IMG/VR virus record: IMGVR_UViG_3300035208_002115 | Strand: one strand, 5' to 3' | Length of the DNA: 64,000 nt | From: a virus | Lineage: Duplodnaviria; Caudoviricetes | In this document: piece after piece, positions 1-64,000 of the stretch | Position numbering within the stretch: the first letter of the stretch is position 1 | Layout of the letters: each line of letters starts with the position of its first letter | Position numbers and translations under genes: made by a program | Notes under the pieces: generated by a model | The model's input: only the letters and a program-made list of their open reading frames with translations | Told to the model about the DNA's origin: nothing | Database searches by the model: none

Positions 1-630
1 CTTTAAATTATATTGTTTAATTAACTCATCGTTTGTTCCACCAACAGATGCATTTAATTTTAAGTTTGATGGTATATCTTTTAATCTATTAATCCAATAT
101 TTTAATGATTTGGTGTATGTATAAAATATAGTATTTGGTAGTTCTTTAGCAACTTCAACCCATGCATCAAAATATTCCTGAGAGAAGAAATCTCCACTTT
201 CATGTAATCTAAACACTGGAACACCGAATGGAAATTTATAAACAATAGAACGTTTTATTAAACTCGTCATTTCATCGACACCTTTACAAGTTTTTAATAA
301 TTCAAAATTTGACATATTTCTTTTTCTTGTATTCGGAAATGTTTTTTCCTGATTAGCAGCGTAACAAGTAAAATCCCCGAACGTTCTTAATTTAGGTCTA
401 CCAGTTTCTTTATCATCTTGAACTCTTGATTTACAATCTTTAGCAAACGGACATGTATAACCTGCTGGAAGTGATAAATATGGATGTGCTATTTTAGCAT
501 TTCCAGTAGCAGTTATATTTAAAAGACATACATCTTTAGTTTTACTTTCAGGTTGTTCTTCAGTTTGTTTTGTTTTCAAATGCGAAAACGGGTCGAATTC
601 GTTATATTCCAGTATTAAATATCGCCTCAT
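1..630 (-). CDS. Gp88-family phage protein (partial, runs off window start)
   Basis: Not in ORF track. Manual translation from ATG at 630: MRRYLILEYNEF...SLPAGYTCPFAKDC...TCYAA...FRLHESGDFFSQEY...FYTYTKS, with Gp88-like CxxxxxC/CYA, RLHxSGDF and YTK motifs. Confidence 0.75.
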   Translation of the reverse strand, partial: MRRYLILEYNEFDPFSHLKTKQTEEQPESKTKDVCLLNITATGNAKIAHPYLSLPAGYTCPFAKDCKSRVQDDKETGRPKLRTFGDFTCYAANQEKTFPNTRKRNMSNFELLKTCKGVDEMTSLIKRSIVYKFPFGVPVFRLHESGDFFSQEYFDAWVEVAKELPNTIFYTYTKSLKYWINRLKDIPSNLKLNASVGGTNDELIKQYNLK

Positions 631-689
631 TATTAAACATTTTATTTTATTCTATATATAAAAAATATAAATTGAAATAATTTAGTATA

Positions 690-1037
690 ATGAAATTAGC
701 AATAGTTGGGTCACGGGATTTTAACGATTTTGAATACTTAAAAAAGGTATTAGAACCAATTAAGAACAAAGTAACACTTGTCGTTTCTGGTGGTGCTAAA
801 GGTGCTGATTCACTTGGAGAACGATGGGCTAAAGAAAATAATATACTTACTCAAATATTTTATCCAGATTGGAATAAATTTGGAAAATCGGCTGGTTATA
901 GAAGAAACGTTGATATTGTTAATAACAGTGATGCTGTTGTTGCTTTTCAAATAAATGATAGTAAAGGCACACAACACACAATCGATATAGCAATGGAGAA
1001 AAATAAAAAAGTGAAGGTATTTAAACTTTATACTTAA
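690..1037 (+). CDS. SLOG-fold protein (DUF2493/YspA-like)
   Basis: AIVGSRDF, VSGGAKGADSLGERWA, SAGYRRN and SKGTQHTI motifs. Confidence 0.85.
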   Translation: MKLAIVGSRDFNDFEYLKKVLEPIKNKVTLVVSGGAKGADSLGERWAKENNILTQIFYPDWNKFGKSAGYRRNVDIVNNSDAVVAFQINDSKGTQHTIDIAMEKNKKVKVFKLYT

Positions 1038-1133
1038 CCGAATATAATATTAACTATTATACAAATTATTAAAATAGGTGAAAATATTATTAATAATATA
1101 AGTCCTGTTAATCTGGTTAACATAATTGATGTT

Positions 1134-1700
1134 TTAATGGTCGATATTAAATTTTCCTTCTATTTTAATGGTGTTTGTTGGTACAATCAAATATAATTCA
1201 TTATAATTTTTTTCCCAATATCCAATAGTTTCTTTCCGATTCCAAAACCATCTGGATTTAAAAGCTTTTTGTACGTCCCTTTTATAATAATTTTTAATTT
1301 TAGGTACTTCCGAATCACTTCTATTTAGATATGTATTATAAGCATCCAGTTTTATTCTTTTCAAGCTAACCTCATTATTATTTCCATCGGTTTTGTATTT
1401 ACCATATGTTATATAATAATCATCGACACTCCCGTTAATAGAACCACAACCCAGAAAGAAACTACCATTTAATTTAAATTTTTCATCTTGTGTTAATGAT
1501 GCTATAAGAATGGATTTATATTCTGTTGAATTTAAATTATTTTCGGTAGCATAATTTATCCTTAATATTACAACAACAATTAGATAAATTATGACAGAGA
1601 CTACAACTGTACCAGCAACATCTGAGCCATCTTCTTGTATTTTATAAGCTATTATACCAGCAAGAATAGTTGCTACAATCCAAATTAAAAGTAAATACAT
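1134..1700 (-). CDS. Membrane-anchored hypothetical phage protein
   Basis: Two N-terminal hydrophobic helices; GSFFLGCGSING motif. Confidence 0.7.
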   Translation of the reverse strand: MYLLLIWIVATILAGIIAYKIQEDGSDVAGTVVVSVIIYLIVVVILRINYATENNLNSTEYKSILIASLTQDEKFKLNGSFFLGCGSINGSVDDYYITYGKYKTDGNNNEVSLKRIKLDAYNTYLNRSDSEVPKIKNYYKRDVQKAFKSRWFWNRKETIGYWEKNYNELYLIVPTNTIKIEGKFNIDH

Positions 1701-1704
1701 AATA

Positions 1705-1881
1705 TTATTTTTTATTTTTATAATGATTTTGAAATCTCTCGTTTTCTTCTTTAGTTAGATTACCACCCACCCAATCCAATATACCCAAGTTCTTATCAAT
1801 TTCCCACTGTCTTTCGGGAGACAATTTAAAAAAATTGCTTGGTCTTTGGAACGATGCTTCGAACATTTCTTTTTGATTCAT
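1705..1881 (-). CDS. Small hypothetical protein (58 aa)
   Basis: Manual translation MNQKEMFEASFQRPSNFFKLSPERQWEIDKNLGILDW...; fills the gap between co-oriented genes. Confidence 0.6.
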   Translation of the reverse strand: MNQKEMFEASFQRPSNFFKLSPERQWEIDKNLGILDWVGGNLTKEENERFQNHYKNKK

Positions 1882-1886
1882 GGTTT

Positions 1887-2522
1887 TTATTTTGTTATAA
1901 CATCGTCATCATCACCGAATATTGTATAAATTTTATACGCCCTGATGAACTGAATCATACCTTTGTTAATGTTTTTAACAGAATCAGAATAGTGAAATTT
2001 CCTTTTCAGGTCATTCATAGCATCATCTAAACGTAATAAAAAGTGTTCAGGTGTATCCATAGTTCTGATATTATTGACAGTCTTTCCGTCTAACAATCTT
2101 TTCATGAAAAAAGACTGTTCAATAGAATCCAGAACTTCTTTTGATTTTTCATCGATATTTCGAATTAATTCCATTGTTTTTTCATTACATGAAATTAATT
2201 CGAATTCTATTTTATTAACATCACTCAGTTTTGCCCAGAAACGAACGCCAGCGTATATATGTTTTTTATTTTTATCTTTTGGTATTCTAAATGTCAGTGA
2301 ACTGAAATCACTAACACCTTTTCGGATATATACCCTGTCAACAGTCAAAATAGTATCTATTGGTATCGTAACTAAATAGTTTTTTTCACCACTTCGACTC
2401 CAACTAAATGTACCACCGATTTTTTCAATCATAGTTTTATTACGATATTCTGAATAAAGTATAAAATTCCAATCTTTAGTCAATTGTAACTGGCTTCCTA
2501 TTTCGGGTAAAAATAAGTTCAT
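1887..2522 (-). CDS. Hypothetical phage protein with C-terminal RxxKI tag
   Basis: LTVDRVYIRKG...RFWAKL motif; ends FIRAYKIYTIF. Confidence 0.7.
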   Translation of the reverse strand: MNLFLPEIGSQLQLTKDWNFILYSEYRNKTMIEKIGGTFSWSRSGEKNYLVTIPIDTILTVDRVYIRKGVSDFSSLTFRIPKDKNKKHIYAGVRFWAKLSDVNKIEFELISCNEKTMELIRNIDEKSKEVLDSIEQSFFMKRLLDGKTVNNIRTMDTPEHFLLRLDDAMNDLKRKFHYSDSVKNINKGMIQFIRAYKIYTIFGDDDDVITK

Positions 2523-2527
2523 GATTT

Positions 2528-3358
2528 TTAAGTTAGAGTGTTAAAGTCGTGGTCAATTTCCTTGACATATTCAATGAATTTCATTGTATTTTTTACATCT
2601 GGTGTTCTATGACCTAAATTAATACTATAATCTTTTAAAATTTTAGTTGGAGAACCACCCAATATGATAATACGGTTAGATAAATAAACAGCCTCGGAAA
2701 TGTCATGAGTTACTAAAAGAAATGTTATGTCTATTTCTGTATTGTAAAATAAAGTTAGTAAAAGACTTCTGATTTCATTTTTAGTTATGATATCCAGTGC
2801 AGACATAGGTTCATCCAATAAAAGTATTTGTGGATTAGAAACCAAATTTCTGGCAATAGCAACTCTCTGTAATTGTCCACCAGAAAGCTGGCCTTGTTTT
2901 GCCCATTTATATTCATGACCAGATAAACCAACGAAATCTATCATTTTGATAGCTTTTTCTTCTGCTTCTTTTTTGTTTGCCCCCTTTAAAATTAAAGGTA
3001 ACGATACGTTTTGTAGAACGGTGTACCAAGGAAATGATGAATATTCTTGGAATATCATCGGTATACGATTATCAGCAGAATGTTTTTTGCCATATATTAG
3101 AATTTCACCAGAAGTTGGTGTTTGTAAATCTGATAAATACTTTAGTAACTGTGATTTTCCACATCCAGAACGACCAATAATTGTTGTAAATTGTCCTTCA
3201 TTTTCAATATCATCAATTGCTAAATTGAAGTTATCAAATAACACACGACCATTTTCAAATTTTTGAGTTATATTAATATAATCAATAACATGAACCCCAT
3301 TTGTAATAGTTGGGTCTGGTTGTATATTCGTTTTTATATTTTCATCAAAATAATTCAT
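2528..3358 (-). CDS. ABC transporter ATP-binding protein (TauB/SsuB-like)
   Basis: Walker A GRSGCGKS, signature LSGGQLQRVAIAR, Walker B LLLDEP, H-loop VTHD. Confidence 0.95.
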   Translation of the reverse strand: MNYFDENIKTNIQPDPTITNGVHVIDYINITQKFENGRVLFDNFNLAIDDIENEGQFTTIIGRSGCGKSQLLKYLSDLQTPTSGEILIYGKKHSADNRIPMIFQEYSSFPWYTVLQNVSLPLILKGANKKEAEEKAIKMIDFVGLSGHEYKWAKQGQLSGGQLQRVAIARNLVSNPQILLLDEPMSALDIITKNEIRSLLLTLFYNTEIDITFLLVTHDISEAVYLSNRIIILGGSPTKILKDYSINLGHRTPDVKNTMKFIEYVKEIDHDFNTLT

Positions 3359-3359
3359 A

Positions 3360-4571
3360 TTATTTTACAAGATTTAGTTTTTGTAAAAATGTTTTCTTTG
3401 TTTGTGGCGGTGTAGTCGGATTGTTTGGTGGTGACTTTATTATATTTTTCTTACGATAAATATTATAATCATGAGGAAACATAAGTTTATGACTTAAATA
3501 AAATAAAACATCTTGTAACATTCCAACAACAATTATTATAATCAAAACTGACATAATAATATCAGTTCTACTTGTTTTTTCACCATTAAATATCATAGCA
3601 CCAACACCGCCTTCTTTATTTATAAGTTCGGCTACAATGATATAAGTCCAAGATATAGCAACAAGTAATCTAACATCTTTCCAAAATTTTGGCATGGTAG
3701 ATTTCCAATATACGTATATGAATTTCTGCCATTTTGATGCACCTAATGTATGTATAATTTGTTTATGAATACTATCAATATCATCAACCCTCTGAATCAT
3801 TGCAGGTAAAAGATAAATTAATATAGAAAATCCCATAAAGTAAATTTTCATATCGAATTTAATTCCAAACCATGCTATAAAAAGACCCGTTACGGCTGTG
3901 AGGGGTAAATAACGAGAAGCATTAATATTTGCACTAAACAAACCCCTAAATGCAGGGAATAGCGAAATAGCGAAACCAAATGGTATAGTAATCAACATTG
4001 CTGTTAAATAACCTGATAAATTCAATTTAACAGAATACCAAATGTTTATATAAGTATTACTTTGATGTAAAAGTTCTTTAAGTGTTATTAGTACTGTAAA
4101 TGGTGATGGAAGTATTTGAGGTTTATTAAACTGACATAAAACTATCCAAGTCAATAAAAAACCTATAACACCAAGTACAGAAAGAAATAAATGAATTTTG
4201 TTATTAACTTTTCCATCCATTTCATAAATACCGTATTTCTTCATATAAACAAGAATTCCGATATATAATGCAATACTGGATAATAATATTTTATTTAAAC
4301 CAAACAGTCCTTTGAAAAAATGAAAGATTACTGAATGAAAACATATAAATAAAAAAATAGTTATACCTATTTTTATTATTAACAGCCTCGTCTTCTTATT
4401 CAAATTTTTCATATAGAATAGTACCCCGATACCTATCACTATAATAAATACCAATATTTTACTCAAAATAGGTAAATCTCTTAAAAAATGAAGTATGGTT
4501 ACGGGAAAACAAATAAAACCTATAAGCATCACACTGATACTTATAATTATCCACATAGTTTTTTTACTCAT
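3360..4571 (-). CDS. ABC transporter permease (TauC/SsuC-like) with extra N-terminal TM segments
   Basis: LPSP motif, EAA-like HTLGASKWQ, SWTYIIVAEL, many TM helices. Confidence 0.9.
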   Translation of the reverse strand: MSKKTMWIIISISVMLIGFICFPVTILHFLRDLPILSKILVFIIVIGIGVLFYMKNLNKKTRLLIIKIGITIFLFICFHSVIFHFFKGLFGLNKILLSSIALYIGILVYMKKYGIYEMDGKVNNKIHLFLSVLGVIGFLLTWIVLCQFNKPQILPSPFTVLITLKELLHQSNTYINIWYSVKLNLSGYLTAMLITIPFGFAISLFPAFRGLFSANINASRYLPLTAVTGLFIAWFGIKFDMKIYFMGFSILIYLLPAMIQRVDDIDSIHKQIIHTLGASKWQKFIYVYWKSTMPKFWKDVRLLVAISWTYIIVAELINKEGGVGAMIFNGEKTSRTDIIMSVLIIIIVVGMLQDVLFYLSHKLMFPHDYNIYRKKNIIKSPPNNPTTPPQTKKTFLQKLNLVK

Positions 4572-4573
4572 TA

Positions 4574-4756
4574 TTATTGTTTTTTAGAAAATCTTCTATT
4601 CAAATATATACCAAAACCAATACCAAGCCCAATCAGTAATAAAAAGAAGAAGCCAATCAATGCTTTTAAAGCACCAACTATAAAAGGAAATATAAAATAC
4701 CCAGCACCACCAAGTATAATTATAACCAGTAATATAATAAATAACACCCTATTCAT
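4574..4756 (-). CDS. Small two-TM membrane protein
   Basis: 60 aa, two hydrophobic segments, inside the ABC operon. Confidence 0.7.
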   Translation of the reverse strand: MNRVLFIILLVIIILGGAGYFIFPFIVGALKALIGFFFLLLIGLGIGFGIYLNRRFSKKQ

Positions 4757-4838
4757 AATTTTAATTTTTTATATGATATTTAAAGAGAGGATGGTGATTT
4801 CTCACCATCCACTCAATCCAAATAAACAATACAACAAT

Positions 4839-6401
4839 TTAATTGATAACTTCAAAGTCAGTTCTACGATAATTTTCATTAGAACCAACACTTCCATCAG
4901 CAATAGCTTCCATAGACCCATTTCCAATTATAATAAATTTGTTTGGGTCAAAATTACCTTCTTTCACTAAGAAATTAGCAACGGCTTGCGCTCTTTTTTG
5001 AGATAATGTTTTATTATAGGCTGCATTACCAACGTTATCGGTATTTCCTTTAATACGAATACGTGCATCTCTTAATGATTTTGCTATACCGAAAAATTCT
5101 TTTTTGATGATGTATTTAGCATCTTCATCTAATTCGTAAGAGTTAGTAGCAAAATTGATAGAGGCTTTAATATTAGAAATAGCAGGTGCAGTAGACATTT
5201 CTTTAGTAATTGGTTCGAATTTTGGTGCTACTTCTGCTATTTGCTTAGAATCACTGGATAAATCGATAGCTTGTATTATTGAAATATCAGATACACTTCT
5301 CCAAGGAAGTGGTGACTTTGTTTGTCCAAGATTAGAATATATAACAGACATTTTTGTATACATTTCATCACCTGTTACACCAGTATAACTTGGATTTAAC
5401 CCGAAAAAGTTTACATTATCACCATAAGTGCAAAATCTAACCGCACCTAACATATCATAAGCTAAACCTGCATCAGATTCGTTACCTAAAAAATCTCTTG
5501 CAAAAACCTTTGCTACATGTTGTTTAGCTGTTTCACTATAAGTAACTTCAGCATTACCAATCATCCAAGCGGTAACTAACTTTTCAATAGCTTCTCTCTT
5601 TTTATTAATAGTTTCTTCAGAGAATAACATACCATCAGATACAATATTAGATGCCATTTTAGTATTAATAAGCTCTTTTGCGCCAGCAATTGCTTTTATA
5701 CAATCAACATTATCTGGATACCACACCATTGCAGCAGGTACAGAACCAGCTTTAAACATGCGAGAAGCTTCAATACCATCACGACATTCAATGATATTTA
5801 TATCTTTCAAGGTCATTTTGTTCAACTCCAAAAATTTAATTAAAGCTGTTTGTGAGGCTGTACCCATAGCAACAGCTACATCTTTACCTTTTAAATCTGA
5901 AATCTTTTTTATTGAAGGGTCAACAACCAGTGCATCAGCACCACGACTGATATTAACTGAAAATACTTGTTTTGCTTTTACCATTGAAACTGTACTTCCA
6001 GCACCCATATCAATAGATAATGCATCAGTTGTACAATAAACACCATCAATTTCACCAGAAGTTAAAGAACTACGACTATTAGATACAACATCTTGAATAT
6101 TTATAGTAAGTAATATTCCATATTCTTTGTACAATCTGGAATCTTTATTTGGAACGATACCATCATTCATTTCTAACATACCTGCACAACCAATGAATGT
6201 GTTGTAAGTAATGGTTAGTTTGACTCCAGATGAAAAGATATCTGAAATACCACCACCAGAAGATTTTTTTTCTGTTGATGTAGATTTAGAACCCGAATCT
6301 TTAATATTGGGTTTAATTACGAAAATAAAAAGAGCTGCTAATGCTGCTGCTATAATTATAGCAGCAGTAGCTTTACCTGCATTTGTTAATCCTGATAACA
6401 T
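4839..6401 (-). CDS. NMT1/SsuA-like substrate-binding protein fused to an OmpA-like peptidoglycan-binding domain
   Basis: N-terminal TM; SRGADALV, ISDLKGKDVAV; C-terminal INFATNS, GNTDNVG, NKTLSQKRAQAV, RRTDF. Confidence 0.85.
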   Translation of the reverse strand: MLSGLTNAGKATAAIIIAAALAALFIFVIKPNIKDSGSKSTSTEKKSSGGGISDIFSSGVKLTITYNTFIGCAGMLEMNDGIVPNKDSRLYKEYGILLTINIQDVVSNSRSSLTSGEIDGVYCTTDALSIDMGAGSTVSMVKAKQVFSVNISRGADALVVDPSIKKISDLKGKDVAVAMGTASQTALIKFLELNKMTLKDINIIECRDGIEASRMFKAGSVPAAMVWYPDNVDCIKAIAGAKELINTKMASNIVSDGMLFSEETINKKREAIEKLVTAWMIGNAEVTYSETAKQHVAKVFARDFLGNESDAGLAYDMLGAVRFCTYGDNVNFFGLNPSYTGVTGDEMYTKMSVIYSNLGQTKSPLPWRSVSDISIIQAIDLSSDSKQIAEVAPKFEPITKEMSTAPAISNIKASINFATNSYELDEDAKYIIKKEFFGIAKSLRDARIRIKGNTDNVGNAAYNKTLSQKRAQAVANFLVKEGNFDPNKFIIIGNGSMEAIADGSVGSNENYRRTDFEVIN

Positions 6402-6427
6402 AGTTGTATGTTTTAATTGGTTAATAA

Positions 6428-7453
6428 TTAATTTTCATCGAAATATTTGTTACTGACCGAATTACCAGTCGAAATTGGAGCAAAATTGGCAGTTTGAAAA
6501 ATAGGAGTTGGCTGATTTTTCCCTGAAGGTAATTCTTTAAATTTATCTAAAATACCATCAAGTCCAAGTTTTTCATATTTTTCAAGTAATTGACTACCTT
6601 GAATAGACATAACTTCTTTCCTAACATCAAGTTTACCAATAATGCCATTGGTTTCGTTAAGAACGAGTTCCATTTCACCTAATTTTGAACTAATATCATC
6701 AGACATTTTATCAATAGCAGATTGGAACAGTGCATTTTCGTCTGGGTCTCCACTCATAGCAGACATAGCTGCTTTATAGGCATTATATGACATAGCAGCA
6801 ATTTTATATCTTTCTTTTATTGCTTCTACTTCATTCTTAGCATCTTCAACGGTTAGTTTAGCCATATCTAATAACTTTTTCAATGTCGTATACCACTTAC
6901 TAACACTATTGAGTGTTTCGATATACATATTGGCTAAATCAGTTTGTCGAATCATTTCACGTTTAGCAATTAAAGCTCGGTCTGTGTCACCCTCTTTTTC
7001 AAACACCAACGCTACATCAGCTTGGTCTTTAATTAGCTTTCTTTTTGTTTTTATTTTACCTTCAATATCACTTTTAATACCGCCTAAGTTACCAGTGCAT
7101 CTTTCACTCTTAGCAATATTATTTTCCATTTGCTCAATTCTTCGGTCGAGAATTTTATCTGGTGCTATTTGTACAAATATACCATATATTTTTTTCATTA
7201 AAATATAATAACCAACACTAAGCCCCATACGGAATTTTTTGTCAGTTAAGAGAAATAATACTACACCAATACCACAAAGGGTTAAAATCGCATATAAAGT
7301 ACTCTGGAATAGGAATAGTAGTTTTGGTGATAATAATATAAAAGTTATTATACCACCAACTAATAATACTGTGGCAAATCCACCGCCTTTTTGTTTCCAT
7401 AAAGGTTTACGTTCCCCATTCTGCATAGATGGGGGTAAAAAATTATTTATCAT
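6428..7453 (-). CDS. Two-TM coiled-coil protein (PspA/IM30-like)
   Basis: Two TM helices followed by a long heptad-rich helical region; PspA likeness is inference. Confidence 0.55.
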   Translation of the reverse strand: MINNFLPPSMQNGERKPLWKQKGGGFATVLLVGGIITFILLSPKLLFLFQSTLYAILTLCGIGVVLFLLTDKKFRMGLSVGYYILMKKIYGIFVQIAPDKILDRRIEQMENNIAKSERCTGNLGGIKSDIEGKIKTKRKLIKDQADVALVFEKEGDTDRALIAKREMIRQTDLANMYIETLNSVSKWYTTLKKLLDMAKLTVEDAKNEVEAIKERYKIAAMSYNAYKAAMSAMSGDPDENALFQSAIDKMSDDISSKLGEMELVLNETNGIIGKLDVRKEVMSIQGSQLLEKYEKLGLDGILDKFKELPSGKNQPTPIFQTANFAPISTGNSVSNKYFDEN

Positions 7454-7464
7454 AGTTATTATTT

Positions 7465-8112
7465 TTATTGGATGAATTGTGTGATTTTTACCTTATCTGC
7501 TTCCATAGTTCCTAAAATGTGAGCCATAGTAGCATCGAAATTGGATTCGACTTGTTTGAGTTTCAATTCCTCTTGTTGAGCCTTTTGAGATTCTTCAATG
7601 ATGAACTGATTCAGAGTTGTTTGTTCTTTCTGTAAATCCAGAAGTTTTTGTTGGGCATCGGCAACCGCTTTAGTTTTGTTACCAACGGATTCATTAAAAC
7701 GCTTTTTTAAATCAGCAGAAAAACTTTCTTTTTCTTTATTCAATAATTGAATATAAGTGTCAATAGAACTAAGCAGTTTTTCTTTTGAGATGTCGGGAGC
7801 TGATGTTTTAATAGTTGAAAATGCTGCGAGCATTCTTGTCTTTTCATCAGGAATGATATTAGACAGTTGTCCAACTGCTAATGATAATTCATAATAATCA
7901 GCCCCAGCTATGTTATTTCTTTCAATAACTTCTTTTAGGCTTTGTAATATTTTTTCATTAATCATTCCTTGAACACCAGCCGAATAAATTGGCTGAATGT
8001 TTTGTTGGTTCACAGGTTGCTGAACGGGATTAGAAGCAGCACCCTTTACTTCAGAAGATTTTTTCTCATCTTCTTTGATAAAAATAGATTTAAATTTACT
8101 CATGTCGTACAA
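7465..8112 (-). CDS. Coiled-coil protein, first gene of ABC/OmpA operon
   Basis: GADYYEL motif, Q/K/E-rich C-terminal coiled coil. Confidence 0.65.
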   Translation of the reverse strand: MYDMSKFKSIFIKEDEKKSSEVKGAASNPVQQPVNQQNIQPIYSAGVQGMINEKILQSLKEVIERNNIAGADYYELSLAVGQLSNIIPDEKTRMLAAFSTIKTSAPDISKEKLLSSIDTYIQLLNKEKESFSADLKKRFNESVGNKTKAVADAQQKLLDLQKEQTTLNQFIIEESQKAQQEELKLKQVESNFDATMAHILGTMEADKVKITQFIQ

Positions 8113-8153
8113 TTTTAATTGTATTATTTATTTGAAATATTTATTTGAGGTAA

Positions 8154-8161
8154 CAAAGCTA
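8154..8161 (-). promoter_or_regulatory. Bacteroidota-type -7 promoter element TAGCTTTG
   Basis: Matches TAnnTTTG about 40 nt upstream of the 8112 start. Confidence 0.6.
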
Positions 8162-8570
8162 ATAACATTTTTTATATAACAAAAAAATTGTAGAAGATAT
8201 TTTTTAAATATTTAATATTTTTTGATTAAATAAACTAATAGATGTATTAAATTTATATGAAATGTACTGAAGATATGTGAATTATGTAATATAATAATAA
8301 AATTATGTAATATTTCTATTATATAAAAGGTATAATTTTGGTCATGTTTATTATTCTAAATGAACAATATCACACAAAACATGTTTATCTAATAAGTATA
8401 AACAATATATAACATGAAAAATATAAAAATACCATCCGCTTATAATTTAATTTTTTATATTTTTATTCTCCACCATAGATATAAATGATTTTAATCATAT
8501 AATATAGGTGATATTCAATATATTTAATCAAATATGTGTGTTTAAAATCATTATATGTTATATTTTTATT

Positions 8571-8578
8571 TACTTTTG
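8571..8578 (+). promoter_or_regulatory. Bacteroidota-type -7 promoter element TACTTTTG
   Basis: TAnnTTTG about 33 nt upstream of ATG 8612. Confidence 0.6.
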
Positions 8579-8611
8579 TATCAAATTTAATAATTAAAAT
8601 TTTTGTGTGTT

Positions 8612-11110
8612 ATGAAAAGCCAAGAGAATTATTTAACAGATAAAAAAACAAAAAATTCTGTTAATAAAAGAAACCGTGTAATTGGCAAAAAGGTTTCATT
8701 AAAAAAATCATCAAAAAGGGTTATTAGAAAATCCAATATAATTGGTGAGTCAATATCCAATGAAGAAACTACTAAAGTCACTTTGCGTAAAAATAAAAAA
8801 GGTAACGTGAAGAAAATTTTAGATGGAAAAAAAATAACTGGAAAATTACATAAAAGTGATATTTCAGTCATTAATGTAGAAAAATCTGAAAGTAAACGTG
8901 GTAGGGGTAGACCAACAGGTAGTTTAAATAAAAAAACATTACTCAAATTATCTTCTACACCCCAAATTTCAAAAATAAAACGGGAACGGGGTAGACCCAA
9001 AGGAAGTCTTAATAAGAAAACTTTAGAAAATCTGGAAAAGAATATTCCAGAAATTAAGGTGATGCGAGATAGGGGAAGACCTAAAGGTAGTCTTAACAAA
9101 AAAACTATCGAAAAATTGAAATCAGAACCTGTCGTGATGAAGGTGAAACGAGACAAAGGAAGACCTAAAGGGTCATTGAATAAAAAAACAATTCTTAAAA
9201 TGCAAAACCCTGAAACAATAAATAAGGAAAAACGTGAAAGGGGTAGACCAAAGGGAAGTTTAAATAAAAAAACTTTATTGTCTAAAAAATCAGAAACAAT
9301 TAAAATGGGTTACATGCGCCCACCAGAAAGTATTATTAAAAAGCATGTTTTATTACCTGTTATTGAAGAAAAAACTCGTACTTTACTTTCTGAATCAATT
9401 CACATCCCAAAGAAATCATTATCTGTTGATTTAATAGATAAACTTAATGAATTGGAAGATTATTCTAAGGCTCATTTCATTCAATCTGTTTCTTTTTCGC
9501 AAAAACAAGTCATGTCATTATTTAATGATTCAATCACCTTTGATTATTATCAGAGAGAATATGTCTGGGGAAAAGATGAGATTGATGTTTATATTGATTC
9601 ATTGATAAAGAATTATAGATATAAACGAATTACAAATATTGGTTCTATCGTAATTGATAAGAAAAATGATAAGCTGTCTATTATTGATGGGCAACAAAGA
9701 TTGACGACTCAGCTCTTAATTTATGTTATTCAATTTAATTATTTGAATAAGATAAAGAACACTATTAATAGTGAAGAATTCAAAACTTTTTCTATTATAT
9801 ATGGTATCTTGAATAAAATATTAACGAACCTTAATTTCGTTAAAAATCAAGACCAAAAGGTTTACACCGATGTGTTTAAATACATCAATGAAAACTACGA
9901 ACAAATAGTTCTTCTAAATGATTACGGTAAATTCAGTGACTACTATTATAAAGATTTTTCAGTTTATAATATTTTAAATAAACTGAATTTTATTTGTAAT
10001 GAATATGGGAACAAAATATTGGACTTGAAATTCATTTTTTATAGTTTAATGAATATATCATGTGAAGCTGGTGTATTAGACGAAAGCATCAATGCTAATG
10101 ATGTTTTTATTACATTGAATACCTCAACTAAAAAATTGAACAATTATGAGTTGACCAAATCAATATTACTTAATCATTTTAATGATGAACCAGAGTTACA
10201 AAAAGAAATAAGCCATAAATTTTATCAGGCTTCTTCGTATTTGAACATTCTCGGAAAGACCTCATCCATTCAGGATTCATCAGAATTGACATTTCAATAT
10301 TTTTTACGGATGCGCTATAAAATAAAAGGTAGTAACTACCGTGAACATTTGGAAAACTTAATTGATGATGGCGGTAAAAAATTTATCATAAAACTTATTG
10401 ATGAGTATTTTATTGTTTCTACCTACATCAAATCTATTTTTGAAGATTCTAAGAATAGGTCTATTAAAATAACCTTAGAAATTATCAAACGTGTTTTTGG
10501 TGGTAGTTCGAATATCCACATGAATCTTCCTATTGCTGTTTCACTTTATTTCTATGACCATGATATAGAAATGAAGGACATTACAAATATTCAAAGAAAA
10601 GAATTGAAAGAATTATATCTTTATTTCCTTGAATACACAGTAATTATGGGTTTATGTGCCGTTGGTATCAGAGACCACCACAAGGATAAAAACAATGAAG
10701 TTGTAGCATATTCTCAAAATATTCTCAAAAAAGGAATTATGGGGGGTGTAAACTACTTCAAGAAAAAAATACAAGAGAACACACAGGATGTCATTGATGA
10801 TTATGTAGATAACAAAAAATCATCCATATATTTGAAGTCAAAAAACGTCAAATTTAAACTCGGTGAAAAAACACTTGACCCGAAATTATATGACATTTTA
10901 ACTTCATTTCAAAATATCGACAATAAAATCACATTGGATGTAATGGTATCTAACATATTGAAAATGATGGTTGATAAGTCATCTGAAAAAGAAATTTCTA
11001 AACATAATGTAAAACAAAGTTTGGAACTTTCGAAGATTAATGAAAATTTTTCTACATTTGTTAGGGAGTTTAATAATATAAAAGACTTCAATGGAAAAAT
11101 CATCATTTAA
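8612..11110 (+). CDS. AT-hook repeat + DUF262 (ParB/Srx-like, GmrS-type) protein
   Basis: 5x (R/K)GRP(K/T)GSLNKKT; DUF262 motifs YQREYVW, IIDGQQRLTT, FITLN; ATG at 8612 preferred over TTG 8603. Confidence 0.8.
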   Translation: MKSQENYLTDKKTKNSVNKRNRVIGKKVSLKKSSKRVIRKSNIIGESISNEETTKVTLRKNKKGNVKKILDGKKITGKLHKSDISVINVEKSESKRGRGRPTGSLNKKTLLKLSSTPQISKIKRERGRPKGSLNKKTLENLEKNIPEIKVMRDRGRPKGSLNKKTIEKLKSEPVVMKVKRDKGRPKGSLNKKTILKMQNPETINKEKRERGRPKGSLNKKTLLSKKSETIKMGYMRPPESIIKKHVLLPVIEEKTRTLLSESIHIPKKSLSVDLIDKLNELEDYSKAHFIQSVSFSQKQVMSLFNDSITFDYYQREYVWGKDEIDVYIDSLIKNYRYKRITNIGSIVIDKKNDKLSIIDGQQRLTTQLLIYVIQFNYLNKIKNTINSEEFKTFSIIYGILNKILTNLNFVKNQDQKVYTDVFKYINENYEQIVLLNDYGKFSDYYYKDFSVYNILNKLNFICNEYGNKILDLKFIFYSLMNISCEAGVLDESINANDVFITLNTSTKKLNNYELTKSILLNHFNDEPELQKEISHKFYQASSYLNILGKTSSIQDSSELTFQYFLRMRYKIKGSNYREHLENLIDDGGKKFIIKLIDEYFIVSTYIKSIFEDSKNRSIKITLEIIKRVFGGSSNIHMNLPIAVSLYFYDHDIEMKDITNIQRKELKELYLYFLEYTVIMGLCAVGIRDHHKDKNNEVVAYSQNILKKGIMGGVNYFKKKIQENTQDVIDDYVDNKKSSIYLKSKNVKFKLGEKTLDPKLYDILTSFQNIDNKITLDVMVSNILKMMVDKSSEKEISKHNVKQSLELSKINENFSTFVREFNNIKDFNGKIII
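8897..9277 (+). repeat. Five in-frame AT-hook repeats, exact 84-nt period
   Basis: Units start at 8897, 8981, 9065, 9149 and 9233. Confidence 0.95.
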
Positions 11111-11128
11111 TCTTAATCATGTGTCTTT

Positions 11129-11608
11129 ATGGAAAATACTGGCAACACTATCATCAAGTTGTTAAATTATCTAAACGAGCGTGACGAAAACTCACGCTCG
11201 TTTCTCAACAACCGACCTAAACAAAATCAAAACACTGAAACCCTGTTAGATGTATTAAAAAAAGAAAAATTTCTTATTGACTTTACCCCTAAAAACAGGA
11301 TTATCAATTCTTGGTTAAAAACCCAAGGAATCGTTAAACCCGACTTACTTGTTCTAAAAAACAGTGTATTATTTCCAACTTACACTAAGTTTTCTAAATT
11401 ATGTTACTTCACTAATCTAAATCTGGATTATCAAATTATCGATTTCTATTTAATAGTACCGCTTTTCCTTCTTAAAAAAGAAGTGGAAATAGCGGATGAT
11501 ATTATAGGTAATTTACATATTGCTCGTTTAGAAAATTTAATTGGTATACTTGATTGTTGGGTGAATAGGAAGGATATAATTCTGCAAAAGTTTTATAATC
11601 AAAATTAA
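11129..11608 (+). CDS. Hypothetical protein
   Basis: ORF track; directly follows the DUF262 gene. Confidence 0.55.
   Translation: MENTGNTIIKLLNYLNERDENSRSFLNNRPKQNQNTETLLDVLKKEKFLIDFTPKNRIINSWLKTQGIVKPDLLVLKNSVLFPTYTKFSKLCYFTNLNLDYQIIDFYLIVPLFLLKKEVEIADDIIGNLHIARLENLIGILDCWVNRKDIILQKFYNQN
11173..11203. terminator. Perfect 12-bp GC-rich hairpin inside ORF 11129
   Basis: AAACGAGCGTGA-cgaaaac-TCACGCTCGTTT. Confidence 0.5.
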
Positions 11609-12435
11609 CCTTTTAAAAAAGCATTGTATTCTGGTGTATTATAATCACCAGTTTTATAATTATTCTCACAAAAATTTTCTGGATGGGTAGCAGGTATTGT
11701 TACCCATTCTAATTTTTTAATAGAATCTTTAAAGATACCATAACTGGTGTGACCAAAATTTCCCATATCATCTATTTGAGCAAAATCGTTTATTATAATA
11801 CCATCATACCCCTTATCTTGTACTGATTTAAACCAATCTAATTTATGATAATCTAAATCGGTTAAATCGCCTTCTCTTTCACCTCCTAATGTTGTATCAT
11901 AAAATTTAATAGGTTCTTTAGCTGTTAATATAAACAGTCTACCATAATTTTTTTCTGATGGTAATAAAATTTTATTTTTATTTTTACTACTGGCATAAAT
12001 TATCCAAAAATCATAATTTTTTTCTTGGAATTCCTTTTCTTTTAATAATTGATAAATTTCTTCTTCTGTTGGTAATGAAGCTTTCCCATGCCAACCTTTT
12101 GGTGCATAAAAAGATTTAGGTCGATTTATTTCATCCCATTCAACTTTATTCATGTTATATTCAAATCCGAGATGTTTTTGTAAATCTTGAATAATTTCAT
12201 TTTTAGATGGATTGGCAACCGTTCTTGATGATACATAAATAGTCAGGCCAGCTTTTGGTATATAAGATTGTGCAATAGCTGGTTCTTTTGTTGTCCACAA
12301 AATTTTATCATAACCACCAACTGTTAAATCAGCTTCAATAAAATTTTCGAGCGAACCATGAAATAATCTTCCACCTTTTGGGATTGTCGCAACATGCGAA
12401 ATTTCCTCATTTATATAACATTTAAAAGATTTCAT
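11605..12435 (-). CDS. ADP-ribosyltransferase-like protein (ART-PolyVal-like) with capsid-targeting-like N-terminus
   Basis: LFHGS, LWTTKEPAIAQSY, KGYDGIII motifs; N-terminus MKSFKCYINEE (ATG 12435). Confidence 0.6.
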   Translation of the reverse strand: MKSFKCYINEEISHVATIPKGGRLFHGSLENFIEADLTVGGYDKILWTTKEPAIAQSYIPKAGLTIYVSSRTVANPSKNEIIQDLQKHLGFEYNMNKVEWDEINRPKSFYAPKGWHGKASLPTEEEIYQLLKEKEFQEKNYDFWIIYASSKNKNKILLPSEKNYGRLFILTAKEPIKFYDTTLGGEREGDLTDLDYHKLDWFKSVQDKGYDGIIINDFAQIDDMGNFGHTSYGIFKDSIKKLEWVTIPATHPENFCENNYKTGDYNTPEYNAFLKG

Positions 12436-12947
12436 GTTATCTTCCAATTATTATTTTTAAGATAACTTTTATAAATAAAAATAATTTTATCAATAAGTGT
12501 GTTTTCGGTATAAGTTTCATGTATCAAATCAAACACCACCACATCATTTAATTCTATTTTAATATTGGAATTTTTTTTGATATCTAATGTGTATGTACCT
12601 TTAATTATATCTGATGTGTTCATTTGTATTATTAATTCGGTATATTTTAATAAATAAGTATCTTCTTTATTAAAAAAACCCTTTATCGAAACTGGTCGGA
12701 TGTTTTTTGTTTTATATTTTTTAGCCAATAAAGTTAACTCATCTTTTAATTTATTAATTAATTCATCATCCGCACCATCAACAGTGACAACTATATATTT
12801 AGGTAATTTAACACTTTTATCAATAGTCATAGTAATATCGGGTTCTATTTGAACTTGCGTTGTACCCGATTGAACTTGCGTTGTACCCGATTGAACTTGG
12901 ACTAATTCACTTTCAAATATTCTAAAAGATTTTATTGTGTTAAACAT
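12432..12947 (-). CDS. Hypothetical protein, CTS-like N-terminus
   Basis: MFNTIKSFRIFESE; TAATATATAA upstream. Confidence 0.7.
   Translation of the reverse strand: MFNTIKSFRIFESELVQVQSGTTQVQSGTTQVQIEPDITMTIDKSVKLPKYIVVTVDGADDELINKLKDELTLLAKKYKTKNIRPVSIKGFFNKEDTYLLKYTELIIQMNTSDIIKGTYTLDIKKNSNIKIELNDVVVFDLIHETYTENTLIDKIIFIYKSYLKNNNWKIT
12849..12899. repeat. 21-bp tandem repeat (2.4 copies), encodes QVQSGTT
   Basis: ttgaacttgcgttgtacccga x2 + ttgaacttg. Confidence 0.95.
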
Positions 12948-13070
12948 TATAATATAACATATTTTTTTGAGTCTCGTATAAGCTTATATATTAAAATAAA
13001 TGTTGTACAATTTTTTTTATAATATTTATAGTATTATTTTTGACCTATAAACCAATAAAAAATATTTAAT

Positions 13071-14522
13071 ATGAATAAAAATTTAATCCTTATCGTCTTC
13101 ACAATGATTATAGTAGCTCTCGTTTCTATATCATGTGAAAAGGATTTTGATGATATATCAAATCCGAAAGTTCCTGAAGATTCTACTATTGTTGTTATCA
13201 ATCCTATTGATACAATAACTATTGATACTACTCCTGTTATTACAATCGTACCTAAAGTATTTGTACCTGCCCGAAAACTTTCTATTGGTAATTCATTTGC
13301 TTTAGTTGGTTATAGTAAATCAATGTTTAAAAGCGCAAATGACATTATAGACGAAACTGGTAGTGCCGATGGTTTATTCCAATTAATTTATGATAATGCT
13401 GGAAACCCAATTGCTGATACCGTTTATACTTTAGGTGAAAATGACAGTATATCTGTTGGTAATGAAATTTATGTTTCCGATATTTTGGATTTAAATAATG
13501 GACACGTTTTATTAAAAGGTTCATTTAAATTCGTTCTTGATACCCTTGGTAATACTAAATCAAAACATGACCTTATCGTAAGAAAAAGTGATGGTTATAT
13601 TGTTAACTATGATGATAATGACCAAGAATATATTATCGATAAACAGTTTAAGAATGAAAAAGTAAGAAATCTATCTAATGGCGATGTTCTTTATTCATCT
13701 TTCGATAACACCAGTTTTACAATTGATAAACTCGAAATCGGTTCAGAAAATATTAATACCGAATCTGTTGTTAATGATTATACATGGTATTTTTCCACCG
13801 ACAATAATAACAATGTAGTGTATTATGAAGAATACACATATAATCTTAAAATAAAACACGCCAATGGTTTAATTGAATTAGTTGGTAACAGACAAGATGC
13901 CGTTAATGATACTTTAAGATATTGGGATTTCTATACTAACGATTTAAATGAGATATATCTTATAGCTTTCACTGGAAACATTAATATGCATTATTATATT
14001 TACAAAATAAATATAGCCAGTAACTCATATAGTCTTGAATTGGTTAACAATTTCAATGCTGAACAGAATCTGGCTAATGTTTCTTTCCAGAACAATGGTG
14101 GTTCAAATTTAGTTTATAATCTAAGTAAAGGTGATGCCACTACTTTTGTAACCTATGACGAATCAAATATTGTATGGGTCAATGCTCACAATAACGCATG
14201 GGAAAAAAGAGTTCTATTCAATCTTACAACTATATCTGAAAAGATTATAACTGTAAACTCTGATGATTTTGTTTATATGACTATAAATAATAGCGTATTA
14301 AAAATTTCTATATCAACAGGTAATAAAACAAATGATTATTTTCATAACTCAGATTATACCATTACTTCAATTTCGACAACTTCTGACGATTATTTAACGA
14401 TAGCTTCTGTAAGGAATTCAGACAATGCAAATGTTGTTTGGTCTGTTTCTCCAAGTGGTTCGGCTGAAATAGTTAGCGAAGTTCTTGTCAATGTTGTAAG
14501 TGCTGTTGAAAACATTGAATAA
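13071..14522 (+). CDS. Secreted lipoprotein, beta-rich (propeller-like)
   Basis: Signal peptide with lipobox ...LVSIS-C followed by acidic EKDFDD; TATTTTTG at 13035-13042. Confidence 0.75.
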   Translation: MNKNLILIVFTMIIVALVSISCEKDFDDISNPKVPEDSTIVVINPIDTITIDTTPVITIVPKVFVPARKLSIGNSFALVGYSKSMFKSANDIIDETGSADGLFQLIYDNAGNPIADTVYTLGENDSISVGNEIYVSDILDLNNGHVLLKGSFKFVLDTLGNTKSKHDLIVRKSDGYIVNYDDNDQEYIIDKQFKNEKVRNLSNGDVLYSSFDNTSFTIDKLEIGSENINTESVVNDYTWYFSTDNNNNVVYYEEYTYNLKIKHANGLIELVGNRQDAVNDTLRYWDFYTNDLNEIYLIAFTGNINMHYYIYKINIASNSYSLELVNNFNAEQNLANVSFQNNGGSNLVYNLSKGDATTFVTYDESNIVWVNAHNNAWEKRVLFNLTTISEKIITVNSDDFVYMTINNSVLKISISTGNKTNDYFHNSDYTITSISTTSDDYLTIASVRNSDNANVVWSVSPSGSAEIVSEVLVNVVSAVENIE

Positions 14523-14560
14523 ACCAAAAGAAATCCGTTTTTAGTATCCGTTTTTAAATG

Positions 14561-14590
14561 AAAAAACCAGTCGCTATTGACTGGTTTTTT
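14561..14590. terminator. Bidirectional rho-independent terminator
   Basis: aaaaaaCCAGTC-gctatt-GACTGGtttttt between convergent genes. Confidence 0.9.
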
Positions 14591-15067
14591 TTATCGGTTT
14601 AATATATCAATCCCTACTTCCACATCTTCACTCGTTAAACCATAATTATCATCCACCGCTATGAAATTCTTTAGTTCTATATCTTCATCATCATATATTA
14701 AATGTCTATCAGGTTCACCATTTTTTGCCACCCATTGCATTATTTCTTCACTTCTATCGGCTTTTAATGTAACGGGTGTAATTCCAATAATATTACCTTT
14801 AATTCCCCGTGAATTAAATAATTCTTGTAAATAAGCCAATCCTTCGATTCTATTAGATGAGGTCACTACTATATCAGCTTGTGTATTATCTATCAATTTA
14901 TTGATGTTATTAACGCAAATAGGGTCAAAATAAATTCCCATACTATCACTCATAAAACTAACTTTAGATTTATCAGTGAATATTTTACTTAGAATAAAAT
15001 CGTAAGTCTTTTTAAAATTCTTACTAATTAATACACCATCAATATCCAAAAATACTATTTTCTTCAC
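14591..15067 (-). CDS. HAD-superfamily hydrolase (Swiss-army-knife RNA-repair type)
   Basis: VFLDIDGVL, VVTSSNR, IYDD motifs. Confidence 0.85.
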   Translation of the reverse strand: MKKIVFLDIDGVLISKNFKKTYDFILSKIFTDKSKVSFMSDSMGIYFDPICVNNINKLIDNTQADIVVTSSNRIEGLAYLQELFNSRGIKGNIIGITPVTLKADRSEEIMQWVAKNGEPDRHLIYDDEDIELKNFIAVDDNYGLTSEDVEVGIDILNR

Positions 15068-15093
15068 GTAATTAAAATTATTTTTTGTTACGT

Positions 15094-15516
15094 CTATTTA
15101 TGACGTTTATTTTTAATAATGTTTATATAATTTTCAAATGGTTTAAATAAATTATCAGGTAATTCATTAATATCACAAAAATCCCATTCACCAATTTTAT
15201 CTGGTTCTTTTGTTTCTGGAATGCCACTCCATTTTTTAGCAATAAAATATAATGTTATATAATGTTTATTTGTTTCTGTAAAAAAATTATTTACAAAGAT
15301 ATCTGGTTTAAGAGATTCTATAATAATACCTGTTTCTTCTTTAGTTTCTCTAATGACACAATCTTCTGGCGTTTCAAATTTTTCGAGGTGTCCGCCCGGT
15401 ATTGACCATGTTCCCTGACCATGCTCTGATACTCTACGACCAATTAATATCTTACCTGTTTTATCTTTAATAATAACAGCTACACCGACTCGTGGATATA
15501 TAAAATCATCAAACAT
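15094..15516 (-). CDS. NUDIX hydrolase (NUDT15/MutT-like)
   Basis: Nudix box GGHLEKFETPEDCVIRETKEETG. Confidence 0.95.
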   Translation of the reverse strand: MFDDFIYPRVGVAVIIKDKTGKILIGRRVSEHGQGTWSIPGGHLEKFETPEDCVIRETKEETGIIIESLKPDIFVNNFFTETNKHYITLYFIAKKWSGIPETKEPDKIGEWDFCDINELPDNLFKPFENYINIIKNKRHK

Positions 15517-15521
15517 TTTAA

Positions 15522-15929
15522 CTATTCTATTTCAATTGTTTCTAATTCAGAAAAATATTCTTTGTAATGTTCAACGAGTTCTTCAAGAGAATAAAATATT
15601 GGTTTTTCCCACTCAGTAGCCCAGACAACTTCCCTATCTGCACCATCAGATTTACCACCCAATCTTAAAAGACAATCAGATTTGAAAACATGTATCTTAT
15701 CAATTTGCATCCAAATTTCATATGTCAGGGGATAAACTATTTGTTGTAAATGTGGATGTAATGGGGAAATTGGGAAAAATCCTAATTTTAATAAATCGTT
15801 GAAAACATCCATTTGGAATTTAACATTGTACGTCACATCTCCAGTTGTGTATGGAGAAGCAATATACACTTGAATATTCTTAGATAAGTCTTTTATAAAT
15901 CTCATTATACTTGTTTGTTTTGATATCAT
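15522..15929 (-). CDS. Nucleoside deoxyribosyltransferase-like protein (DUF1937/DUF4406 type)
   Basis: VYIASPYT, FPISP, SDGADREV motifs. Confidence 0.7.
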   Translation of the reverse strand: MISKQTSIMRFIKDLSKNIQVYIASPYTTGDVTYNVKFQMDVFNDLLKLGFFPISPLHPHLQQIVYPLTYEIWMQIDKIHVFKSDCLLRLGGKSDGADREVVWATEWEKPIFYSLEELVEHYKEYFSELETIEIE

Positions 15930-15958
15930 ATATAACCCAAAACAAAAAAAGTTGTGAT

Positions 15959-16147
15959 TTACTCACAACTTTTTCCAAATATTTCTTCTATTTTCTTTTT
16001 TCGCTCAAATGAAATGTTTTTCTTCTCAAATTTCTTTTCGAGTTTTTCTAAATATTTATAAGCTTCGACTTGGGTTCTAAAATAATTATCACCAAAAACC
16101 CACAAACCACAATCCGAATTATATTCAACATAACTATAATCAAACAT
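15959..16147 (-). CDS. Small protein with C-terminal RxxKI tag
   Basis: Ends ERKKKIEEIFG. Confidence 0.65.
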   Translation of the reverse strand: MFDYSYVEYNSDCGLWVFGDNYFRTQVEAYKYLEKLEKKFEKKNISFERKKKIEEIFGKSCE

Positions 16148-16475
16148 ATTTTTTCCAAGTATATATTTTTCTACTATTTAAATAATCCAAATCCTTTTCA
16201 TTTAATTTGGCTTCTTTTTCAAATGGAATAGCTCGATAGGCCACCGTATTGTTAACGAAATATTTTCTCAATTTAAAAAAATAATAAACATATAAAATAT
16301 AAAACCCAATGAGTAATAATTCTTTTTGTTGAACTAAATGTATTTTTTCATGGTTTAATAATATTTTATTATCTAAGTCCTCTTTATGTCGTATTAATAT
16401 AAAAGGATAGAATGTTATAGCTCTGGCAAACCCAGATGTTATAAATTTAACAAAACGTTCAGCGTAAATTATCAT
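16140..16475 (-). CDS. HExxH-containing membrane-associated protein
   Basis: AITFYPFI, LNHEKIH, IPFEKEA. Confidence 0.7.
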   Translation of the reverse strand: MIIYAERFVKFITSGFARAITFYPFILIRHKEDLDNKILLNHEKIHLVQQKELLLIGFYILYVYYFFKLRKYFVNNTVAYRAIPFEKEAKLNEKDLDYLNSRKIYTWKKYV

Positions 16476-16495
16476 AATAGTTTTTATACTATATA

Positions 16496-16990
16496 TTATT
16501 CAAATAAATTTTCTATTTTAATAATATTCTGTGGACTTCTTCTCTCATCAAATATTTCAGATATCTTATCCATTCTAACTTTTTTGATGTCTTTATCATT
16601 GAAATATTCAAACCCAGAACATGTGTAAATAACTTTAGTATATCTTATATCACTGCTTTTACTATAATCCAAATCGAAAAATCCAGAATATCCAGTGAAA
16701 CAAAATTCATGAACTATAAAATAGTACATTATACTCCCGTCTTTTTGATGAAAATTAATTTTAACACCAATAGGTTTATCAATATATTTATTAAGTATTT
16801 CAAATGGATAATAAATATTATTTTTAGTGTCATAATTTTCATTAAACATATAATTATGAGACATTTTAGTTAGTGAGCTTGACAATTTATCACCGTCATC
16901 TATACTAAATATAACATCAAAAATATTAGCATATATAGGGTCACCATATCCAAAGCTTGCACCAACACTACTAAAATGAGGTAATGGCAT
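16496..16990 (-). CDS. Possible tail-tube-like paralog with RxxKI tag
   Basis: N-terminus MPLPHF...DPIYANIFDV resembles large-phage tube proteins (inference); RMDKISEIF. Confidence 0.5.
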   Translation of the reverse strand: MPLPHFSSVGASFGYGDPIYANIFDVIFSIDDGDKLSSSLTKMSHNYMFNENYDTKNNIYYPFEILNKYIDKPIGVKINFHQKDGSIMYYFIVHEFCFTGYSGFFDLDYSKSSDIRYTKVIYTCSGFEYFNDKDIKKVRMDKISEIFDERRSPQNIIKIENLFE

Positions 16991-16993
16991 ATT

Positions 16994-17605
16994 TTAATCC
17001 ACTTTTTTTAATTCAAATTTTTCATCGAAAATTTGAATAACTTCTTTTCCAACAAAATGATTAACATCCTTAGAATCCGTTATGTCATCAATTTTATCCA
17101 TTCTGGCTCTGTTAATATCACAATTTTCAAATACAAAACCTGAGAATGTATAAAATACTTTTATATCTTCTCTATTATCATCATTTATATAATTAAATAG
17201 ATTACTTTTTATATTTTTTAATTCTTCTTCATCTTCGATTTTTATATCTCTATCATCACATTCATCAAGTATAGTATCATTGAAGAACCCAAATAAATTA
17301 AGATAAGATGTAAATTTGAAATTTTTTAGATGAATTTTAAACATTGGTTCTTCTTCACCATCGTTAAAATATTCAAAATATACATCAATATCTTTATTAA
17401 GAACATTATTAATAAGTTCAAATGGTATAATTATTTTTTTCTCATTACAATAACCAAATTTGAACTTAAACCATTTTGAAGTATGTCCAATACAAGCCAA
17501 TGATAATAAATCACCATCATCTATATCAAATCTAACATTATATTTATCTATTTCTCCGATGTCATATTTTTCATCATTGACATTATAATCTGGTAAAAAC
17601 TCCAT
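16994..17605 (-). CDS. Paralog of 16496..16990
   Basis: Shared IDDGDxLS, PFE, FxFTxY, YTxSGF and RMDKI blocks. Confidence 0.7.
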   Translation of the reverse strand: MEFLPDYNVNDEKYDIGEIDKYNVRFDIDDGDLLSLACIGHTSKWFKFKFGYCNEKKIIIPFELINNVLNKDIDVYFEYFNDGEEEPMFKIHLKNFKFTSYLNLFGFFNDTILDECDDRDIKIEDEEELKNIKSNLFNYINDDNREDIKVFYTFSGFVFENCDINRARMDKIDDITDSKDVNHFVGKEVIQIFDEKFELKKVD

Positions 17606-17609
17606 AATT

Positions 17610-18140
17610 TTATAATTTTAAATGTTTATTCACTCTATAATATAAAACATAAACCAGTGGGTCTTCTGCCTTATCAACATTCTTTGACCAAACACATTCA
17701 GCCTTTCTTTCCAATTCAGAACCATCCCCCTTTGCTATTTCACGTTTTAAATCAGACACATCAACTGTAAAATAATAATAAACTGTATCTGAACTTTTAG
17801 AACCAAATGATGTACCCAGAGCAACTAAATCTTTTTGAGATACTGTGTAACCAGCTTCCTCTAAAATTTCATGTTGAGCCGTTTCTAATACATCATCCTT
17901 TTCAACTCCACCAGTTATACTGGAAATAATTTGTTTGTCTGTATGCCAAGGTGGTGTGACTTCTTTTCTCAATAGGTATTCCACACCATCTTTGGTTTTT
18001 TTATAAGGCATGATTGAAACAATCTTGCCACCACATCTCTTTTCATGGGAATATACATATCCATTTATATCTTTTTCTGGATATTTCAAAAGGTTTAATG
18101 TTAACCATTCGTTGTCCTTTAATACTTCTATACTTTTCAC
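17610..18140 (-). CDS. NUDIX hydrolase (divergent)
   Basis: GGVEKDDVLETAQHEILEEAGY. Confidence 0.8.
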   Translation of the reverse strand: MKSIEVLKDNEWLTLNLLKYPEKDINGYVYSHEKRCGGKIVSIMPYKKTKDGVEYLLRKEVTPPWHTDKQIISSITGGVEKDDVLETAQHEILEEAGYTVSQKDLVALGTSFGSKSSDTVYYYFTVDVSDLKREIAKGDGSELERKAECVWSKNVDKAEDPLVYVLYYRVNKHLKL

Positions 18141-18215
18141 GCATAATATATTGTTTTTTATACTATAAATCTAATCAATTATAGTTTTTTGTATATATAA
18201 TGATGTATAGGTTCT

Positions 18216-18383
18216 TTAATCATTACAAGAACAAAATTTTTTAAACCCAATTGGTTCATATGGACTACTTCTTCTATCAATTTCCAAACCACACCTCGGA
18301 CAAGGTTGATTTAAACCCATACCGAGTTGACTCAAATCATATGGATTATGATATGTTTTACCTGTTAGTTTATTCCGTTTCAT
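18216..18383 (-). CDS. Small zinc-finger protein (55 aa)
   Basis: Manual translation with CPRCG...CSC; start overlaps upstream stop (ATGA). Confidence 0.6.
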   Translation of the reverse strand: MKRNKLTGKTYHNPYDLSQLGMGLNQPCPRCGLEIDRRSSPYEPIGFKKFCSCND

Positions 18384-18742
18384 AATATATCGTTAAATAT
18401 TTCTTTTATTTTTTCTTTTCTTATATCAGATACAGTAACCATATAGTCTGTTATTACGGTCTCATTTTGTTTTTCAATATATCTTCTTAATTGATATAAA
18501 CAATTCCGAACAACTGTATCAAAACATGAACCACCCATTAAACAAACGGTTTCATCTGAAACTTCTTTTTTCAGAATCTCAATTCCATCTTGTTCAAATA
18601 ATAAAACTTTATCAGATTCCACATTATACAAAACATATTTATGTTTATTAGATTGAATTATATGGAGAATGTTTAATTTCTTTTCTGAAGAAGTATTAAT
18701 CCTGTAAGGAAGTTTATACAATTTTTTTAATAAATTAATCAT
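18380..18742 (-). CDS. Hypothetical protein with RxxKI tag
   Basis: Ends IRKEKIKEIFNDIL; ATG 18742 preferred. Confidence 0.7.
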   Translation of the reverse strand: MINLLKKLYKLPYRINTSSEKKLNILHIIQSNKHKYVLYNVESDKVLLFEQDGIEILKKEVSDETVCLMGGSCFDTVVRNCLYQLRRYIEKQNETVITDYMVTVSDIRKEKIKEIFNDIL

Positions 18743-18884
18743 TTTCTGGTTTAACATTACCATGTTCGTCTACCTGTATGATATTACCAAATTCATCTTT
18801 AGATGTAAACCACGCTCCACTTGTTCTATAAATATGGTCGTATTCTGTATCGGAAATTATATTCCCCCATTCGTCTTTTGGCAT
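18735..18884 (-). CDS. 49-aa protein with three DExGN(I/V) repeats
   Basis: Manual translation MPKDEWGNII...KDEFGNIIQVDEHGNVK. Confidence 0.6.
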   Translation of the reverse strand: MPKDEWGNIISDTEYDHIYRTSGAWFTSKDEFGNIIQVDEHGNVKPEND

Positions 18885-19023
18885 AGTATTAGTCTTTATA
18901 ATTTTTCGCTTCCCAAATTGTATTATATATACCTAATTCTTTTATTTCGGCTAAAATGATTAAAGGTTCTTTTCTTACCCCTCTTTTTCGCCCCGTCTTA
19001 GAATCTTTATTACTTACCATATC

Positions 19024-19257
19024 TCAAATTAGTTGATATACCGATTCAACATGTTTTTCCAACTCATATTTAGATGTGTGAGCTATAAACTTTTTTAATT
19101 TATCTTTACTTTCAAATAAAGAATTAAAAGTGGTGGGTGTGAACGTATAAGTTTTTTCAACACCAAAATCAAACTTAATTGTTATGGTATGGTCATCTGA
19201 ATTATCTTTAAAAGATAAAACATTTAGACTTTTTAACAAAATACTTGATATTTTCAT
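19024..19257 (-). CDS. Hypothetical protein
   Basis: ORF track, operon-like packing. Confidence 0.6.
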   Translation of the reverse strand: MKISSILLKSLNVLSFKDNSDDHTITIKFDFGVEKTYTFTPTTFNSLFESKDKLKKFIAHTSKYELEKHVESVYQLI

Positions 19258-19264
19258 AATAGTT

Positions 19265-19519
19265 CTATTTAATTGTTTTCTCTTTTTCTAATTTTTCGTT
19301 GATAGCATCAATAATCCATTGACCTAAATTATCCTGAAAGGCTTCCGCTTTTTCCATATCGATACGTCCACCATTGAGCATGAAAAGATTCTGGATAGCA
19401 CCCCAGCCTCTTAAATCTGCTATCAATTGATGACTACCATGTTTATTTACACCAAATATCATTTGACCCATTTGGTCATAAATGACTTTTTCACCTATAA
19501 ATTCTGTTATTGTAGCCAT
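19265..19519 (-). CDS. Hypothetical phage protein
   Basis: ORF track; ADLRGWGAIQNLF motif. Confidence 0.7.
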   Translation of the reverse strand: MATITEFIGEKVIYDQMGQMIFGVNKHGSHQLIADLRGWGAIQNLFMLNGGRIDMEKAEAFQDNLGQWIIDAINEKLEKEKTIK

Positions 19520-19524
19520 ATAAA

Positions 19525-20160
19525 TTATTTTTTAGAATGGTTAATAAACAAATCTGTCATCTTATCCATTAAATCATCGAAGAAATAATAATTGAAATTA
19601 TCAGTATTTATCTCACTGATAATGATATTATGTTTCATTCGCATATATGAGATAAATGTATTATAAAGGAATTCATTAGTATTTCCTTCAAAAAATTCTA
19701 TTTTCTGATTTGAATTTTTAGATTTTTCAGATAATTTAAGACAGATACGTATACTATCAACACTATCCAACCCATAAAAATCAATATGTTTTTTATCTGC
19801 CGTAGCCAAAGCCATTATTTCTTTTTCAGATAATTCTTTTAATATTTCTTCATAATTATCGGGATTCCATTTCTTTATAAGATATAATCCTTTGTCTTGA
19901 AGTTGTTTTTTAGATGGTTTTTTCTCAATCTTCTGAGAAGAATAACTATTTATTAATTTAACAATCTGTTCAAAGGTGTCTATCCCATCACTATTTATAA
20001 CATCTGGATTTATTGAACCAAGAACTGCTAAATTATAAGGTTCTATTCTCTCTATGATTTTTTTATATATTTTCGGATGCCATTTTTCAAGCAAAACTTG
20101 TCCTTTTTTACATCTTTCCTCGAAAATATATTTATTCTTTAATTCATCGTCAAAAAACAT
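19525..20160 (-). CDS. Hypothetical protein with internal duplication
   Basis: KGQVLLEKWHP...GIDT repeated as KGLYLIKKWNP...GLDS. Confidence 0.65.
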   Translation of the reverse strand: MFFDDELKNKYIFEERCKKGQVLLEKWHPKIYKKIIERIEPYNLAVLGSINPDVINSDGIDTFEQIVKLINSYSSQKIEKKPSKKQLQDKGLYLIKKWNPDNYEEILKELSEKEIMALATADKKHIDFYGLDSVDSIRICLKLSEKSKNSNQKIEFFEGNTNEFLYNTFISYMRMKHNIIISEINTDNFNYYFFDDLMDKMTDLFINHSKK

Positions 20161-20163
20161 ATC

Positions 20164-20325
20164 TTAATCCTTTAATATTTCTTCAATTTTTAATTTTCGT
20201 AATTTATTTCTATTCACCGTTTCATAAACACCATTTCTACGTATAATAATTTCATTGTTTGATACGTGAATATCAGCGTTCCAATCGTACTCATCTGGTG
20301 AATAATATTTCTTTTTTTTACTCAT
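20164..20325 (-). CDS. 53-aa protein with RxxKI tag (not in ORF track)
   Basis: MSKKKKYYSPDEYDW...NKLRKLKIEEILKD. Confidence 0.65.
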   Translation of the reverse strand: MSKKKKYYSPDEYDWNADIHVSNNEIIIRRNGVYETVNRNKLRKLKIEEILKD

Positions 20326-20519
20326 TCTACTTTAAACAATGGGTCATAATCATCACAAAAATTATCCAGACAATATAAACCACGACCATCATCTCCATAA
20401 TCAACTAAAATATTATGCACATCTGAACACTCAGTAATCACACCTGTGATTCCATCACCATCTATAACTTTCATCCCATTATAGATATCTTCTATTGATA
20501 ATTCTTTTTTATTATTCAT
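20322..20519 (-). CDS. Hypothetical protein
   Basis: ORF track; TATATTTG at 20531-20538. Confidence 0.65.
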   Translation of the reverse strand: MNNKKELSIEDIYNGMKVIDGDGITGVITECSDVHNILVDYGDDGRGLYCLDNFCDDYDPLFKVE

Positions 20520-20560
20520 AATGATACTAACAAATATATTAAAAAATCAATTACTACTTA

Positions 20561-21859
20561 TTAAAACATCACATTTTTATGAATGTCTGATTTAGCATCC
20601 AAATTAAATATTTCATGTATAGCAATATCCGCATTATTATTCTTTAAACAAATATTTTGAATTTTACTCATAGAATATTCATTATTATATTTAACATCTT
20701 TCAAGAAACCATTTAATTTCACTTCGTAAAACAGTTCAATATATTCTTGAATTAAATATTTATCTGGATTATCAATTTCAATTTTAACATCCATCCGTCC
20801 GTCTCTTAATAAAGCTGAATCCAATTTGCTAAAGAAATTAGTGGTTACTATAACAATTAAACCGTCTTGTGAAAGAACGCCATCTAAACATTGAAGAAAA
20901 TTAGAAAATGTCAAATTTTTTAAAATGGAATCTCTACCATCAAATATAGCATCAATATCTTCAATAAGTAATACTGCATCATTATCCATTTTATTCAAAG
21001 CATATCGTAAGTCACCGTCTTTTAAATCATTCATAGCTAACATATATAATTTTTTATTATATTTTCGAGCTATTGCCAATGCAGTAGAGGTTTTCCCATT
21101 GCCGGGTGTCCCATGTAATAAGTATCCTCTTTTATAGGGTATACACCTTCTTGAATACCATTCTCTGTTATTTGAGAACCGTTCTAAATCATTTATGATT
21201 AAATCTTTTTTATCTTTATTAAGAATAATATGATTTATATCTTTTGGCTTAATGGTTTTACTATCCCGTGTATACCAATCACCATAATTATTGTTAACGT
21301 ATACATTGATTATACCAGAATCTATTGCTGGTTTAAATTGTTGATTATACTCAACAATTTCATTTAATAACATTGTTAATTTATTTTTATAAAAAAATAT
21401 TTTTAATTTATAAGAACCAAAAAATAAAGAAAATAAATCCTTGGCGTGTTCAATTTTATCTCTATTTTTAGATATTGTTATTAAAGATTTTTTATATCGT
21501 ATAAAAATAACATCAGCATATTGTCTATAATATATTTTATCTTCTTTTATTTTTTCACTATTATAATATGGGGTCTCATTTTGGGGATTTTGACCTGTTA
21601 ATAATTGTCTTTCTGATAACGATGCAACCACATTTCTATATTGTTTTGGATAATTAAAATTCAACCACCTTTCAAAATAAGTATATAATTCATCAGTTTC
21701 TTCAATTGAAATTTCAAATACAACCTTTCGAGTAATTCTTTTCCAAAGAAACAAACCGAAATTTTTGAATATTAAAAATACCCCAGCCAACGAGGATAAT
21801 ATTAAACCAGCACTTAGAAATTGATTCTGTAATAATTGTAAAAGGCTCGCTTTATCCAT
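20561..21859 (-). CDS. BCS1-like AAA+ ATPase with N-terminal TM anchor
   Basis: PYKRGYLLHGTPGNGKTS, LLIEDID, LDSALLRDGRMD. Confidence 0.85.
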   Translation of the reverse strand: MDKASLLQLLQNQFLSAGLILSSLAGVFLIFKNFGLFLWKRITRKVVFEISIEETDELYTYFERWLNFNYPKQYRNVVASLSERQLLTGQNPQNETPYYNSEKIKEDKIYYRQYADVIFIRYKKSLITISKNRDKIEHAKDLFSLFFGSYKLKIFFYKNKLTMLLNEIVEYNQQFKPAIDSGIINVYVNNNYGDWYTRDSKTIKPKDINHIILNKDKKDLIINDLERFSNNREWYSRRCIPYKRGYLLHGTPGNGKTSTALAIARKYNKKLYMLAMNDLKDGDLRYALNKMDNDAVLLIEDIDAIFDGRDSILKNLTFSNFLQCLDGVLSQDGLIVIVTTNFFSKLDSALLRDGRMDVKIEIDNPDKYLIQEYIELFYEVKLNGFLKDVKYNNEYSMSKIQNICLKNNNADIAIHEIFNLDAKSDIHKNVMF

Positions 21860-21871
21860 GTTTTCTTATTT

Positions 21872-23854
21872 TTATATTATATTCTTAAAATAATTTATTG
21901 TTTTAATTAATCCTTCTTCTAATGTTATTTTCGGTGTCCAGTTATCTAACTCTCTGTAAGCGAGTGATATATCAGGTTTTCTTTTTATTGGGTCATCTGA
22001 TGGTAAAGGTAAATTAATTATTTTAGAATCGGAATTGGTTAATTGAATTATTTTTTCTGCTAATTTTTTTATATTTATTTCATTCGGATTTCCTATATTG
22101 ACTGGCCCGATGAAGCTTTCAGGTGTATTCATCATACGTATCATACCTTCAATTAAATCATCAATATATTGAAAACTTCGTGTTTGAGAACCATTTCCAT
22201 AAATGGTTATATTTTCATTTTTTAATGCCTGAATAATAAAATTAGATACTACTCGACCATCATTTTTTTGCATGTTGATGCCATACGTATTAAATATTCT
22301 TATTATTTTAATTTTAGTATTATATTGACGATGATAATCCACGAAAAGTGTTTCAGCACAACGTTTTCCTTCATCGTAACAATTACCACAAAATACTGCT
22401 TTACCGTTTCTCCTAACATAAATTATATGGTTTTTAACATTTACACAGTATACATATCCTTCATACTTTTTAATTGTAGGTTTTGAATATTGGTGTGATT
22501 TTTCATTATTTATACAGGTCATACTTTTAGTTTTTCTACCAGTTGGGGTATTCTGTATATTACCATAACGACCTATTTTTAATAATAATTCTTGAACACC
22601 ATCTAATAATTTATCTGAAATAGAATAATAAATATGAGATGATTGAGTTGTAGTAATTTTAGAAGCATCACCATCCATCATCGCTTCATATAAAATATTT
22701 AATTGTCTCTTAGACAAATTTAAAAACTCTCTTGGTATAAATTTATCCTTTGATTTACCGAATGTTGATAAATATGTAAACAATTGTTTATTTTGAAAAA
22801 CAAAATAACTATTTCCAGATTTCGATATAGAATATTTTATATTTAATCGTGCTAAACAATTTTTAATTTTTTCAAAAACGATTGGATTCTTTAACTTTGA
22901 TTGCGAAATTTGGATTCTATATTTTTTAGTATGATAAGTTTTATTATTAACTATTTTAATAGCCTTTTGAAGATAAGTACAACCCTCAGTTAAAAAATAT
23001 CCCATAAATTCTAACCAATCATCCATTCTAACTTTATCCATAATTGGTATTTTACAATATTTTAAATTCTTAGTGTATTCTGGAAAATAAAAATATTCTT
23101 GTCCAATACCATCCCATTCACATGTTTTTAATAAATTCACATGTCTAAAATCATGTAAATATTCGGCCTTTTGAAACACAAATTCTTCATTTTGTCTATA
23201 TTTAACATACATATTATGATTTGGTGTAACAGATAAATCAATATTCCAATTTTTAAATGTATAAATATCACCTTCATATTGTTCTTTAATAATTTCATAT
23301 GGTTGGTAGTACTCTAATTTTTTTGTAATAGGATTTAAAGTTGCAATTTCATCCGTAGAATTTAAATGAGTAAAATATTTCCATCCAGTATTAGTTAATA
23401 TTTCAGTATCATCTGTATAGCAACTTCTAACACCGACTGGATTCACATTTCCCCAATAACTTTCAACTTGTGGGTGTATAAGAGGGTCACCATACACTTC
23501 ACTTGTAGAAGCTTGTAATATGGTGGCATTAACTTCTTTCGCCAAATTAAGCATATTAATAGCACCTAAAATTGAAGTATTTATAGTCTTAACTGGGTTG
23601 TATTGATAATGAACAGGTGATGCTGGACAGGCTAAGTTGTATATTTGGTCTACTTCAGCATGATATGGAATTGTAATATCATGTCTAACTAATTCAAACC
23701 TTGGATTATTTAATAAATTAAAAATATTTTTTTTATTACCAGTAAAAAAATTATCTAAACATATAACTTCATGACCTTGGTCAATTAATTTACTACACAA
23801 ATTAGAGCCAATAAACCCAGCTCCACCAGTAACTAAAATTTTTCTTAAAATCAT
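21872..23854 (-). CDS. uxs: UDP-glucuronate decarboxylase (UDP-xylose synthase, SDR family), intein-containing
   Basis: GGAGFIG, LACPASP, ASTSEVYGDP, YDEGKR, RIFNTYG, DGRVVSNF. Confidence 0.9.
   Translation of the reverse strand: MILRKILVTGGAGFIGSNLCSKLIDQGHEVICLDNFFTGNKKNIFNLLNNPRFELVRHDITIPYHAEVDQIYNLACPASPVHYQYNPVKTINTSILGAINMLNLAKEVNATILQASTSEVYGDPLIHPQVESYWGNVNPVGVRSCYTDDTEILTNTGWKYFTHLNSTDEIATLNPITKKLEYYQPYEIIKEQYEGDIYTFKNWNIDLSVTPNHNMYVKYRQNEEFVFQKAEYLHDFRHVNLLKTCEWDGIGQEYFYFPEYTKNLKYCKIPIMDKVRMDDWLEFMGYFLTEGCTYLQKAIKIVNNKTYHTKKYRIQISQSKLKNPIVFEKIKNCLARLNIKYSISKSGNSYFVFQNKQLFTYLSTFGKSKDKFIPREFLNLSKRQLNILYEAMMDGDASKITTTQSSHIYYSISDKLLDGVQELLLKIGRYGNIQNTPTGRKTKSMTCINNEKSHQYSKPTIKKYEGYVYCVNVKNHIIYVRRNGKAVFCGNCYDEGKRCAETLFVDYHRQYNTKIKIIRIFNTYGINMQKNDGRVVSNFIIQALKNENITIYGNGSQTRSFQYIDDLIEGMIRMMNTPESFIGPVNIGNPNEINIKKLAEKIIQLTNSDSKIINLPLPSDDPIKRKPDISLAYRELDNWTPKITLEEGLIKTINYFKNII
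22382..23422 (-). mobile_element. Intein (347 aa) with LAGLIDADG homing endonuclease
   Basis: Starts CYTDDTEIL after GVRS; block B VTPNHNM; FMGYFLTEG and MMDGDA; ends IYVRRNGKAVFCGN before Cys+1. Confidence 0.9.
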
Positions 23855-23937
23855 TCATAAAAACGTCTTTTTTGAACCGACACATATTAATATATAATTG
23901 TTTATATTTAAATGTCGATTTTCGCAATATTATATTA

Positions 23938-24093
23938 CTATACTAATTTCAATTCTTCAATCTTTTTCTTTCTTATATATCTTTTGTATTCATAATCATT
24001 CATAGTAACCCATTTACCATCAATTTCAAGGCAGAATGTAAAATCTTTTGTTGTAATATAAACACCAGATTTTTTATATTTAATCTTTTTCAT
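23938..24093 (-). CDS. Mini-ORF paralog A (51 aa), RxxKI tag
   Basis: ...EIDGKWVTMNDYEYKRYIRKKKIEELKLV. Confidence 0.7.
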   Translation of the reverse strand: MKKIKYKKSGVYITTKDFTFCLEIDGKWVTMNDYEYKRYIRKKKIEELKLV

Positions 24094-24256
24094 CGAAAAC
24101 ATTCAGTTCTTTTAGTTTTTGTTTCCTACTGTATTTTTTATATTCATGTTCATACATCCATACATATTTGTCACCTACTCGAACACAAAAAATGTTATAT
24201 CTTTTTCTTTCCTCAATCAATCTGAATATATCATCTAATAATTCTTTTTTAATCAT
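24080..24256 (-). CDS. Mini-ORF paralog B (58 aa), RxxKL tag
   Basis: ...RVGDKYVWMYEHEYKKYSRKQKLKELNVF. Confidence 0.7.
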   Translation of the reverse strand: MIKKELLDDIFRLIEERKRYNIFCVRVGDKYVWMYEHEYKKYSRKQKLKELNVFDEKD

Positions 24257-24417
24257 ACTAATTCGAGTTGTTCTATTTTAAGTTTTCTTATATATTGATT
24301 AAATTCAGTATAATTCATCACCACTGGTTTTCCTTTGATATCAACTATAATTCTATGTGAATAATATATATCACGAACTTCAACATTTGGCATAGTTATT
24401 TTATTGTTTTCATTCAT
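24253..24417 (-). CDS. Mini-ORF paralog C (54 aa), RxxKI tag
   Basis: ...DIKGKPVVMNYTEFNQYIRKLKIEQLELV. Confidence 0.7.
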   Translation of the reverse strand: MNENNKITMPNVEVRDIYYSHRIIVDIKGKPVVMNYTEFNQYIRKLKIEQLELV

Positions 24418-25123
24418 ATATAGTCTCTATTTTTTTCATTCGTTCCTTATCTATCGAATATAATCCATATTTTTTTTCCATTCTTTCTAACACTTGTTGA
24501 AAAGTTTCACCCTTTTCATATTTTACTGAAATATCAGTTATACCACCTTTATAAGAACCTCTACCTTTTCCAATATCAGTGGAAAAACTAACTGATAAAT
24601 CTTTATGTATTATAGGGAAAAATTTTAACCATTTAATTATTTTATATCTCCATTCTCTTTCTTCAACAGTTATAACAGCATCTACATCTATACTATTTCC
24701 GTTTTCTATTTTATATTTATATTTTATAACCAATTTCCATAAACTATTCATGTCATAATCATCTCTGTTAGTTTTATTATTATTAAACCACGTATTGTCT
24801 ATTAATAAATAACTGGTTCTAACCCATGTTTTATCCCAAAACATGTGTACAACTCTATTTTTTTCCCCAATACAAAACCACACCCCATTATCATGATAAT
24901 ATATACCATATTTTGGTGATTTATGACTATATATTTTGGAATTAAACGGAAGATGAATAAACAATTGACCAATTAGTGTGATTTGAATACATGGTCTTGC
25001 ATCAAAATATCCAGCCTTTTCATATATTAAAGCAAATCCACAAATAAATGGATAATAAGTTAACCATTTGGTTTTATATTCTTTTGGTTCACCGTATTTA
25101 TCTATTCTGAAATTTTTACCCAT
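24410..25123 (-). CDS. Hypothetical phage protein, RxxKI tag
   Basis: EEREWR, GKGRGSYKGG; ends ERMKKIETIYE. Confidence 0.75.
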   Translation of the reverse strand: MGKNFRIDKYGEPKEYKTKWLTYYPFICGFALIYEKAGYFDARPCIQITLIGQLFIHLPFNSKIYSHKSPKYGIYYHDNGVWFCIGEKNRVVHMFWDKTWVRTSYLLIDNTWFNNNKTNRDDYDMNSLWKLVIKYKYKIENGNSIDVDAVITVEEREWRYKIIKWLKFFPIIHKDLSVSFSTDIGKGRGSYKGGITDISVKYEKGETFQQVLERMEKKYGLYSIDKERMKKIETIYE

Positions 25124-25713
25124 TTTAAATCTTTTCTATTATCAATTTGACTATGACAAGTCTTACAAATAGTAGATATCCAAACTTTGGTGTGTCCAAC
25201 ATTTTTAGTTGTACCACAATATTCACATGTCATAAATGATTGGTGTTCAGCTAATGAAACCATACCATCTATTTCATCGTCACCGCCATCAAAATAAAAA
25301 CATAAACACCCAAATTTTTCTTTTATTTGTGTAACCCTAATAGATAAATGTGGCGTTTCTTTTCGTGATATTTTAAATAATAAATTACCAAAAAATTTTA
25401 AATATTTTTTTCGGTGATATTTTATTTTTTGAACGTACCGTCTCAAAATATAATTTTTTATTTGTGGACGACTATATTTATTGTGGTTATCAATATAACT
25501 TTTTATAGTACCCATTAAAGAGTCCAAAATAAAATACCAGCCTTCTCCACATTCAAATCCGAACTGCATCGGTACGACCATCTTTTTTTGTTTGGATAAT
25601 TTTTTAACACTATCAATGATATCATCAGATGTATAAATCGGTGTATCTTTATCCATATGGGTGAAGAACTCTGGATATTTAGATAATAAATTTATTTGTA
25701 GTTTAGAATTCAT
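25102..25713 (-). CDS. Conserved phage protein with C-terminal Zn ribbon
   Basis: FECGEGW, QIKEKFG, CEYCG...CKTCH. Confidence 0.75.
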   Translation of the reverse strand: MNSKLQINLLSKYPEFFTHMDKDTPIYTSDDIIDSVKKLSKQKKMVVPMQFGFECGEGWYFILDSLMGTIKSYIDNHNKYSRPQIKNYILRRYVQKIKYHRKKYLKFFGNLLFKISRKETPHLSIRVTQIKEKFGCLCFYFDGGDDEIDGMVSLAEHQSFMTCEYCGTTKNVGHTKVWISTICKTCHSQIDNRKDLKWVKISE

Positions 25714-25999
25714 ATAGTTCTTTTATTTTTAATTTTCTCATTTCAAATTTCAATATTCGTTCCGTTTCTTTTATATAATATTCCATCATATCATATGGAA
25801 CTGTTTTATTTTCAACATGCCAAAATGGATTTTCATCTGGACATTCAATATAAAAAATTTTTACAGAAACATTTTTAAAACGGTCGTTATCTAAATCATA
25901 CTTTTCTTTAGTACAAATTTTTACACATTCAAAGTGTATAGAACTAATACTAAAAATAAAATGTGGATAATGTTTATTTAAATATGCAAGTATGTCCAT
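25703..25999 (-). CDS. Hypothetical protein, RxxKI tag
   Basis: Ends MRKLKIKELYEF. Confidence 0.65.
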   Translation of the reverse strand: MDILAYLNKHYPHFIFSISSIHFECVKICTKEKYDLDNDRFKNVSVKIFYIECPDENPFWHVENKTVPYDMMEYYIKETERILKFEMRKLKIKELYEF

Positions 26000-26452
26000 T
26001 TATTTTAATTTTCCTACACCAAAGATATTATTTAATTTTTTAATTCTAATTTTTTTTATATCTTGTTTATTACAATATGCATCAATCGATATAATATCTT
26101 TAACATAAAAATCATTCCACATATTAAAACCTCCAGATAAAGCAGGTTTAAATACCACATCAGTATGTGATATTAATTCTTCTAATATTGTTCCGTATTT
26201 GGTCTTTAATATTGTAAGTTCTCCTTTAATACCATGTTTTGAAATTTTCTTAATAACAACTTTATGAGATATATCAGCTATATTCACCAAAAAATTTTTA
26301 TGCGGTTTATCATCACAAATACAACCGTAAAATTCTCTATTCTTTATTTTATTTTTTACTTTAGAAAAGCACTCATATGTTAAAATTTTACTCATAAACT
26401 GTGTTTCACCAAATATTACAACATCTATTAACATAAGATTTATATCCAACAA
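26000..26452 (-). CDS. Degenerate prohead-protease (T4 gp21-like) paralog, RxxKL tag
   Basis: VNIADISH, GELTILKTKYGTILEEL resemble gp21 INLxxVSH / GxxxILDTPxGxI; the SSRG catalytic block is absent. Confidence 0.5.
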   Translation of the reverse strand: MLDINLMLIDVVIFGETQFMSKILTYECFSKVKNKIKNREFYGCICDDKPHKNFLVNIADISHKVVIKKISKHGIKGELTILKTKYGTILEELISHTDVVFKPALSGGFNMWNDFYVKDIISIDAYCNKQDIKKIRIKKLNNIFGVGKLK

Positions 26453-26485
26453 TCCAATTTTAGTTTAAAAAAAATGAGGAAATTT

Positions 26486-26719
26486 TTATTTCCTCATTGC
26501 GTAAGCTGGTGCATTTTTCCAATACGATTTTCCATCTTTTGCCATAGACCAAGTATCTAATACTTCTCTCATCCGAAATGGTAATTTGTCATATTCTTCT
26601 TGGTTCATTAAGGTTCTAACCCTCGCACGAAACATTTGATGACACATTTTTTTATCTTCTTTTTCAGAAGTTGAACACGAATGACCAGTTACAGGTGTTT
26701 TACGATATGAACGTGACAT
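26486..26719 (-). CDS. Small basic conserved protein
   Basis: MSRSYRKTP...SEKEDK...MAKDGK. Confidence 0.7.
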   Translation of the reverse strand: MSRSYRKTPVTGHSCSTSEKEDKKMCHQMFRARVRTLMNQEEYDKLPFRMREVLDTWSMAKDGKSYWKNAPAYAMRK

Positions 26720-26798
26720 AAATATGTAAATTATTTTTTTACATCATCACGCACCCCCAGCTCTTTTTAATTTTTAAATATGTTTTCATATTATTTTT

Positions 26799-27194
26799 TT
26801 ATTTTTTATTTTTTGTTTCTTTCACTTCTTTTGGAATATATTTAAAAGGTATCATTAAAATAGACTGATAATCTTCCCCAGCATCTCTCATACCATCATC
26901 ATCTTCTTCATAATACCATTCTATTTCAAATGGAATGTTATAAATTCGTTTTAAAGTTTCTAATTTACGGAACAAATCTAATAAAATTTTAGATGTAACT
27001 GTATTAAAAAACTCTAAATCTACTTTCATAATAGTAGCTTTACGTTCTTCTTTAATATAAACACCAACAGCATCCATAATGGGCTTGAAAAAGGCCATTG
27101 CATCCACAACTTTTGAAATGCCTGATATTTCAATAGTTCCCTTTTTTTCATTTAACTCAAAATAAGGAGTTATGTCAGTTGCATTTATTTTCAT
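26799..27194 (-). CDS. SiaC/DUF1987-family regulatory protein
   Basis: TPYF, ISGIS, LEFFNTVTSK, WYYEEDD..MRDAGEDY. Confidence 0.8.
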   Translation of the reverse strand: MKINATDITPYFELNEKKGTIEISGISKVVDAMAFFKPIMDAVGVYIKEERKATIMKVDLEFFNTVTSKILLDLFRKLETLKRIYNIPFEIEWYYEEDDDGMRDAGEDYQSILMIPFKYIPKEVKETKNKK

Positions 27195-27278
27195 ATATAA
27201 TTTTTCTTTTTAATTATATATTAAATACCAAAACTGAAATAAATCCTTACTTATGTAACTACTATTAAATCTAACAAA

Positions 27279-28838
27279 TTAATAGAAAGTTTTATACCGT
27301 GTTTGTGTGATTATTAATGCATTCTGATAACCATATTGCCCTGCTGTATTTTTCATAGTATATTTAATAGTGCCATTTGAATCTGGTTTTACTGATTCAA
27401 TATAAATATACTTGGTTTTATTCCCAACTGCATCAATAGAAACTGTTTTATCACCAATAGAAAAATATGTTATTCGACCTGCTACAACACCCGATTCTGT
27501 TTTTCTTGAACAAAACCAATAAAAATTATAAATATTATTTTTATTTAATCCGTGAATTTCATAAGTCACAGTATTGGAACTTGAAGAATTTGGTAAATAT
27601 TGATATGAAAATCCAACATTATAAGGTACTACGGTTGAAGTTTCACCATTAGTTCCACTACTTAATTTTGGTTTGTTTATGAAATAAATCCTATTTGAAA
27701 TCTTAACACTATCTGGAGAAATACCACCATCATAAATACTTAACCAACCAGTTTGATTTTGACCATTATCATAACAAAAATTTATTTTACTTATAGTGTC
27801 TATTATGGTTACTGGTTTATATGTTGCAAATCTATAATGATTTCCATCGATTATTCGGTCAGGTTGATTATACTTTGACCTATTTTCATATATAAACTGA
27901 CCCATGTAATAAAATCCATCATATGGAAAAACCCAACTACCAGAATTCCAATTTAATTTTAAAGTTTCAGATGAATCTATTGCTGGTATATCATATTTAT
28001 TGTGGTAAAGTACGTTGTTGAAGGTACTATCATATACAGTCATTTCTAAATAGGCCGATGAATCTGGCATTGGAATCTTAGAATAATTTTTTATCTTATT
28101 CCAACCTTCAAACATAATATCTTTTCCATATTGAAACCAACTATTAGCAGCTCTTAATCTAAATGTTGGGAAAAATTCTTCTGGAATCTTATAAAAAGAT
28201 GAGTATATAGAATCTTTATTACAAGTAGCCTGATAAATAATATAACATTGTATCACAGAATCATAATACGGAACTAAAATAGTATCTGTTATTACCAATG
28301 TGGTGTCTAAATAAAGTGTTGGAATAGTATCTAAATAGAGTATTGGTTCAGTTCTCAAATATAATACTGGTACAGTGTCTAAATATAATGTTGGTAAGGT
28401 ATCCCGAATATATACAATAGAATCAATTATATTATATCTTGTACTATCAGATAATGTAGATTCCAAGAATACTATATAAGATTGACAATCACTGAACATT
28501 AGTGAAAGTGAATTTATTTCGGAATTTAAAGAATCATTTTCATTTAATAATTCTAATACTCTACTATTTAAATTGTTTATAGTATAAGTTAAATCAGAAT
28601 TCTTACCCTGTAATAAAATGTATTTATTGTTTAATTCATTAAGAACAAGAATTGTACTATCATTAACTCTTACTAATTTTACATTAAGTGTTGAAAGATT
28701 ATTATTTGCATTAGTTAACGCTTGATTAGTTTTTTCTAACTCTGTGTTCTTATTAAGACAATCAGTTATGTCTGTGGATGGACAACTACTCAATAATATT
28801 GTGAGTAATCCTAAAAATAATATTTTAAAAAATTTCAT
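27279..28838 (-). CDS. Lipoprotein with coiled coil, 8-aa repeats and beta-sandwich C-terminus
   Basis: Lipobox LLSS-C; heptad region; (D/R)TxPxLYL x4. Confidence 0.7.
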   Translation of the reverse strand: MKFFKILFLGLLTILLSSCPSTDITDCLNKNTELEKTNQALTNANNNLSTLNVKLVRVNDSTILVLNELNNKYILLQGKNSDLTYTINNLNSRVLELLNENDSLNSEINSLSLMFSDCQSYIVFLESTLSDSTRYNIIDSIVYIRDTLPTLYLDTVPVLYLRTEPILYLDTIPTLYLDTTLVITDTILVPYYDSVIQCYIIYQATCNKDSIYSSFYKIPEEFFPTFRLRAANSWFQYGKDIMFEGWNKIKNYSKIPMPDSSAYLEMTVYDSTFNNVLYHNKYDIPAIDSSETLKLNWNSGSWVFPYDGFYYMGQFIYENRSKYNQPDRIIDGNHYRFATYKPVTIIDTISKINFCYDNGQNQTGWLSIYDGGISPDSVKISNRIYFINKPKLSSGTNGETSTVVPYNVGFSYQYLPNSSSSNTVTYEIHGLNKNNIYNFYWFCSRKTESGVVAGRITYFSIGDKTVSIDAVGNKTKYIYIESVKPDSNGTIKYTMKNTAGQYGYQNALIITQTRYKTFY

Positions 28839-28912
28839 AGCTATAAAAGTATTTTTACTCTTTTATATAAAATATGACCAAATGTTTTAAATATATAATA
28901 AAAAAACTTTAT

Positions 28913-29143
28913 ATGAGAAACTTCATTCACATAATATTCGAAAAATATGGTATGATTAAAATGTTTGGGTCGGCTATACTCGCATTAATATTCTATACTT
29001 TATTCTATTACACTGGTTTAACCTTATTCAAGTATATAATGATTCCTTTTGCTGTGTATTTTGCATTATTAACTGTCATATTATTTAGTTATGCTTATAT
29101 AATAAACCCGTATAAAGCTTGGAAAGAAAAACATAAGAAATAA
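28913..29143 (+). CDS. Small two-TM protein
   Basis: Hydrophobic; ATG 28913 follows the AATATATAA motif. Confidence 0.6.
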   Translation: MRNFIHIIFEKYGMIKMFGSAILALIFYTLFYYTGLTLFKYIMIPFAVYFALLTVILFSYAYIINPYKAWKEKHKK

Positions 29144-29529
29144 TGATATCTTTTGTTTTATTATTAATTGCTGGATTTTTTAATGCTATTATGGATGCAT
29201 TGAGATATAGATATAACACATCTATATTCAACAATTTTAAAAATCCTAAGATACTCGATTGGGTGAATCCATCACAGGCTAATGATAATAAATGGAAACA
29301 TGGTGATATAAAACAAGGTGAGAAATTCTTTGGTTCATCAACATTCTTAGTATGGCTTACCGACTTATGGCATTTCTCTAAAATGATAATGTTAATTCTA
29401 ATAATGCTGGCTGTGGTTTTTTATAATCCTTGGACACCTTTTTTATTATTGGATGCTTTTATTTATTTATTAGCTTTCACTATCACTTTCGAATTATTTT
29501 TTAAATATTTTTTTATTGATGGAAAATAA
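29143..29529 (+). CDS. Membrane protein
   Basis: NAIMD, NKWK, FLVWLTDLWH motifs; TM helices. Confidence 0.7.
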   Translation: MISFVLLLIAGFFNAIMDALRYRYNTSIFNNFKNPKILDWVNPSQANDNKWKHGDIKQGEKFFGSSTFLVWLTDLWHFSKMIMLILIMLAVVFYNPWTPFLLLDAFIYLLAFTITFELFFKYFFIDGK

Positions 29530-29555
29530 TTATTTTTGTTATTATTTAAACAATA

Positions 29556-29996
29556 ATGGAAAAACGATTATTTGTCAAAAGTCGAAATTATTTATCACTT
29601 AATATAGATTCGAGTAAATCTATCCATAAAGATGACATCGTTGAGGTAGGTTATAAAGTAAACTCTATAATTATATTATTAAATATAACCCCCAATCGAT
29701 TTACCATTGATAATTTCTCCACATTAGATAATAAACGTGTAGGGTATGATTTTTATTTATCTCCATTATTTAATTTTAAAGATAAAAGAGGTTCATCCAT
29801 TTTATATTTCGGTGAAGATATAGACACAATTAAAAATAATTATGTTTACACTTTATCAGAATGTCCAAAACGACATATTATAATGGTTGAAGAATTTAAA
29901 AATAAATATTACAGTAAGTATGATTTTAGACTTATAACAATAGAAGAAGAAAGGATGATGAAAATGAAATCCATTGGTCTTGACGTTGTTAGTTGA
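29556..29996 (+). CDS. Hypothetical protein, RxxK-like tag
   Basis: TATTTTTG at 29531; ends ERMMKMKSIG. Confidence 0.65.
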   Translation: MEKRLFVKSRNYLSLNIDSSKSIHKDDIVEVGYKVNSIIILLNITPNRFTIDNFSTLDNKRVGYDFYLSPLFNFKDKRGSSILYFGEDIDTIKNNYVYTLSECPKRHIIMVEEFKNKYYSKYDFRLITIEEERMMKMKSIGLDVVS

Positions 29997-30007
29997 ATTA
30001 AAAAAAT

Positions 30008-30158
30008 AGATTCTGGTGTCAGCCTCTTACTGACCATCCCAACCGAATTGCAACGATTAAAACATCTCTGATAAACACCTATTTACTCACGATTTTATCC
30101 GTTATTGCAAAGTGTCCACACTGAATGTTGGGGTAGTGCGCTATCCATGCCAGAATCC
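30008..30158 (-). ncRNA. Putative ~150-nt structured RNA
   Basis: Ends pair (GGATTCTGG/CCAGAATCT), nested CCCAAC/GTTGGG, TTGCAA/TTGCAA, GATAAA/TTTATC, GTCAG/CTGAC; U-tract follows. Confidence 0.55.
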
Positions 30159-30198
30159 TAAGTAATTGTCTTATTGCAAATCGTCAACTACCTATTTG

Positions 30199-30288
30199 CG
30201 GAGAGTGAGGGATTCGAACCCTCGGCACGGATTTCTCCGTGCGCTGGTTTAGCAAACCAGTGGTTTAAGCCAACTCACCCAACTCTCC
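30199..30288 (-). tRNA. tRNA-Ser(GCT)
   Basis: Cloverleaf; CTGGT-TTGCTAA-ACCAG; long variable arm; GGTTCGAATCC. Confidence 0.95.
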
Positions 30289-30738
30289 AAATATATCGTT
30301 CAATTTTTCTTTTCTTATTCTACGCTTTATTTCATTATCTTCAAACACCCTATCAATTTTTTCTAATTTACCATGTATAAATGTAGCATCGAATTCAAAC
30401 CATTTATTGTCAGTATATGAATAAAAATTAACAACTCCAGTATAATCTTCCTGAGTAACCAATCGTTGATTAACTCTTTTAATACTACCAGCCCATTGCA
30501 TTATCCCAGTTGCACCAGAATGTGGTCTTTCTTCCAATGGTACAGATTCATATTCCCAATCATTAATTTTCAACAAACCATCATCCGTAATATAAATTTC
30601 TGTTAAAACATTCTCAAAATCCTTTGTTTGAAAATCAAATTCAATATCATTTTTTGATGCATCATATAAAAATTGTTTCTCCGAATGACTTAATGGTAAT
30701 TTATCTATGTTTATTATAACTCTATCAAACATTCCCAT
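30265..30738 (-). CDS. Conserved phage protein (MGMFD...FQTKD family), RxxKL tag
   Basis: ATG 30738; last 8 codons overlap the tRNA-Ser 5' end. Confidence 0.75.
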   Translation of the reverse strand: MGMFDRVIINIDKLPLSHSEKQFLYDASKNDIEFDFQTKDFENVLTEIYITDDGLLKINDWEYESVPLEERPHSGATGIMQWAGSIKRVNQRLVTQEDYTGVVNFYSYTDNKWFEFDATFIHGKLEKIDRVFEDNEIKRRIRKEKLNDIFGELGELA

Positions 30739-30755
30739 AACAATATTTTTATTTT

Positions 30756-30935
30756 TTACGACCACTCAAACCAACCCCATGTTTTTTTATAAGATTTACC
30801 ATCAGGTACGTTTTGTTTTCTTACTTTCTTATTTGCATTCCGTTTCCAGAATTTTCCCTTTGGTTGTGTCCATCCACTGAACCAACCATTCTTCCTTTGT
30901 CCCTTTAAATTGGGATGAAAATGTAATTCTTTCAT
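30756..30935 (-). CDS. 59-aa basic, Trp-rich protein (not in ORF track)
   Basis: MKELHFHP...KRNANKKVRK..PDGKSYKKTWGWFEWS. Confidence 0.65.
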   Translation of the reverse strand: MKELHFHPNLKGQRKNGWFSGWTQPKGKFWKRNANKKVRKQNVPDGKSYKKTWGWFEWS

Positions 30936-30978
30936 ACTTTATATATAATTTTTCTTCAAGAAAGTTATTTTTAATTAG

Positions 30979-31050
30979 TACTCCCACGAGAACTCGAATC
31001 CCGATTTCATCGTCCGTAGCGACACGTTCTATCCATTGAACTATGGGAGT
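30979..31050 (-). tRNA. tRNA-Arg(ACG)
   Basis: ACTCCCA/TGGGAGT acceptor; CT-ACG-GA loop. Confidence 0.9.
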
Positions 31051-31053
31051 ATG

Positions 31054-31127
31054 TATTCGTGGGTGGCTTTGAACCACCGACCCCCAGCTTATAAGGCTGA
31101 TGCTCTGACCAACTGAGCTACACGAAC
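31054..31127 (-). tRNA. tRNA-Ile(TAT)
   Basis: TCAGC-CT-TAT-AA-GCTGG; canonical D/T arms. Confidence 0.9.
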
Positions 31128-31129
31128 AT

Positions 31130-31160
31130 AAAAAAACCTCGTTAAACAAACGAGGTTTTT
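31130..31160. terminator. Terminator-like hairpin immediately 5' of tRNA-Ile(TAT)
   Basis: aaaaaaCCTCGTT-aaaca-AACGAGGttttt. Confidence 0.75.
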
Positions 31161-31184
31161 AAAATATATTATTTGATTTACAAA

Positions 31185-31796
31185 TTAATATTTTAAATTC
31201 TCGTTCACAATACTTACTATTTGTGAAATATCACTTTCTTTTATTTCAAGACTTCGGAGAGTAACAAGGATTGCATCCACCCGACCATCCGAATCATACT
31301 TGCTTATATAAGTTTTAAATAATTCTGGGTCAAACTCGAAATTAGTTTGGTTGCCAGAAAATTTTGAATTACTTTTTGGAATAATTTGATGAGTATTCGA
31401 AGTATTATTCTTTAAATACTCTTTATCCATGTAGAAATCCAAAAGTGGTATAATCGTATACCCAAGGCTGCCAAGTGATAATTCGATGCATGTACCACCC
31501 AACTTTGTTTCAAAGAAAACATTTCTTATGTAACCAAAAATCGATTGATTCTTCTGAAACGTAAGAGGAATCTTTGATTTACAATTCTTTTCATCGTATT
31601 TCGGTAATACCATTTCCTTTTTAGCAAGAAATGTAACCCTACTACCAAGAGATAAATCATTCAGAAATTTTTTATTCGGTTCACCATCACACACAGGGCA
31701 GGTGTGAATAGTTTTATCCATCAAATCATCAGCCGAATAAACAATATCGCATTTAGCGCAATAAAACCTTTGAAAAGTAAATAATTTATTTTCCAT
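31185..31796 (-). CDS. Hypothetical protein with N-terminal Zn ribbon
   Basis: CAKC...CPVC. Confidence 0.7.
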   Translation of the reverse strand: MENKLFTFQRFYCAKCDIVYSADDLMDKTIHTCPVCDGEPNKKFLNDLSLGSRVTFLAKKEMVLPKYDEKNCKSKIPLTFQKNQSIFGYIRNVFFETKLGGTCIELSLGSLGYTIIPLLDFYMDKEYLKNNTSNTHQIIPKSNSKFSGNQTNFEFDPELFKTYISKYDSDGRVDAILVTLRSLEIKESDISQIVSIVNENLKY

Positions 31797-31823
31797 ATGA
31801 ACACATTTAGTTATACAATATAA

Positions 31824-32078
31824 TTATAGTTTATTATTTTTTGTTAAATATCGTAATGGCACTTCTCTAAAATCTATCCCCCTTTCCCCGTCAAATATAG
31901 ATGGAGTTTCGACTAATGTTCTGGGTTCATCATATTCTTCACCAGTTTTTCCATCTTCAAATATAGGATAATAAACAATTCTCCATAATTTTGGTTTACC
32001 ATCCATCGTATATTCATCACCTATTTTATGTTCTTTCCAGATTTCGTTAGAAAGTGCATTCTGTAATTGTTCACTCAT
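31824..32078 (-). CDS. Hypothetical protein
   Basis: ORF track. Confidence 0.65.
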   Translation of the reverse strand: MSEQLQNALSNEIWKEHKIGDEYTMDGKPKLWRIVYYPIFEDGKTGEEYDEPRTLVETPSIFDGERGIDFREVPLRYLTKNNKL

Positions 32079-32087
32079 TATTTATTT

Positions 32088-32369
32088 TTAATATAAACCA
32101 GATTCCAAATACCATTTCCAATATTCAGCTTTCCATATCATAGGATTACTTTTATCCTCTATTAAAGATGGTGGGTATGCTTTTTCAGCTTCAGATACCA
32201 TTTTGTCAATATGGTCTTTATGCAATTCATACCAAACCCTTACACCACATCTTTGATTTATCGTTAAAATTTTAAATGCGTTTTTAAACTTAAAATCATC
32301 ACGCACTTTAGATTCATCATATATGATAGGTTTTTTTGACCTTTTTAAAAATTTTAAATTGAACTTCAT
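32088..32369 (-). CDS. Hypothetical protein
   Basis: ORF track; ATG (MKFNLK) preferred start. Confidence 0.6.
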   Translation of the reverse strand: MKFNLKFLKRSKKPIIYDESKVRDDFKFKNAFKILTINQRCGVRVWYELHKDHIDKMVSEAEKAYPPSLIEDKSNPMIWKAEYWKWYLESGLY

Positions 32370-32373
32370 ATTT

Positions 32374-33144
32374 TTATTTTTTAACAGGTTGCATCCAATT
32401 AGCGAACAATTTGTTAGTATCAATGATGAAATGACAATGTTGTAACTTCACCATAATAACAGCTATTTCTCTACTGATTCCTCTGGATTGTAAGTAAAAT
32501 ATTTTATCTTCATCCTCACTGGTAAAATGTTCTTTCGCTTTCACAGCACCACCATTCATAGCATCCGATAAAACATCGGTATATATGGTAACATCTTCAA
32601 CCATTTCAAAACCACTCGGTAAAATATAATCAAAATTATTCTTACCCTTCAGTATTTTCACAAACTGTATTTCAAAAGGTAATGTTAACAAATAAGAAAA
32701 TAAATCTTTTTCTTTTTTTATCAATTCTAAGGTTTCAATTTTACCTTTTAAAACCTTCAAATCAGCATTTTTACTGTTCCTGTTTATATCATTCAATTTG
32801 CGTTGCAGCATTTCAACTGATAATCTTTTAGATGATTTCTTCGCCCAGTAAACATTGTAGCCGACATCAGATTTAACCTTCACCCAAGAACCACTATCAA
32901 CATCCTTTCCAACTAAATGAGGGAAAAAATTCTGAACCTGAACATATTTATCGAATAAAATATCATCGAAATCATCAATTAAACCACAGTTTAATGTCAA
33001 ATCTAAATAATCAAAAAAATGTTCTTCAATTTCTTCGAATATACCTTCTTCCACTTGTTCAGTCCACGATGCTATATTTAAAAAATCTGCTTCCATTGCA
33101 TCAGCCGATTTCATTATGTTATTTCTTATTATTTTAGTCCTCAT
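32374..33144 (-). CDS. Protein with SufB/SufD-like C-terminal motif
   Basis: EDKIFYLQSRGISREIA matches the SufBD FYLxSRGI helix. Confidence 0.55.
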   Translation of the reverse strand: MRTKIIRNNIMKSADAMEADFLNIASWTEQVEEGIFEEIEEHFFDYLDLTLNCGLIDDFDDILFDKYVQVQNFFPHLVGKDVDSGSWVKVKSDVGYNVYWAKKSSKRLSVEMLQRKLNDINRNSKNADLKVLKGKIETLELIKKEKDLFSYLLTLPFEIQFVKILKGKNNFDYILPSGFEMVEDVTIYTDVLSDAMNGGAVKAKEHFTSEDEDKIFYLQSRGISREIAVIMVKLQHCHFIIDTNKLFANWMQPVKK

Positions 33145-33207
33145 ATCTGCATATTTTATGAGTCAAAAATAATAAAAGAAATATTATAAAAAAAATTACA
33201 GAGAATA

Positions 33208-33363
33208 TTAATTAGATTTTAAGTAAAAGCTTTTAATCACAGGTAATTCAAACATATCATCAACACCATTTGGGACATCACAATCATAATGTTTTCCTTT
33301 ATAATAAATCCAATAATGACTTGGTAATCCTATTTCCTCAAAATTGTCTGGTTTATTATCATG
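33208..33363 (-). pseudogene. Start-less 51-codon open frame in-frame after the TAA of 33364..33567
   Basis: HDNKPD...HYWIYYKGKHYDCDVPNGVDDMFELP; protein-like, no ATG at its 5' end (only Met is codon 37). Confidence 0.45.
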
Positions 33364-33567
33364 TTACCAATCTTCAGTACCACTTATCGTAAAATCTTCA
33401 TTCAATAAATTATCATGAACTGATTTAAGTGTGCCTAATCCTGTGGGAGTAAAAGAAAATGTCCACCTTTCACCTGCTAAAAAAGTCGTTGGGTCTTTTT
33501 CTATTTGGGACTTCTGCCACTTTTCGGTCTTTTTTTCTTCTTCAGGTGTTAATTCGAATTTTGTCAT
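33364..33567 (-). CDS. Hypothetical phage protein
   Basis: FSFTPTGLG motif. Confidence 0.7.
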   Translation of the reverse strand: MTKFELTPEEEKKTEKWQKSQIEKDPTTFLAGERWTFSFTPTGLGTLKSVHDNLLNEDFTISGTEDW

Positions 33568-33571
33568 ATTT

Positions 33572-34057
33572 TTATTTTAAAACAGATAATGCTTTTTTAG
33601 TATTTACAATCCTAATGTCCATCGGAACAGAATTATCAAAACTCGTTAAACTATCATCATAAATCTGGTCATAATGAAGTTTTTTATAGTCCAAAGGTAT
33701 TCTTTTATTATAAAAAATAGAATACCAACTAATATATTCTGGAAATTTTTCAATTATTTCAATTAATTCTTCTACATTATATTTTGGGTTTTCCAATATA
33801 TTTTTCATAAAAGACGGAAATACTTTTAAATCTTTATATTTATCAATGAAATCCATACTCACTTTTACATTTCTTAATGCATGTTCAAACTTATACCGAA
33901 AATCAGAAAATGATGAATCGTTTAGTTTTCTAAGAAGTATAGACCAATCTTTATAACCAATAAAAGCCAGAATAGCCTTACGGTCTTCTTTTAGATTATC
34001 ATCCTGTCCGCTTTCATTTAAACGAAATTCTTCAAATGAGTTTATGTAATTATTCAT
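33572..34057 (-). CDS. Hypothetical protein, CTS-like N-terminus
   Basis: MNNYINSFEEFRLNES (ATG 34057), TAATATATAA upstream. Confidence 0.7.
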   Translation of the reverse strand: MNNYINSFEEFRLNESGQDDNLKEDRKAILAFIGYKDWSILLRKLNDSSFSDFRYKFEHALRNVKVSMDFIDKYKDLKVFPSFMKNILENPKYNVEELIEIIEKFPEYISWYSIFYNKRIPLDYKKLHYDQIYDDSLTSFDNSVPMDIRIVNTKKALSVLK

Positions 34058-34109
34058 TGATATGTTTTTTTTATTATATATTAATTTTAATTTCAATAAA
34101 AATAAAAAG

Positions 34110-34183
34110 TGACCCCGATGGGACTTGAACCCATGACCCCCTGTTTAAAAGACAGGTGCATCTACCAACTGAGCTACGAAGTC
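34110..34183 (-). tRNA. tRNA-Lys(TTT)
   Basis: CCTGT-CT-TTT-AA-ACAGG. Confidence 0.9.
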
Positions 34184-34189
34184 AAAAAG

Positions 34190-34277
34190 TGGTCTCGGTG
34201 GGACTCGAACCCACAACCCTCATCTTAAAAGGATGATGCTCTCGCCTGACGGCTCGCCAATTAGGAGCTACGAAACC
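34190..34277 (-). tRNA. tRNA-Lys(TTT) with expanded D-loop
   Basis: TCATC-CT-TTT-AA-GATGA; 23-nt D-loop containing GCC-GTCA-GGC. Confidence 0.8.
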
Positions 34278-34283
34278 AATAAG

Positions 34284-34356
34284 TGGAATGAGTAGGAGTT
34301 TAACCTACATAAACGGGATTTCAATCCGTCACCTTGAACACCTCGGTCACCATTCC
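34284..34356 (-). tRNA. Degenerate tRNA (GAA in anticodon position; Cys-like body)
   Basis: GGAATGG/TCATTCC acceptor; ACGGA-TTGAAAT-CCCGT; non-canonical T-loop TTAAACT. Confidence 0.5.
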
Positions 34357-34362
34357 GATTAG

Positions 34363-34436
34363 TTCCCCCGACTGGACTCAAACCAGTGACCCACTGATTA
34401 AGAATCAGCTACTCTAATCAACTGAGCTACGGGGGA
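34363..34436 (-). tRNA. tRNA-Lys(CTT)
   Basis: GCTGA-TT-CTT-AA-TCAGT. Confidence 0.9.
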
Positions 34437-34442
34437 ATATTG

Positions 34443-34515
34443 TGGTATCGGGTGGATTTGAACCACCGACACTCGGATTTTCAGTCCGATGCTCTACCAA
34501 CTGAGCTACGACACC
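34443..34515 (-). tRNA. tRNA-Phe(GAA)
   Basis: TCGGA-CT-GAA-AA-TCCGA. Confidence 0.95.
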
Positions 34516-34532
34516 ATATTTCATATGGTCAC

Positions 34533-34617
34533 CTCGCCTGACAGGATTCGAACCTGCGACACAGGGATTTAAGCACATTTCCGATGTTCCCTTGTTCTAC
34601 CACTGAACTACAAACGA
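34533..34617 (-). tRNA. tRNA-like gene (Asn-like body) with 20-nt anticodon-loop insertion
   Basis: Canonical D/T arms; AGGGA-[ACATCGGAAATGTGCTTAAA]-TCCCT. Confidence 0.65.
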
Positions 34618-34619
34618 GT

Positions 34620-34880
34620 TTACCCATATGCCTACTCATAACCACTATTTACCCAGATACTTTCATCAACTACTAACCAATCTTACTAATAAATACTTCT
34701 CACACAGTGCCTGTCCGACCCTTCCTCGGCTCATGGTTTTTCTGAATCATCTACATTAGTAGAAATTGTATCGAAAAATGTGCGTTACACCTGCAAGTTA
34801 TACTTACTTCCAAATTAGGTTTTATCTCAGAGTTCACCGAATTTTCACGATTACTTTCAGAAAATTTTAAAACCTTCAAC
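34620..34880 (-). ncRNA. Putative ~260-nt structured RNA within the tRNA cluster
   Basis: No long ORF; TTTTCTGAA/TTCAGAAAA, TCGTGAAAAT/ATTTTTCGA, CCGA/TCGG, TATTTATTAG/CTGGGTAAATA pairings with G-U on the minus strand. Confidence 0.55.
34749..34767 (-). other. Solitary Cas12a-type direct-repeat handle AATTTCTACTAATGTAGAT
   Basis: Fits the type V-A handle AATTTCTACT-N3/4-GTAGAT; single copy, no array or cas gene in window. Confidence 0.55.
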
Positions 34881-34887
34881 CAACATG

Positions 34888-34896
34888 TCAAAGAAC
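34888..34896 (-). promoter_or_regulatory. boxA-like element GTTCTTTGA (further copies at 35246, 35351, 36080, 36186)
   Basis: Five exact copies seen, all in tRNA-cluster spacers. Confidence 0.7.
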
Positions 34897-34920
34897 TTCA
34901 ATCCTATTGGATTGATTAAG

Positions 34921-34996
34921 GGTGTCTGAGGGGAATCGAACCCCCGAATACAAGAGCCACAATCTTGCGTAGGAGACCAACGCCTACACCAGACAC
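34921..34996 (-). tRNA. tRNA-His(GTG)
   Basis: CAAGA-TT-GTG-GC-TCTTG; C73; G-1 not encoded. Confidence 0.85.
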
Positions 34997-34998
34997 AG

Positions 34999-35073
34999 TG
35001 TTCTGAGAGAGATTCGAACTCCCGACCCTCTGGGTGTAAACCAGATGCTCTGAACCAACTGAGCTATCAGAAC
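34999..35073 (-). tRNA. tRNA-Val(TAC)
   Basis: TCTGG-TT-TAC-AC-CCAGA. Confidence 0.95.
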
Positions 35074-35083
35074 TAATAAAAAG

Positions 35084-35157
35084 TGTTGTGAGAGGGATTT
35101 GAACCCCCGACCCCAACCTTATCAGGGTTGTATTCTAACCAACTGAACTACCACAAC
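35084..35157 (-). tRNA. tRNA-Ile(GAT)
   Basis: CAACC-CT-GAT-AA-GGTTG. Confidence 0.95.
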
Positions 35158-35261
35158 ATTTTATTTTTGGGTTTATTAAATTACTCATCTGAGTCCGTTA
35201 CCATAGGTAACCATCTACTTTCCATAATATAAATAACCCAATACATCAAAGAACATTTTTG

Positions 35262-35347
35262 CAGGGATGGTAGGGTTCGAACCCACACGGAATAAATCCG
35301 ACTTCGGTTTTGGAGACCGATGCCTTGCCAATTGAGGCTACATCCCT
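35262..35347 (-). tRNA. tRNA-Trp(CCA) with long variable arm
   Basis: TCGGT-CT-CCA-AA-ACCGA; variable arm CGGA-TTTAT-TCCG. Confidence 0.85.
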
Positions 35348-35358
35348 ATATCAAAGAA

Positions 35359-35589
35359 CTAACTAAGTTCTATAAAAGTGCCGTTTTCAATACCTTTTCG
35401 AATCCATCGCATTAATGTTATCGATTTAAATTCTGGGTCAAGGTATGTGGTTTCAAATTCATCCGTCATACTATCAATCTCTAATTGATATTGATGGTTT
35501 TCTGTATTAATTTTGTAATACACCTTACCATGACATACATGGGATAATTTTGCTACCGTTCCCTTTACAATCGTTGTGATATTTTCCAT
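35359..35589 (-). CDS. Hypothetical phage protein
   Basis: ITLMRWIRK motif. Confidence 0.7.
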   Translation of the reverse strand: MENITTIVKGTVAKLSHVCHGKVYYKINTENHQYQLEIDSMTDEFETTYLDPEFKSITLMRWIRKGIENGTFIELS

Positions 35590-35605
35590 CGTTTACTTTT
35601 TATTT

Positions 35606-35998
35606 TTAAACACCTCTATAATATTTACTTCTTGGTCTTCCTTTTTTGTTAGCACCTTTATAGGTTTTTGTTAATGAATGACAATTTGGACATAATAGTT
35701 TCAAATTTTCTTCTTTGTTATTAGTAAAATCACCATCAATATGTTCTAATTCAATTGGTATATTACCTGTAAATTGATTTCTTTCATTCCATCCACATTC
35801 CATACATTTCTCACCATGTTTTTTAATTAAATATTGTTTAATATACCTTGCCGTTGCTGTTTTTCCCCTCATACCATTTGATTCACCATTTAACCAAAGT
35901 CGTATTTTTTCATTTGTCTGGTATTCTTGTTGACATTTATATGAACAATATTTTTCAGCATATTTTGGTATCTGTTCACCACAATTTATACATTCCAT
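35606..35998 (-). CDS. HNH endonuclease within tRNA cluster
   Basis: CINC..YCSYKC; CMECG; LEHIDGDFTNN..ENL.LLCPNCH. Confidence 0.9.
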   Translation of the reverse strand: MECINCGEQIPKYAEKYCSYKCQQEYQTNEKIRLWLNGESNGMRGKTATARYIKQYLIKKHGEKCMECGWNERNQFTGNIPIELEHIDGDFTNNKEENLKLLCPNCHSLTKTYKGANKKGRPRSKYYRGV

Positions 35999-36093
35999 TA
36001 AATAATATTATTTTTTAGAATATATAATTTTATATCATGAAAGTTTGTAAACCAACATAATAAACACCACATTAATAAATCAAAGAACGTTAG

Positions 36094-36179
36094 CGGAAGT
36101 AGTAGGACTCGAACCCACAAGCCGTTTTATCGACATACTTCTTTTCAAGAGAAGCCCTTCATCCAGCCAGATTACTTCC
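36094..36179 (-). tRNA. tRNA-Ser(TGA)
   Basis: CTTCT-CT-TGA-AA-AGAAG; long variable arm; G73. Confidence 0.9.
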
Positions 36180-36204
36180 AATATTTCAAAGAACAAATTA
36201 TACC

Positions 36205-36237
36205 AAAAAAAAAGTCCAAACTTTCGTCTGGACTTTC
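36205..36237 (-). terminator. Intrinsic terminator (candidate attenuator) upstream of first tRNA
   Basis: AGTCCAGAC-GAAA-GTTTGGACT followed by a U-tract. Confidence 0.85.
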
Positions 36238-36266
36238 CTGTCATTTATATGAGTTCTTTTCGTGTT

Positions 36267-36386
36267 CTACAAGCAAAGAAATTCAGATTTTAGACAATAT
36301 AGTCCAGTCCCATTATGGCTAATAAACCATTTATGGCGTTTCACTGAGGAAACTATTGAGCTAATATGACTAAAACTTTTCAACAT
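36267..36386 (-). CDS. Candidate attenuation leader peptide (39 aa)
   Basis: MLKSFSHISSIVSSVKRHKWFISHNGTGLYCLKSEFLCL; overlaps the antiterminator strand CTGGACT-ATA-TTGTC. Confidence 0.6.
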   Translation of the reverse strand: MLKSFSHISSIVSSVKRHKWFISHNGTGLYCLKSEFLCL

Positions 36387-36459
36387 ACTTAAAATTATTA
36401 ATTACTCATTTTTGTTTATATATTCGGAAAAAAATACGTCTTTTTTCCAAATCGTTCTG

Positions 36460-36467
36460 CAAATGTA
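36460..36467 (-). promoter_or_regulatory. Bacteroidota -7 element TACATTTG, likely tRNA-operon promoter
   Basis: TAnnTTTG with TTTG 23 nt upstream. Confidence 0.6.
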
Positions 36468-36688
36468 AATCTTTATACTGAATAAAAAAACAAAAGTTGC
36501 AATTATTTTCTAATTATTTTTTGCTTCGGCATCTCTTTGTTTCAAAAAGAATTTATAATATTCTCTTGTATAGGGAGTTGCATAGTTAAATTCTTCTTGT
36601 TCTTTTTCAGTAATTATTTTCTTTCTTTTAAATAAGCACATAATTATATTTATTTTTTTAGTATATAGATATTTTCTTTTTTTATAAC

Positions 36689-37015
36689 TTATTCGACAAT
36701 AAATGAATCCTTATCTATTTTTTTAATGAGTTTACCATTAAAATTATATGTAGAATTATAAACAATATCATCCCCAATTTTTAGGTTTTCAATATATTTT
36801 TTCTTATTATTTTTATTTTTAATTATTTCAAGTGTGTATCTGGGAATAGCAAGAATGAAAGCCATAAATAATATACCAAATTCCAATACTATTATAGAAT
36901 CACTGAGATTAATTACTTTATAATACACATAAAACCACATAACACCTGCAATAATAATATAACACCCACCTAATGTAATTAATAATATGTTTAATATTAA
37001 AATCATTTTTTTCAT
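36689..37015 (-). CDS. Two-TM membrane protein
   Basis: ORF track; hydrophobic N-terminus. Confidence 0.65.
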   Translation of the reverse strand: MKKMILILNILLITLGGCYIIIAGVMWFYVYYKVINLSDSIIVLEFGILFMAFILAIPRYTLEIIKNKNNKKKYIENLKIGDDIVYNSTYNFNGKLIKKIDKDSFIVE

Positions 37016-37033
37016 TATTCAAGATTTAAGATA

Positions 37034-37447
37034 TTACATTTTTTTTGGTAAATCAAACATAGTAAATAACACAGTCCAGAATTCTTCCATAGAATCAGAA
37101 AAATTCTCAATAGATTCAAAAAAATCTTCTGAATTTTCTTCTGATACTAAAGAGGCTTTATAAATCTGGCTACCTGTTATTTCATTTGTTACGATGGCAT
37201 ATCCATCTTCTTTAAAATCCAGAAACCACCAATAATTTTTTTCGTCATTAAAGCTCGGTAATCCGAAATAATCGACCATTTTTTCATACTGAATACTAAA
37301 CGGGTTTCTGGTCTTACGATGTTCTTCGGATAATGTATAAAATTTTCTTATAAAAGAAAATGCATTTGATATCGGCTCTAATGTAACACCCAACTCATCA
37401 AAATTATCAAATGTTTCTTTCTTTACCTCGGTTGTTGTTATGAGCAT
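37034..37447 (-). CDS. Hypothetical protein
   Basis: ORF track; TATATTTG upstream. Confidence 0.65.
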   Translation of the reverse strand: MLITTTEVKKETFDNFDELGVTLEPISNAFSFIRKFYTLSEEHRKTRNPFSIQYEKMVDYFGLPSFNDEKNYWWFLDFKEDGYAIVTNEITGSQIYKASLVSEENSEDFFESIENFSDSMEEFWTVLFTMFDLPKKM

Positions 37448-37547
37448 ATAAAATATTTTTATACAAATATATTAAAATAATAAATCACATATAATTTTTT
37501 TAAGTGAATTTATATTTTTATTTTTGTTTAAATAAATAATATCAATT

Positions 37548-37763
37548 ATGAACGAATTAGCTTTGAAATTAAAACAAACAATTATCAGTCAACTCATAAA
37601 AAATGAGCAGATTGTGGATGCTATCTACTTACATAAAGGTAGAAAATCATATTCAAGACGAAATATAGCTACCGAAATAGAGAACGAAACGGAGTTCGGT
37701 ATTGAGTTTCTTGCTGGTATGGTCATGCTTGCCATTGATTTAACAGCAAGACAAAAAAAATAA
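37548..37763 (+). CDS. Hypothetical protein
   Basis: ORF track; TATTTTTG upstream. Confidence 0.65.
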   Translation: MNELALKLKQTIISQLIKNEQIVDAIYLHKGRKSYSRRNIATEIENETEFGIEFLAGMVMLAIDLTARQKK

Positions 37764-38017
37764 TATTTTAGTTTTAATAATTGTATCATTTGATGGGTGG
37801 GACTTTTTAATATTATATTAGCAACATAAACTTTAAACCCAAATACCATGACACACACACACATTCACAAATTTATAACCAAATAACACATCATGTGTTA
37901 ATAGCCAATGAGCATTTTATCAGACAATCTATAATAAATGATAGAATTTCTGAGTTAATCAAAGATATCAAACAATTATGAAAATAACTATTGTAAAGCT
38001 AAAAACAGCTATACCTT

Positions 38018-38662
38018 ATGATACAGAGATTTAATTCATTCACCAATATAAACGAAAATATGTATATTAAAGATAAAATATCATATCTAAAAGAAATTGG
38101 TTATGGTTTGAAACTCGAAAAGGGTATAGGAACTGGTAGAAAAAAAGAAATCATAACATATAGAAACGAATCATTACAGGTTCGCTATACACTATCTATT
38201 TTTAAAATATGGACAGAAACCATGATTGAAGATTATTATGGTGAAAGTTGGAAGGGTGAAAAAGAAGCTGTCGAAAAACTTGGAACAGCAGCTTCCGATA
38301 TTATACCATTACAGACATGGTTAGATTCAGAAACAGAAACCGAAGAAACAGCATTCTTATATGTTATTAATGAATTTAAGACATTATTCAATGCATTGGA
38401 TATAACCAACCCAAATAGTTTTACAACCCAGATTTACTCAATACAAGACCACTTTAATATTGAATCCGTTGTTTCACTGTTAAACGCTAAAAATATAACC
38501 ATCGTTTTAAACAAAGAATGGGAATATTTAGAGGGTTTAATATACAGATGGTATCAAACAGCTAAAGCCATAGATTATATGACAACAGGTGAAGCTGCAC
38601 ATGGTTATATGTCATTTGATAAAATGAAAATAAAAGATTTTCAGAATATATTTTTATCTTAG
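38018..38662 (+). CDS. Hypothetical protein, CTS-like N-terminus
   Basis: MIQRFNSFTNINEN. Confidence 0.7.
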   Translation: MIQRFNSFTNINENMYIKDKISYLKEIGYGLKLEKGIGTGRKKEIITYRNESLQVRYTLSIFKIWTETMIEDYYGESWKGEKEAVEKLGTAASDIIPLQTWLDSETETEETAFLYVINEFKTLFNALDITNPNSFTTQIYSIQDHFNIESVVSLLNAKNITIVLNKEWEYLEGLIYRWYQTAKAIDYMTTGEAAHGYMSFDKMKIKDFQNIFLS

Positions 38663-38721
38663 GGTTAATATCAAACTTTATTTTTTTCTTTTACTATAAG
38701 TAAAAATCATTAGTATTCATA

Positions 38722-38928
38722 ATGGAATTACTTGATGTTTATTGGACAAACAATGTTAACATGTTGGTCATTAATTGTGATTGTGGTAAACAATTCGATT
38801 ACCCATCTAATTATTCTTTAATAGAATGTCCTGAGTGTGGATATAAAGAAATTTGGCATGAAGATGGTTTAAATATTGAAGAATTAAAAGGCTACAAATT
38901 GGTAAAAAATAAAATTATAAAATGGTAA
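38722..38928 (+). CDS. Zn-ribbon protein
   Basis: CDCG...CPECG. Confidence 0.7.
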   Translation: MELLDVYWTNNVNMLVINCDCGKQFDYPSNYSLIECPECGYKEIWHEDGLNIEELKGYKLVKNKIIKW

Positions 38929-39326
38929 AAGAACCAAAACAAGTCATTATAATTCGTAAAGACCTAAATCTACGAAAAGGTAAAATGTGCAGTTCAGCTT
39001 CACATGCGAGTTTAAAGGTGTTTTTAGATAAGTTAGTGTGGGCTGGTCAAGAATCTTATGGTGATGCAATTCTTCATATTGAGAAAGACAGTCCAATGTC
39101 TATATGGTTAAATGGTATTTATAAAAAAATAGTGGTGGGTGCTGACACATTAGCTGAAGTAGTCAACGCTTATGAAGAAGCCAAAAGACGAAACATACCA
39201 TGTTCATTAATAACTGATTTAGGATTAACCGAATTCGGTGGAGTGCCTACAATAACTTGTTGTGCAATTGGGCCAGATGATTCAGATAAGATAGATGAAA
39301 TAACAAAAGATTTTAAGCTTTTATAA
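38922..39326 (+). CDS. pth2: Peptidyl-tRNA hydrolase type 2
   Basis: KQVIIIRKDL..RKGK...SHAS, KKIVV, DLGLTEF..PTITCCAIGP, IDEIT..FKLL. Confidence 0.9.
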   Translation: MVKEPKQVIIIRKDLNLRKGKMCSSASHASLKVFLDKLVWAGQESYGDAILHIEKDSPMSIWLNGIYKKIVVGADTLAEVVNAYEEAKRRNIPCSLITDLGLTEFGGVPTITCCAIGPDDSDKIDEITKDFKLL

Positions 39327-39903
39327 TACAATCTATTCCTTTAGATTGAATATATTCACATAATTCTTTTTTGAATTCATCGATTGTTGTATAACCAGTT
39401 ACATTAAATCCTTTATAAATATTTTTATATGGATTAAGGAATTTAATAAAATCTAATTGGTCTTTTTTACTTGCTCCAGAGGTATTATGATAAAGTTCAA
39501 CACGGATTATATAATTTTTAATTTTTTCAATACTTCTATTGGTTCTGGTTTCCATTTCATCTGATTCTTTAGCACCTTTGTAATTCGGTTTAAATTCACC
39601 TTCATAGAAATCGTTATAGGGGAATAATTTATAGTTATTTGAAAGTTTATTACCATCAATAACTATACAAGCTTCCATTGGATAATATTTAGAGTGGTCT
39701 TTATAAAACGTTTTATCTCTGGTAAATGATACACCGTGTTCATCGGCTCTATTAATGGTTCTTGCATCATTTCTAACGGTTCTGTTTGCGCCTTTTAAGT
39801 AATTTTCTTCAAGTATCATATAAACCCCAGCAAAAGATGTCCAATGGTAAAGGTCGCCAACTTGTTTAGATTCATTAATAAAACTGGAAAAAGAATACAT
39901 CAT
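39313..39903 (-). CDS. ART-fold-like protein with CTS-like N-terminus
   Basis: LYHWT, VSFTR, DEMETR pattern; MMYSFSSFINESK. Confidence 0.5.
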   Translation of the reverse strand: MMYSFSSFINESKQVGDLYHWTSFAGVYMILEENYLKGANRTVRNDARTINRADEHGVSFTRDKTFYKDHSKYYPMEACIVIDGNKLSNNYKLFPYNDFYEGEFKPNYKGAKESDEMETRTNRSIEKIKNYIIRVELYHNTSGASKKDQLDFIKFLNPYKNIYKGFNVTGYTTIDEFKKELCEYIQSKGIDCIIKA

Positions 39904-39966
39904 TAAAATAAAATTATTTTTATTTATATATTAAATTTTTATATATAATGAAAAATAAAAATATTT

Positions 39967-40308
39967 ATGAAATACGTTAATACTTTTGAAAACTTCAACA
40001 ATAAAAAAAGAGTACCTAATAGTGGTATGGAAGAAAGAGTGAAGAAATTTAAAGAAATAACTTTAGACGAAGCTAAAGAAATGATTAAAAAATTAAAATG
40101 GGTTAATGCCAAAAATGATGAAGGTTATTTTCCTGAAAATATTTTAGAAAAAGTTCCATCTGGTAGATTCATGGCAACTTTTGGTGGTGGATATTATATT
40201 GGTGAATCTTTTATAACATTAATTACAAATAATACAATTTACATCATACCTGCAACTGAGGAAGAATATGACAATTTAATATCTAATAAAAAAATGTTTA
40301 AAAATTAA
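39967..40308 (+). CDS. Hypothetical protein, CTS-like N-terminus
   Basis: MKYVNTFENF; TATATATAAT upstream. Confidence 0.7.
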   Translation: MKYVNTFENFNNKKRVPNSGMEERVKKFKEITLDEAKEMIKKLKWVNAKNDEGYFPENILEKVPSGRFMATFGGGYYIGESFITLITNNTIYIIPATEEEYDNLISNKKMFKN

Positions 40309-40319
40309 TAAAAATATTT

Positions 40320-40616
40320 TCATTTTATATATCGCACAGTATCTCTAACACTCTTAGCTATTTTATCAATATGTTTTGGGTGTAATGGTGATAGAATTGT
40401 CAATAATCTAAATATTTGGTCATCTATTAAGGTTTCGAGACTTTCATAATCTTCATCTATTAATTTAAAACCATTTATAGTTTTATCGAATCCCTCATAT
40501 TTAGAACGTTCGTATGCATATTTACTGGTTTTTACATTCAAACCAAAATGTTCTTCTTCTGTTATTATTACATCCTTGTTGTTATATTTTGCTATGTTCT
40601 TATCGTCCCGTGACAT
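40320..40616 (-). CDS. Hypothetical protein
   Basis: ORF track. Confidence 0.6.
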   Translation of the reverse strand: MSRDDKNIAKYNNKDVIITEEEHFGLNVKTSKYAYERSKYEGFDKTINGFKLIDEDYESLETLIDDQIFRLLTILSPLHPKHIDKIAKSVRDTVRYIK

Positions 40617-40627
40617 TTTTTATATTT

Positions 40628-40819
40628 TTATTTTTTATTCCAATTACCACCTACCAATTCATATTGTATTTTAAAATCTTTCCAGTTTTCGTCAGAATAT
40701 TCGTCAAATCCATATTTTTGCATCAAATCAAATCGCCTTTGATTACACTCTTTTATAAATTTATCATCTACATCGTTATTATCTGGTAAACCAATTACCA
40801 CAGTGCCAATTTGAAACAT
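40628..40819 (-). CDS. Hypothetical protein
   Basis: ORF track. Confidence 0.55.
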   Translation of the reverse strand: MFQIGTVVIGLPDNNDVDDKFIKECNQRRFDLMQKYGFDEYSDENWKDFKIQYELVGGNWNKK

Positions 40820-40830
40820 ATTATTTAAAA

Positions 40831-41304
40831 TTATTTTTTAAAATGTACTATTGTAACATCCATATCGACTAATTCAGTTTGAATAATATTCTTAATTCTG
40901 TTCCAGTTTCCACCTGCTAAACCTGAACATATGAGTGGCAAACCTATGGTATAGTCTTTATATACATTATTAATTTTTCTCATGCACAGTGTTAACGCCT
41001 CATAATCAACTTTAATAGAATCTGTACCATAATTATATTGAGTGTAAAGATTGAGTATATAACCAGTTATTTCATTCATCGAATTAAAAACTCTACCATA
41101 AGTGAAATTACCCAGTTTTGTGATATCCCTTTTTTTTGTTTCATTATCAGCACGAACAGCATCAGGAATTCTTGCTGCTATTTCTTTAGCTATACCAGAA
41201 CCCATTTTACAAAAACAATTAGCTCCATGTCCTATTAAATCGAACTGACCATCCAAGGCCATATCAATTAGATTACCTTCTATTTCTTTAAAGCTCCCCA
41301 TCAA
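40831..41304 (-). CDS. Macrodomain protein (Poa1p/T4 Tk.4-like)
   Basis: GNL, HGANCFCKMGSGIAK, NLYTQ, PLICSGLAGGNW. Confidence 0.9.
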   Translation of the reverse strand: MMGSFKEIEGNLIDMALDGQFDLIGHGANCFCKMGSGIAKEIAARIPDAVRADNETKKRDITKLGNFTYGRVFNSMNEITGYILNLYTQYNYGTDSIKVDYEALTLCMRKINNVYKDYTIGLPLICSGLAGGNWNRIKNIIQTELVDMDVTIVHFKK

Positions 41305-41743
41305 ATATTTCTTTTAATTTTTCTTTTCTTTCTTTTCTTAAAAATTCCTCATCTCTTAACATATCATATATATAATGGTCTGCTTGTATCGTACAATCTA
41401 CTGTATTAGTAGAATTGACAAGTGAAAACGGCATATCATATGAATTTAAAAAGCAACCATATACAGACATATTACCCTTAAAACTTCTCAATTCCATATC
41501 AAATTTAACAGATGAAACTGGAAAATTAGACACCCTATTTTTATTAAAAGCATCTAAAAAATATTGAAATGCGTTATTACACACCAATGTCATATTAATA
41601 TCTATACTATATGATACTGCTCGTAATGGATATCCAGCATTAATACCCATTCCATTGTTGAGGTTATTCTGGGATATACCGAATGACAAAACATTAAATA
41701 AATAACTTTGACCATCATGAGTTATAATACATTTATCAAACAT
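41288..41743 (-). CDS. Possible tail-tube-like paralog, RxxKL tag
   Basis: VYGCFLNSYD...CTIQADHY; ends ERKEKLKEIF. Confidence 0.5.
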   Translation of the reverse strand: MFDKCIITHDGQSYLFNVLSFGISQNNLNNGMGINAGYPLRAVSYSIDINMTLVCNNAFQYFLDAFNKNRVSNFPVSSVKFDMELRSFKGNMSVYGCFLNSYDMPFSLVNSTNTVDCTIQADHYIYDMLRDEEFLRKERKEKLKEIFDGEL

Positions 41744-41796
41744 CTATAATAATGTCTTTTTTATTATTATAGAAGAAAAATGATGAAAAGTTTTAT

Positions 41797-42192
41797 TTAT
41801 TGATTTTCGGAATCTTTTTCAGCTTTATGAATTTTTTTATCACGATAACTTATCATCTTGGCGCAAATATCAATTATGTCAGCATGAGGATTAACTGCTT
41901 TATGAGCATTCAATCTCTTTTTTATCATATCTATACGTTTTTTATCATTAAACTCATCATCGAGACTTTCTATTTTAAGCTGAGTTACGAGTTGTTTAGA
42001 TGTTCTTTCATCTTCTGGTGTAACTTGGGTATTATCTGATTCATAGAAATTATCATCTATACCACATTCAGTATCATCTTCGATATCTGCCCAACTATCT
42101 TGGTTATAGGATTTGACTCTTTTCACATTATCCGTGTAGTCAATTCCAGTTTCTTCATTAAAGATTGTGTCTAAATCATCATCATATTCCAT
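41797..42192 (-). CDS. Acidic hypothetical protein, paralog of 42272..42583
   Basis: Shared QL..Q.KIESLD...I.I.AKMISY. Confidence 0.7.
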   Translation of the reverse strand: MEYDDDLDTIFNEETGIDYTDNVKRVKSYNQDSWADIEDDTECGIDDNFYESDNTQVTPEDERTSKQLVTQLKIESLDDEFNDKKRIDMIKKRLNAHKAVNPHADIIDICAKMISYRDKKIHKAEKDSENQ

Positions 42193-42194
42193 AT

Positions 42195-42272
42195 TTATAA
42201 ATCGTTAAATAGTGATTTAATTTTTTCTCGTCTTAATTCTCGGATGTTTAATTGTATTACCCGAATAAACAT
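42195..42272 (-). CDS. 25-aa micropeptide, essentially the RxxKI tag alone
   Basis: MFIRVIQLNIRELRREKIKSLFNDL; TAATG coupling with the upstream stop. Confidence 0.55.
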   Translation of the reverse strand: MFIRVIQLNIRELRREKIKSLFNDL

Positions 42273-42583
42273 TATTTGTTTTCTTTTTTATTCAGACTTC
42301 TTTGGTAAGATATCATTTTAGCAGCAATTTCAATCACATCATCCACGTCCCTGTATATATTATATCTGGCCTTCAGTTTATTTCGTATCTTTTCTATTTG
42401 GAATTCATCCTGATTTTCACTATCCAAACTTTCAATTTTCACTTGTCGTGTTAATTGTTGTTCAAGCATTTTATCTTTTGGGGATGGAGTTGGTTCTGGT
42501 TGTCCAAATATGTCTATAAATTCTCTTTTGGAATTAATAGTTATTGGTGGGTTTAGTGGTGGTATTTGTTTTAATCTTGCCAT
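42272..42583 (-). CDS. Hypothetical protein, paralog of 41797..42192
   Basis: PITINSKREFIDIFGQP N-terminus; KIESLD/AKMISY. Confidence 0.7.
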   Translation of the reverse strand: MARLKQIPPLNPPITINSKREFIDIFGQPEPTPSPKDKMLEQQLTRQVKIESLDSENQDEFQIEKIRNKLKARYNIYRDVDDVIEIAAKMISYQRSLNKKENK

Positions 42584-42912
42584 ATTTCTTTTATTTTTTC
42601 GGGTCTTAATAAAATTTTAAGTTTATTATCTTTTTTTGGATAAAATATTATAAATAAGTTATCAATTGATTGATGTACCACTGGTGGATGTTGAATATAT
42701 AAATTTAATTCTTTATTAAGAATTTTACATATTTTTATAAGATATGTTAATTTCGGAACAGGATATATAATAATTTTATAATATGGGAAAAACCCAACAC
42801 TGTTTCGATAAGTATCTTTTTCTATAATGACAGAATCATATACCCATTTGGTATGTTTTGAATATTTTTCACTTATTTTTTTTAACACTTCTCTTATTTT
42901 ATATTCTAACAT
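42571..42912 (-). CDS. Hypothetical protein, RxxKI tag
   Basis: Ends LRPEKIKEIW; TAAATTTG upstream. Confidence 0.65.
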   Translation of the reverse strand: MLEYKIREVLKKISEKYSKHTKWVYDSVIIEKDTYRNSVGFFPYYKIIIYPVPKLTYLIKICKILNKELNLYIQHPPVVHQSIDNLFIIFYPKKDNKLKILLRPEKIKEIWQD

Positions 42913-43000
42913 ATAGCAAATTTAAATAAAAAATGTGGCATTACAAACACCACATTTTCAAATTTATGGCACTAAAACAAAAAAGTACCAATTTATAGTA

Positions 43001-43813
43001 TTAAATTACCTCTCCACAAACTGGACAATGTTTCCATTTATCATTCCTAACACGGTATCCACAATTAGTGCAATATTGTTTTATTTCCTTCATTGTTTTA
43101 TTTTTTTTGGATACAGGAATAATTTGTAATTCACATGTATGGAAAGCCCAAGATTGTTGATTAAAATTAGTATAATCAAATGTTTGATTTGATACACCAC
43201 CTTTTCCAACTACACCAGTTTCCATCATATCTAAACAACACGTAGAGAATGTACTATTTAATGGTGCAGAATTTGTAGTATTACAATTAACATCAGAACT
43301 ATAATAACATGATGATGTGGTTATAGTACCACCCGTTAAATTAAAAATTCCATTACCAGCTAATGTTGTAGTACCATAATAATAAGGTGTTCCAGTACTC
43401 CCCCAGTAAGGTGGATTCCAGTGAGGTGTATTTATAGTTATACTACCGTGTGTTAGAACTGGTTGTTCTTTATAACATTTGATTTCAACCTTCCCATTAT
43501 TGGCAATAATATCTTTTATTTGCTGAGTATCTTCAACATCATAAGTCTCAAATAAAAATTTTTTACTTTCATCTAAGTACCTATCAAGAAATACCCTTTC
43601 GGCTGGCCTTAAAATCAATAGACTATTAGAAATCTTTTTACTATTAAGTAAAATTTCTACTCCGATGGTTTCATTTTGATTGTTAAAAATTTCCAACTCA
43701 AAAGTGTCACCATTATTAAGATAGACATTTTTCTTGTCATAAATTTTAAGACGACTCTTGTTTTTTGTGATGAATAAATCAGGTACGGACGTACCATTAG
43801 CTAAATGTGTCAT
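43001..43813 (-). CDS. Conserved phage protein with low-complexity linker and C-terminal Zn ribbon
   Basis: RVFLDRYLD; CTNCG...CPVCG. Confidence 0.75.
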   Translation of the reverse strand: MTHLANGTSVPDLFITKNKSRLKIYDKKNVYLNNGDTFELEIFNNQNETIGVEILLNSKKISNSLLILRPAERVFLDRYLDESKKFLFETYDVEDTQQIKDIIANNGKVEIKCYKEQPVLTHGSITINTPHWNPPYWGSTGTPYYYGTTTLAGNGIFNLTGGTITTSSCYYSSDVNCNTTNSAPLNSTFSTCCLDMMETGVVGKGGVSNQTFDYTNFNQQSWAFHTCELQIIPVSKKNKTMKEIKQYCTNCGYRVRNDKWKHCPVCGEVI

Positions 43814-43839
43814 AATTAACTCCTTCTTTTGTTTTTTGT

Positions 43840-43918
43840 TTTTGAGTTGCTAATCTTAACATTTCTATTTCTAAAAACTAAGCCTGAACATCAGACTAAA
43901 GACTAACAAAACCAAAAA
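43840..43918 (-). promoter_or_regulatory. Structured 5' leader (three-way junction)
   Basis: TTGTTAGTCTT/AAGATTAGCAA enclosing AGTCTGA-TGT-TCAGGCT and TTTTTA-GAAA-TAGAAA. Confidence 0.55.
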
Positions 43919-43962
43919 GTTGTTTTTGTATGACACTATATATTAAAAAATAAAGTTCCTTT

Positions 43963-44322
43963 TTAGTAAATTATTTCTTTTAATTTTTCTAACCGAATAA
44001 TTCTTTTTAATGATTCATCGGTTTCGATTTTTATTTGTACCAATCCACTTTCTTCTATTTTAAAATAATTATAATAAGGGTGTAATATACCAAATAACGA
44101 ATAATATTTAAGATAATGAATATTATTTTTCAATAATATTTTAATTAATTCATCAGCAACAATATTACTATTTGTATCTCTTGAAAATGGTACTAACGTT
44201 AAAACAAATTCTGAAGAAATTTTTTCTATTGATGTTAACATCTTGTATTTCTTACAGAATTCTTTTAAAAAATTTATCATTTCCAATGATTCTGTATATC
44301 TGTTTTGTTTGGTATTAATCAT
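43963..44322 (-). CDS. Tandem paralog family member, RxxKL tag
   Basis: Ends IIRLEKLKEIIY. Confidence 0.7.
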   Translation of the reverse strand: MINTKQNRYTESLEMINFLKEFCKKYKMLTSIEKISSEFVLTLVPFSRDTNSNIVADELIKILLKNNIHYLKYYSLFGILHPYYNYFKIEESGLVQIKIETDESLKRIIRLEKLKEIIY

Positions 44323-44696
44323 TCTAAAATTTCTTTTATTTTTTCTTTTCGGTTGTATTTTTTTAAACCATCAAGATGTTTAACTTCTTCTATTTTATAA
44401 AAATTATCACTTAAAATTCTAAAATAGTCACCCCATTGTTTTGGTATGTTGAAATATCCACGAGAAAAAAACCGAATAAATATAATATTATTATCATTCA
44501 AATACTTTAAGAAAATTTTATTATCAAGAATACCTATTAAAGGAACTGTTGTCGTAAATGATATAATAGTTATAATGGTTGTATCTTCGGTTATCATATC
44601 TACAATTACATCAACTCTATAATCATGAATAAAATCGACTAAATAATCACAAAATTCTTTGGCTAAACTTTTATGTTTTCTTAATTCTAATATCAT
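44319..44696 (-). CDS. Tandem paralog family member, RxxKI tag
   Basis: Ends YNRKEKIKEILE. Confidence 0.7.
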   Translation of the reverse strand: MILELRKHKSLAKEFCDYLVDFIHDYRVDVIVDMITEDTTIITIISFTTTVPLIGILDNKIFLKYLNDNNIIFIRFFSRGYFNIPKQWGDYFRILSDNFYKIEEVKHLDGLKKYNRKEKIKEILE

Positions 44697-45043
44697 TCTA
44701 AAATTTCTTTTATTTTTTCACACCTTATAAATTGGTCAAATGAATCATCATCTAAAGATAATTTTTTATTTATAATTTGAGCCAGACCTGTACTATGAAT
44801 TTTGTAATATACATGAGGATAAAATAAAGAATCCCTTAAAAACATAGCATTTCTTCGAATATATATAAACCCAGAATCATATAATAACCTGTAAAAATTG
44901 TCAAAATAAGGTCGAGAAAAATCTTCATCGTCACAAGACAAAATATAAACACCTTTATGATTTATAATAGTCACTTTATCTTTATTATCTGTCAACCAGT
45001 TAATAATTTGCACTTTATCCCGTATATAGTTATAATCTTTCAT
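44693..45043 (-). CDS. Tandem paralog family member, RxxKI tag
   Basis: YRLLYDSGF; ends FIRCEKIKEILE. Confidence 0.7.
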   Translation of the reverse strand: MKDYNYIRDKVQIINWLTDNKDKVTIINHKGVYILSCDDEDFSRPYFDNFYRLLYDSGFIYIRRNAMFLRDSLFYPHVYYKIHSTGLAQIINKKLSLDDDSFDQFIRCEKIKEILE

Positions 45044-45045
45044 AT

Positions 45046-45387
45046 TTAACTTAAAATATTTTTAAGTTTTCGTAATTTAATTATTTTCTTCAATTTATCA
45101 TAATCTTCATTTTCTGTGTCATATAAATGCGTAAGTGAACCATCACTATTTATTTGATTAAAATCATAATACTTAAATGGTATTGATGCATTAACATGTG
45201 TTTCGTATCCAATTTTTATTTTTACAACATAACTGAAACCATCTTCATACAACAAACGGTATGTATCTTTCGTTACATCTAATGTCCTAAATTTAAGAAC
45301 ATATACATTTCTCAGTCCAATAATTTGATAATTGGATTGGTTTTGGTACATCCAATGTGCTATAAATGTCCTTTCATCGTTATTCAT
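45046..45387 (-). CDS. Tandem paralog family member, tag variant
   Basis: YRLLYEDGF; ends IKLRKLKNILS. Confidence 0.7.
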   Translation of the reverse strand: MNNDERTFIAHWMYQNQSNYQIIGLRNVYVLKFRTLDVTKDTYRLLYEDGFSYVVKIKIGYETHVNASIPFKYYDFNQINSDGSLTHLYDTENEDYDKLKKIIKLRKLKNILS

Positions 45388-45727
45388 TGAATATTTCTTT
45401 AATTTTTCGTTTCCTTAAAAATATTATAAGTTCTGTTTCTGATGTAACTTCATCATTTATATCAATGAATTTTAATTTTTCGTTTATTAAAAAATAATAA
45501 TCTTTAAACTCAGGCGAAAATATGGAACTATTTACATCTTGTGTTTTTTTCCTTTTTATAAGCACTCGAACACCATCTTCATATAAAAAACGGAATACTT
45601 CAATTCGGGGTTCTAAAATATCTGAGTAAATCTTAACTACTTTAACATTACCTATATTATTGATAGATATCGCAGACCTATTATCATGAAGAAAACTAAT
45701 CAAATACATTCTATCGATATCAGTCAT
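45380..45727 (-). CDS. Tandem paralog family member, RxxKI tag
   Basis: FRFLYEDGV; ends LRKRKIKEIFNE; TAAATTTG upstream. Confidence 0.7.
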   Translation of the reverse strand: MTDIDRMYLISFLHDNRSAISINNIGNVKVVKIYSDILEPRIEVFRFLYEDGVRVLIKRKKTQDVNSSIFSPEFKDYYFLINEKLKFIDINDEVTSETELIIFLRKRKIKEIFNE

Positions 45728-45790
45728 ATATAATAATTAAAAATACAAATTTAAAAAATAATATATAAATAAAAAATATATTATCATATC

Positions 45791-46348
45791 ATGGAACTAA
45801 ATGAAAAATCTTCATCAAAATCTCAACAAAGATTAATGGGTATGGTTTATGCATATAAAGCTGGTAAGTTAAAACTTGATACTTTAGATAAATCATTAGC
45901 TGATAAAATAAAGAGTATCGCTGACGGGCATAAGACTAAAGACGGTGAAAAATCTAAAGGTATGTCACTAAAAGATGCCGAAGATTTTGCAAAAACAAAA
46001 CATAAAGGATTACCCGAAAAGGTTGAAGAATCTATTATTTCATTTTCCGATTTCACAAATGAATCGATAAAAAAAGAAAAGATTATTGGACAACAAGACC
46101 CAGCACTTTGGCATCAAATACAAATAGCTAAGAAAACATTAAAGTATAGTGATATTGGTGCAGAAATAATGGGTGGTATGACTAAGGATGAAGCCAGAAC
46201 ATTACTGAAAAAATATGATATAAAATTTAAAGAAGAAAAAGAGGTGGAAAGTCCTTTATTTAAGAAATATAAAGACACATTGAAAAAAGAGGAAGATAAA
46301 AAGAATGAATCTTATTTAACATTTGAAAAATTCGTCACAAAAAAATAA
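45791..46348 (+). CDS. DUF3008-like protein with CTS-like segments
   Basis: SKSQQRLMGMV, DFAKTKHKGLPEKV; ISFSDFTNES, ESYLTFEKF; TAATATATAAATA upstream. Confidence 0.7.
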   Translation: MELNEKSSSKSQQRLMGMVYAYKAGKLKLDTLDKSLADKIKSIADGHKTKDGEKSKGMSLKDAEDFAKTKHKGLPEKVEESIISFSDFTNESIKKEKIIGQQDPALWHQIQIAKKTLKYSDIGAEIMGGMTKDEARTLLKKYDIKFKEEKEVESPLFKKYKDTLKKEEDKKNESYLTFEKFVTKK

Positions 46349-46357
46349 AAATATAAA

Positions 46358-46696
46358 ATGAAATTTGTACAAACTTTTGAAAGTTATAAAAAAACAGATG
46401 AGTCCGAAGAATACTGGTGGGTAGTTGTTTACCCAAATACTGATTTAAAAGAGCATAAGACTATTGTTGCTGTTGGATGTAAATCTGATAAATCTGGTGA
46501 TAGTTATGTTGAAAAATTTAATAATATATCTGATATAAAGGTATATAATGTTGAATATTATGGTAAAGCTACCTTGGCTAAAGTTAAAGAATATTACAGT
46601 GATTCAGATAAGGACATGGATTATATTTTAGCACATGATTATAAATCTTTCGGTGAAGTTAACAGGTATGTTTATAAAAAAATATATAAAGAATAA
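46358..46696 (+). CDS. Hypothetical protein, CTS-like N-terminus
   Basis: MKFVQTFESY. Confidence 0.7.
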   Translation: MKFVQTFESYKKTDESEEYWWVVVYPNTDLKEHKTIVAVGCKSDKSGDSYVEKFNNISDIKVYNVEYYGKATLAKVKEYYSDSDKDMDYILAHDYKSFGEVNRYVYKKIYKE

Positions 46697-46764
46697 ATTT
46701 TTTGTTCAATTTTAAGTGATGTTCACGTTACATGAACAAACAAAAATAATAAACATAAAAGGGG

Positions 46765-47079
46765 TTATTTAACTCCTTTTATTTTTTTATAAAATTCTAT
46801 ATATCTTTCTGCTGCTTCCTTATTGTGAAATTGTACTTTATCAGCAATTATAGTTTTACCATCTTGTTTTATTTTAAATGGTGTCCAACCCCAAAAATAC
46901 CTTTTCACGAGTGGTCTAAACAAAATCATGTTACCTTTTTTAACTTCTATTAATTTAAATTGTAAATTTTTTGACGGAAATTTTAAACCATAGGCCGTTA
47001 ATAATTTATATGCTAATAATATAAAAATAAACATCACTATCAATGATATATACCCTTCATAACCAGAAATAAAACTCAT
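46765..47079 (-). CDS. Membrane-anchored protein
   Basis: N-terminal TM; TAATATATAA upstream. Confidence 0.65.
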   Translation of the reverse strand: MSFISGYEGYISLIVMFIFILLAYKLLTAYGLKFPSKNLQFKLIEVKKGNMILFRPLVKRYFWGWTPFKIKQDGKTIIADKVQFHNKEAAERYIEFYKKIKGVK

Positions 47080-47108
47080 AATTTTAATTTTTTATTTTTA
47101 TATATTAA

Positions 47109-47399
47109 TCAAATATTATTAAATATTTTATTTATTTTTTTCTTTCTTAAATTTCTTTTTAAATCACTAATACTACACGTTTTATCACCAACTTTAATCC
47201 CAAATAATTTTAATACATTGCTTTTGTTACTAAATTTATCAAAAATAGATTTTCCGACATAAAAAAGGCAACCTTCATTACCATGTTTTAAAAATAATTT
47301 ATAATCATCTATTGTTTGTTGATAGTAAGTGATACCAGTCCCCATAAAAACAACTTCTATGTTATTATCCAGCAAAAAATCTTTATCCAAATACCACAT
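47109..47399 (-). CDS. Hypothetical protein, RxxKI tag
   Basis: Ends LRKKKINKIF. Confidence 0.65.
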   Translation of the reverse strand: MWYLDKDFLLDNNIEVVFMGTGITYYQQTIDDYKLFLKHGNEGCLFYVGKSIFDKFSNKSNVLKLFGIKVGDKTCSISDLKRNLRKKKINKIFNNI

Positions 47400-47402
47400 A
47401 AT

Positions 47403-48860
47403 TTAAAAATCAAATATTGATGAAAAGAAACCTAATTCTTTTGTAAAAGGTGGGAAACCAAGAGGGTTCATGAACCTATTGATGATACTTAAAAAGGTCT
47501 TATCAAATTGTGTATCAATATCAATTTCTACACCTTCTTTTTCCACCACTTCTTTTGGATAAAAAGACCTAAGATATCCAAAATAGTTTCCAAAATTATC
47601 ACCCTTGTTATGCTTACAATGAAAGTATTTAATCCTTCCAGATTTAACCATATCATACTTGGTTTTATATTCACTGTTTCTATTTAACAAGTAATTATGA
47701 AAGGCTGCTGCTTTAACACCGAAATGTGTACCGCTTTCTACAACGACCGATTGAACATCATCAAATACCTTTTCATTATAATTAGAACAACTGGTTGTCA
47801 TAGATATACTATCAATATTTTCATAACTTTTCCACTCAAAGTCTTTCTTTAATTTTTTAAGTAAATCTCTGAGTGTCCTTTGGTTTATATTATTTGGGTT
47901 ACCAAATATATAATTAATAACTTCGTATACATTTTCTCTCACAAACTCTGGAGTAGATGAACGAACAATTTCAATCCCTTTTGGATAGAAATATGATAAA
48001 TTCTCATGGTGAACTCCATCTTCCCAAACTATATTGTTTAAATAATTTTTCTTTTCAATAAACAATGCTGATTTACTTATTGTTTCCAATTCAAAATCAT
48101 GAAGACTTTTTACTTTATAAGGTGTAGCATATTCATCTAAAAACTTATTGAACATTTTTTTAATCAACACATTATCCATATGTAATATAAATTTCAACCC
48201 ATCGCCTTCAAACCCAACAGAATTAATTATAGGTGAGTAAGATATATAGAGGGAATCCGTATCACCGTAAATTGTAACAGGATTAGTACCTTTATATGCA
48301 GTAAAACCTTCGTAATCTGGTTGGCCTTTTTGAGTAAAATTAGGATTTTGGTCTAATGAATTCACCTTAGAGAAATCGTGTATAAAATATTCATATTGAA
48401 TATCAATTCCCTTATCATTTTCAATATTATTTATTTTTTTAATCTCAGAGATGCTTAAATCACGAACTTCAAGTAATTCAACTAATGTTGATTTGGGATA
48501 TCCAATCTGATTTAAATTTCTATCGTAGAAACAAAACATATTATCTTTAACACCAACAAATTCTAATCCTAATAATGCATGTGCCTCGGTATCATTGTGC
48601 CATTCATAATAAAAATAATGTTCTATTTTATTCAACATAAATTGAATAACATCTCGGCCATGTGCAGTGATAGCATTTGCAATATCAGCATTAGAACAAA
48701 CAAAATGTCTATTAGCGAAAGCCCCATATGTACCATTAATAACGAGCTTCAGTGCTAACTGCATTGCTTTATTATAATCGTATTCTTTTTTCGTTTCGTC
48801 AATAAAGCGTTTTAATTCCTTAATTCTATCCTTTTTAATTGTTAAATCTTCACCTGTCAT
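47403..48860 (-). CDS. Family B DNA polymerase, C-terminal subunit (split gene)
   Basis: Motif B QLALKLVINGTYG, motif C YGDTDS, KKNY, KGIEIVRSSTP; motif A and exonuclease domain absent. Confidence 0.9.
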   Translation of the reverse strand: MTGEDLTIKKDRIKELKRFIDETKKEYDYNKAMQLALKLVINGTYGAFANRHFVCSNADIANAITAHGRDVIQFMLNKIEHYFYYEWHNDTEAHALLGLEFVGVKDNMFCFYDRNLNQIGYPKSTLVELLEVRDLSISEIKKINNIENDKGIDIQYEYFIHDFSKVNSLDQNPNFTQKGQPDYEGFTAYKGTNPVTIYGDTDSLYISYSPIINSVGFEGDGLKFILHMDNVLIKKMFNKFLDEYATPYKVKSLHDFELETISKSALFIEKKNYLNNIVWEDGVHHENLSYFYPKGIEIVRSSTPEFVRENVYEVINYIFGNPNNINQRTLRDLLKKLKKDFEWKSYENIDSISMTTSCSNYNEKVFDDVQSVVVESGTHFGVKAAAFHNYLLNRNSEYKTKYDMVKSGRIKYFHCKHNKGDNFGNYFGYLRSFYPKEVVEKEGVEIDIDTQFDKTFLSIINRFMNPLGFPPFTKELGFFSSIFDF

Positions 48861-48924
48861 AAATTAGTATACATTTTATATTGTATATACTAATAGATTT
48901 AAAAAGTTTGATTTAATGTCATAT

Positions 48925-48960
48925 AAAAAAGAACGGGGTAACATGATTATGTCACCCCGT
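48925..48960 (-). terminator. Rho-independent terminator after sigma gene
   Basis: ACGGGGTGACAT-AATC-ATGTTACCCCGT-TCTTTTTT. Confidence 0.85.
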
Positions 48961-48996
48961 ATCTACCTAAATCCAACCAAACCCTACATCAAATTC

Positions 48997-49848
48997 TTAT
49001 AAATGTTGTGTTAATAATTTTCTTGACCGTGATTTTAATTTTCTTAGAGCTTTTTCCCTGATTTGTCGAATACATTCTCTGGTTAATTTAAACTGGGCAG
49101 CAATCTGGTCTAAATTCATCTCATCATGACCAATACCATATGACATTTGAATAACCAAACGTTCTCTTTCATTTAATGTATTCATAACCGTATTCAAATC
49201 GATAGATAATGACGATTCGAAAGAAGATTTTTCTGGTGATAAGGATTCTTCATCAATCATCAAATCACAGTAACGGGTATCTTCGCCTTCAATTGTTGGT
49301 GCATCTATTGATAATGCTTTTTTATCAGCAAAGAAAACACATTCCATACCTTTCAAGGAAAATTCATCCTCAATTTCATGATAAGTGGCCTCACGTTCAA
49401 GTTCCTGAGTTTTTTTATTAAGAGCTTTATTGAGTTGATTCATTTTACCAATTTGATTCAACGGTAAACGAACAATTCTCGAATTCTCAGCTAATGCTTG
49501 TAATATACATTGACGAATCCACCAAACTGCATATGAAATAAATTTAAAACCTTTCGTGTGGTCGAATTTTTCGGCTGCTTTTATTAAACCAATATTTCCT
49601 TCATTAATTAAATCAGCCAGAGATAATCCTTGGTCTTGGTATTGTTTTGCAACTGATACAACAAATCGAGTATTAGCTTTAACTAAAGATTGTAGAGCCT
49701 CAGTGTCTCCCTTTTTAATTCGTATTGATAATTCAACTTCTTCATCAGTATTCACCATATCCAACTTGGATATATCATTTAAATATTTTTCAAGAGTTAA
49801 TGATTCGTGTCTTCTGGTGATTTTTTGTCCAATTTTTAATTGTCTCAT
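48997..49848 (-). CDS. rpoD: RNA polymerase sigma-70 factor, Bacteroidota RpoD-like (no region 1.1)
   Basis: MRQLKI.., ANTRFVVSVAKQY, DLINEGNIGL, KFISYAVWWIRQ, LTRECIRQI. Confidence 0.9.
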   Translation of the reverse strand: MRQLKIGQKITRRHESLTLEKYLNDISKLDMVNTDEEVELSIRIKKGDTEALQSLVKANTRFVVSVAKQYQDQGLSLADLINEGNIGLIKAAEKFDHTKGFKFISYAVWWIRQCILQALAENSRIVRLPLNQIGKMNQLNKALNKKTQELEREATYHEIEDEFSLKGMECVFFADKKALSIDAPTIEGEDTRYCDLMIDEESLSPEKSSFESSLSIDLNTVMNTLNERERLVIQMSYGIGHDEMNLDQIAAQFKLTRECIRQIREKALRKLKSRSRKLLTQHL

Positions 49849-49924
49849 TCGATTTATTAGATTAAGGTAATCTCAATATGATAAGACAAAAATAAAAAAT
49901 AAAAATAATATACCAAATAAATTA

Positions 49925-50572
49925 TTATTTTATTTTGTAAATAATTTTATATTTTCCATTATTCAGTAATTCAACAGATATTATTTTAAAATTAGTAGAT
50001 ATACTATCCATCTGAGCAGTAGTAGCATTCCTCATTGTAAGTATAGTTGTACCATAATCTTCTCCACTTTTAATTATACTAATACCACTGGTGGAACTTT
50101 CATCTTCTGGACTTTTATTTATTTCATCGATAGCAGTCTTAACAGTTTGGTTTATAAGTCTTTGATTGTCTTCTTGTCTTAATAATAATGCACTTTTTAA
50201 TAAACCTTTATTTTCTTTACCATAATCAATTAAAAGTTCCATCTGTCCTTGAACAAAACCTTGATACGAACTCATCAATGTAGCGGTGGTTATTATATTA
50301 TCAGATAATTTTTTATCTACCATTTTAAAACCAGAATCAGTTTTAGCATTCAACTGATTTAATTTTAAATTAATATCATTAACAGTTGTTTGAATTGCCA
50401 CAACTCTATTTTCTATATTATTTATTTTATTAAATCTGTCACTTTTCATAACACCAAGAGTGAAAGCACCAATAATAAGAGTTAATGAAATATAGAGAAT
50501 CCATTTTATTATAGTCTTAGATTTTGCTGGATTAATAGATATGTCATCAAGAAGTTCTTTTACATATTTCAT
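49925..50572 (-). CDS. Membrane-anchored coiled-coil protein
   Basis: One TM plus coiled coil; TAATATATATAAATA upstream. Confidence 0.65.
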   Translation of the reverse strand: MKYVKELLDDISINPAKSKTIIKWILYISLTLIIGAFTLGVMKSDRFNKINNIENRVVAIQTTVNDINLKLNQLNAKTDSGFKMVDKKLSDNIITTATLMSSYQGFVQGQMELLIDYGKENKGLLKSALLLRQEDNQRLINQTVKTAIDEINKSPEDESSTSGISIIKSGEDYGTTILTMRNATTAQMDSISTNFKIISVELLNNGKYKIIYKIK

Positions 50573-50636
50573 ACTTTTACATTATTTTTATTTATATATA
50601 TTAAAAAATTATAGCTCATTTTTTATATATACAAAC

Positions 50637-50945
50637 ATGGACAATAAGTTAAAAGCTGAAATTATCAGTAAAATTAAAAAAGTTATAAATGAATATCTAT
50701 CATTTAAAGTGGATATTAAACATTTAAGAAAATATTTTAAGAATAAAACTTCGTTTAAAAATTTTCTTAAAGATATTAATTATATCGGAAAAAAAGATTT
50801 CGATAATAGTGAAGATTATGAAAAAGAAATGCGAAAAATATTGAATGATATTATTGATGATAAGGAAGCAACTATAAAAGATAAAAAATTGAGTGAAAAC
50901 ATTGTATCGAATTACAACGAATTCATAAAAAATAATAATATTTAA
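50637..50945 (+). CDS. Hypothetical protein
   Basis: ATG 50637 (MDNKLK) after TATATATA. Confidence 0.65.
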   Translation: MDNKLKAEIISKIKKVINEYLSFKVDIKHLRKYFKNKTSFKNFLKDINYIGKKDFDNSEDYEKEMRKILNDIIDDKEATIKDKKLSENIVSNYNEFIKNNNI

Positions 50946-51455
50946 ATGAAAATTAAAAGATTTAATGATTATAATTTATTCGAAAATTTTTATATACCAA
51001 ATGTTAATATTGATGAATTTTTAACAAATGTAGAATATGCAACAGACTTACATAAAACTGCAATTGAAAAAAAATATGGAACATTTAAACAGTATATTGA
51101 TATAATCGATGAAAAAAAACATTTAATTAAAGTAAATGATATCACTGGTGATATTTTAAACAATAACCGAGTTATAATGAACGTGTATTGTTTTCATAAT
51201 GATGAAATAGATAAAATAAAAGAAAATATCACGAATTATTGTGTCAATATGTTTTATACAGAGATGCCCACAAATATTACTATTTTTAATGTCAATGTAT
51301 CACCTATTAATTTAATTAATAAAGAAGCACTTAATAAATTATTTACAGAAAAAATCTCCAAAGATGATGTGTTGAATATATTATCAGTCCTTTTTAAAGC
51401 TGATTTGGAAGGAGTTCAAAATGATTTTGTAATATGGAAAAAGAAAGATGTGTAA
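50946..51455 (+). CDS. Hypothetical protein, CTS-like N-terminus
   Basis: MKIKRFNDYNLFEN. Confidence 0.7.
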   Translation: MKIKRFNDYNLFENFYIPNVNIDEFLTNVEYATDLHKTAIEKKYGTFKQYIDIIDEKKHLIKVNDITGDILNNNRVIMNVYCFHNDEIDKIKENITNYCVNMFYTEMPTNITIFNVNVSPINLINKEALNKLFTEKISKDDVLNILSVLFKADLEGVQNDFVIWKKKDV

Positions 51456-52219
51456 AATCATTTGAAGACTATATATCCGATGATTTAACCGAACCGACTA
51501 ATGAGTATTTAGATTTTTTAAAACCTAATCCCATTAAAATTAGCAAAAAAGTTGCAGATGAAATAATAGATAATCCACAAGTAATAGGCGGTTATCATTA
51601 TCACTTGAATAGAATAATGTTATCCGAAGATATTATAAGAGTTTTATTAGAAAGACCTTTACTGGTCACATTTTTTCAAGATATATTATATAAATTAAAC
51701 AATGACCAAAAAACTCTATTATTAAATACAAGACCCGAATTAAAATATAATTTTGACCACATGAAAAAATCAAAATACGTTAAACAGTTTGAGGATTATA
51801 CTTGTACGTATTTTTCCGATGCACTCAGAACAGATATGGTTGATGAAGTATTGAAGAAAATAAAAAATGGTGATATAGATGAATTAGAATTTCATACTGA
51901 AGAACCAAATTATGACGATTTATTAGACCCTTGGAATGGTTATGAATATCAAACATTCATACAATATATACCAGATGAAAATAAAATGATTTATTTTGAA
52001 GGTTGGTCAAAAGAATGTTGGAAATCTTTATATGCCAAACCAGAATATAAAGGAATAAAAAAAGAAAAAGCGATAGAAAAAGTCGTAAAAGAACGATTGA
52101 CACCAGCATTAGAATCGCTTGGATTAAAATTTGATGAATTAGAATATTGGTGGCAAGAATCAAATGTAGATGATGTTGATAATGGATATATAATGAAAGT
52201 TTCTTACATTATTAATTAA
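51434..52219 (+). CDS. Hypothetical protein with two CTS-like segments
   Basis: VKSFEDY and YVKQFEDY. Confidence 0.7.
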   Translation: MEKERCVKSFEDYISDDLTEPTNEYLDFLKPNPIKISKKVADEIIDNPQVIGGYHYHLNRIMLSEDIIRVLLERPLLVTFFQDILYKLNNDQKTLLLNTRPELKYNFDHMKKSKYVKQFEDYTCTYFSDALRTDMVDEVLKKIKNGDIDELEFHTEEPNYDDLLDPWNGYEYQTFIQYIPDENKMIYFEGWSKECWKSLYAKPEYKGIKKEKAIEKVVKERLTPALESLGLKFDELEYWWQESNVDDVDNGYIMKVSYIIN

Positions 52220-52425
52220 GCCAACCTCATCATATTATAAAATTCAAATTCTGAATCATTCAAGCAAGTATACTCAATTAATCTCCAGCCTCTTTCTTTG
52301 GCCTGAATGATTTCTTTATCTGTAAATGATTTTTTATGAGTTTCTTCATCCCAACTATTTGAAAATTTATAATCGGGGCTTAACTAAACGTATCTTTTAT
52401 TAAATGTGGTATTATTATCTTCCAT
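52216..52425 (-). pseudogene. 69-codon ORF interrupted by in-frame TAG at 52384-52386
   Basis: MEDNNTTFNKRYV*LSPDYKFSNSW...GWRLIEYTC...MRLA. Confidence 0.5.
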
Positions 52426-52727
52426 TTTCTTATTATTTTTTCAACAAAATTAACAAATTTATTTAATGAAAAAGGTTCTTTAGGTAATTTTCTCCAGTAC
52501 GTAACACGAATATAATCTGGATTATTTTCAAAGTCATCGATTTCGTAGTTTTCCCATTTTTTTGTTTCAATGTTATAAAATAAAATTTCATAACCGCCAA
52601 AACCATTACCTAAATTACCAAATTTCGCAGTATAACATAAAACAAACGCATCATCTTCAGGTAATCTACATTTTACTGAAGTCCAACCTCTCATTTTAAA
52701 AAATAAGTTATACCATGTTTTAAACAT
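52380..52727 (-). CDS. DUF551-like protein
   Basis: WTSVKCRLPE...VTYWRKLPKEP. Confidence 0.7.
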   Translation of the reverse strand: MFKTWYNLFFKMRGWTSVKCRLPEDDAFVLCYTAKFGNLGNGFGGYEILFYNIETKKWENYEIDDFENNPDYIRVTYWRKLPKEPFSLNKFVNFVEKIIRKWKIIIPHLIKDTFS

Positions 52728-53066
52728 AACTCATTCACATCAATATCAAAAGATTGTGATAATCCATCTACAATTCTTTTATTTAAGATGTTAAATCCGT
52801 GAGCAAAGTAAAGAAACTCTACTAATTGCTCTATTGTAAAAATTTTTTCCATATATTATAATTTAGATTTACATTTACATAAACCATTGATAGGTTTGTT
52901 GCCACATGCTACACACAATCCAGCAGCCAATCTTTTGTTCTTTTTTTCTTCAAATTTTTTAGACATATTTCCACCATCACACCTAAAAGCATAACAATAT
53001 GGACATAAGTCTTCTGACATAGTTCCATCTTTTTTTATTCCTCTCGGTTTTCTATTCTTCACCATA

Positions 53067-53858
53067 TTAATAATTTTTCCAAAGTGTTTCAATTTTAACC
53101 CTCGGAGTACTATCACCAGATACTGTATTTACATTAAAATCTATTTTAGTGAATCCATTATCAACTAAAATATTATATAATTCACAATCATACCCACTGA
53201 TTAGAATTTTAGATTTAACCTTCATCACCGTATTTAAAAAATCAATATGTTGCTCCCTGTTCATATCAACTTTATATCTCACATCAGTCCTTGTAGAATG
53301 TTCATAAGGTGGGTCACAATACAAGAAAGTATCAATATTATCGTGTTTTTTAATCAATGTTGTACCATCAGTATTTAAAACCAATACTTTGGATAATCTC
53401 TGGTGCAATTCTGGTAATCTATCAATGCAACTCAGATAATCAGAAACAGATTTACTCATATTTCTTCTAATAGATGTATTAGTTCTAAAATTACCCGTAC
53501 CATTATATGATGACCTATTAACATAGAAAAAATAAAATGCTCTATCAAGTGTATTTAATTCAGTATTCAATAAATTTTTAAATTCAACATACATATCTTG
53601 ATTATAATACGCTAAATCGCACTTTTTCTTGAATTCATTGAACAATATATCATCAGACAACACTTTATATAGGCTATAAACATTTTGCTCTAAATCGTTG
53701 TATATTTCAATTGGTGAGATATTAGTTTTTAATCCAACTGAAAAACTACCACCAAAAGGTTCAATATATGTTTTATATGTTTCGTCTGGAGGAAATTGTT
53801 CAATTATATTAGCCCACATATTTCCTTTACCACCATAATAAGTTATTGGAGAATCCAT
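53067..53858 (-). CDS. DNA adenine methyltransferase (D12/Dam class)
   Basis: YYGGK, YIEPFGGS, IYND, YCDPPY. Confidence 0.9.
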   Translation of the reverse strand: MDSPITYYGGKGNMWANIIEQFPPDETYKTYIEPFGGSFSVGLKTNISPIEIYNDLEQNVYSLYKVLSDDILFNEFKKKCDLAYYNQDMYVEFKNLLNTELNTLDRAFYFFYVNRSSYNGTGNFRTNTSIRRNMSKSVSDYLSCIDRLPELHQRLSKVLVLNTDGTTLIKKHDNIDTFLYCDPPYEHSTRTDVRYKVDMNREQHIDFLNTVMKVKSKILISGYDCELYNILVDNGFTKIDFNVNTVSGDSTPRVKIETLWKNY

Positions 53859-53873
53859 TATATATTTGTATTT

Positions 53874-54059
53874 TTAATATTTAATACCTTTTCTTTTCCC
53901 AGCTTCCGTAGCAGATTGATATGTGAAAATTTCGCCACAATCTGAACATCTCGCTTTTATGGCAACTAAATAAGTTTTTGATGTTTCTCTCGACTTAGGA
54001 TTCACATCTACTATATTAGTAGACTTACATTTCGGACACATAGTAATTTTAGTTGACAT
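53874..54059 (-). CDS. Zn-ribbon protein
   Basis: CPKC...CSDC. Confidence 0.65.
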   Translation of the reverse strand: MSTKITMCPKCKSTNIVDVNPKSRETSKTYLVAIKARCSDCGEIFTYQSATEAGKRKGIKY

Positions 54060-54071
54060 ATTTTTAATTTA

Positions 54072-54263
54072 TTAGTAATAATGTGTACAACTCCAACAAG
54101 AATAGGGATTTATTGCACCATTTTCAAAGATACATCTTCTTTGATTTCCATGACATACATACTTAGGAAAACCTATAAATTTTTTGTGTCCACAATTTTT
54201 ACAAATTACGTTCCATCCACCACCAGATATACATTCATATTCGTGTTCACAATCTTTTTTCAT
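54072..54263 (-). CDS. Cys-rich small protein
   Basis: Multiple CxxC motifs. Confidence 0.6.
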   Translation of the reverse strand: MKKDCEHEYECISGGGWNVICKNCGHKKFIGFPKYVCHGNQRRCIFENGAINPYSCWSCTHYY

Positions 54264-54269
54264 ATCATA

Positions 54270-55154
54270 TTAATTAAAATCTTTATTTTTTTTCTTTTCT
54301 TTTAATACCATACCATAATTATTTATACCATCAGGTATAATCAAGCCGTGTTTTTTTATTAATTTGTTTTTCTTGAATGGTCTGTAATCTACATTATGAT
54401 GCCAACGATTAAATCTCCAAACCATTTTAGCAACATCAGGGTGCATTTCTTCTAACATTTTACTTTTGGCTAATGTACCTTCATTTTCATAAAATTCAGC
54501 AGTATTACCACCTTTCATCCTTTGTGTTGTTACTTTTCCACAGAGAAAAGCATTAAACTGTAATGTACACCACCCATCTTTTAATACCCGTAAACATAAA
54601 TCGGTATCTTCATTGTATCTACCTCTCCATCTATATGGTATGTCATTACGAATAAACAAACATGAATAAATTCTGGTATTTAATATGAAAGCTGGTACAG
54701 CATCTGTTGTTTTACAAAAAGAATAATAATTAGTCCCAGCAATGGCAATATTTTCATATCTTTCTACAAAATCTTCCATGCATTTAAAAATAGTACCACT
54801 TGAAACTTCATCTTTAATATTCCTGTTCATTCGATGAAAAGCATCCAGATTATCATCCATAACCCAATGCCAAGTATAACCCAAATCAATGGAATGTTGC
54901 CAAGCAAAATTTCTTGCTGCGCCCGGCCCAGTCTTATTATCCTCGGCTCTTTCCCAATATGTATCATATTCATCTAAATATTTCTGTGGTAGGATTAATA
55001 TTTTATCAGGATTTATAACTTTTGAGTATTCATCATATTCTTGTTTTTCAACAATTATATAATATGGTACTTTCATACGTTCCAAAGCCTTACTTGTTAA
55101 CCTTGTGTCCCATCTTTTTTTTGAAACAATATATATCGGATATTTAGGATTCAT
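54270..55154 (-). CDS. TET-associated/GREB1-like glycosyltransferase (TAGT)
   Basis: YPIYIVSK.R, AARNF, WVMDDN, RIYSC, RGRYNEDTDL, KGGNT. Confidence 0.8.
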   Translation of the reverse strand: MNPKYPIYIVSKKRWDTRLTSKALERMKVPYYIIVEKQEYDEYSKVINPDKILILPQKYLDEYDTYWERAEDNKTGPGAARNFAWQHSIDLGYTWHWVMDDNLDAFHRMNRNIKDEVSSGTIFKCMEDFVERYENIAIAGTNYYSFCKTTDAVPAFILNTRIYSCLFIRNDIPYRWRGRYNEDTDLCLRVLKDGWCTLQFNAFLCGKVTTQRMKGGNTAEFYENEGTLAKSKMLEEMHPDVAKMVWRFNRWHHNVDYRPFKKNKLIKKHGLIIPDGINNYGMVLKEKKKNKDFN

Positions 55155-55963
55155 TTTTAATAGAATATATATTTGGTTTATTATTGAATATTTTTGTTTT
55201 TATCTTCTCATAACCAAATGATAATACCGATTTATTAAATTTTCTTGAAATATCTTTTTGGTTAATAATTTCGTTATGGTGTTTATAATTTATAAAATGA
55301 CCTATTGATTTTGTATTAAATGAATTTGCAATTATAATATGTTTCGGTTTTAATGATAATATTAAATCTTCAAGATGTTCTATTGGTCTTTCAAAATGTT
55401 CAAAGTATTCAGAAGCAAAAATTATATCAATATTTCCAATATTGTTATAATAACTAATCATATTAAATTGATATTTTTTAGACATAAATTCACAGAATTT
55501 ATACTGTTTAGTATCTTTTATATTAAAACCAAAAACATCACATTTTGGAAATAATTCTTTTAGACCTGCTGTTGAATATCCAAGTCCACAACCTAAATCA
55601 ATTATAGTCTTTGAATTGTTTGATAAAAGTTCAACAATAGATTTGTTAGTAAAATACTTAATAAGTGTTCCATTTGAATTTAATATCTTAATATAATTTC
55701 GACTATACATCTTCCAGCAACACCATAAATCAACAAAATAATAGTCGTTATCATAAATTGAATAATCAGCTATACCAGTACTCAATTCATTATACCACTT
55801 ATTTTCCATCTCAATTGTAATAGAGGTGTTGGAAAGACCATTATAGTATTTAATACTATCCTTTATCATACTTTTTGATTCATCATAAGACATATTAAAT
55901 ATTTTACAATAATCAATAAGAAAATCTTCTAATAAATCGTTTGGTTTTTTATTCAACATCTTC
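55144..55963 (-). CDS. Class I SAM-dependent methyltransferase
   Basis: IIDLGCGLG, FASEYFEH; start approximate. Confidence 0.8.
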
Positions 55964-56212
55964 ATCTTTCCATAATTTTCTTGCTGTACCCCAATGTGAT
56001 TTAAATGGATGCCAAGCACTTTTAGTTTTATTTGTAAGTTTTTGACCGATTAACTTTGCAAATTCTTGTAAATCTTCTTCACTTTCAAATCTAAAATTTA
56101 TTTGAGCATGTGGTCTTTTTTTCTCCTGAACAAATTCTGGCATATCTTTCCATTCTTCTTTCCATATTGGTTGTTCTTCATTAGTTGAAGAAATTATTTC
56201 ATTTTCGTCCAT
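55949..56212 (-). CDS. Small protein typically upstream of TAGT genes
   Basis: WKDMPEF, FAKLIGQKLT.KTKS.W.P. Confidence 0.7.
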   Translation of the reverse strand: MDENEIISSTNEEQPIWKEEWKDMPEFVQEKKRPHAQINFRFESEEDLQEFAKLIGQKLTNKTKSAWHPFKSHWGTARKLWKDEDVE

Positions 56213-56229
56213 TGTTAAATTTTTTATTT

Positions 56230-56721
56230 TTAAAACAAACTATTTGGTCTAAATAGTTCTTCAGTATTATCTTCTTTTTTATATGATTCTAAGTATGAAA
56301 CATCAACTGTCCATTGTTTTTCTGAGCGTTTCTCCCATATTTCGAAAGATTCTGTAATATATTTATCAGCCTCAGTAGATGTCATTTTATTAACTTTCAT
56401 TAGTTGCTTGATAACTTCTATTTCTTTACCAGTTGTACAAGCTAAACCAGCATGTTTAACTTGATGACATTGTGGACATAATGCTATCAACCCTTTTAAA
56501 GTTTGTGTGTGCATTTTATCATCATATATCCAAATCTCATGACATTCAACTGAATAGTTTTTACCTTGGTTCATTCCTTTATCACCACATATTTCACATT
56601 TATATCCAGCTCTCTTATAACATTTTCTTCGGATAATATCCCACTCAGTTGAGGTGACAGCACTACGAACATTATTATAAAATGATGTCTGAGGAACAAG
56701 TTCTATTGTAAGTTTATACAT
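56230..56721 (-). CDS. HNH endonuclease-family protein
   Basis: CEICG, ECHEIW, LIALCPQCHQVKH. Confidence 0.85.
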   Translation of the reverse strand: MYKLTIELVPQTSFYNNVRSAVTSTEWDIIRRKCYKRAGYKCEICGDKGMNQGKNYSVECHEIWIYDDKMHTQTLKGLIALCPQCHQVKHAGLACTTGKEIEVIKQLMKVNKMTSTEADKYITESFEIWEKRSEKQWTVDVSYLESYKKEDNTEELFRPNSLF

Positions 56722-56723
56722 TA

Positions 56724-57038
56724 TTACAAAGGTTCAATTTCTGAATCACTATTAAAAAGACTCATCCTGACAGCTTTTCTTTTATCAATTTCGCTATCTA
56801 TGAAGTTTTTTCGTTCTATAAAATCTTTTAATCTGTCTGGGTCACCGTTATAAATATCAAAAATAAAACCTTCTTCATCTTCTCTACAATCTATAACACC
56901 TATGATATACTCGGTATTATTTTCGGCCTTTTTAATAGCCAAGGCTAAACCCAATGGGTGAAGAAACCTTCTATTTAATTCCTGTAAATATCCATTTTCA
57001 CGGAATTCTTTAGGATTTATGTATTTTGTTTCACTCAT
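56724..57038 (-). CDS. Conserved phage protein
   Basis: GYLQELNRRFLHPLGLAL. Confidence 0.75.
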   Translation of the reverse strand: MSETKYINPKEFRENGYLQELNRRFLHPLGLALAIKKAENNTEYIIGVIDCREDEEGFIFDIYNGDPDRLKDFIERKNFIDSEIDKRKAVRMSLFNSDSEIEPL

Positions 57039-57068
57039 CTTGAATGTTTTATTTTAATATATAAGATT

Positions 57069-57386
57069 ATGTTAAAAAAGTTTGAAGAATATATTAAGGA
57101 AAATTTCAAATCTGACCCGATTTCAATCGGAGATAAAACCTATTATATAGAAACCGCAATAAAAGATAGTAAGCTGAATGTGTATTTAGTATATAATGGT
57201 GATTTATATGAAGAATTGTCGGTGATTATTCCAGAATCAGATTCCATAAATAAAGATGAATTTTTTCTTAATCCTAAAGTGAGATATAACATTATAAATG
57301 AACTTGAATCCAGAAAATTTATCCAGAAACTGAATAAGCAAGCCAAAGCTGGTGATAAAACAACTAATCTATATTGTATAGTATAA
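57069..57386 (+). CDS. Hypothetical protein, CTS-like N-terminus
   Basis: MLKKFEEYIKEN; TAATATATAAG immediately upstream. Confidence 0.7.
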   Translation: MLKKFEEYIKENFKSDPISIGDKTYYIETAIKDSKLNVYLVYNGDLYEELSVIIPESDSINKDEFFLNPKVRYNIINELESRKFIQKLNKQAKAGDKTTNLYCIV

Positions 57387-57413
57387 AAAAAACCACCCTA
57401 AATTGAGTGGCTT
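57385..57413 (-). terminator. Rho-independent terminator
   Basis: GCCACTC-AATTTA-GGGTGGT followed by U-tract. Confidence 0.7.
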
Positions 57414-57435
57414 TCTTATTATAAAAATAATATTT

Positions 57436-57711
57436 TTATTTTTCAACGATAATAACTTTACCTTCAATTATCCCGTGTTTTGATTCTTCTTTGAAAGTAT
57501 AAGCTTCTGGTTTCTCACCTTTTTTTCTTTCACGAGTCAGTATCCAAATACTTTCATCTTTCCATGTGATGTTTACAAACTTTTTGGTTGTATCAAGTTC
57601 ATATGTAACCGTACCACCGAATTTTTTAGCTCTTTTATTTCCAGTACATGCAATAAAGGATAAAGAGAATAAAATTAAACCAATTAAAACAATAATTCTT
57701 TTCATGTTCAT
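57436..57711 (-). CDS. Small phage lipoprotein
   Basis: Lipobox FIA-C; AKKFGGT, NITWK, LTR. Confidence 0.75.
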   Translation of the reverse strand: MNMKRIIVLIGLILFSLSFIACTGNKRAKKFGGTVTYELDTTKKFVNITWKDESIWILTRERKKGEKPEAYTFKEESKHGIIEGKVIIVEK

Positions 57712-58454
57712 TTATTTTTAGTAAGCCAATTAATTTTTTCAACTTTATTTGTAAATTTCAATTCAAAATTTTCATCTACATTTGGAAAAAAATCTACTCC
57801 AGTATAAAATTCAATCCATGCGACAGATGTTACATAATAAACATAATCGTTGTTTGGATTTTTCACATTAGGCATCATAAAAGCAATAATTTTCCCGTTA
57901 GTATCGTCATAAATGATTTTATAAAAATATTCAGGAATATCTACTTTATTTTTTATACCAATATGTATCGGGTTAAAACTGAATACACCACCAGTTATAA
58001 CATATAGTGGGTTTTTATTTCTCATCACATAATATCTGATATCATCTTCCAGATATTTCCATATTTTACGATTTAATTCGGGTGTTTGAGGTAATACATT
58101 AGACATATTAAAACTTTCCAACATAGCCATCAACTCAAAATTCATATCACCAGCAGGGGCTAAATGACCTCTATCATAACCAGTATTTGTATAATCTTTG
58201 TGAACAGCAGAACCAGTCTTAACAGAATCATCTTCAAAAAATTCACCCTCTCTCCTATCAACATTATTCTTAGTTTCTGAATAAGTCAACTCGTATGCAA
58301 CCCATTCAGCACCTTCATATTCTTCTACATAAGACAAAATATAATGCTGATGTGTAATAACCACACCTTTATTCACCAATGGAAGATATTTATTATCCTG
58401 AGAATAAGATGATAAACAAAGACTGATTAAAAATAAAAATATTATTTTTTTCAT
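57708..58454 (-). CDS. Secreted DNA/RNA non-specific endonuclease (NucA/EndA family)
   Basis: Signal peptide; YDRGHLAPA, SNVLPQ, LNR.IW..LE. Confidence 0.9.
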   Translation of the reverse strand: MKKIIFLFLISLCLSSYSQDNKYLPLVNKGVVITHQHYILSYVEEYEGAEWVAYELTYSETKNNVDRREGEFFEDDSVKTGSAVHKDYTNTGYDRGHLAPAGDMNFELMAMLESFNMSNVLPQTPELNRKIWKYLEDDIRYYVMRNKNPLYVITGGVFSFNPIHIGIKNKVDIPEYFYKIIYDDTNGKIIAFMMPNVKNPNNDYVYYVTSVAWIEFYTGVDFFPNVDENFELKFTNKVEKINWLTKNK

Positions 58455-58457
58455 ATA

Positions 58458-59099
58458 TTATTTTATTATGTCACCCATTTGTAATAATACTTTAAACATT
58501 GGGTGTTCTTCAGATTTATTTGAAATATACTTTTTCAATTCACCATCAGTGAAAGGTCTTTCCATCACCGTTATTTGTTGTTTTATTTTTTTAGCTGTCT
58601 GATAACTCACACCGATAATATTTGAAATCGACTGTATAGGAAAATCTATTTTACCCTCATCACTTATAAACTGATAAAAAAAGAATTTTCTCAAATCATA
58701 TTTTATGTTTCGATATGATGTTACTGATAATGGATTAAACGTAAAAGAACAATGACTGCATGATAATGTCCGAGGTCTTTCTACTTTAACACATTTTTGG
58801 GTTTCAAGAACTTTTCCGATAACTTTATATCGGGTTGGTACAAAACCATTGGCACTACCACACTTTGGACAAGTATATCCAGCTTTTAAAAAATCTTTAG
58901 ATAAAATTCTAAATAAAAGAAATTCATCCTTAGTCCATATTATTTTAATTTCTTGAATTTTCTTTTTTAATTGTGTGGGGACTGTCCGTTTATATAAAAT
59001 AAAATATTCATGCAACCAGTTATTATAACATTTCTGGAAGTCGAAACGATGTAAAGTATTTACATCCATCTTTTTTATCAAACGGATTTCATCTTTCAT
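58458..59099 (-). CDS. IS1595-like Zn-ribbon/HTH protein without DDE domain
   Basis: CPKCG...CSHC..FNPL; ISNIIGVSYQTA HTH. Confidence 0.55.
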   Translation of the reverse strand: MKDEIRLIKKMDVNTLHRFDFQKCYNNWLHEYFILYKRTVPTQLKKKIQEIKIIWTKDEFLLFRILSKDFLKAGYTCPKCGSANGFVPTRYKVIGKVLETQKCVKVERPRTLSCSHCSFTFNPLSVTSYRNIKYDLRKFFFYQFISDEGKIDFPIQSISNIIGVSYQTAKKIKQQITVMERPFTDGELKKYISNKSEEHPMFKVLLQMGDIIK

Positions 59100-59247
59100 T
59101 ATTCTGAAAAATTACGAAGCGTTTCTAATGCTTCTTCATTTATTTCATCAGGAACAACATTTAACTGTGTATCTAAAATCTTTTCGATTTTATCACGGCA
59201 TTCTTGATTTAATGCCCTTAAACTGATTGTGATAGTATCTTCCATAA

Positions 59248-59475
59248 TTATAAAGGTTTAATTATTTCAATATCATCTTCAATAAATTTACCGATTACTG
59301 ACAATTCTTCACCGTTTAATACTTTTTCAAGTTGCTCTCCAACTTCTTCATTAGTTATGTTGGTGTATCCATATTCTTTCAAATCTTTCGTCTTAGCATC
59401 AATATATGATGATTTTAAAACTATTCCAACATTTCTTAATTTAACAGTATCTACCATATTTTTATAATTAATCAA
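59248..59475 (-). CDS. Hypothetical protein
   Basis: ORF track. Confidence 0.6.
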   Translation of the reverse strand: MINYKNMVDTVKLRNVGIVLKSSYIDAKTKDLKEYGYTNITNEEVGEQLEKVLNGEELSVIGKFIEDDIEIIKPL

Positions 59476-59887
59476 TCAAATCATAAACATTTTCATCAAT
59501 TTTCACATCCAGACCCAAATAAAGAGAACAGGCAATATAAATCAAATCCCATTTTTCTTTGCGTGTATGATTATATTTAACAGTTCTAATGGTAGCTTTA
59601 CTACTACAAATCCAGAATTGACCATCTTGAATAAATCCAACCAATGCTTGGGTTTCACCGCCAATTTCATCAATCTCAATACCATTAAAATTGGTATCAA
59701 AAAACTTGAAAAATGATTTAAAAGTTTCTTTGGCTGTATTTTCAGACAATTTACCGTCATGGTCAAATGGCATCCCTAAATCAGCAGCAATACAAGATTC
59801 AGTTGCGGTATGCAATGAAGCATTATTGGTTTGTGGTACAAGCTCTATATACATATTTTGGTTTTTAATTAAATAACAATATATCAT
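59468..59887 (-). CDS. Hypothetical protein
   Basis: ORF track. Confidence 0.6.
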   Translation of the reverse strand: MIYCYLIKNQNMYIELVPQTNNASLHTATESCIAADLGMPFDHDGKLSENTAKETFKSFFKFFDTNFNGIEIDEIGGETQALVGFIQDGQFWICSSKATIRTVKYNHTRKEKWDLIYIACSLYLGLDVKIDENVYDLID

Positions 59888-60137
59888 TTTTTAATAATAA
59901 TTCTATTTCGTCCAAAAAGAACGGACTACTAAATGATATATGTATCAATGTATCAGCAAACTCTTTTGAAGAAACCACATACGTGACTACATATTCATTT
60001 GTTTTGTCAGAAGAATATTCTCTTTTTTCTTTTACAACTATTTTGGTCGGGTTATATTTTTCAGTATTACCAATTCTTAGTTCAGCTAATTGAACTAACA
60101 TTTCTTTTGTTAAACCTTTTATATTTAGTGTATACAT
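59865..60137 (-). CDS. Hypothetical protein
   Basis: ORF track. Confidence 0.6.
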   Translation of the reverse strand: MYTLNIKGLTKEMLVQLAELRIGNTEKYNPTKIVVKEKREYSSDKTNEYVVTYVVSSKEFADTLIHISFSSPFFLDEIELLLKNDILLFN

Positions 60138-60146
60138 AGTTACTTA

Positions 60147-60704
60147 TTAAACAATGTTTAATGATTCGAGGTTTGTATTAAGTATAGTCACACCGTCTTT
60201 ACAATGTAATTCTCGTATTTTATCAACATTACGTTGTAAAATAGTAGTTGGTATGGCAGACAATGGAAGTTTAAATTTAAAATACTGATAATCAATGGAT
60301 TCAGGAACACCAATCAATATACAGGTATTCTGTAATTTTTTTCTTTTCTTTAAAATTTTCGGTTTTTCCTTTTTATCCAACTCATCGTTTATAAAATCGT
60401 TGATATAAACTTCCATTGTTACAGAAAACAATTTTTTATTTCCATTATCATCCAAAATATAATCGTCCTCATCACTTCCAATTGGTCTGGGTGGAAGGTC
60501 TTTAATATATTCTTCCAGTAATATAATATTCTGCTTAACTTGGTCTGTGTTTGAATAATTTTGGAAATACATCATACCACCATTACCTTCATCGATAGCC
60601 AGAAGACATTTAATATCATTAATATAAACATCGGCATTAATTCCAACACCGTCTCTACCACGAAAAGATTTCACTTTTTTAACTACTACTCTTGGTTCTG
60701 ACAT
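60147..60704 (-). CDS. Hypothetical phage protein
   Basis: ADVYIN, DEGNGG motif. Confidence 0.7.
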   Translation of the reverse strand: MSEPRVVVKKVKSFRGRDGVGINADVYINDIKCLLAIDEGNGGMMYFQNYSNTDQVKQNIILLEEYIKDLPPRPIGSDEDDYILDDNGNKKLFSVTMEVYINDFINDELDKKEKPKILKKRKKLQNTCILIGVPESIDYQYFKFKLPLSAIPTTILQRNVDKIRELHCKDGVTILNTNLESLNIV

Positions 60705-60720
60705 AATTATATTTTTTATT

Positions 60721-60936
60721 CTAAGATGGAAATATTATTCTTCTTGTAATACCTTCAGCACTTATATAATCGTTTTGTAATATTTTAAATCTTTTCGTGA
60801 AGTATTTAGGGTCTTTATCTTTTATCCAACTTTCAATGTCTTTATTACAATCATATAAAACCCCTTCAATCACACATAACATAGTACAATCATCAAGATA
60901 AGTACTCGTTCCTGTATAAATTTCTGTTTTAACCAT
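60721..60936 (-). CDS. Hypothetical protein
   Basis: ORF track; TATTTTTG upstream. Confidence 0.6.
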   Translation of the reverse strand: MVKTEIYTGTSTYLDDCTMLCVIEGVLYDCNKDIESWIKDKDPKYFTKRFKILQNDYISAEGITRRIIFPS

Positions 60937-61051
60937 ATAATTATTTTTAATTTATTTTATTCATCAAAAATAAGAAAAATATAATGAAAAAAAAATTAAA
61001 AAATAATATATATAAGAAATAACAAAAATTAATTCAAAAACTAAATGGACG

Positions 61052-61300
61052 GTGATAGTGATAGACAGCAGCAAAAGACAACGGATAGCGATGACGTGCC
61101 TCTTTTTAGGTACATTCTTCAATCCGCTTGGTTACGACTCTTTACTTTTTATCCTTATAAAGTGGACGGGGAATTATTGGCTTTCAATTTCCGTATTTTA
61201 CCTGCTGTCGGCATTCTTCTTTACATTATACTTCTTATATTCTAAACAAAATCCATTAAAAATATTTAAGAAGAAAAAATATGATGATTTCAGCATATAG
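61052..61300 (+). CDS. Small membrane protein
   Basis: GTFFNPLGYD plus TM helices; TAATATATATAAG upstream. Confidence 0.65.
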   Translation: MIVIDSSKRQRIAMTCLFLGTFFNPLGYDSLLFILIKWTGNYWLSISVFYLLSAFFFTLYFLYSKQNPLKIFKKKKYDDFSI

Positions 61301-61317
61301 ATAATTTGTATGTATAA

Positions 61318-61689
61318 TTAATCTTTTATTATTTTCAATAAATCTTCTAAAGACTTTAATACATAAACTGAATCACTGTTATGAAAATTACATTTACCAC
61401 TATATTTATTTAAATCAAAAAAATCAAATTTCGGGTCGTCCTTAACCAATTTAACGTCTTCAAATCTTCCAAAAACAGAATATAACTTACTGTCGATGTC
61501 GCTATTAAATAATGTCACAGTGTATTTACCATATTTTTTTGATGACACATCATAACTAACTTTGTGTTCAGATTCTTCTTTAACAGAACCATATTTTATA
61601 AGTAATTTATCAACGTCTTTGAAAAATTTCTGTTGAGATTTTTTAGATTCAAATATATGGAAGGAATCGAAATTTAATATAGATTTCAT
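61318..61689 (-). CDS. Hypothetical protein, CTS-like N-terminus
   Basis: MKSILNFDSFHIFESK; TAATATATAT upstream. Confidence 0.7.
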   Translation of the reverse strand: MKSILNFDSFHIFESKKSQQKFFKDVDKLLIKYGSVKEESEHKVSYDVSSKKYGKYTVTLFNSDIDSKLYSVFGRFEDVKLVKDDPKFDFFDLNKYSGKCNFHNSDSVYVLKSLEDLLKIIKD

Positions 61690-62109
61690 ATATACCAGTT
61701 TTTTATGATATATATTAATTTTTTATTTCAAAAATAATATCTTATTATTGATACATTATGTGAGATTAAAATTGATACCACCACTTATATACACCATCAA
61801 ATAATTTATCAAATTGGTCATCTATTTTTTCAGGAGTAATATTATCACCTTTAATAATCAATCCAGATGGAACATCATCTTTTTCTTTTCTAAAATATAC
61901 AATTCTTTCCATGTATAAATAAATTATAATCTACTAATACTCAACCAGTTATCACATCGTGCCACATTTACCACTACCATAACGTGAAGTAGTATCTTCT
62001 GATATAACTTCATCATCCAATAATAATTGGACTTCGGTTCTACCCATATACGACTGTGAAATTTTCACTTTCAGGTGTTTCTTCAGATATTCTTTTAATT
62101 CTTCTTCAT

Positions 62110-62373
62110 TCATGATGCTTGCATATTTGTATATTTAATAGTTAATCCATGTGTTTGAATTATTCGTTCTGGAGATGCAAGATTAAAAAATTTAATCAAG
62201 TCTTCAGGTTTTTCTGTTATATCAGTTGCCCAGTATTTATTTTTACCAAACGATATTTCATATACTGGTTTATCTTCGGTATATCGAATACCCGTGACAA
62301 TACCTGAGACTATCCTTATTCCGAATAATCCAGAATCAATGATACCATATCTTGGTTTACCGATATTTTCCAT
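62110..62373 (-). CDS. Hypothetical protein
   Basis: ORF track. Confidence 0.6.
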   Translation of the reverse strand: MENIGKPRYGIIDSGLFGIRIVSGIVTGIRYTEDKPVYEISFGKNKYWATDITEKPEDLIKFFNLASPERIIQTHGLTIKYTNMQAS

Positions 62374-62628
62374 TTATTTTTCGTATTTTAATATTACATT
62401 TAAAACATCTTTACTAATGAAATCGATGCTTTCACCACCAAAAGTTCTTCCATTTTCTTGTTCAATTGTAACATATCCACCAATTCTTGGTTTTTCGCAT
62501 TCTTCGGCATCAACTACCTCATAAACTTTAGTAGTAGTTAAATAACCATCTATTACACCTATTAATTTTAAGTGTAGTTCTCCGAACCAAGGTTCTTTGA
62601 AATCTCTAACTAATATCTGATTGTCCAT
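62374..62628 (-). CDS. Hypothetical protein
   Basis: ORF track. Confidence 0.6.
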   Translation of the reverse strand: MDNQILVRDFKEPWFGELHLKLIGVIDGYLTTTKVYEVVDAEECEKPRIGGYVTIEQENGRTFGGESIDFISKDVLNVILKYEK

Positions 62629-62860
62629 CCTTTTTTCTTAAATAAGTTACATAATGATAACACGCAGTTTTAGGACACCAGTTTATTTCTTTACCTATTT
62701 TTTCCCAAGAGAATTCATTACTTCCAAACTCATCGAGTATTTTTTCAATAGTTGGTATGTGTCCTTGGGCTTCCAATCCAAAAACAATTTTCATATCTTT
62801 TTCTTCCATCTTATCTATAAGATGTTGAAAAGCTTTGGTTATTTTTGATTCTCCTGACAT
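62606..62860 (-). CDS. Hypothetical protein
   Basis: ORF track. Confidence 0.6.
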   Translation of the reverse strand: MSGESKITKAFQHLIDKMEEKDMKIVFGLEAQGHIPTIEKILDEFGSNEFSWEKIGKEINWCPKTACYHYVTYLRKKDGQSDIS

Positions 62861-62870
62861 AATTTAATTA

Positions 62871-63209
62871 TTAATCATCAATATTACAATCAGTATCACT
62901 GATATTAAATTCATCCCGTATTTTATAACAAGCTTCATTTACAATTTCTTGTAATTTATCGGCTCTAACCAAAACATCTTTCAGTTTTTCATCAGCAAGT
63001 GATACGGCCTCTTTTTCAATATATTTGACGACATTTGTTATTAAATCTTCCAAAACTTTTGGTTCTAATTCAATATCGTTCACCAGAAGTTTAACTTCAT
63101 ATTGCGTTTTTTCACGACCACTTTCAATACATTCATTGGTTAATGAGTCCATGATACATTTATTCAACCATGAATTTTCGTTAATCAAACTTTTCCAAGT
63201 AATAATCAT
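62871..63209 (-). CDS. Hypothetical protein
   Basis: ORF track. Confidence 0.6.
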   Translation of the reverse strand: MIITWKSLINENSWLNKCIMDSLTNECIESGREKTQYEVKLLVNDIELEPKVLEDLITNVVKYIEKEAVSLADEKLKDVLVRADKLQEIVNEACYKIRDEFNISDTDCNIDD

Positions 63210-63233
63210 AATTAAAGGTTTAAAAAATTAACA

Positions 63234-63563
63234 CTATAAATGTGGTTTTTCTGAAACTTGAATTTTTATTTCAGGTTTAACCTTCTTTGGTATTTGAAAT
63301 ACACTAAATTTTCCAAATACTTCTAAAACTCGAACTACCACAATTTCTTCATTAAATGCATTATCATTTTTCCCCTGTTCATATCCTACCCATTTCACAC
63401 ATTGATTAAAGTAATATCCATTATCAAAGATATGGTTTACTTTATTGGGTTTAGTCCAATAATCATCAGAAAATGTGTCGAGTGCTTCAACAAGCATGTT
63501 ATAAAGTTCTATTTTAGTAAAACTGTGATATCTTGCAAGTTTTTTTGCAGTATTCCGATTCAT
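63234..63563 (-). CDS. Hypothetical protein
   Basis: ORF track. Confidence 0.6.
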   Translation of the reverse strand: MNRNTAKKLARYHSFTKIELYNMLVEALDTFSDDYWTKPNKVNHIFDNGYYFNQCVKWVGYEQGKNDNAFNEEIVVVRVLEVFGKFSVFQIPKKVKPEIKIQVSEKPHL

Positions 63564-63642
63564 TATTTTAATATTTTATAATTTTTCAACATCATAATAC
63601 TTTAAATCAATTATTTTCATATAAAGAGTAGTATGAATTTTT

Positions 63643-63993
63643 TCATGTTTTTACTTCTTTGGATTTATATGATACATTTTCTCTAAAGAATTCCTCTTTT
63701 TCTTTTTCAAATTTTTTTATTTTTTCAGGTATATTTTTATAAAAAATTTTTATATCTGTCATACTTTTAAAACTCTTAATTTTTTCTTCACAATTAGAAT
63801 ATGTGTCCAAATAAGTAGTCCAACCATCAGATATTTGACAATTATAGTCAGAAGGTGTGTTCCACAAATGAAGTTTTATCCATATTGGTATTAAAGTGTT
63901 AGAATATTTTATATAATAAAGGTGTTTGTGATAACACACCACTTTTATTCTAAAAAAATTCAATTTACCCATGATAATCTGTCCCAAATACAT
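63643..63993 (-). CDS. Hypothetical protein
   Basis: ORF track. Confidence 0.55.
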   Translation of the reverse strand: MYLGQIIMGKLNFFRIKVVCYHKHLYYIKYSNTLIPIWIKLHLWNTPSDYNCQISDGWTTYLDTYSNCEEKIKSFKSMTDIKIFYKNIPEKIKKFEKEKEEFFRENVSYKSKEVKT

Positions 63994-64000
63994 CTAAGTA

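Follow-up and report, generated by a model that had tools for sequence, protein, structure and literature searches.

A C-Terminal R-x-x-K-[IL]-x-x-[IL] Tag on Many Small, Mostly Unrelated Proteins of a Giant Phage: A Probable Docking Helix

Tagged Genes in the Terminal Window

The window analyzed here is the final 64 kb of a 675,678-bp virus record (a genome of ~676 kb), for which a genome-wide set of 1,154 ORFs was obtained by greedy longest-ORF selection. Close protein homology to genomes of 634-735 kb and Bacteroidota-type host signals indicate that the phage belongs to the Mahaphage clade, which is taken here, together with its hosts, as given by Al-Shayeb et al. (2020, PMC7162821). The major capsid protein shares 52-61% identity with its Mahaphage counterparts and the vWA-peptidase 44-50% identity with those of LR756501-504 and LR745206, and the host signals consist of a genome without Shine-Dalgarno use and an encoded T9SS CHU_C domain protein.

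The tag was defined by the pattern R-x-x-K-[ILM]-x-x-[ILM] at most 20 residues from the C-terminus, which 20 ORFs of the window match. A sequence-only reading had listed 23 tagged or variant-tagged ORFs in the window, and all 23 coordinates were confirmed as stop-codon ends of ORFs with the assigned peptide in their C-terminal region (table 1). The same reading had called the proteins otherwise unrelated. This is correct for most of them, as the 169 bodies tested genome-wide fall into 162 clusters by blastp and 151 families by iterated profiles, but the window itself holds tandem paralogue sets (23938/24080/24253, 43963/44319, 44693/45046/45380, and 16496/16994) and the 23 ORFs thus represent ~17 independent families.

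Table 1. Tagged and variant-tagged genes in the 64-kb window
Feature	Position	Strand	Tag and remarks
Tagged gene, 211 aa	1887..2522	-	codons 1917-1943, R-A-Y-K-I-Y-T-I-F, then GDDDDVITK
Tagged gene, 62 aa	15959..16147	-	codons 15977-16003, R-K-K-K-I-E-E-I-F
Tagged gene, 164 aa	16496..16990	-	codons 16550-16576, R-M-D-K-I-S-E-I-F, then 19 residues; paralogue of 16994-17605
Paralogue of 16496..16990, 203 aa	16994..17605	-	R-M-D-K-I-D-D-I at residues 168-175 (~nt 17078-17104), 28 residues before end
Tagged gene, 127 aa	18380..18763	-	codons 18395-18421, R-K-E-K-I-K-E-I-F
Tagged gene, 53 aa	20164..20325	-	codons 20173-20199, R-K-L-K-I-E-E-I-L
Three tandem paralogous mini-genes, 54/58/54 aa	23938..24417 (23938-24102, 24080-24256, 24253-24417)	-	tags 23947-23973, 24101-24127, 24262-24288
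Acb3-family (anti-CBASS) protein, 237 aa	24410..25123	-	codons 24416-24442, R-M-K-K-I-E-T-I-Y
Tagged gene, 98 aa	25703..25999	-	codons 25712-25738, R-K-L-K-I-K-E-L-Y
Tagged gene, 150 aa	26000..26452	-	codons 26021-26047, R-I-K-K-L-N-N-I-F
Variant-tagged gene, 146 aa	29556..29996	+	codons 29952-29978, R-M-M-K-M-K-S-I-G
Tagged gene, 166 aa	30265..30765	-	codons 30289-30315, R-K-E-K-L-N-D-I-F; 3' end overlaps predicted tRNA-Ser (30198-30288)
Tagged gene, 151 aa	41288..41743	-	codons 41303-41329, R-K-E-K-L-K-E-I-F
Mini-ORF, ~25-30 codons, nearly all tag	42195..42272	-	...L-R-R-E-K-I-K-S-L-F-N-D-L; either a remnant or a free tag peptide
Tagged gene, 113 aa	42571..42912	-	codons 42580-42606, R-P-E-K-I-K-E-I-W
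Five tandem remote paralogues, 113-125 aa	43963..45727	-	tags 43969-43995, 44325-44351, 44699-44725, 45389-45415; 45046-45387 copy a variant with K replacing R (K-L-R-K-L-K-N-I-L)
Tagged gene, 96 aa	47109..47399	-	codons 47121-47147, R-K-K-K-I-N-K-I-F

Among the five remote paralogues, which share 19-27% identity, the tag is the best-conserved part. The product of 24410-25123 is identified by homology as a member of the Acb3 anti-CBASS family (Pfam Acb3 PF25187 scores 90.1 bits where the cut-off is 27, with profile positions 20-241 out of 245 aligned; phmmer found 517 relatives). Its Acb3 domain ends near residue 221, and the family alignment and an AlphaFold2 model (pLDDT 88) place the tag inside an added terminal helix (224-236), a 16-residue extension on the complete domain that 25 out of 30 family members lack. 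A second model, of the 44319-44696 protein (pLDDT 84), consists of an alpha/beta body without a fold match in the PDB and a terminal helix (108-124) bearing the tag, so that the helix proposed from sequence is predicted on two unrelated folds. Outside the window, an ABC ATPase carries the tag as a 20-residue extension that is absent from an 80%-identical orthologue, and both extensions bear out the proposed portability of the tag. The helix had also been described as amphipathic, and its conserved positions (R0, K3, I4, I7, and F8) do come together on one face; the term nevertheless needs a qualifier, since the face allows no R/K or I/V exchange and thus looks like a specific protein-protein motif and not a generic membrane helix.

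Frequency, Constraint, and Dialects of the Tag

Genome-wide, 170 out of 1,154 proteins (about 1 in 7) carry the tag, compared with 3.6 +/- 1.9 C-terminal matches after shuffling of whole proteins and 5.6 +/- 2.2 after shuffling of the last 30 residues alone. No internal excess of the motif was found (28 internal matches, ~23 expected), N-terminal matches are at background level (7), and the reversed motif yields three matches. The objection that a K/I-rich composition might produce the motif equally often inside proteins is thereby answered.

The codons had been noted to differ, and all six Arg codons are indeed used at the invariant Arg (AGA 77, CGA 37, AGG 28, CGT 13, CGG 9, CGC 6), which upholds conservation at the protein level; the Ile/Leu positions likewise contain mixed I/L codons. 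The distance from the motif to its own stop varies less (sd 9 nt) than that to the next start (sd 38 nt), 25 of the 170 tagged genes have no downstream gene on the same strand, and the other five frames contain the motif at a ~50-fold lower rate per codon. Selection acts at the peptide level. The extended consensus is [K/I]-x-x-[I/E]-R-K-x-K-[I/L]-x-E-[I/L]-[F/L] (in short R-K-x-K-I/L-x-E-I/L-F), after which come 1-10 residues, many of them acidic; over all tagged proteins the variable tail spans 0-19 residues (mode 3), and a G is frequently found directly after the tag helix. R0-to-K and K3-to-R variants at C-termini are at background level, although K is three times as frequent as R in the proteome, and positions 4 and 7 hold V in place of I/L 0-1 times, for which reasons a MinD/FtsA-type helix was rejected as a match. 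A PIP-box or clamp-binding tail was rejected because Q is absent at the conserved positions and the invariants are R0 and K3, and an ssrA-like C-terminal degron because the conserved residues do not lie at the extreme end. Among the orthologue pairs shared with a 640-kb relative, 97 out of 109 retain the motif in full at a body identity of 58%, and position 8, which lies outside the search pattern, shows 79% identity. As judged from the sequences, the tag is under purifying selection.

No published paper describing the C-terminal tag was found; it is present but unremarked in published record-size genomes, for example LR756502.1. The search of related jumbo phages recovered it in that published genome (642 kb) as a different dialect, R-D-x-K-L-x-x-L-G-I, on 112 out of 995 genes, with D, N, or E but never K at position 1 and L/G-I replacing F at positions 8-9. 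Each member of six orthologous client pairs carries the dialect of its own lineage. Only 8 of the 170 clients are common to both lineages, which implies that the tag far outlives its cargo. LR756501.1 (735 kb) has the RxxK tag in only 3 out of 1,051 genes and uses DPYGEE-x-W instead, and a weak homologue of the 26000-26452 protein in the 735-kb phage terminates in DPYGEENW. The dialects are thus RKxK[IL]xE[IL]F in this genome, RDxKLxxLGI in LR756502.1, and DPYGEExW in the 735-kb phage, and such a genome-wide change between lineages points to one common reader.

Clients and Their Expression Class

The clients are small, soluble, fast-evolving accessory proteins of ~150 families. Examples are the Acb3 anti-CBASS protein, the ABC ATPase, a 5'-3' exonuclease, and an ankyrin protein; others consist of a piece cut out of the vWA-peptidase or the major capsid protein. 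TM-like segments are present in 6 out of 165 tagged and 95 out of 771 untagged proteins (p = 5e-4), and tagged genes overlap their neighbor more often (median gap to the next gene -4, otherwise +9).

Late-type (TTAATATATA) and host-type promoter classes were assigned from short consensus matches, and on this basis 21 out of 341 genes in late-type units are tagged, compared with 149 out of 813 elsewhere (p = 2e-8). The box TAnnTTTG is expected by chance in ~4% of upstream regions. Tagged genes sit behind host-type boxes, as had been suggested for several of them, and, with timing read from these promoter-consensus classes, the clients are probably cytoplasmic and expressed mainly early or in the middle phase. 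A T4-like N-terminal motif (M-K-Y-L-K-T-F-E-x-Y) of the phage itself is carried by 40 proteins, of which 31 are encoded in late-type units. None of the 40 carries the tag (Fisher p = 0.0025), which extends to the whole genome the separation from capsid-targeting-like motifs reported for the window. Since this motif marks a separate late set, the C-terminal tag represents a second, distinct label.

Readings of the Tag and Comparison with Known Systems

A tag that recruits early effectors could be read by a host hub (e.g., RNA polymerase, the ribosome, the sliding clamp, DnaK, or FtsZ), with dialects that follow the Bacteroidota hosts. The clients resemble anti-host or anti-defense effectors (Acb3) on host-type promoters, a host switch would likewise change the dialect, and the 5'-3' exonuclease belongs to a class that docks on clamps via C-terminal peptides in other systems. 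Such a hub is nevertheless unlikely, as the motif contains neither of the clamp-binder patterns Q-x-x-[ILM]-x-x-[FY][FY] and Q-L-x-L-F and conserved host hubs seldom vary enough for a K-to-D flip at position 1. Membrane targeting by an amphipathic helix like those of MinD and FtsA is very improbable: the tag superficially resembles MinD tails in being a basic and hydrophobic terminal helix that is often followed by G, but lipid-binding helices tolerate the K/R and I/V/L/F exchanges that the tag does not, the E at position 6 and the acidic residues beyond the helix disfavor membrane binding, and the dialect of LR756502.1 has D at position 1. The reading as a nucleic-acid signal (start context, translational coupling, promoter, or recombination site) or as a relic of an exploded gene family without a reader is largely refuted and retains next to no probability. 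The tag is A-rich, like the unstructured leaders of a host without Shine-Dalgarno use, tagged genes overlap the next gene more often, and some arrays are paralogous; the codon diversity, the spacing that follows each gene's own stop, the lack of frame-independent occurrence, and the presence of the tag on known unrelated folds and as an extension missing from orthologues all speak against it.

The C-terminal placement and early expression would also suit a degron that is read by an AAA+ protease, be it the Lon, ClpXP, or FtsH of the host or the phage's own MoxR/zincin pair in a destructive role, and by which early proteins are cleared on schedule, and the zincin-vWA/MoxR pair of the phage has a published parallel in conserved C-terminal peptides cut by zincin peptidases beside vWA-MoxR systems (PMC7159879). 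Known C-terminal degrons, however, lie at the extreme end and tolerate conservative changes, whereas here 0-19 variable residues follow a strict R/K/I pattern, and such strong selection for a self-destruct signal would be hard to explain in each of ~150 families, making a degron quite unlikely. Loading into the procapsid for injection with the DNA, as a C-terminal counterpart of the T4 capsid-targeting sequence (CTS), the HK97 protease tail, or encapsulin cargo peptides, would fit clients that resemble T4 internal proteins in being small, hypervariable, and anti-defense (PMC3012670) and that include cut-outs of the major capsid protein. It is improbable given the untagged N-terminal motif set of the phage itself, the depletion of tagged genes from late units, and a prohead protease-scaffold protein that has no terminal tag in any lineage.

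The preferred reading, held with a probability of about 70%, is that the tag is a portable docking helix, a C-terminal short linear motif for one co-evolving reader. The helix would have been appended to ~150 unrelated families of accessory proteins, and one of its faces would plug each client into a common cytoplasmic reader that co-evolved with the tag. We infer that this reader is a single one and that it is encoded by the phage.

The leading candidate, put forward tentatively, is the MoxR-like AAA+ ATPase with its zincin-metallopeptidase/vWA partner, which might recognize the helix, accommodate the nearby acidic tail or free carboxylate in the MIDAS site of its vWA part, and afterwards remodel or clip the client. 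Both genes are surrounded by tagged genes and preceded by a host-type box. In the zincin-vWA protein, HExxH and DxSxS...T...D are invariant in 40 homologues and matches to DUF2201_N (HExxH) and the DUF2201 vWA are above cut-off, and a cut-out of its linker forms a tagged protein of 85 aa; the bpMoxR/AAA_3 matches of the ATPase gene are below Pfam cut-offs, making the MoxR assignment sub-threshold. Against the candidate, the pair is present in LR756501.1, the genome with 3/1,051 RxxK tags. The MoxR-like gene also occurs in LR756500.1, the two genes are 355 kb apart in LR756504.1, and a tag-like stretch in the peptidase linker shows no co-variation with dialect. By these genome comparisons the pair predates the tag and is more widely distributed. 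It is conceivable, though doubtful, that giant phages have their own tag-directed protein handling, in which this machine or another dedicated reader recognizes the dialect of its lineage and remodels, clips, or delivers ~15% of the proteome; new accessory or decoy proteins would then gain function simply by acquiring the tag.

If one peptide does address ~1/7 of the proteins to one partner, it would provide a handle on hundreds of "hypothetical" genes by marking one functional class (early, soluble accessory, anti-defense, and decoy proteins), a bait for the common hub, and a portable engineering tag. Related lineages swap the dialect on the same kind of client, which suggests a general organizing principle of huge-phage proteomes that would stand beside the T4 CTS but with another destination.

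Short terminal helices with few invariant basic or hydrophobic residues connect many unrelated proteins to one hub in the p97 VIM/VBM, Vps4 MIM, PIP-box, and T4 gp45-binding tails, none of whose consensus sequences fits R-x-x-K-[IL]-x-x-[IL]-[FL]. Portable C-terminal peptides also direct cargo to an HK97-fold shell, as do the cargo-loading peptides of encapsulins and the capsid-targeting tail of the HK97 protease; here the expression class and the exclusion from CTS-like proteins argue against capsid loading. The CTS of T4 is N-terminal, is present on head-internal proteins, and is removed by the prohead protease (Rao and Black 2010, PMC3012670). Like the tag, it is a short, transferable peptide and the sole shared feature of diverse, fast-changing small phage proteins, some of them anti-defense, but the tag is separated from the C-terminus by 0-19 residues and does not directly follow the N-terminal Met, and 21 out of 170 tagged genes are in late-type units compared with 31 out of 40 of the phage's CTS-like genes.

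In the vWA-MoxR-coupled peptide-processing types (FxSxx-COOH, RxD, and acidic) of bacterial conflict systems (Kaur et al. 2020, PMC7159879), fast-diverging small proteins with a conserved C-terminal peptide are encoded together with a MoxR ATPase, a vWA protein, and a zincin metallopeptidase. Variable precursors with a conserved C-terminal peptide are found here as well (151 body families, one tag), and this phage encodes zincin and vWA parts together with a putative MoxR-like ATPase whose match is below cut-off; those systems have one or a few precursors beside the peptidase whereas ~170 clients with an unrelated motif are spread genome-wide here. In group 2.2 jumbo phages, the MoxR AAA+/metallopeptidase-vWA pair was proposed to act in virion assembly, with no mention of a client tag (Iyer et al. 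2021, PMC7824862). The same two genes are present in this phage and in all Mahaphage genomes tested, including genomes without this tag.

Form and selection of the C-terminal tag

The window is the final 64 kb of G000, a viral genome of 675,678 bp with a G+C content of 27.4% and a completeness of 98% by CheckV. Genes were defined as greedy longest ORFs, a crude but unbiased set of 1,154 genes that covers 93% of G000, and in the window an ORF check placed every coordinate of the sequence-only reading at the stop-codon end of an ORF bearing the peptide given for it. The motif R-x-x-K-[ILM]-x-x-[ILM] is located at most 20 residues from the C-terminus (hereafter the tag) in 170 of the 1,154 proteins, where 3.6 ± 1.9 matches are expected from whole-protein shuffling and 5.6 ± 2.2 from shuffling of the last 30 residues only. 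The reversed motif matches three C-termini, and internal matches number 28, a background level; the C-terminal zone comprises only 15% of the residues. Tagged proteins (clients) have a median size of 114 aa and are found in nearly every 25-kb bin of G000. Their logo is [K/I/L]-x-x-[I/E/L]-R-K-[L/E/K]-K-[I/L]-[K/E]-E-[I/L]-[F/L]-[D/G]-[D/E], and the protein usually ends three residues past the [I/L] at position 7 (counting the Arg as 0).

The earlier statement that the codons differ was borne out: the invariant Arg draws on all six codons, from both codon families, and ATA, ATT, TTA, CTT, and TTG are mixed at the I/L positions. The spacing of the motif has a standard deviation of 9 nt to its own stop codon versus 38 nt to the downstream start, 25 of the 170 tagged genes have no downstream gene on the same strand, and in the other five, non-coding frames the pattern is approximately 50-fold rarer per codon. 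Together, these data on codons, spacing, and frames led to the rejection of a DNA- or RNA-level signal as the source of the conservation. Variants with Lys at position 0 or Arg at position 3 are at background although Lys is three times commoner than Arg in the proteome, and Val never substitutes for I/L. On a helical wheel calculated from the logo, R0, K3, I4, I7, and F8 fall on a single side of the helix, from which the variable positions point away. A relative with a genome of 639,979 bp (the 640-kb relative) contains 111 tags in 986 genes. Reciprocal best hits in this relative were obtained for 109 tagged proteins, of which 97 keep the full motif at a body identity of 58%, and position 8, which is not part of the search pattern, is 79% identical between the two genomes. 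Tagged proteins diverge faster than untagged ones (median identity 60% vs. 78%).

Clients, promoter classes, and a probable capsid label

Once their tags are removed, 169 clients fall into 162 blastp clusters, and iterated profile searches group them into 151 families. The description of the clients in the window as otherwise unrelated stands for approximately 17 families among 23 ORFs, and fails for the tandem paralogue sets that reduce the ORFs to this number. Only a handful of clients could be assigned to a known fold (an ABC ATPase, an Acb3 anti-CBASS protein, a 5'-3' exonuclease, an ankyrin protein, and DUF4987). Direct inhibition of CD-NTases has been reported for Acb3 (bioRxiv 10.1101/2025.07.23.666291). 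Among 30 aligned members of this family, 25 stop directly after a conserved terminal helix, and 16-22 extra residues with the tag are present only in this lineage. The ABC ATPase carries a tagged 20-residue extension that is absent from an 80% identical orthologue. AlphaFold2 placed the tag within the terminal helix of both the beta-rich Acb3 fold (residues 224-236, pLDDT 88) and an unrelated alpha/beta client of 125 aa (residues 108-124, pLDDT 84); Foldseek returned no match in the PDB for the latter.

Other genes of the window encode ABC-transporter components, a GmrSD_N restriction-endonuclease domain within a phage-encoded protein, and a nucleotide-sugar epimerase/dehydratase split by a LAGLIDADG-bearing intein, whose relatives match the two flanks only and not the intein part. 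Twelve tRNA genes lie in two groups, and a tRNA-Ser gene overlaps the 3' end of a tagged ORF (table).

Two upstream motifs predominate in G000. T[AT]ATATA[TA]A is found 18-50 nt upstream of terminase, tail-fibre, and tail-sheath starts and is therefore late-type; as TTT-T[AT]ATATA[TA]A it is the dominant promoter-like motif, 20-35 nt before approximately 150 starts genome-wide. The second motif, TAnnTTTG, is the Bacteroidota sigma-A -7 box and precedes genes that include those of the helicase, the DNA polymerase, a sigma factor, and a zincin-metallopeptidase/vWA protein (vWA-peptidase). Shine-Dalgarno sequences are absent from usage (45 of 1,154 starts) and leaders are A-rich. Late-type units contain 21 tagged proteins among 341, versus 149 among 813 elsewhere (p = 2e-8), and the proposed association with host-type promoters agrees with the presence of such a box upstream of 14 of 20 tagged genes in the window. 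TM-like segments were identified in 6 of 165 tagged versus 95 of 771 untagged proteins. Overall, the tag is a real, strongly selected, and portable C-terminal helix, probably serving for docking, on soluble accessory proteins that are probably made early; no published account of it emerged from literature searches.

A T4-CTS-like N-terminal motif, M-K-[YH]-[LI]-K-[TL]-F-E-x-[FY], is present on 40 G000 proteins, 31 of which are encoded in late units behind the late-type motif (the T4 capsid targeting sequence, CTS, is reviewed in PMC3012670). The sequence-only reading had noted that proteins with this capsid-targeting-like motif lack the C-terminal tag, and this extends to the whole genome (0/40, p = 0.0025). 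Capsid loading thus seems to be served by a separate label, and the destination of the C-terminal tag must be a different one.

Coordinates of features in the window, in G000, and in related phages
Feature	Genome or stretch	Position	Strand	Remark
ABC-transporter genes	window	2528-6401	-	
ABC-ATPase paralogue	window	2528-3358	-	
Permease	window	3360-4571	-	
NMT1-like binding protein fused to OmpA domain	window	4839-6401	-	520 aa
GmrSD_N protein	window	8603-11110	+	835 aa
BCS1-like AAA ATPase (BCS1_N + AAA)	window	20561-21859	-	fragment with stops in 640-kb relative
Epimerase/dehydratase with intein	window	21872-23854	-	660 aa
Acb3 protein	window	24410-25123		tagged; family match 90 bits
tRNA genes	window	30198-35347	-	
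tRNA-Ser	window	30198-30288		
Tagged ORF overlapped by tRNA-Ser	window	30265-30765		
CTS-like protein	window	51434-52219		weak case
HNH endonuclease (phrog_5200)	window	56230-56721	-	
CTS-like protein	G000, locus L001	13988-14380		
CTS-like protein	G000, locus L006	1004-2428		
PKD/CHU_C protein	G000, locus L002	528-3449	+	974 aa
vWA-peptidase	G000, locus L010	4817-6520		567 aa
Protein with internal tag	G000	291443-291958 (L015:11443-11958)		171 aa
Linker homologue	G000	542144-542401 (L028:2144-2401)		85 aa, tagged
Major-capsid-protein cut-out	G000	223891-224205		own lineage's tag
Major-capsid-protein cut-out	LR756502.1	277261-277446		own lineage's tag
Major-capsid-protein cut-out	LR756501.1	145891-146127		own lineage's tag
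Alternative endings (both types)	LR756501.1, loci L119-L155	e.g., 499642-503452, 552409-555773		

Tag forms in related giant phages

G000 resembles the 634-735 kb "Mahaphage" genomes in its major capsid protein and prohead protease (52-61% identity) and in its vWA-peptidase (44-50% identity); Bacteroidetes are the predicted hosts of those genomes (Al-Shayeb et al. 2020, PMC7162821). One G000 protein combines PKD repeats with a CHU_C sorting domain of type-IX secretion; it is a putative phage-encoded T9SS substrate and a marker of the host phylum.

The published 642-kb phage LR756502.1 carries tags on 112 of 995 genes with the R, K, I/L, I/L skeleton unchanged, but position 1 is D, N, or E and never K, and positions 8-9 are L or G-I in place of F. 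Only 8 of the 170 G000 clients have a detectable homologue in this phage, and in six homologous client pairs each member carries the dialect of its own lineage. The 735-kb phage LR756501.1, the largest one published, displays the RxxK tag at chance level (3 matches in 1,051 genes) and has alternative endings, D-P-Y-G-E-E-x-W on approximately 40 proteins and R-T-[KE]-L-I-D-[KE]-M-L on approximately 10. D-P-Y-G-E is located further from the end in 54 more of its proteins. The tag was not found in 40 genes sampled from the 462-kb LR756500.1.

Matches to RxxK-tagged proteins were identified for 4 of 8 DPYGEE-x-W clients versus 10 of 339 other proteins (p = 1e-4). Furthermore, LR756502.1 and the 735-kb phage each encode a small cut-out of the same C-terminal part of the major capsid protein, and these cut-outs terminate in R-K-D-K-I-E-K-I-L and DPYGEEDW, respectively; such tagged cut-outs may be decoys or assembly modulators. 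Because client kinds are shared and each lineage sets its own label on them, the RxxK dialects and the DPYGEE-x-W label look functionally equivalent and lineage-specific, as predicted by a single co-evolving reader.

Candidate readers of the tag

The tag is most likely read by one co-evolving partner. The window's BCS1-like AAA ATPase was rejected for this role since the 640-kb relative, which keeps its 111 tags, contains only a broken remnant. A phyletic filter (presence in the three tag-positive genomes and absence from the 735-kb phage) returned 35 untagged candidates, but its power is low, given that the 735-kb phage carries tags of another kind; among the top candidates, an SPFH/Band-7 protein, NAD-ligase, RlaP, a phosphoesterase, an Acb1-like protein, NUDIX, and an HNH endonuclease, none was convincing. 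The HNH endonuclease phrog_5200 of the window is unusually conserved, with 86% identity in the 640-kb relative and 56% in LR756502.1. A "Rosetta-stone" search for fusions of the tag with a downstream reader domain revealed only a protein in which residues 51-59, close to the N-terminus, form a strong copy of the tag and precede an all-alpha domain that can be read as MazG-like; this arrangement is conserved in the relative.

A pair formed by a phage MoxR-like AAA+ ATPase and the vWA-peptidase is the leading but tentative candidate, and we consider it less likely than not to be the reader. The 430-aa MoxR-like ATPase (a match below Pfam cut-offs) is encoded together with the vWA-peptidase amid tagged genes, the HExxH and MIDAS residues of the peptidase are invariant among 40 homologues, and a tagged protein is homologous to the peptidase linker that joins its zincin domain to its vWA domain. 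However, both genes of the pair also occur in the 735-kb phage, where the RxxK tag is missing; LR756500.1 contains a MoxR-like gene as well, and in LR756504.1 the two genes are not linked. The linker stretch L-R-K-x-x-K-D-Y-L-K-E-I-K-R…I-F-G is shared across the family and has an identical sequence in the lineage with the other dialect; the linker therefore does not co-vary with the dialect, and on this ground the tag was also rejected as a mimic of this linker helix. Iyer et al. (PMC7824862) assigned the pair to virion assembly. A parallel to the candidate pair is provided by the bacterial vWA-MoxR systems, which contain zincin peptidases and conserved C-terminal peptides coupled to them (PMC7159879).

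Follow-up and report, generated by a model that had tools for sequence, protein, structure and literature searches.

A lone Cas12a repeat end in a megaphage tRNA operon, probably a scar of escape from a host CRISPR array

How does the end of a Cas12a CRISPR repeat come to stand alone in the tRNA operon of a phage in which no cas12a gene is found? The question was raised by a 64,000-nt stretch, here called the window, of the phage record IMGVR_UViG_3300035208_002115 (G000; 675,678 bp, 27% G+C), for which the original prediction proposed a decoy against Cas12a transcribed together with counter-defence tRNAs. The capsid protein of G000 shares 62% identity with its counterpart in the 735-kb phage LR756501. 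Two relatives were identified by searches with the flanks of the locus and with this capsid protein: G001 (422 kb) and G002 (640 kb, complete), whose genome-wide nucleotide identity to G000 is 77–79%. The Bacteroidota-type promoter motif TAnnTTTG is about twice as common upstream of G000 genes as in coding controls. As anticipated by the prediction, the window contains no CRISPR array, and neither cas12a nor cas1 was detected anywhere in the G000 genome by a search whose positive control worked. The three CRISPR arrays of the genome all lie outside the window, and none of them has a type V-A repeat.

The element itself is a 19-nt Cas12a crRNA handle on the minus strand (34749–34767), with a 5-bp stem and a 4-nt loop, corresponding to the 3′ end of a type V-A repeat. 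The 19-mer is present in a single copy both in the window and in the whole genome, and it was absent from all 100 shuffled windows. A third-order Markov model predicted 0.0003 chance occurrences per window and 0.003 per genome, a rate similar to that of a reversed-pattern control, which gave 4 matches in 401 bacterial genomes (~1.4 Gb). Comparison with known repeats, proposed at the outset as a check, revealed that the handle letters are identical to the repeat ends of at least six bacterial arrays, one of them on a contig that also encodes Cas12a (1029 bits on TIGR04330). The features of type V-A handles, i.e., AAUU, a 5-bp stem, a loop of 3–5 nt and a position at the 3′ repeat end, are all found at this site, and in silico folding predicted the stem in every context tried, with pair probabilities of 0.83–1.0. 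By these comparisons the G000 19-mer is a genuine type V-A repeat end. Its neighbors are tRNA-His on one side and a tRNA-like element on the other, and it shares the orientation of the 12 tRNAs of the window; that it is co-oriented with the tRNAs had been stated in the prediction. Being single, intergenic and viral, with no second repeat or cas gene nearby, it agrees with the definition of a solitary repeat unit. A viral mini-array has two repeats around a spacer, the second of which may be truncated; here no second or degenerate handle was found nearby at up to 2 mismatches, and only 24 of the ~36 nt of a repeat are present at the site.

The handle is embedded in a non-coding RNA of ~260 nt (34619–34880, minus strand, ends approximate) that occupies the same place in the tRNA cluster of G000, G001 and G002. 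Its identity is ~95% to G001 and ~83% to G002, against 77–79% for the whole genomes, and it is therefore regarded as a conserved RNA in its own right. Rfam returned no non-tRNA family at gathering score over this RNA and nothing meaningful over the handle at E 10, which speaks against the possibility, raised with the prediction, that the hairpin is an ordinary helix of a known ncRNA family. A covariance model built from the three sequences detected no homolog in 34 records beyond G000, G001 and G002. Group I intron P4–P6, RNase P, SRP and tmRNA, considered as identities of the ~260-nt RNA, were unsupported by Rfam and ARAGORN. The RNA is preceded by a boxA-like motif (34888–34896, minus strand), which recurs in the tRNA cluster and overlaps a sigma-70-like match (34891–34864). 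Directly 3′ of it is a domain resembling a tRNA, with an anticodon loop of 20 nt (34532–34618, minus strand), which both relatives retain with compensatory changes in its stems. The ends of this domain may be clamped by a helix formed with the RNA body (34532–34880, minus strand).

The homologous loci of both relatives lack the handle. What is missing from them is a 24-nt segment (34749–34772, minus strand), consisting of GATAC and the handle. This insert ends with the exact 3′ end of the repeat, at position 1 of a native stretch of the recipient RNA (34726–34748, minus strand) that now occupies the guide position. In both relatives the same stretch is immediately preceded by TTTC, a Cas12a PAM of the TTTV type, as a protospacer would be; in G000 this TTTC is orphaned on the other side of the insert (34773–34776, minus strand). 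TTTV precedes 1.7–4.0% of positions in local and intergenic controls, and the probability of finding the handle inside a random 24-nt insert is ~3e-8. The guide matches the empty site of G001 at 22/22 positions with TTTC present, within an identity that runs for 60 nt, and the guide region of G002 differs by one extra A (within positions 8–13) and one substitution. No copy of a PAM with the first 10 nt of the guide as seed was detected in G000's own genome. The insert starts with GAT, the first three letters of the protospacer, giving a 3-nt microhomology at the left junction, and the run of T preceding the insert exceeds that of the relatives by one letter.

Protein triads, analyzed with no outgroup rooting, placed G000 and G002 closest in 139 of 223 cases and the handle-less pair G001 and G002 in only 37, and nucleotide identities agree. 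For an RNA known in three genomes only, a single gain in G000 is therefore the most parsimonious history, and the handle is most simply explained as having entered an older, conserved RNA in this lineage alone. In a genome-wide scan of indels of 15–45 nt, the G000 insertion was the sole handle flagged, and a case in G002 described below was missed through alignment breaks.

The prediction had also suggested that the guide may be self-masked by an upstream sequence. A strand complementary to the first 14 guide nt does exist (34856–34874, minus strand), and the pairing is formed in one predicted fold; it is missing from other folds, and the strand is carried by both handle-less relatives as well, so that it did not evolve for the handle. 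G002 has one more T in this strand and one more A in its partner, and the mask looks like an older helix of the recipient RNA.

We consider it likely that the handle was captured from a host CRISPR array during the repair of a Cas12a cut and has been retained as an escape scar. The host array would have held a spacer derived from the PAM-flanked protospacer of the phage; Cas12a would have cut the phage DNA at this site, and the broken end would have been repaired on the host array, the right junction being joined by spacer–protospacer homology and the left one by the microhomology GAT. The repair could plausibly be the work of a phage RecA/UvsX-like protein, and G000 has a weak RecA-family match (E 5e-7). 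As far as sequence can tell, the repeat–protospacer junction in G000 is that of an array with a spacer from this site. Under its PAM rule Cas12a would no longer be able to cut the filled site, because the protospacer follows a repeat as in the host array, and the orphaned PAM is then followed by only three matching bases. Escape alone is enough to explain the fixation of the handle, and the self-contained hairpin fold predicted for the insert may be the reason for its tolerance by the recipient RNA. Neither a donor array with this spacer nor a repeat with GATAC before the handle was found in a scan of 401 genomes, from the phylum of a Cas12a-bearing Bacteroidetes genome.

There are precedents for both steps. 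UvsX of phage T4 rejoins Cas12a breaks at minihomologies of 3–4 nt (PMC8262927), and the event proposed for G000 is alike in that a Cas cut is mended through very short homology. T4 escapers were mostly deletions, whereas in G000 host repeat DNA would have been added and would have become fixed in a wild phage lineage, so that a whole crRNA unit is left behind. Recombination between a phage and a host array through spacer and target has also been reported (Varble 2019, as cited in PMC8616872), and the exchange proposed here would likewise proceed through the spacer.

A search of G002 with a looser handle pattern gave ten matches, compared with none for the reversed control. At G002 C1:156943 (minus strand), 28 nt of repeat take the place of a TTTG that, in G000 and G001, stands ahead of the same downstream bases; judged from the alignment, this is an independent, reciprocal case in which the TTTG PAM was overwritten. 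At G002 C1:283.3–282.8 kb, a gene that is whole in G000 is cut; behind the break come foreign sequence resembling a spacer, a full 36-nt repeat and the end of a different phage gene. A second full repeat, 250 nt further, abuts a gene end, and the G000 ortholog has GTTC (TTV) at the PAM position. Natural arrays contain repeats built like these full repeats. The second and third cases come from more diverged alignments (~73% and ~83% identity), and the scar pattern as a whole comprises only two cases with a clean TTTV and one with TTV. The handle of a mature crRNA measures 19–21 nt. The captured pieces of 24, 28 and at least 36 nt exceed this length, suggesting array DNA or pre-crRNA as the template.

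A four-repeat type V-A mini-array, with a compensatory C–G pair in the stem, is located at G002 C1:177605–177993 (plus strand), and the clade therefore meets Cas12a. At G002 C1:176029 (plus strand), a TAnnTTTG motif is immediately followed by a lone handle with an AT-rich, Cracr-like guide, for which no empty site is clear. It looks like a purpose-built RNA, and some lone handles of the clade may therefore not be scars. The handle-like match at G000 C1:485357 lies inside an ORF and that at G002 C1:561186 in a hairpin common to the relatives; both were set aside as unrelated. Matches in Flavobacterium phage FL-1 (29/32 nt, within a gene, E 0.03) and inside an ORF of L001 were taken as chance. 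Searches of viral and metagenome contigs with gapped and flank patterns recovered the G001 locus and otherwise only unrelated matches. Lone Cas12a handles, apparently intergenic, are also present in the viral contigs L264 (9448) and L268 (1135), with no empty homolog among the records examined, and another lies upstream of a bacterial cas12a, as for CreR-like regulators (L126:3262–3280, minus strand).

An escape scar may also have acquired a present function. If the host's Cas12a excised the handle with the next 23 nt, the resulting guide could direct cutting of co-infecting siblings that carry the empty site, a form of superinfection exclusion, and selection would then keep the scar. A hijack guide had likewise been raised in the prediction. 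This reading is compatible with the scar origin as an addition to it, and we hold it as possible, with more doubt than confidence. The handle is perfect and undecayed and is predicted to fold in context, an observation explained equally well by a recent origin, and it lies in sense within the tRNA-operon transcript; Cas12a cleaves longer repeat-bearing transcripts (PMC9943656). The perfect, PAM-bearing target in G001 and the lack of one in G000 itself agree with the rule described for viral mini-arrays, which work likewise (PMC6858448, PMC11656645): a host Cas is used, a close relative is targeted and the carrier is spared. The differences of G002 within the guide region are also listed in favor. 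G001, G002 and G003 have other arrays, several spacers of which match G000, up to 31/31, and inter-phage targeting therefore occurs in the clade; several spacers of these three genomes perfectly match their own contig, with RNA targeting, regulation or mixed strains as options. On the other side, none of the 13 spacers in G000's own arrays matched the relatives examined, the unit is known from a single genome, and its processing would split the conserved RNA in two. The guide is also partly paired in most predicted folds, and the sister scars of G002 sit in broken genes, which suggests that escape suffices. Unlike viral mini-arrays, for which the leaderless arrays of phages have been suggested to gain spacers by recombining with host arrays, the G000 unit has no second repeat and no imported spacer; its guide is the locus in place, and protection from self-targeting would come from displacement of the PAM by the repeat itself. 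A broader form of the idea, in which one repair event both immunizes the site and, within a transcribed operon, turns the DNA in place into the guide of an anti-sibling crRNA, would explain in general how viral solitary repeats originate, and the allele would spread itself in the manner of a drive. We put this forward as a tentative speculation.

The handle could instead act as an RNA anti-CRISPR (Racr) or a Cas-repressing RNA (Cracr), i.e., as a decoy in a highly expressed operon that titrates Cas12a or silences its promoter; we regard this as improbable. Lone type V-A repeats can inhibit Cas12a (RacrVA1–3, PMC10651486; CracrVA1, 10.1101/2024.10.29.618823), an abundant transcript is likely at this locus, and G002 has the promoter-adjacent lone handle. 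G000 resembles viral solitary repeat units and Racrs, including RacrVA1–3, in its phage-borne single intergenic repeat, its cognate handle fold and the absence of cas genes. It appears to differ from them in having only 24 nt of the repeat, placed inside another RNA, not conserved and flanked by its own former protospacer. With type V-A Cracrs and CreR (10.1101/2024.10.29.618823) it seems to share a single repeat followed by spacer-like sequence that host Cas12a could load. Cracrs, however, have a short match to the cas12a or toxin promoter and a terminator, whereas the G000 guide is native phage RNA with a full-length, PAM-flanked match to sibling phage DNA, and no terminator-like site was found after it (34898 to 34124, minus strand). 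Racrs frequently, though not necessarily, have acr or aca genes nearby. The neighbors at this locus are tRNAs and an HNH gene, with no HTH family among ten neighboring proteins. A decoy would also leave unexplained that the repeat ends exactly at the PAM–protospacer junction. Together with the native guide behind a TTTV PAM in the relatives and the missing terminator, the absence of the handle from both homologous loci, which the prediction itself had named as evidence against it, speaks against an evolved and conserved decoy. Decoy activity as a by-product of the scar is possible.

A faulty adaptation event is a still less probable source. Here half-site integration by the host's Cas1–Cas2 would have linked a repeat to the end of a long phage DNA, followed by microhomology rescue of the phage genome and with no prior spacer; from known adaptation chemistry, the same PAM-less repeat–protospacer junction would be expected. 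The foreign, spacer-like stretch before the full repeat at G002 C1:283051 fits an internal array unit rather than a leader end. Exact 19-mers do arise by chance in coding DNA across 600 Gb, yet a chance hairpin of the recipient RNA, or a chimeric assembly that includes a host array, is very unlikely given the ~3e-8 probability together with the PAM coincidence, the repetition of the pattern in G002 and, for a chimera, the k-mer-long overlap that short reads need at both junctions, the left one here being only 3–5 nt.

Lone type V-A repeats of phages have already been described, as have Racrs, Cracrs and kin-targeting mini-arrays (PMC10651486; 10.1101/2024.10.29.618823; PMC6858448; PMC11656645). 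Our literature search, which was not exhaustive, returned no paper with a lone repeat at a PAM–protospacer junction and its empty allele, or with a PAM replaced by a repeat, and such a paper may exist. Viral solitary repeats are usually read as evolved decoys; the filled and empty alleles described here supply a concrete and testable origin. The simple genomic signature, an empty homolog in which the cognate PAM immediately precedes the would-be spacer, could separate scars from purpose-built RNAs among lone repeats. The Cas type and one spacer of a host would be recorded in each scar, a host-range clue for uncultured megaphages. Processing of the unit, if it occurs, would lead from CRISPR escape to kin exclusion in a single step.

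Several further elements were observed in these genomes. A tRNA-Lys-like element with a much enlarged D loop (34188–34277, minus strand) was missed by ARAGORN and Rfam, and ARAGORN called a suppressor tRNA with the anticodon TTA at G000 C1:37754–37827 (minus strand). A second conserved tRNA-like RNA of ~200 nt, with a long insert between the D and T arms and behind a boxA-like motif, is found just downstream of the second handle insertion in G002 (C1:156.65–156.87 kb, minus strand), as well as in G000 (C1 ~382.0–382.2 kb) and G001 (~290.5–290.7 kb). The three arrays of G000 (C1:130402–130873, 486792–487021 and 513246–513478) are short, with different 36-nt repeats and spacers of 28–30 nt. One of them lies behind a 529-aa ORF, a candidate with an N-terminus that looks IscB-like, one beside a TnpB/Cas12f-like gene (PF07282 match) and one beside a gene for a protein of ~111 aa. 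This ~111-aa family recurs near 36-nt-repeat arrays across the clade (G000 C1:486948–487283; G001 ~163.1, 180.6, 190.6, 208.4, 404.5 and 410.6 kb; G003 ~23.5 kb), as if gene and array were mobile together.

Follow-up and report, generated by a model that had tools for sequence, protein, structure and literature searches.

A putative multivalent leader-peptide attenuator ahead of a tRNA gene block in a large phage genome

Organization of the tRNA locus

The window is a stretch of 64,000 nucleotides that forms the terminal part of one contig of 675,678 bases (27% GC), a virus record with an estimated completeness of 98%. Its minus strand carries a block of tRNA genes, here called block C, which is preceded in order by a TAnnTTTG box, a second conserved motif, a 39-codon ORF (leader C), a terminator, and a boxA-like element located ahead of tRNA-Ser(TGA) (Table 1). 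The initial annotation of this DNA had described the promoter box, ORF, terminator, boxA, and first tRNA on this strand, and each of them was recovered where it had been placed. A three-codon upstream ORF (36398-36409, minus strand) ends 11 nt ahead of the leader start and is not found in relatives, and a gene for a PTH2-family peptidyl-tRNA hydrolase is located 2.5 kb upstream of the leader (38922-39326, plus strand).

Table 1. Features of the leader region and of the tRNA genes that follow it, in positions of the window.
Feature	Position	Strand	Remarks
TAnnTTTG, putative -7 promoter box of the Bacteroidota sigma-A type	36467-36460	minus	upstream of all three leaders and in relatives
Second conserved motif: G/A-rich box, ~17 nt, then ATATATAA	36449-36416	minus	overlaps a short hairpin
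Leader ORF, 39 codons and stop	36386-36267	minus	frame kept in four relatives
Sensor run, codons 3-24, Lys/Ser/Phe/His/Ile/Val/Arg/Trp only	36380-36315	minus	longest such run
Protector (1:2) helix, codons 4-11 with antiterminator 5' strand	36376-36287	minus	predicted fold
Antiterminator 5' strand, codons 27-32	36307-36293	minus	pairs with 36242-36228
Whole antiterminator hairpin, three stacked helices, leader stop codon in apex	36307-36228	minus	predicted fold
Intrinsic terminator, 9-bp stem, GAAA loop, 8 U	stem 36234-36213, U tract to 36205	minus	invariant in five sequences
boxA-like element	36194-36186	minus	further copies at 36088-36080, 35359-35351, 35254-35246, and 34896-34888
Proximal tRNA block: Ser-TGA, Trp, Ile-GAT, Val-TAC, His, tRNA-like gene, Phe (two), Lys-CTT, Lys-TTT (two)	36179-34109	minus	
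Distal tRNAs Ile-TAT, Arg-ACG, Ser-GCT	31127-30198	minus	same trio in two relatives

TAnnTTTG is known as the sigma-A consensus of Bacteroidota (PMC7366714, PMC9723704); a TTTG at -33 of the leader C promoter is not kept in relatives. The second motif is found ahead of all three leaders of this genome (described below) as well as in relatives, and a similar motif directly precedes a tRNA-Met in the phage genome LR745206.1. Judged by its sequence it is a putative phage-sigma promoter, and the phage encodes three proteins with sigma-70 region 2. Neither an RNA polymerase beta subunit nor NusB was found in the phage genome, and thus the host machinery is the likely reader of the leader. The boxA-like element is by sequence a candidate rrn-type Nus antitermination site, and the 16-mer at 34896-34881 is an exact match to an element that separates the 16S and 23S rRNA genes of two Bacteroidota genomes. 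Because of the promoter box consensus and this 16-mer match, the host is probably a member of Bacteroidota.

The first tRNA gene, Ser-TGA (approximately 36179-36094, minus strand), was detected only at a relaxed ARAGORN threshold, and the proximal block also encloses an HNH gene and one small ORF. The HNH gene (35998-35606, minus strand) lies between the first two tRNA genes; another long ORF occupies this place in L001 and none does in L460, as expected from the behaviour of a mobile endonuclease. All tRNAs listed by the initial annotation match the leader, but its list had omitted two genes, namely the tRNA-like gene (34618-34532, minus strand) and a tRNA-Lys(TTT) with a long D-arm (approximately 34278-34191, minus strand). 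The former has an enlarged anticodon arm with GGA, GTA, or GTG as central triplet across relatives, and this one enlarged arm is borne by two different tRNA bodies. ARAGORN called it Ser-GGA, reading TCC, and this assignment was rejected since relatives have GTA or GTG there. The tRNA-Lys(TTT) possesses an additional D-loop hairpin and was missed by default ARAGORN and by Rfam; that it is a nuclease-resistant variant is speculation.

The distal trio starts approximately 3–4 kb beyond the last proximal tRNA and is located behind a terminator-like hairpin (31160-31132, minus strand), which stands immediately before Ile-TAT and Arg-ACG, is kept in two relatives, and lacks a matched leader upstream. 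Owing to this distance and this second hairpin, we only infer that the distal trio is co-transcribed with leader C. The hairpin could need Nus antitermination or could be a processing signal. A 256-aa ORF within the tRNA region (33144-32374, minus strand) has a weak SufBD-core match.

Sensor codons of leader C and of two further leaders

Codons 3-24 of leader C, which read as the initial annotation had listed them, encode all eight amino acids of block C and no others. This run of 22 codons is the longest for the block C set among 2,173 ATG ORFs of 25–60 aa genome-wide, where the runner-up has 17, and in long ORFs (158,702 residues) runs of this set never exceed 13. At a background frequency of 0.42–0.49, simple arithmetic gives a 22-codon run a probability of approximately 1e-7 to 6e-9 per start. 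The distal tRNAs Ile-TAT, Arg-ACG, and Ser-GCT are matched by ATA, CGC, and AGY codons of the leader, and CGC accounts for just 1.4% of the phage Arg codons.

The phage genome possesses three tRNA blocks that jointly cover all 20 amino acids, with Arg divided by codon box. Block A comprises Leu, Asp, Asn, Met, Glu, Tyr, and Cys, while block B comprises Thr, Gly, Ala, Gln, Pro, and Arg-TCT/CCT. Both show the same promoter motifs and a leader (leader A, genome 131354-131440, plus strand; leader B, genome 608676-608542, minus strand), followed by a terminator just ahead of the first tRNA. The matched runs are 16 codons in leader A (next best 10), 21 in leader B (next best 6), and 22 in leader C (next best 17), and in all three the run includes each amino acid of the leader's own block. 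When codons 2-24 of the three leaders were scored, the values were 0.78–0.96 against the own block and 0.04–0.13 against the other blocks; leader C alone scored 0.96 and 0.04 against each of the others. The Arg codons follow the same division, being AGG and AGA in leader B and CGC in leader C. A promoter box together with a short ORF ending 15–45 nt upstream was found at only four of the 42 terminator-like hairpins genome-wide, and three of these four are leaders A–C. This genome is a clean example of the design, because its three leaders partition the whole code.

Several other elements of this genome were observed beside the blocks. A tRNA with anticodon TTA, ochre suppressor-like, is encoded at G000 37754-37827 (minus strand) without a leader and in none of the three blocks. 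Just upstream of leader A lies a gene for a 529-aa IscB-like protein with RRXRR and HNH domains (L471:710-2299, plus strand), and immediately after it there are about eight CRISPR-like repeats of 36 nt with distinct spacers (approximately L471:2400-2880); gene and repeats correspond to genome 128709-130880.

Conservation and predicted folding of the leader

Conservation in relatives had been named as a test of the leader, and the ORF is indeed kept in four of them at 38–40 codons. The leader frame is retained in these relatives, in contrast to the 5' spacer and the first tRNA gene. Across five sequences the first 30 nucleotides of the leader show three synonymous changes, codon 3 is Lys or Asn, and nucleotides 31–77 are invariant; the relatives are close, with only three distinct 3' variants. 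A complete 640-kb relative carries all of leaders A, B, and C. Its leader A is diverged, and nevertheless codons 3-17 all specify block A amino acids.

It had also been proposed that codons 27-32 pair with the 5' arm of the terminator and hold the stop codon in the apex of the resulting hairpin. This pairing has the lowest predicted energy when the nascent RNA lacking the terminator 3' arm is folded (-21.2 kcal/mol, z -3.26, in the window), and the terminator itself folds at -16.9 kcal/mol (z -5.75). The antiterminators of L460 (-19.4 kcal/mol, z -4.34) and L003 (-25.9 kcal/mol, z -7.52) share its topology, although the middle and apical helices differ. A protector helix is predicted in the window (-19.8 kcal/mol), L003 (-25.8 kcal/mol), and L460 (-23.8 kcal/mol), and the two invariant hairpins that it encloses could, on this model, pause RNA polymerase. 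The predicted folds contain mutually exclusive antiterminator and protector helices, the former of which would be freed by a stall on the sensor codons, and the sequence provides further features of the attenuator class, namely a short ORF after a promoter, cognate sensor codons, and a terminator before the first gene.

The effect of a translating ribosome was modelled by treating a 30-nt footprint as unpaired, with neither sterics nor timing. In leader C the modelled terminator arm is sequestered with a probability of approximately 1 when the A site is at codons 2-22, and of 0.3–0.7 at codons 23-34. The drop begins at codon 23 in leader C, at codon 17 in leader A, and at codon 27 in leader B, where it is weak (from 1.0 to approximately 0.75), so that in the model each sensor run ends where the ribosome begins covering the antiterminator. 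With the U tract excluded, the gap between terminator and antiterminator is 1.6–2.2 kcal/mol for a ribosome at codon 5 or 12 versus approximately 11 kcal/mol at codon 26 or 30. The full-length RNA at equilibrium always favours the terminator, and thus any read-through must be kinetic. A ribosome placed at the stop codon lets the antiterminator re-form, as the model includes neither sterics nor timing.

Leaders of other phages and prophage-like regions

If leader codons poll the tRNAs behind them, leader content should co-vary with tRNA content, and this was found for the three leaders of this genome, for leaders of different phages, and for two homologous leaders. The 635-kb genome LR745206.1 partitions the code differently, into four blocks, each of which has a matched leader and terminator. 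A tRNA-Met of this genome (L134:1341-1790) is located right behind the promoter-like motif and outside the next attenuator; if it is an initiator, it would be exempt from a switch that requires initiation.

A wider sample was collected by two pattern scans of viral contigs, retaining those tRNA clusters whose first gene is preceded by a terminator, and leaders were picked by position and pairing only, blind to composition. In 23 viral clusters outside the family of this phage, the fraction of pre-antiterminator codons that belong to the cluster's own set is 0.66, compared with 0.45 +/- 0.025 after permutation, and it rises to 0.75 in the last 12 codons before the antiterminator. None of 100,000 permutations reached 0.66, a count that overstates the significance since the loci are partly dependent (three derive from one phage), while many clusters are cut by locus ends and the match is to that extent understated. 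Codons past the antiterminator show no significant enrichment in these clusters (0.48 vs. 0.43; 6,206 of 100,000 permutations). The distance from stop codon to terminator is 18–40 nt in 26 of 26 leaders, and in 17 of the 26 no more than 10 of 200 codon shuffles equal the antiterminator pairing. At the level of isoacceptor boxes, in loci partly cut by their ends, the match is 13/18 for Arg, 12/20 for Leu, and 7/16 for Ser; judging from these sequences, isoacceptor-level matching is fair for Arg and is not general.

The homologous pair is found in prophage-like regions of two Bacteroidota genomes (L424:6385-6545, plus strand; L455:6645-6810, minus strand), one of them on a contig of 5.1 Mb, with Mu-like portal genes and an integrase in the surroundings. 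The two leaders have start, end, and terminator in common and differ in sensor codons and tRNA sets: one presents Tyr/Ser/Trp codons before Trp, Tyr, Ser, and Ser tRNAs, and the other Leu/Gln/Pro/His codons before Pro, Gln, His, and Leu tRNAs. The stretch that they share is read in different frames, and sensors may have been re-specified through compensating frameshifts.

Other arrangements were also encountered. L048, L184, and L226 each have a near-complete single tRNA cluster with a single leader that samples nearly the whole code, and in the L048 leader 19 different amino acids are represented among codons 1-27, with the full 20 reached by codon 39. Two Bacteroidota MAGs combine a leader, a terminator, and a small tRNA array (L289:3090-3330 and L391:3354-3600, both minus strand) with RNA ligase and HD/AAA_33 genes as neighbours, to which L391 adds WYL and TROVE genes; L289 adjoins nuoA/nuoB-like genes, and the codon match of both is partial. 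Leader and terminator are absent at the tRNA clusters of crAss001, Cellulophaga phi4:1, and Flavobacterium immuto_2-6A, and thus the design is not shared by all phage tRNA clusters. No tRNA match was obtained for phiST or PTm1, and a BLAST of the tRNA blocks against cultured phages returned only tRNA and HNH matches, none of them with the attenuator system. An array of 17–18 tRNA genes in Gemmatimonadota (L316, L323, L327, L328, L332, L334, L366, and L385), conserved in many genomes directly behind a promoter-like site, is likewise without a leader.

Proposed mechanism and alternative explanations

The initial annotation had read the locus as an attenuator of the trp/his type with sensor codons that poll the controlled tRNAs, and the conservation of the leader and the co-variation of its codons uphold this core. 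We consider it quite probable (roughly 0.87), on the basis of sequence and folding models, that a multivalent ribosome-mediated transcription attenuator gates the phage tRNA block and tops up tRNA by negative feedback. Leader-peptide attenuation has also been reported as likely for amino-acid operons of Flavobacterium (PMC9723704). Host RNA polymerase would initiate at the promoter and a ribosome would load onto the leader. When Ser, Trp, Ile, Val, His, Phe, Lys, and Arg(CGN) tRNAs are plentiful, the ribosome would pass codons 3-24, cover codons 27-32, and next sit in the apex of the would-be antiterminator, while the protector helix captures the strand behind it; the terminator would then form, as the folding suggests, and the tRNA block would be off. 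If any cognate tRNA is short, the ribosome would stall in codons 3-24 and leave codons 27-32 unpaired, and these would capture the emerging 5' arm of the terminator so that polymerase reads through. The boxA elements would recruit host Nus factors that carry polymerase along the long non-coding transcript, perhaps even beyond the hairpin at 31160-31132. The feedback would be negative because the product is the missing tRNA, and the loop would run without new protein synthesis. The tRNA set is thus probably made only while ribosomes decode the matching codons slowly.

What the switch is for is a separate question. A ribosome is blind to the reason for a shortage of charged tRNA; additional tRNA bodies cure tRNA loss and not amino-acid starvation, and this reasoning favours tRNA shortage as the purpose. 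It would also suit the idea that the same attenuator was selected specifically as a detector of host anticodon nucleases and other defences that destroy tRNAs, with resistant replacement tRNAs as its output, which we regard as possible, though somewhat improbable. Phage tRNAs are known to defeat tRNA-cleaving defences, but the nucleases concerned, PARIS and PrrC, cleave the tRNA-Lys of enterobacterial hosts (PMC11464382, PMC10264068), whereas the host here looks like a member of Bacteroidota. Among the proteins encoded by the phage are an RNA ligase, RtcB, PTH2, and a member of the CCA/poly(A)-polymerase family, which fit past tRNA damage, though nonspecifically, and the two Bacteroidota loci with similar leaders and tRNAs adjoin RNA ligase, HD-kinase, WYL, and TROVE genes. 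Against a dedicated defence sensor, the leaders poll all 20 amino acids rather than the few tRNAs cut by known nucleases, and the same circuit would be favoured by the high demand of a genome with 27% GC or by host RNA decay that the phage drives. A general homeostat of tRNA supply fits just as well as a sensor of anticodon nucleases does.

The attenuator might instead sense translation in general, with any slowing of the ribosome, by antibiotics or uncoupling, opening the terminator and codon identity being secondary. In the model a stall anywhere in codons 3-22 would likewise free the antiterminator, the isoacceptor-level match is incomplete, and a cyanobacterial trn operon reacts to general translational stress (PMC8421152). 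Nevertheless this explanation is very unlikely, as it accounts neither for leaders restricted to the amino acids of their own block nor for sensor codons that change with tRNA content.

Even less credible is a constitutive terminator that is overcome by Nus factors at boxA, or by a phage antiterminator protein, beside an incidental ORF. There are five boxA copies and short ORFs are common, ending within 90 nt of 41% of random positions; however, the terminator precedes the first boxA, p for the codon match is approximately 1e-7 or less in each of the three leaders, and both ORF and antiterminator are conserved. The invariance of nucleotides 31–77, third codon positions included, would suit a leader RNA that reads tRNAs directly in a T-box-like, ribosome-free manner or a peptide that works in trans, both of which are highly improbable because the Rfam matches in the window are to tRNA only and leave no T-box, the matched codons stay in a single frame from ATG to a stop codon whose distance to the terminator is fixed, and the leader peptides are alike only in their composition rule.

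Relation to known regulatory systems

Short leader peptides control amino-acid operons by transcription attenuation, among them trpL, hisL, and leuL, and two, the closest to the phage leaders, are multivalent attenuators, thrL with Thr and Ile and ilvL of ilvGMEDA with Ile, Leu, and Val. pheL is a further leader-peptide transcription attenuator of an amino-acid operon (PMC3082878). The phage leaders resemble this class in having a short ORF with sensor codons, a protector, an antiterminator, and a terminator, and in the predicted read-through upon stalling. Unlike these known attenuators, they are phage-borne and control tRNA genes instead of enzymes, a leader covers 6–8 amino acids (leaders of other phages reach 20) and represents every one by one to seven codons, the code is partitioned among several leaders, and the stop codon lies in the antiterminator apex 18–40 nt before the terminator. 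None of the Rfam leader families (Trp, His, Leu, Thr, and Phe) matches in the window at gathering score, where only tRNA is found, and the phage leaders also differ from these families in that the genes downstream are tRNAs and not an amino-acid biosynthesis or synthetase operon.

The pheST attenuator of Escherichia coli (pheM) senses charged tRNA for one amino acid and its output is a synthetase. It is similar to the phage leaders in sensing charged tRNA by attenuation and in controlling a translation component, but the phage output is tRNA and several amino acids are sensed. T-box riboswitches recognize a single uncharged tRNA by direct binding and work without an ORF. They are likewise tRNA-responsive terminator/antiterminator switches, and their structure, with specifier loop and T-box bulge, has no Rfam match in the window.

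The trn operon of Anabaena, known as the L-array, is repressed by TrcR (PMC8421152, PMC10272220). It resembles the phage blocks as a spare tRNA array with an HNH gene that is on under translational stress, whereas its control is by a repressor at the promoter and is not codon-specific; the words attenuation and leader are absent from the report of this operon (PMC8421152). T5 tRNA-Lys offsets PARIS (PMC11464382), and a general hypothesis of replacement tRNAs has been proposed (PMC10264068). Like the phage genes described here, these tRNAs are phage-encoded replacements for lost host tRNAs, but no sensor or conditional expression is described for them in the text searched. No report of attenuation of tRNA genes was found in the literature searched, which covered only a minority of subscription papers; the proposed mechanism is a known one and its target apparently undescribed.

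Implications for phage tRNA genes

What tRNA genes do for phages has been debated for more than 50 years as an open question (PMC10264068). A switch tied to the decoding speed of a block's own codons would make phage tRNAs an on-demand supplement, and the competing ideas of defence nucleases, host RNA decay, and codon demand would become testable by which condition opens which leader. The design would also supply a reason for the sorting of phage tRNA genes into blocks. With it, attenuation would reach beyond enzyme operons and sensors of one to three amino acids to tRNA genes and sensors of 6–20 amino acids. The leaders, as compact natural sensors of tRNA depletion, might be used to screen Bacteroidota for tRNA-targeting defences. 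We tentatively suggest, as an idea with the odds somewhat against it, that Bacteroidota phages run a surveillance of the whole tRNA pool, in which blocks are polled by multivalent leaders and sensors are re-specified, mainly against tRNA-destroying immunity. If this is true, leader codons would predict which tRNAs are attacked by host defences.
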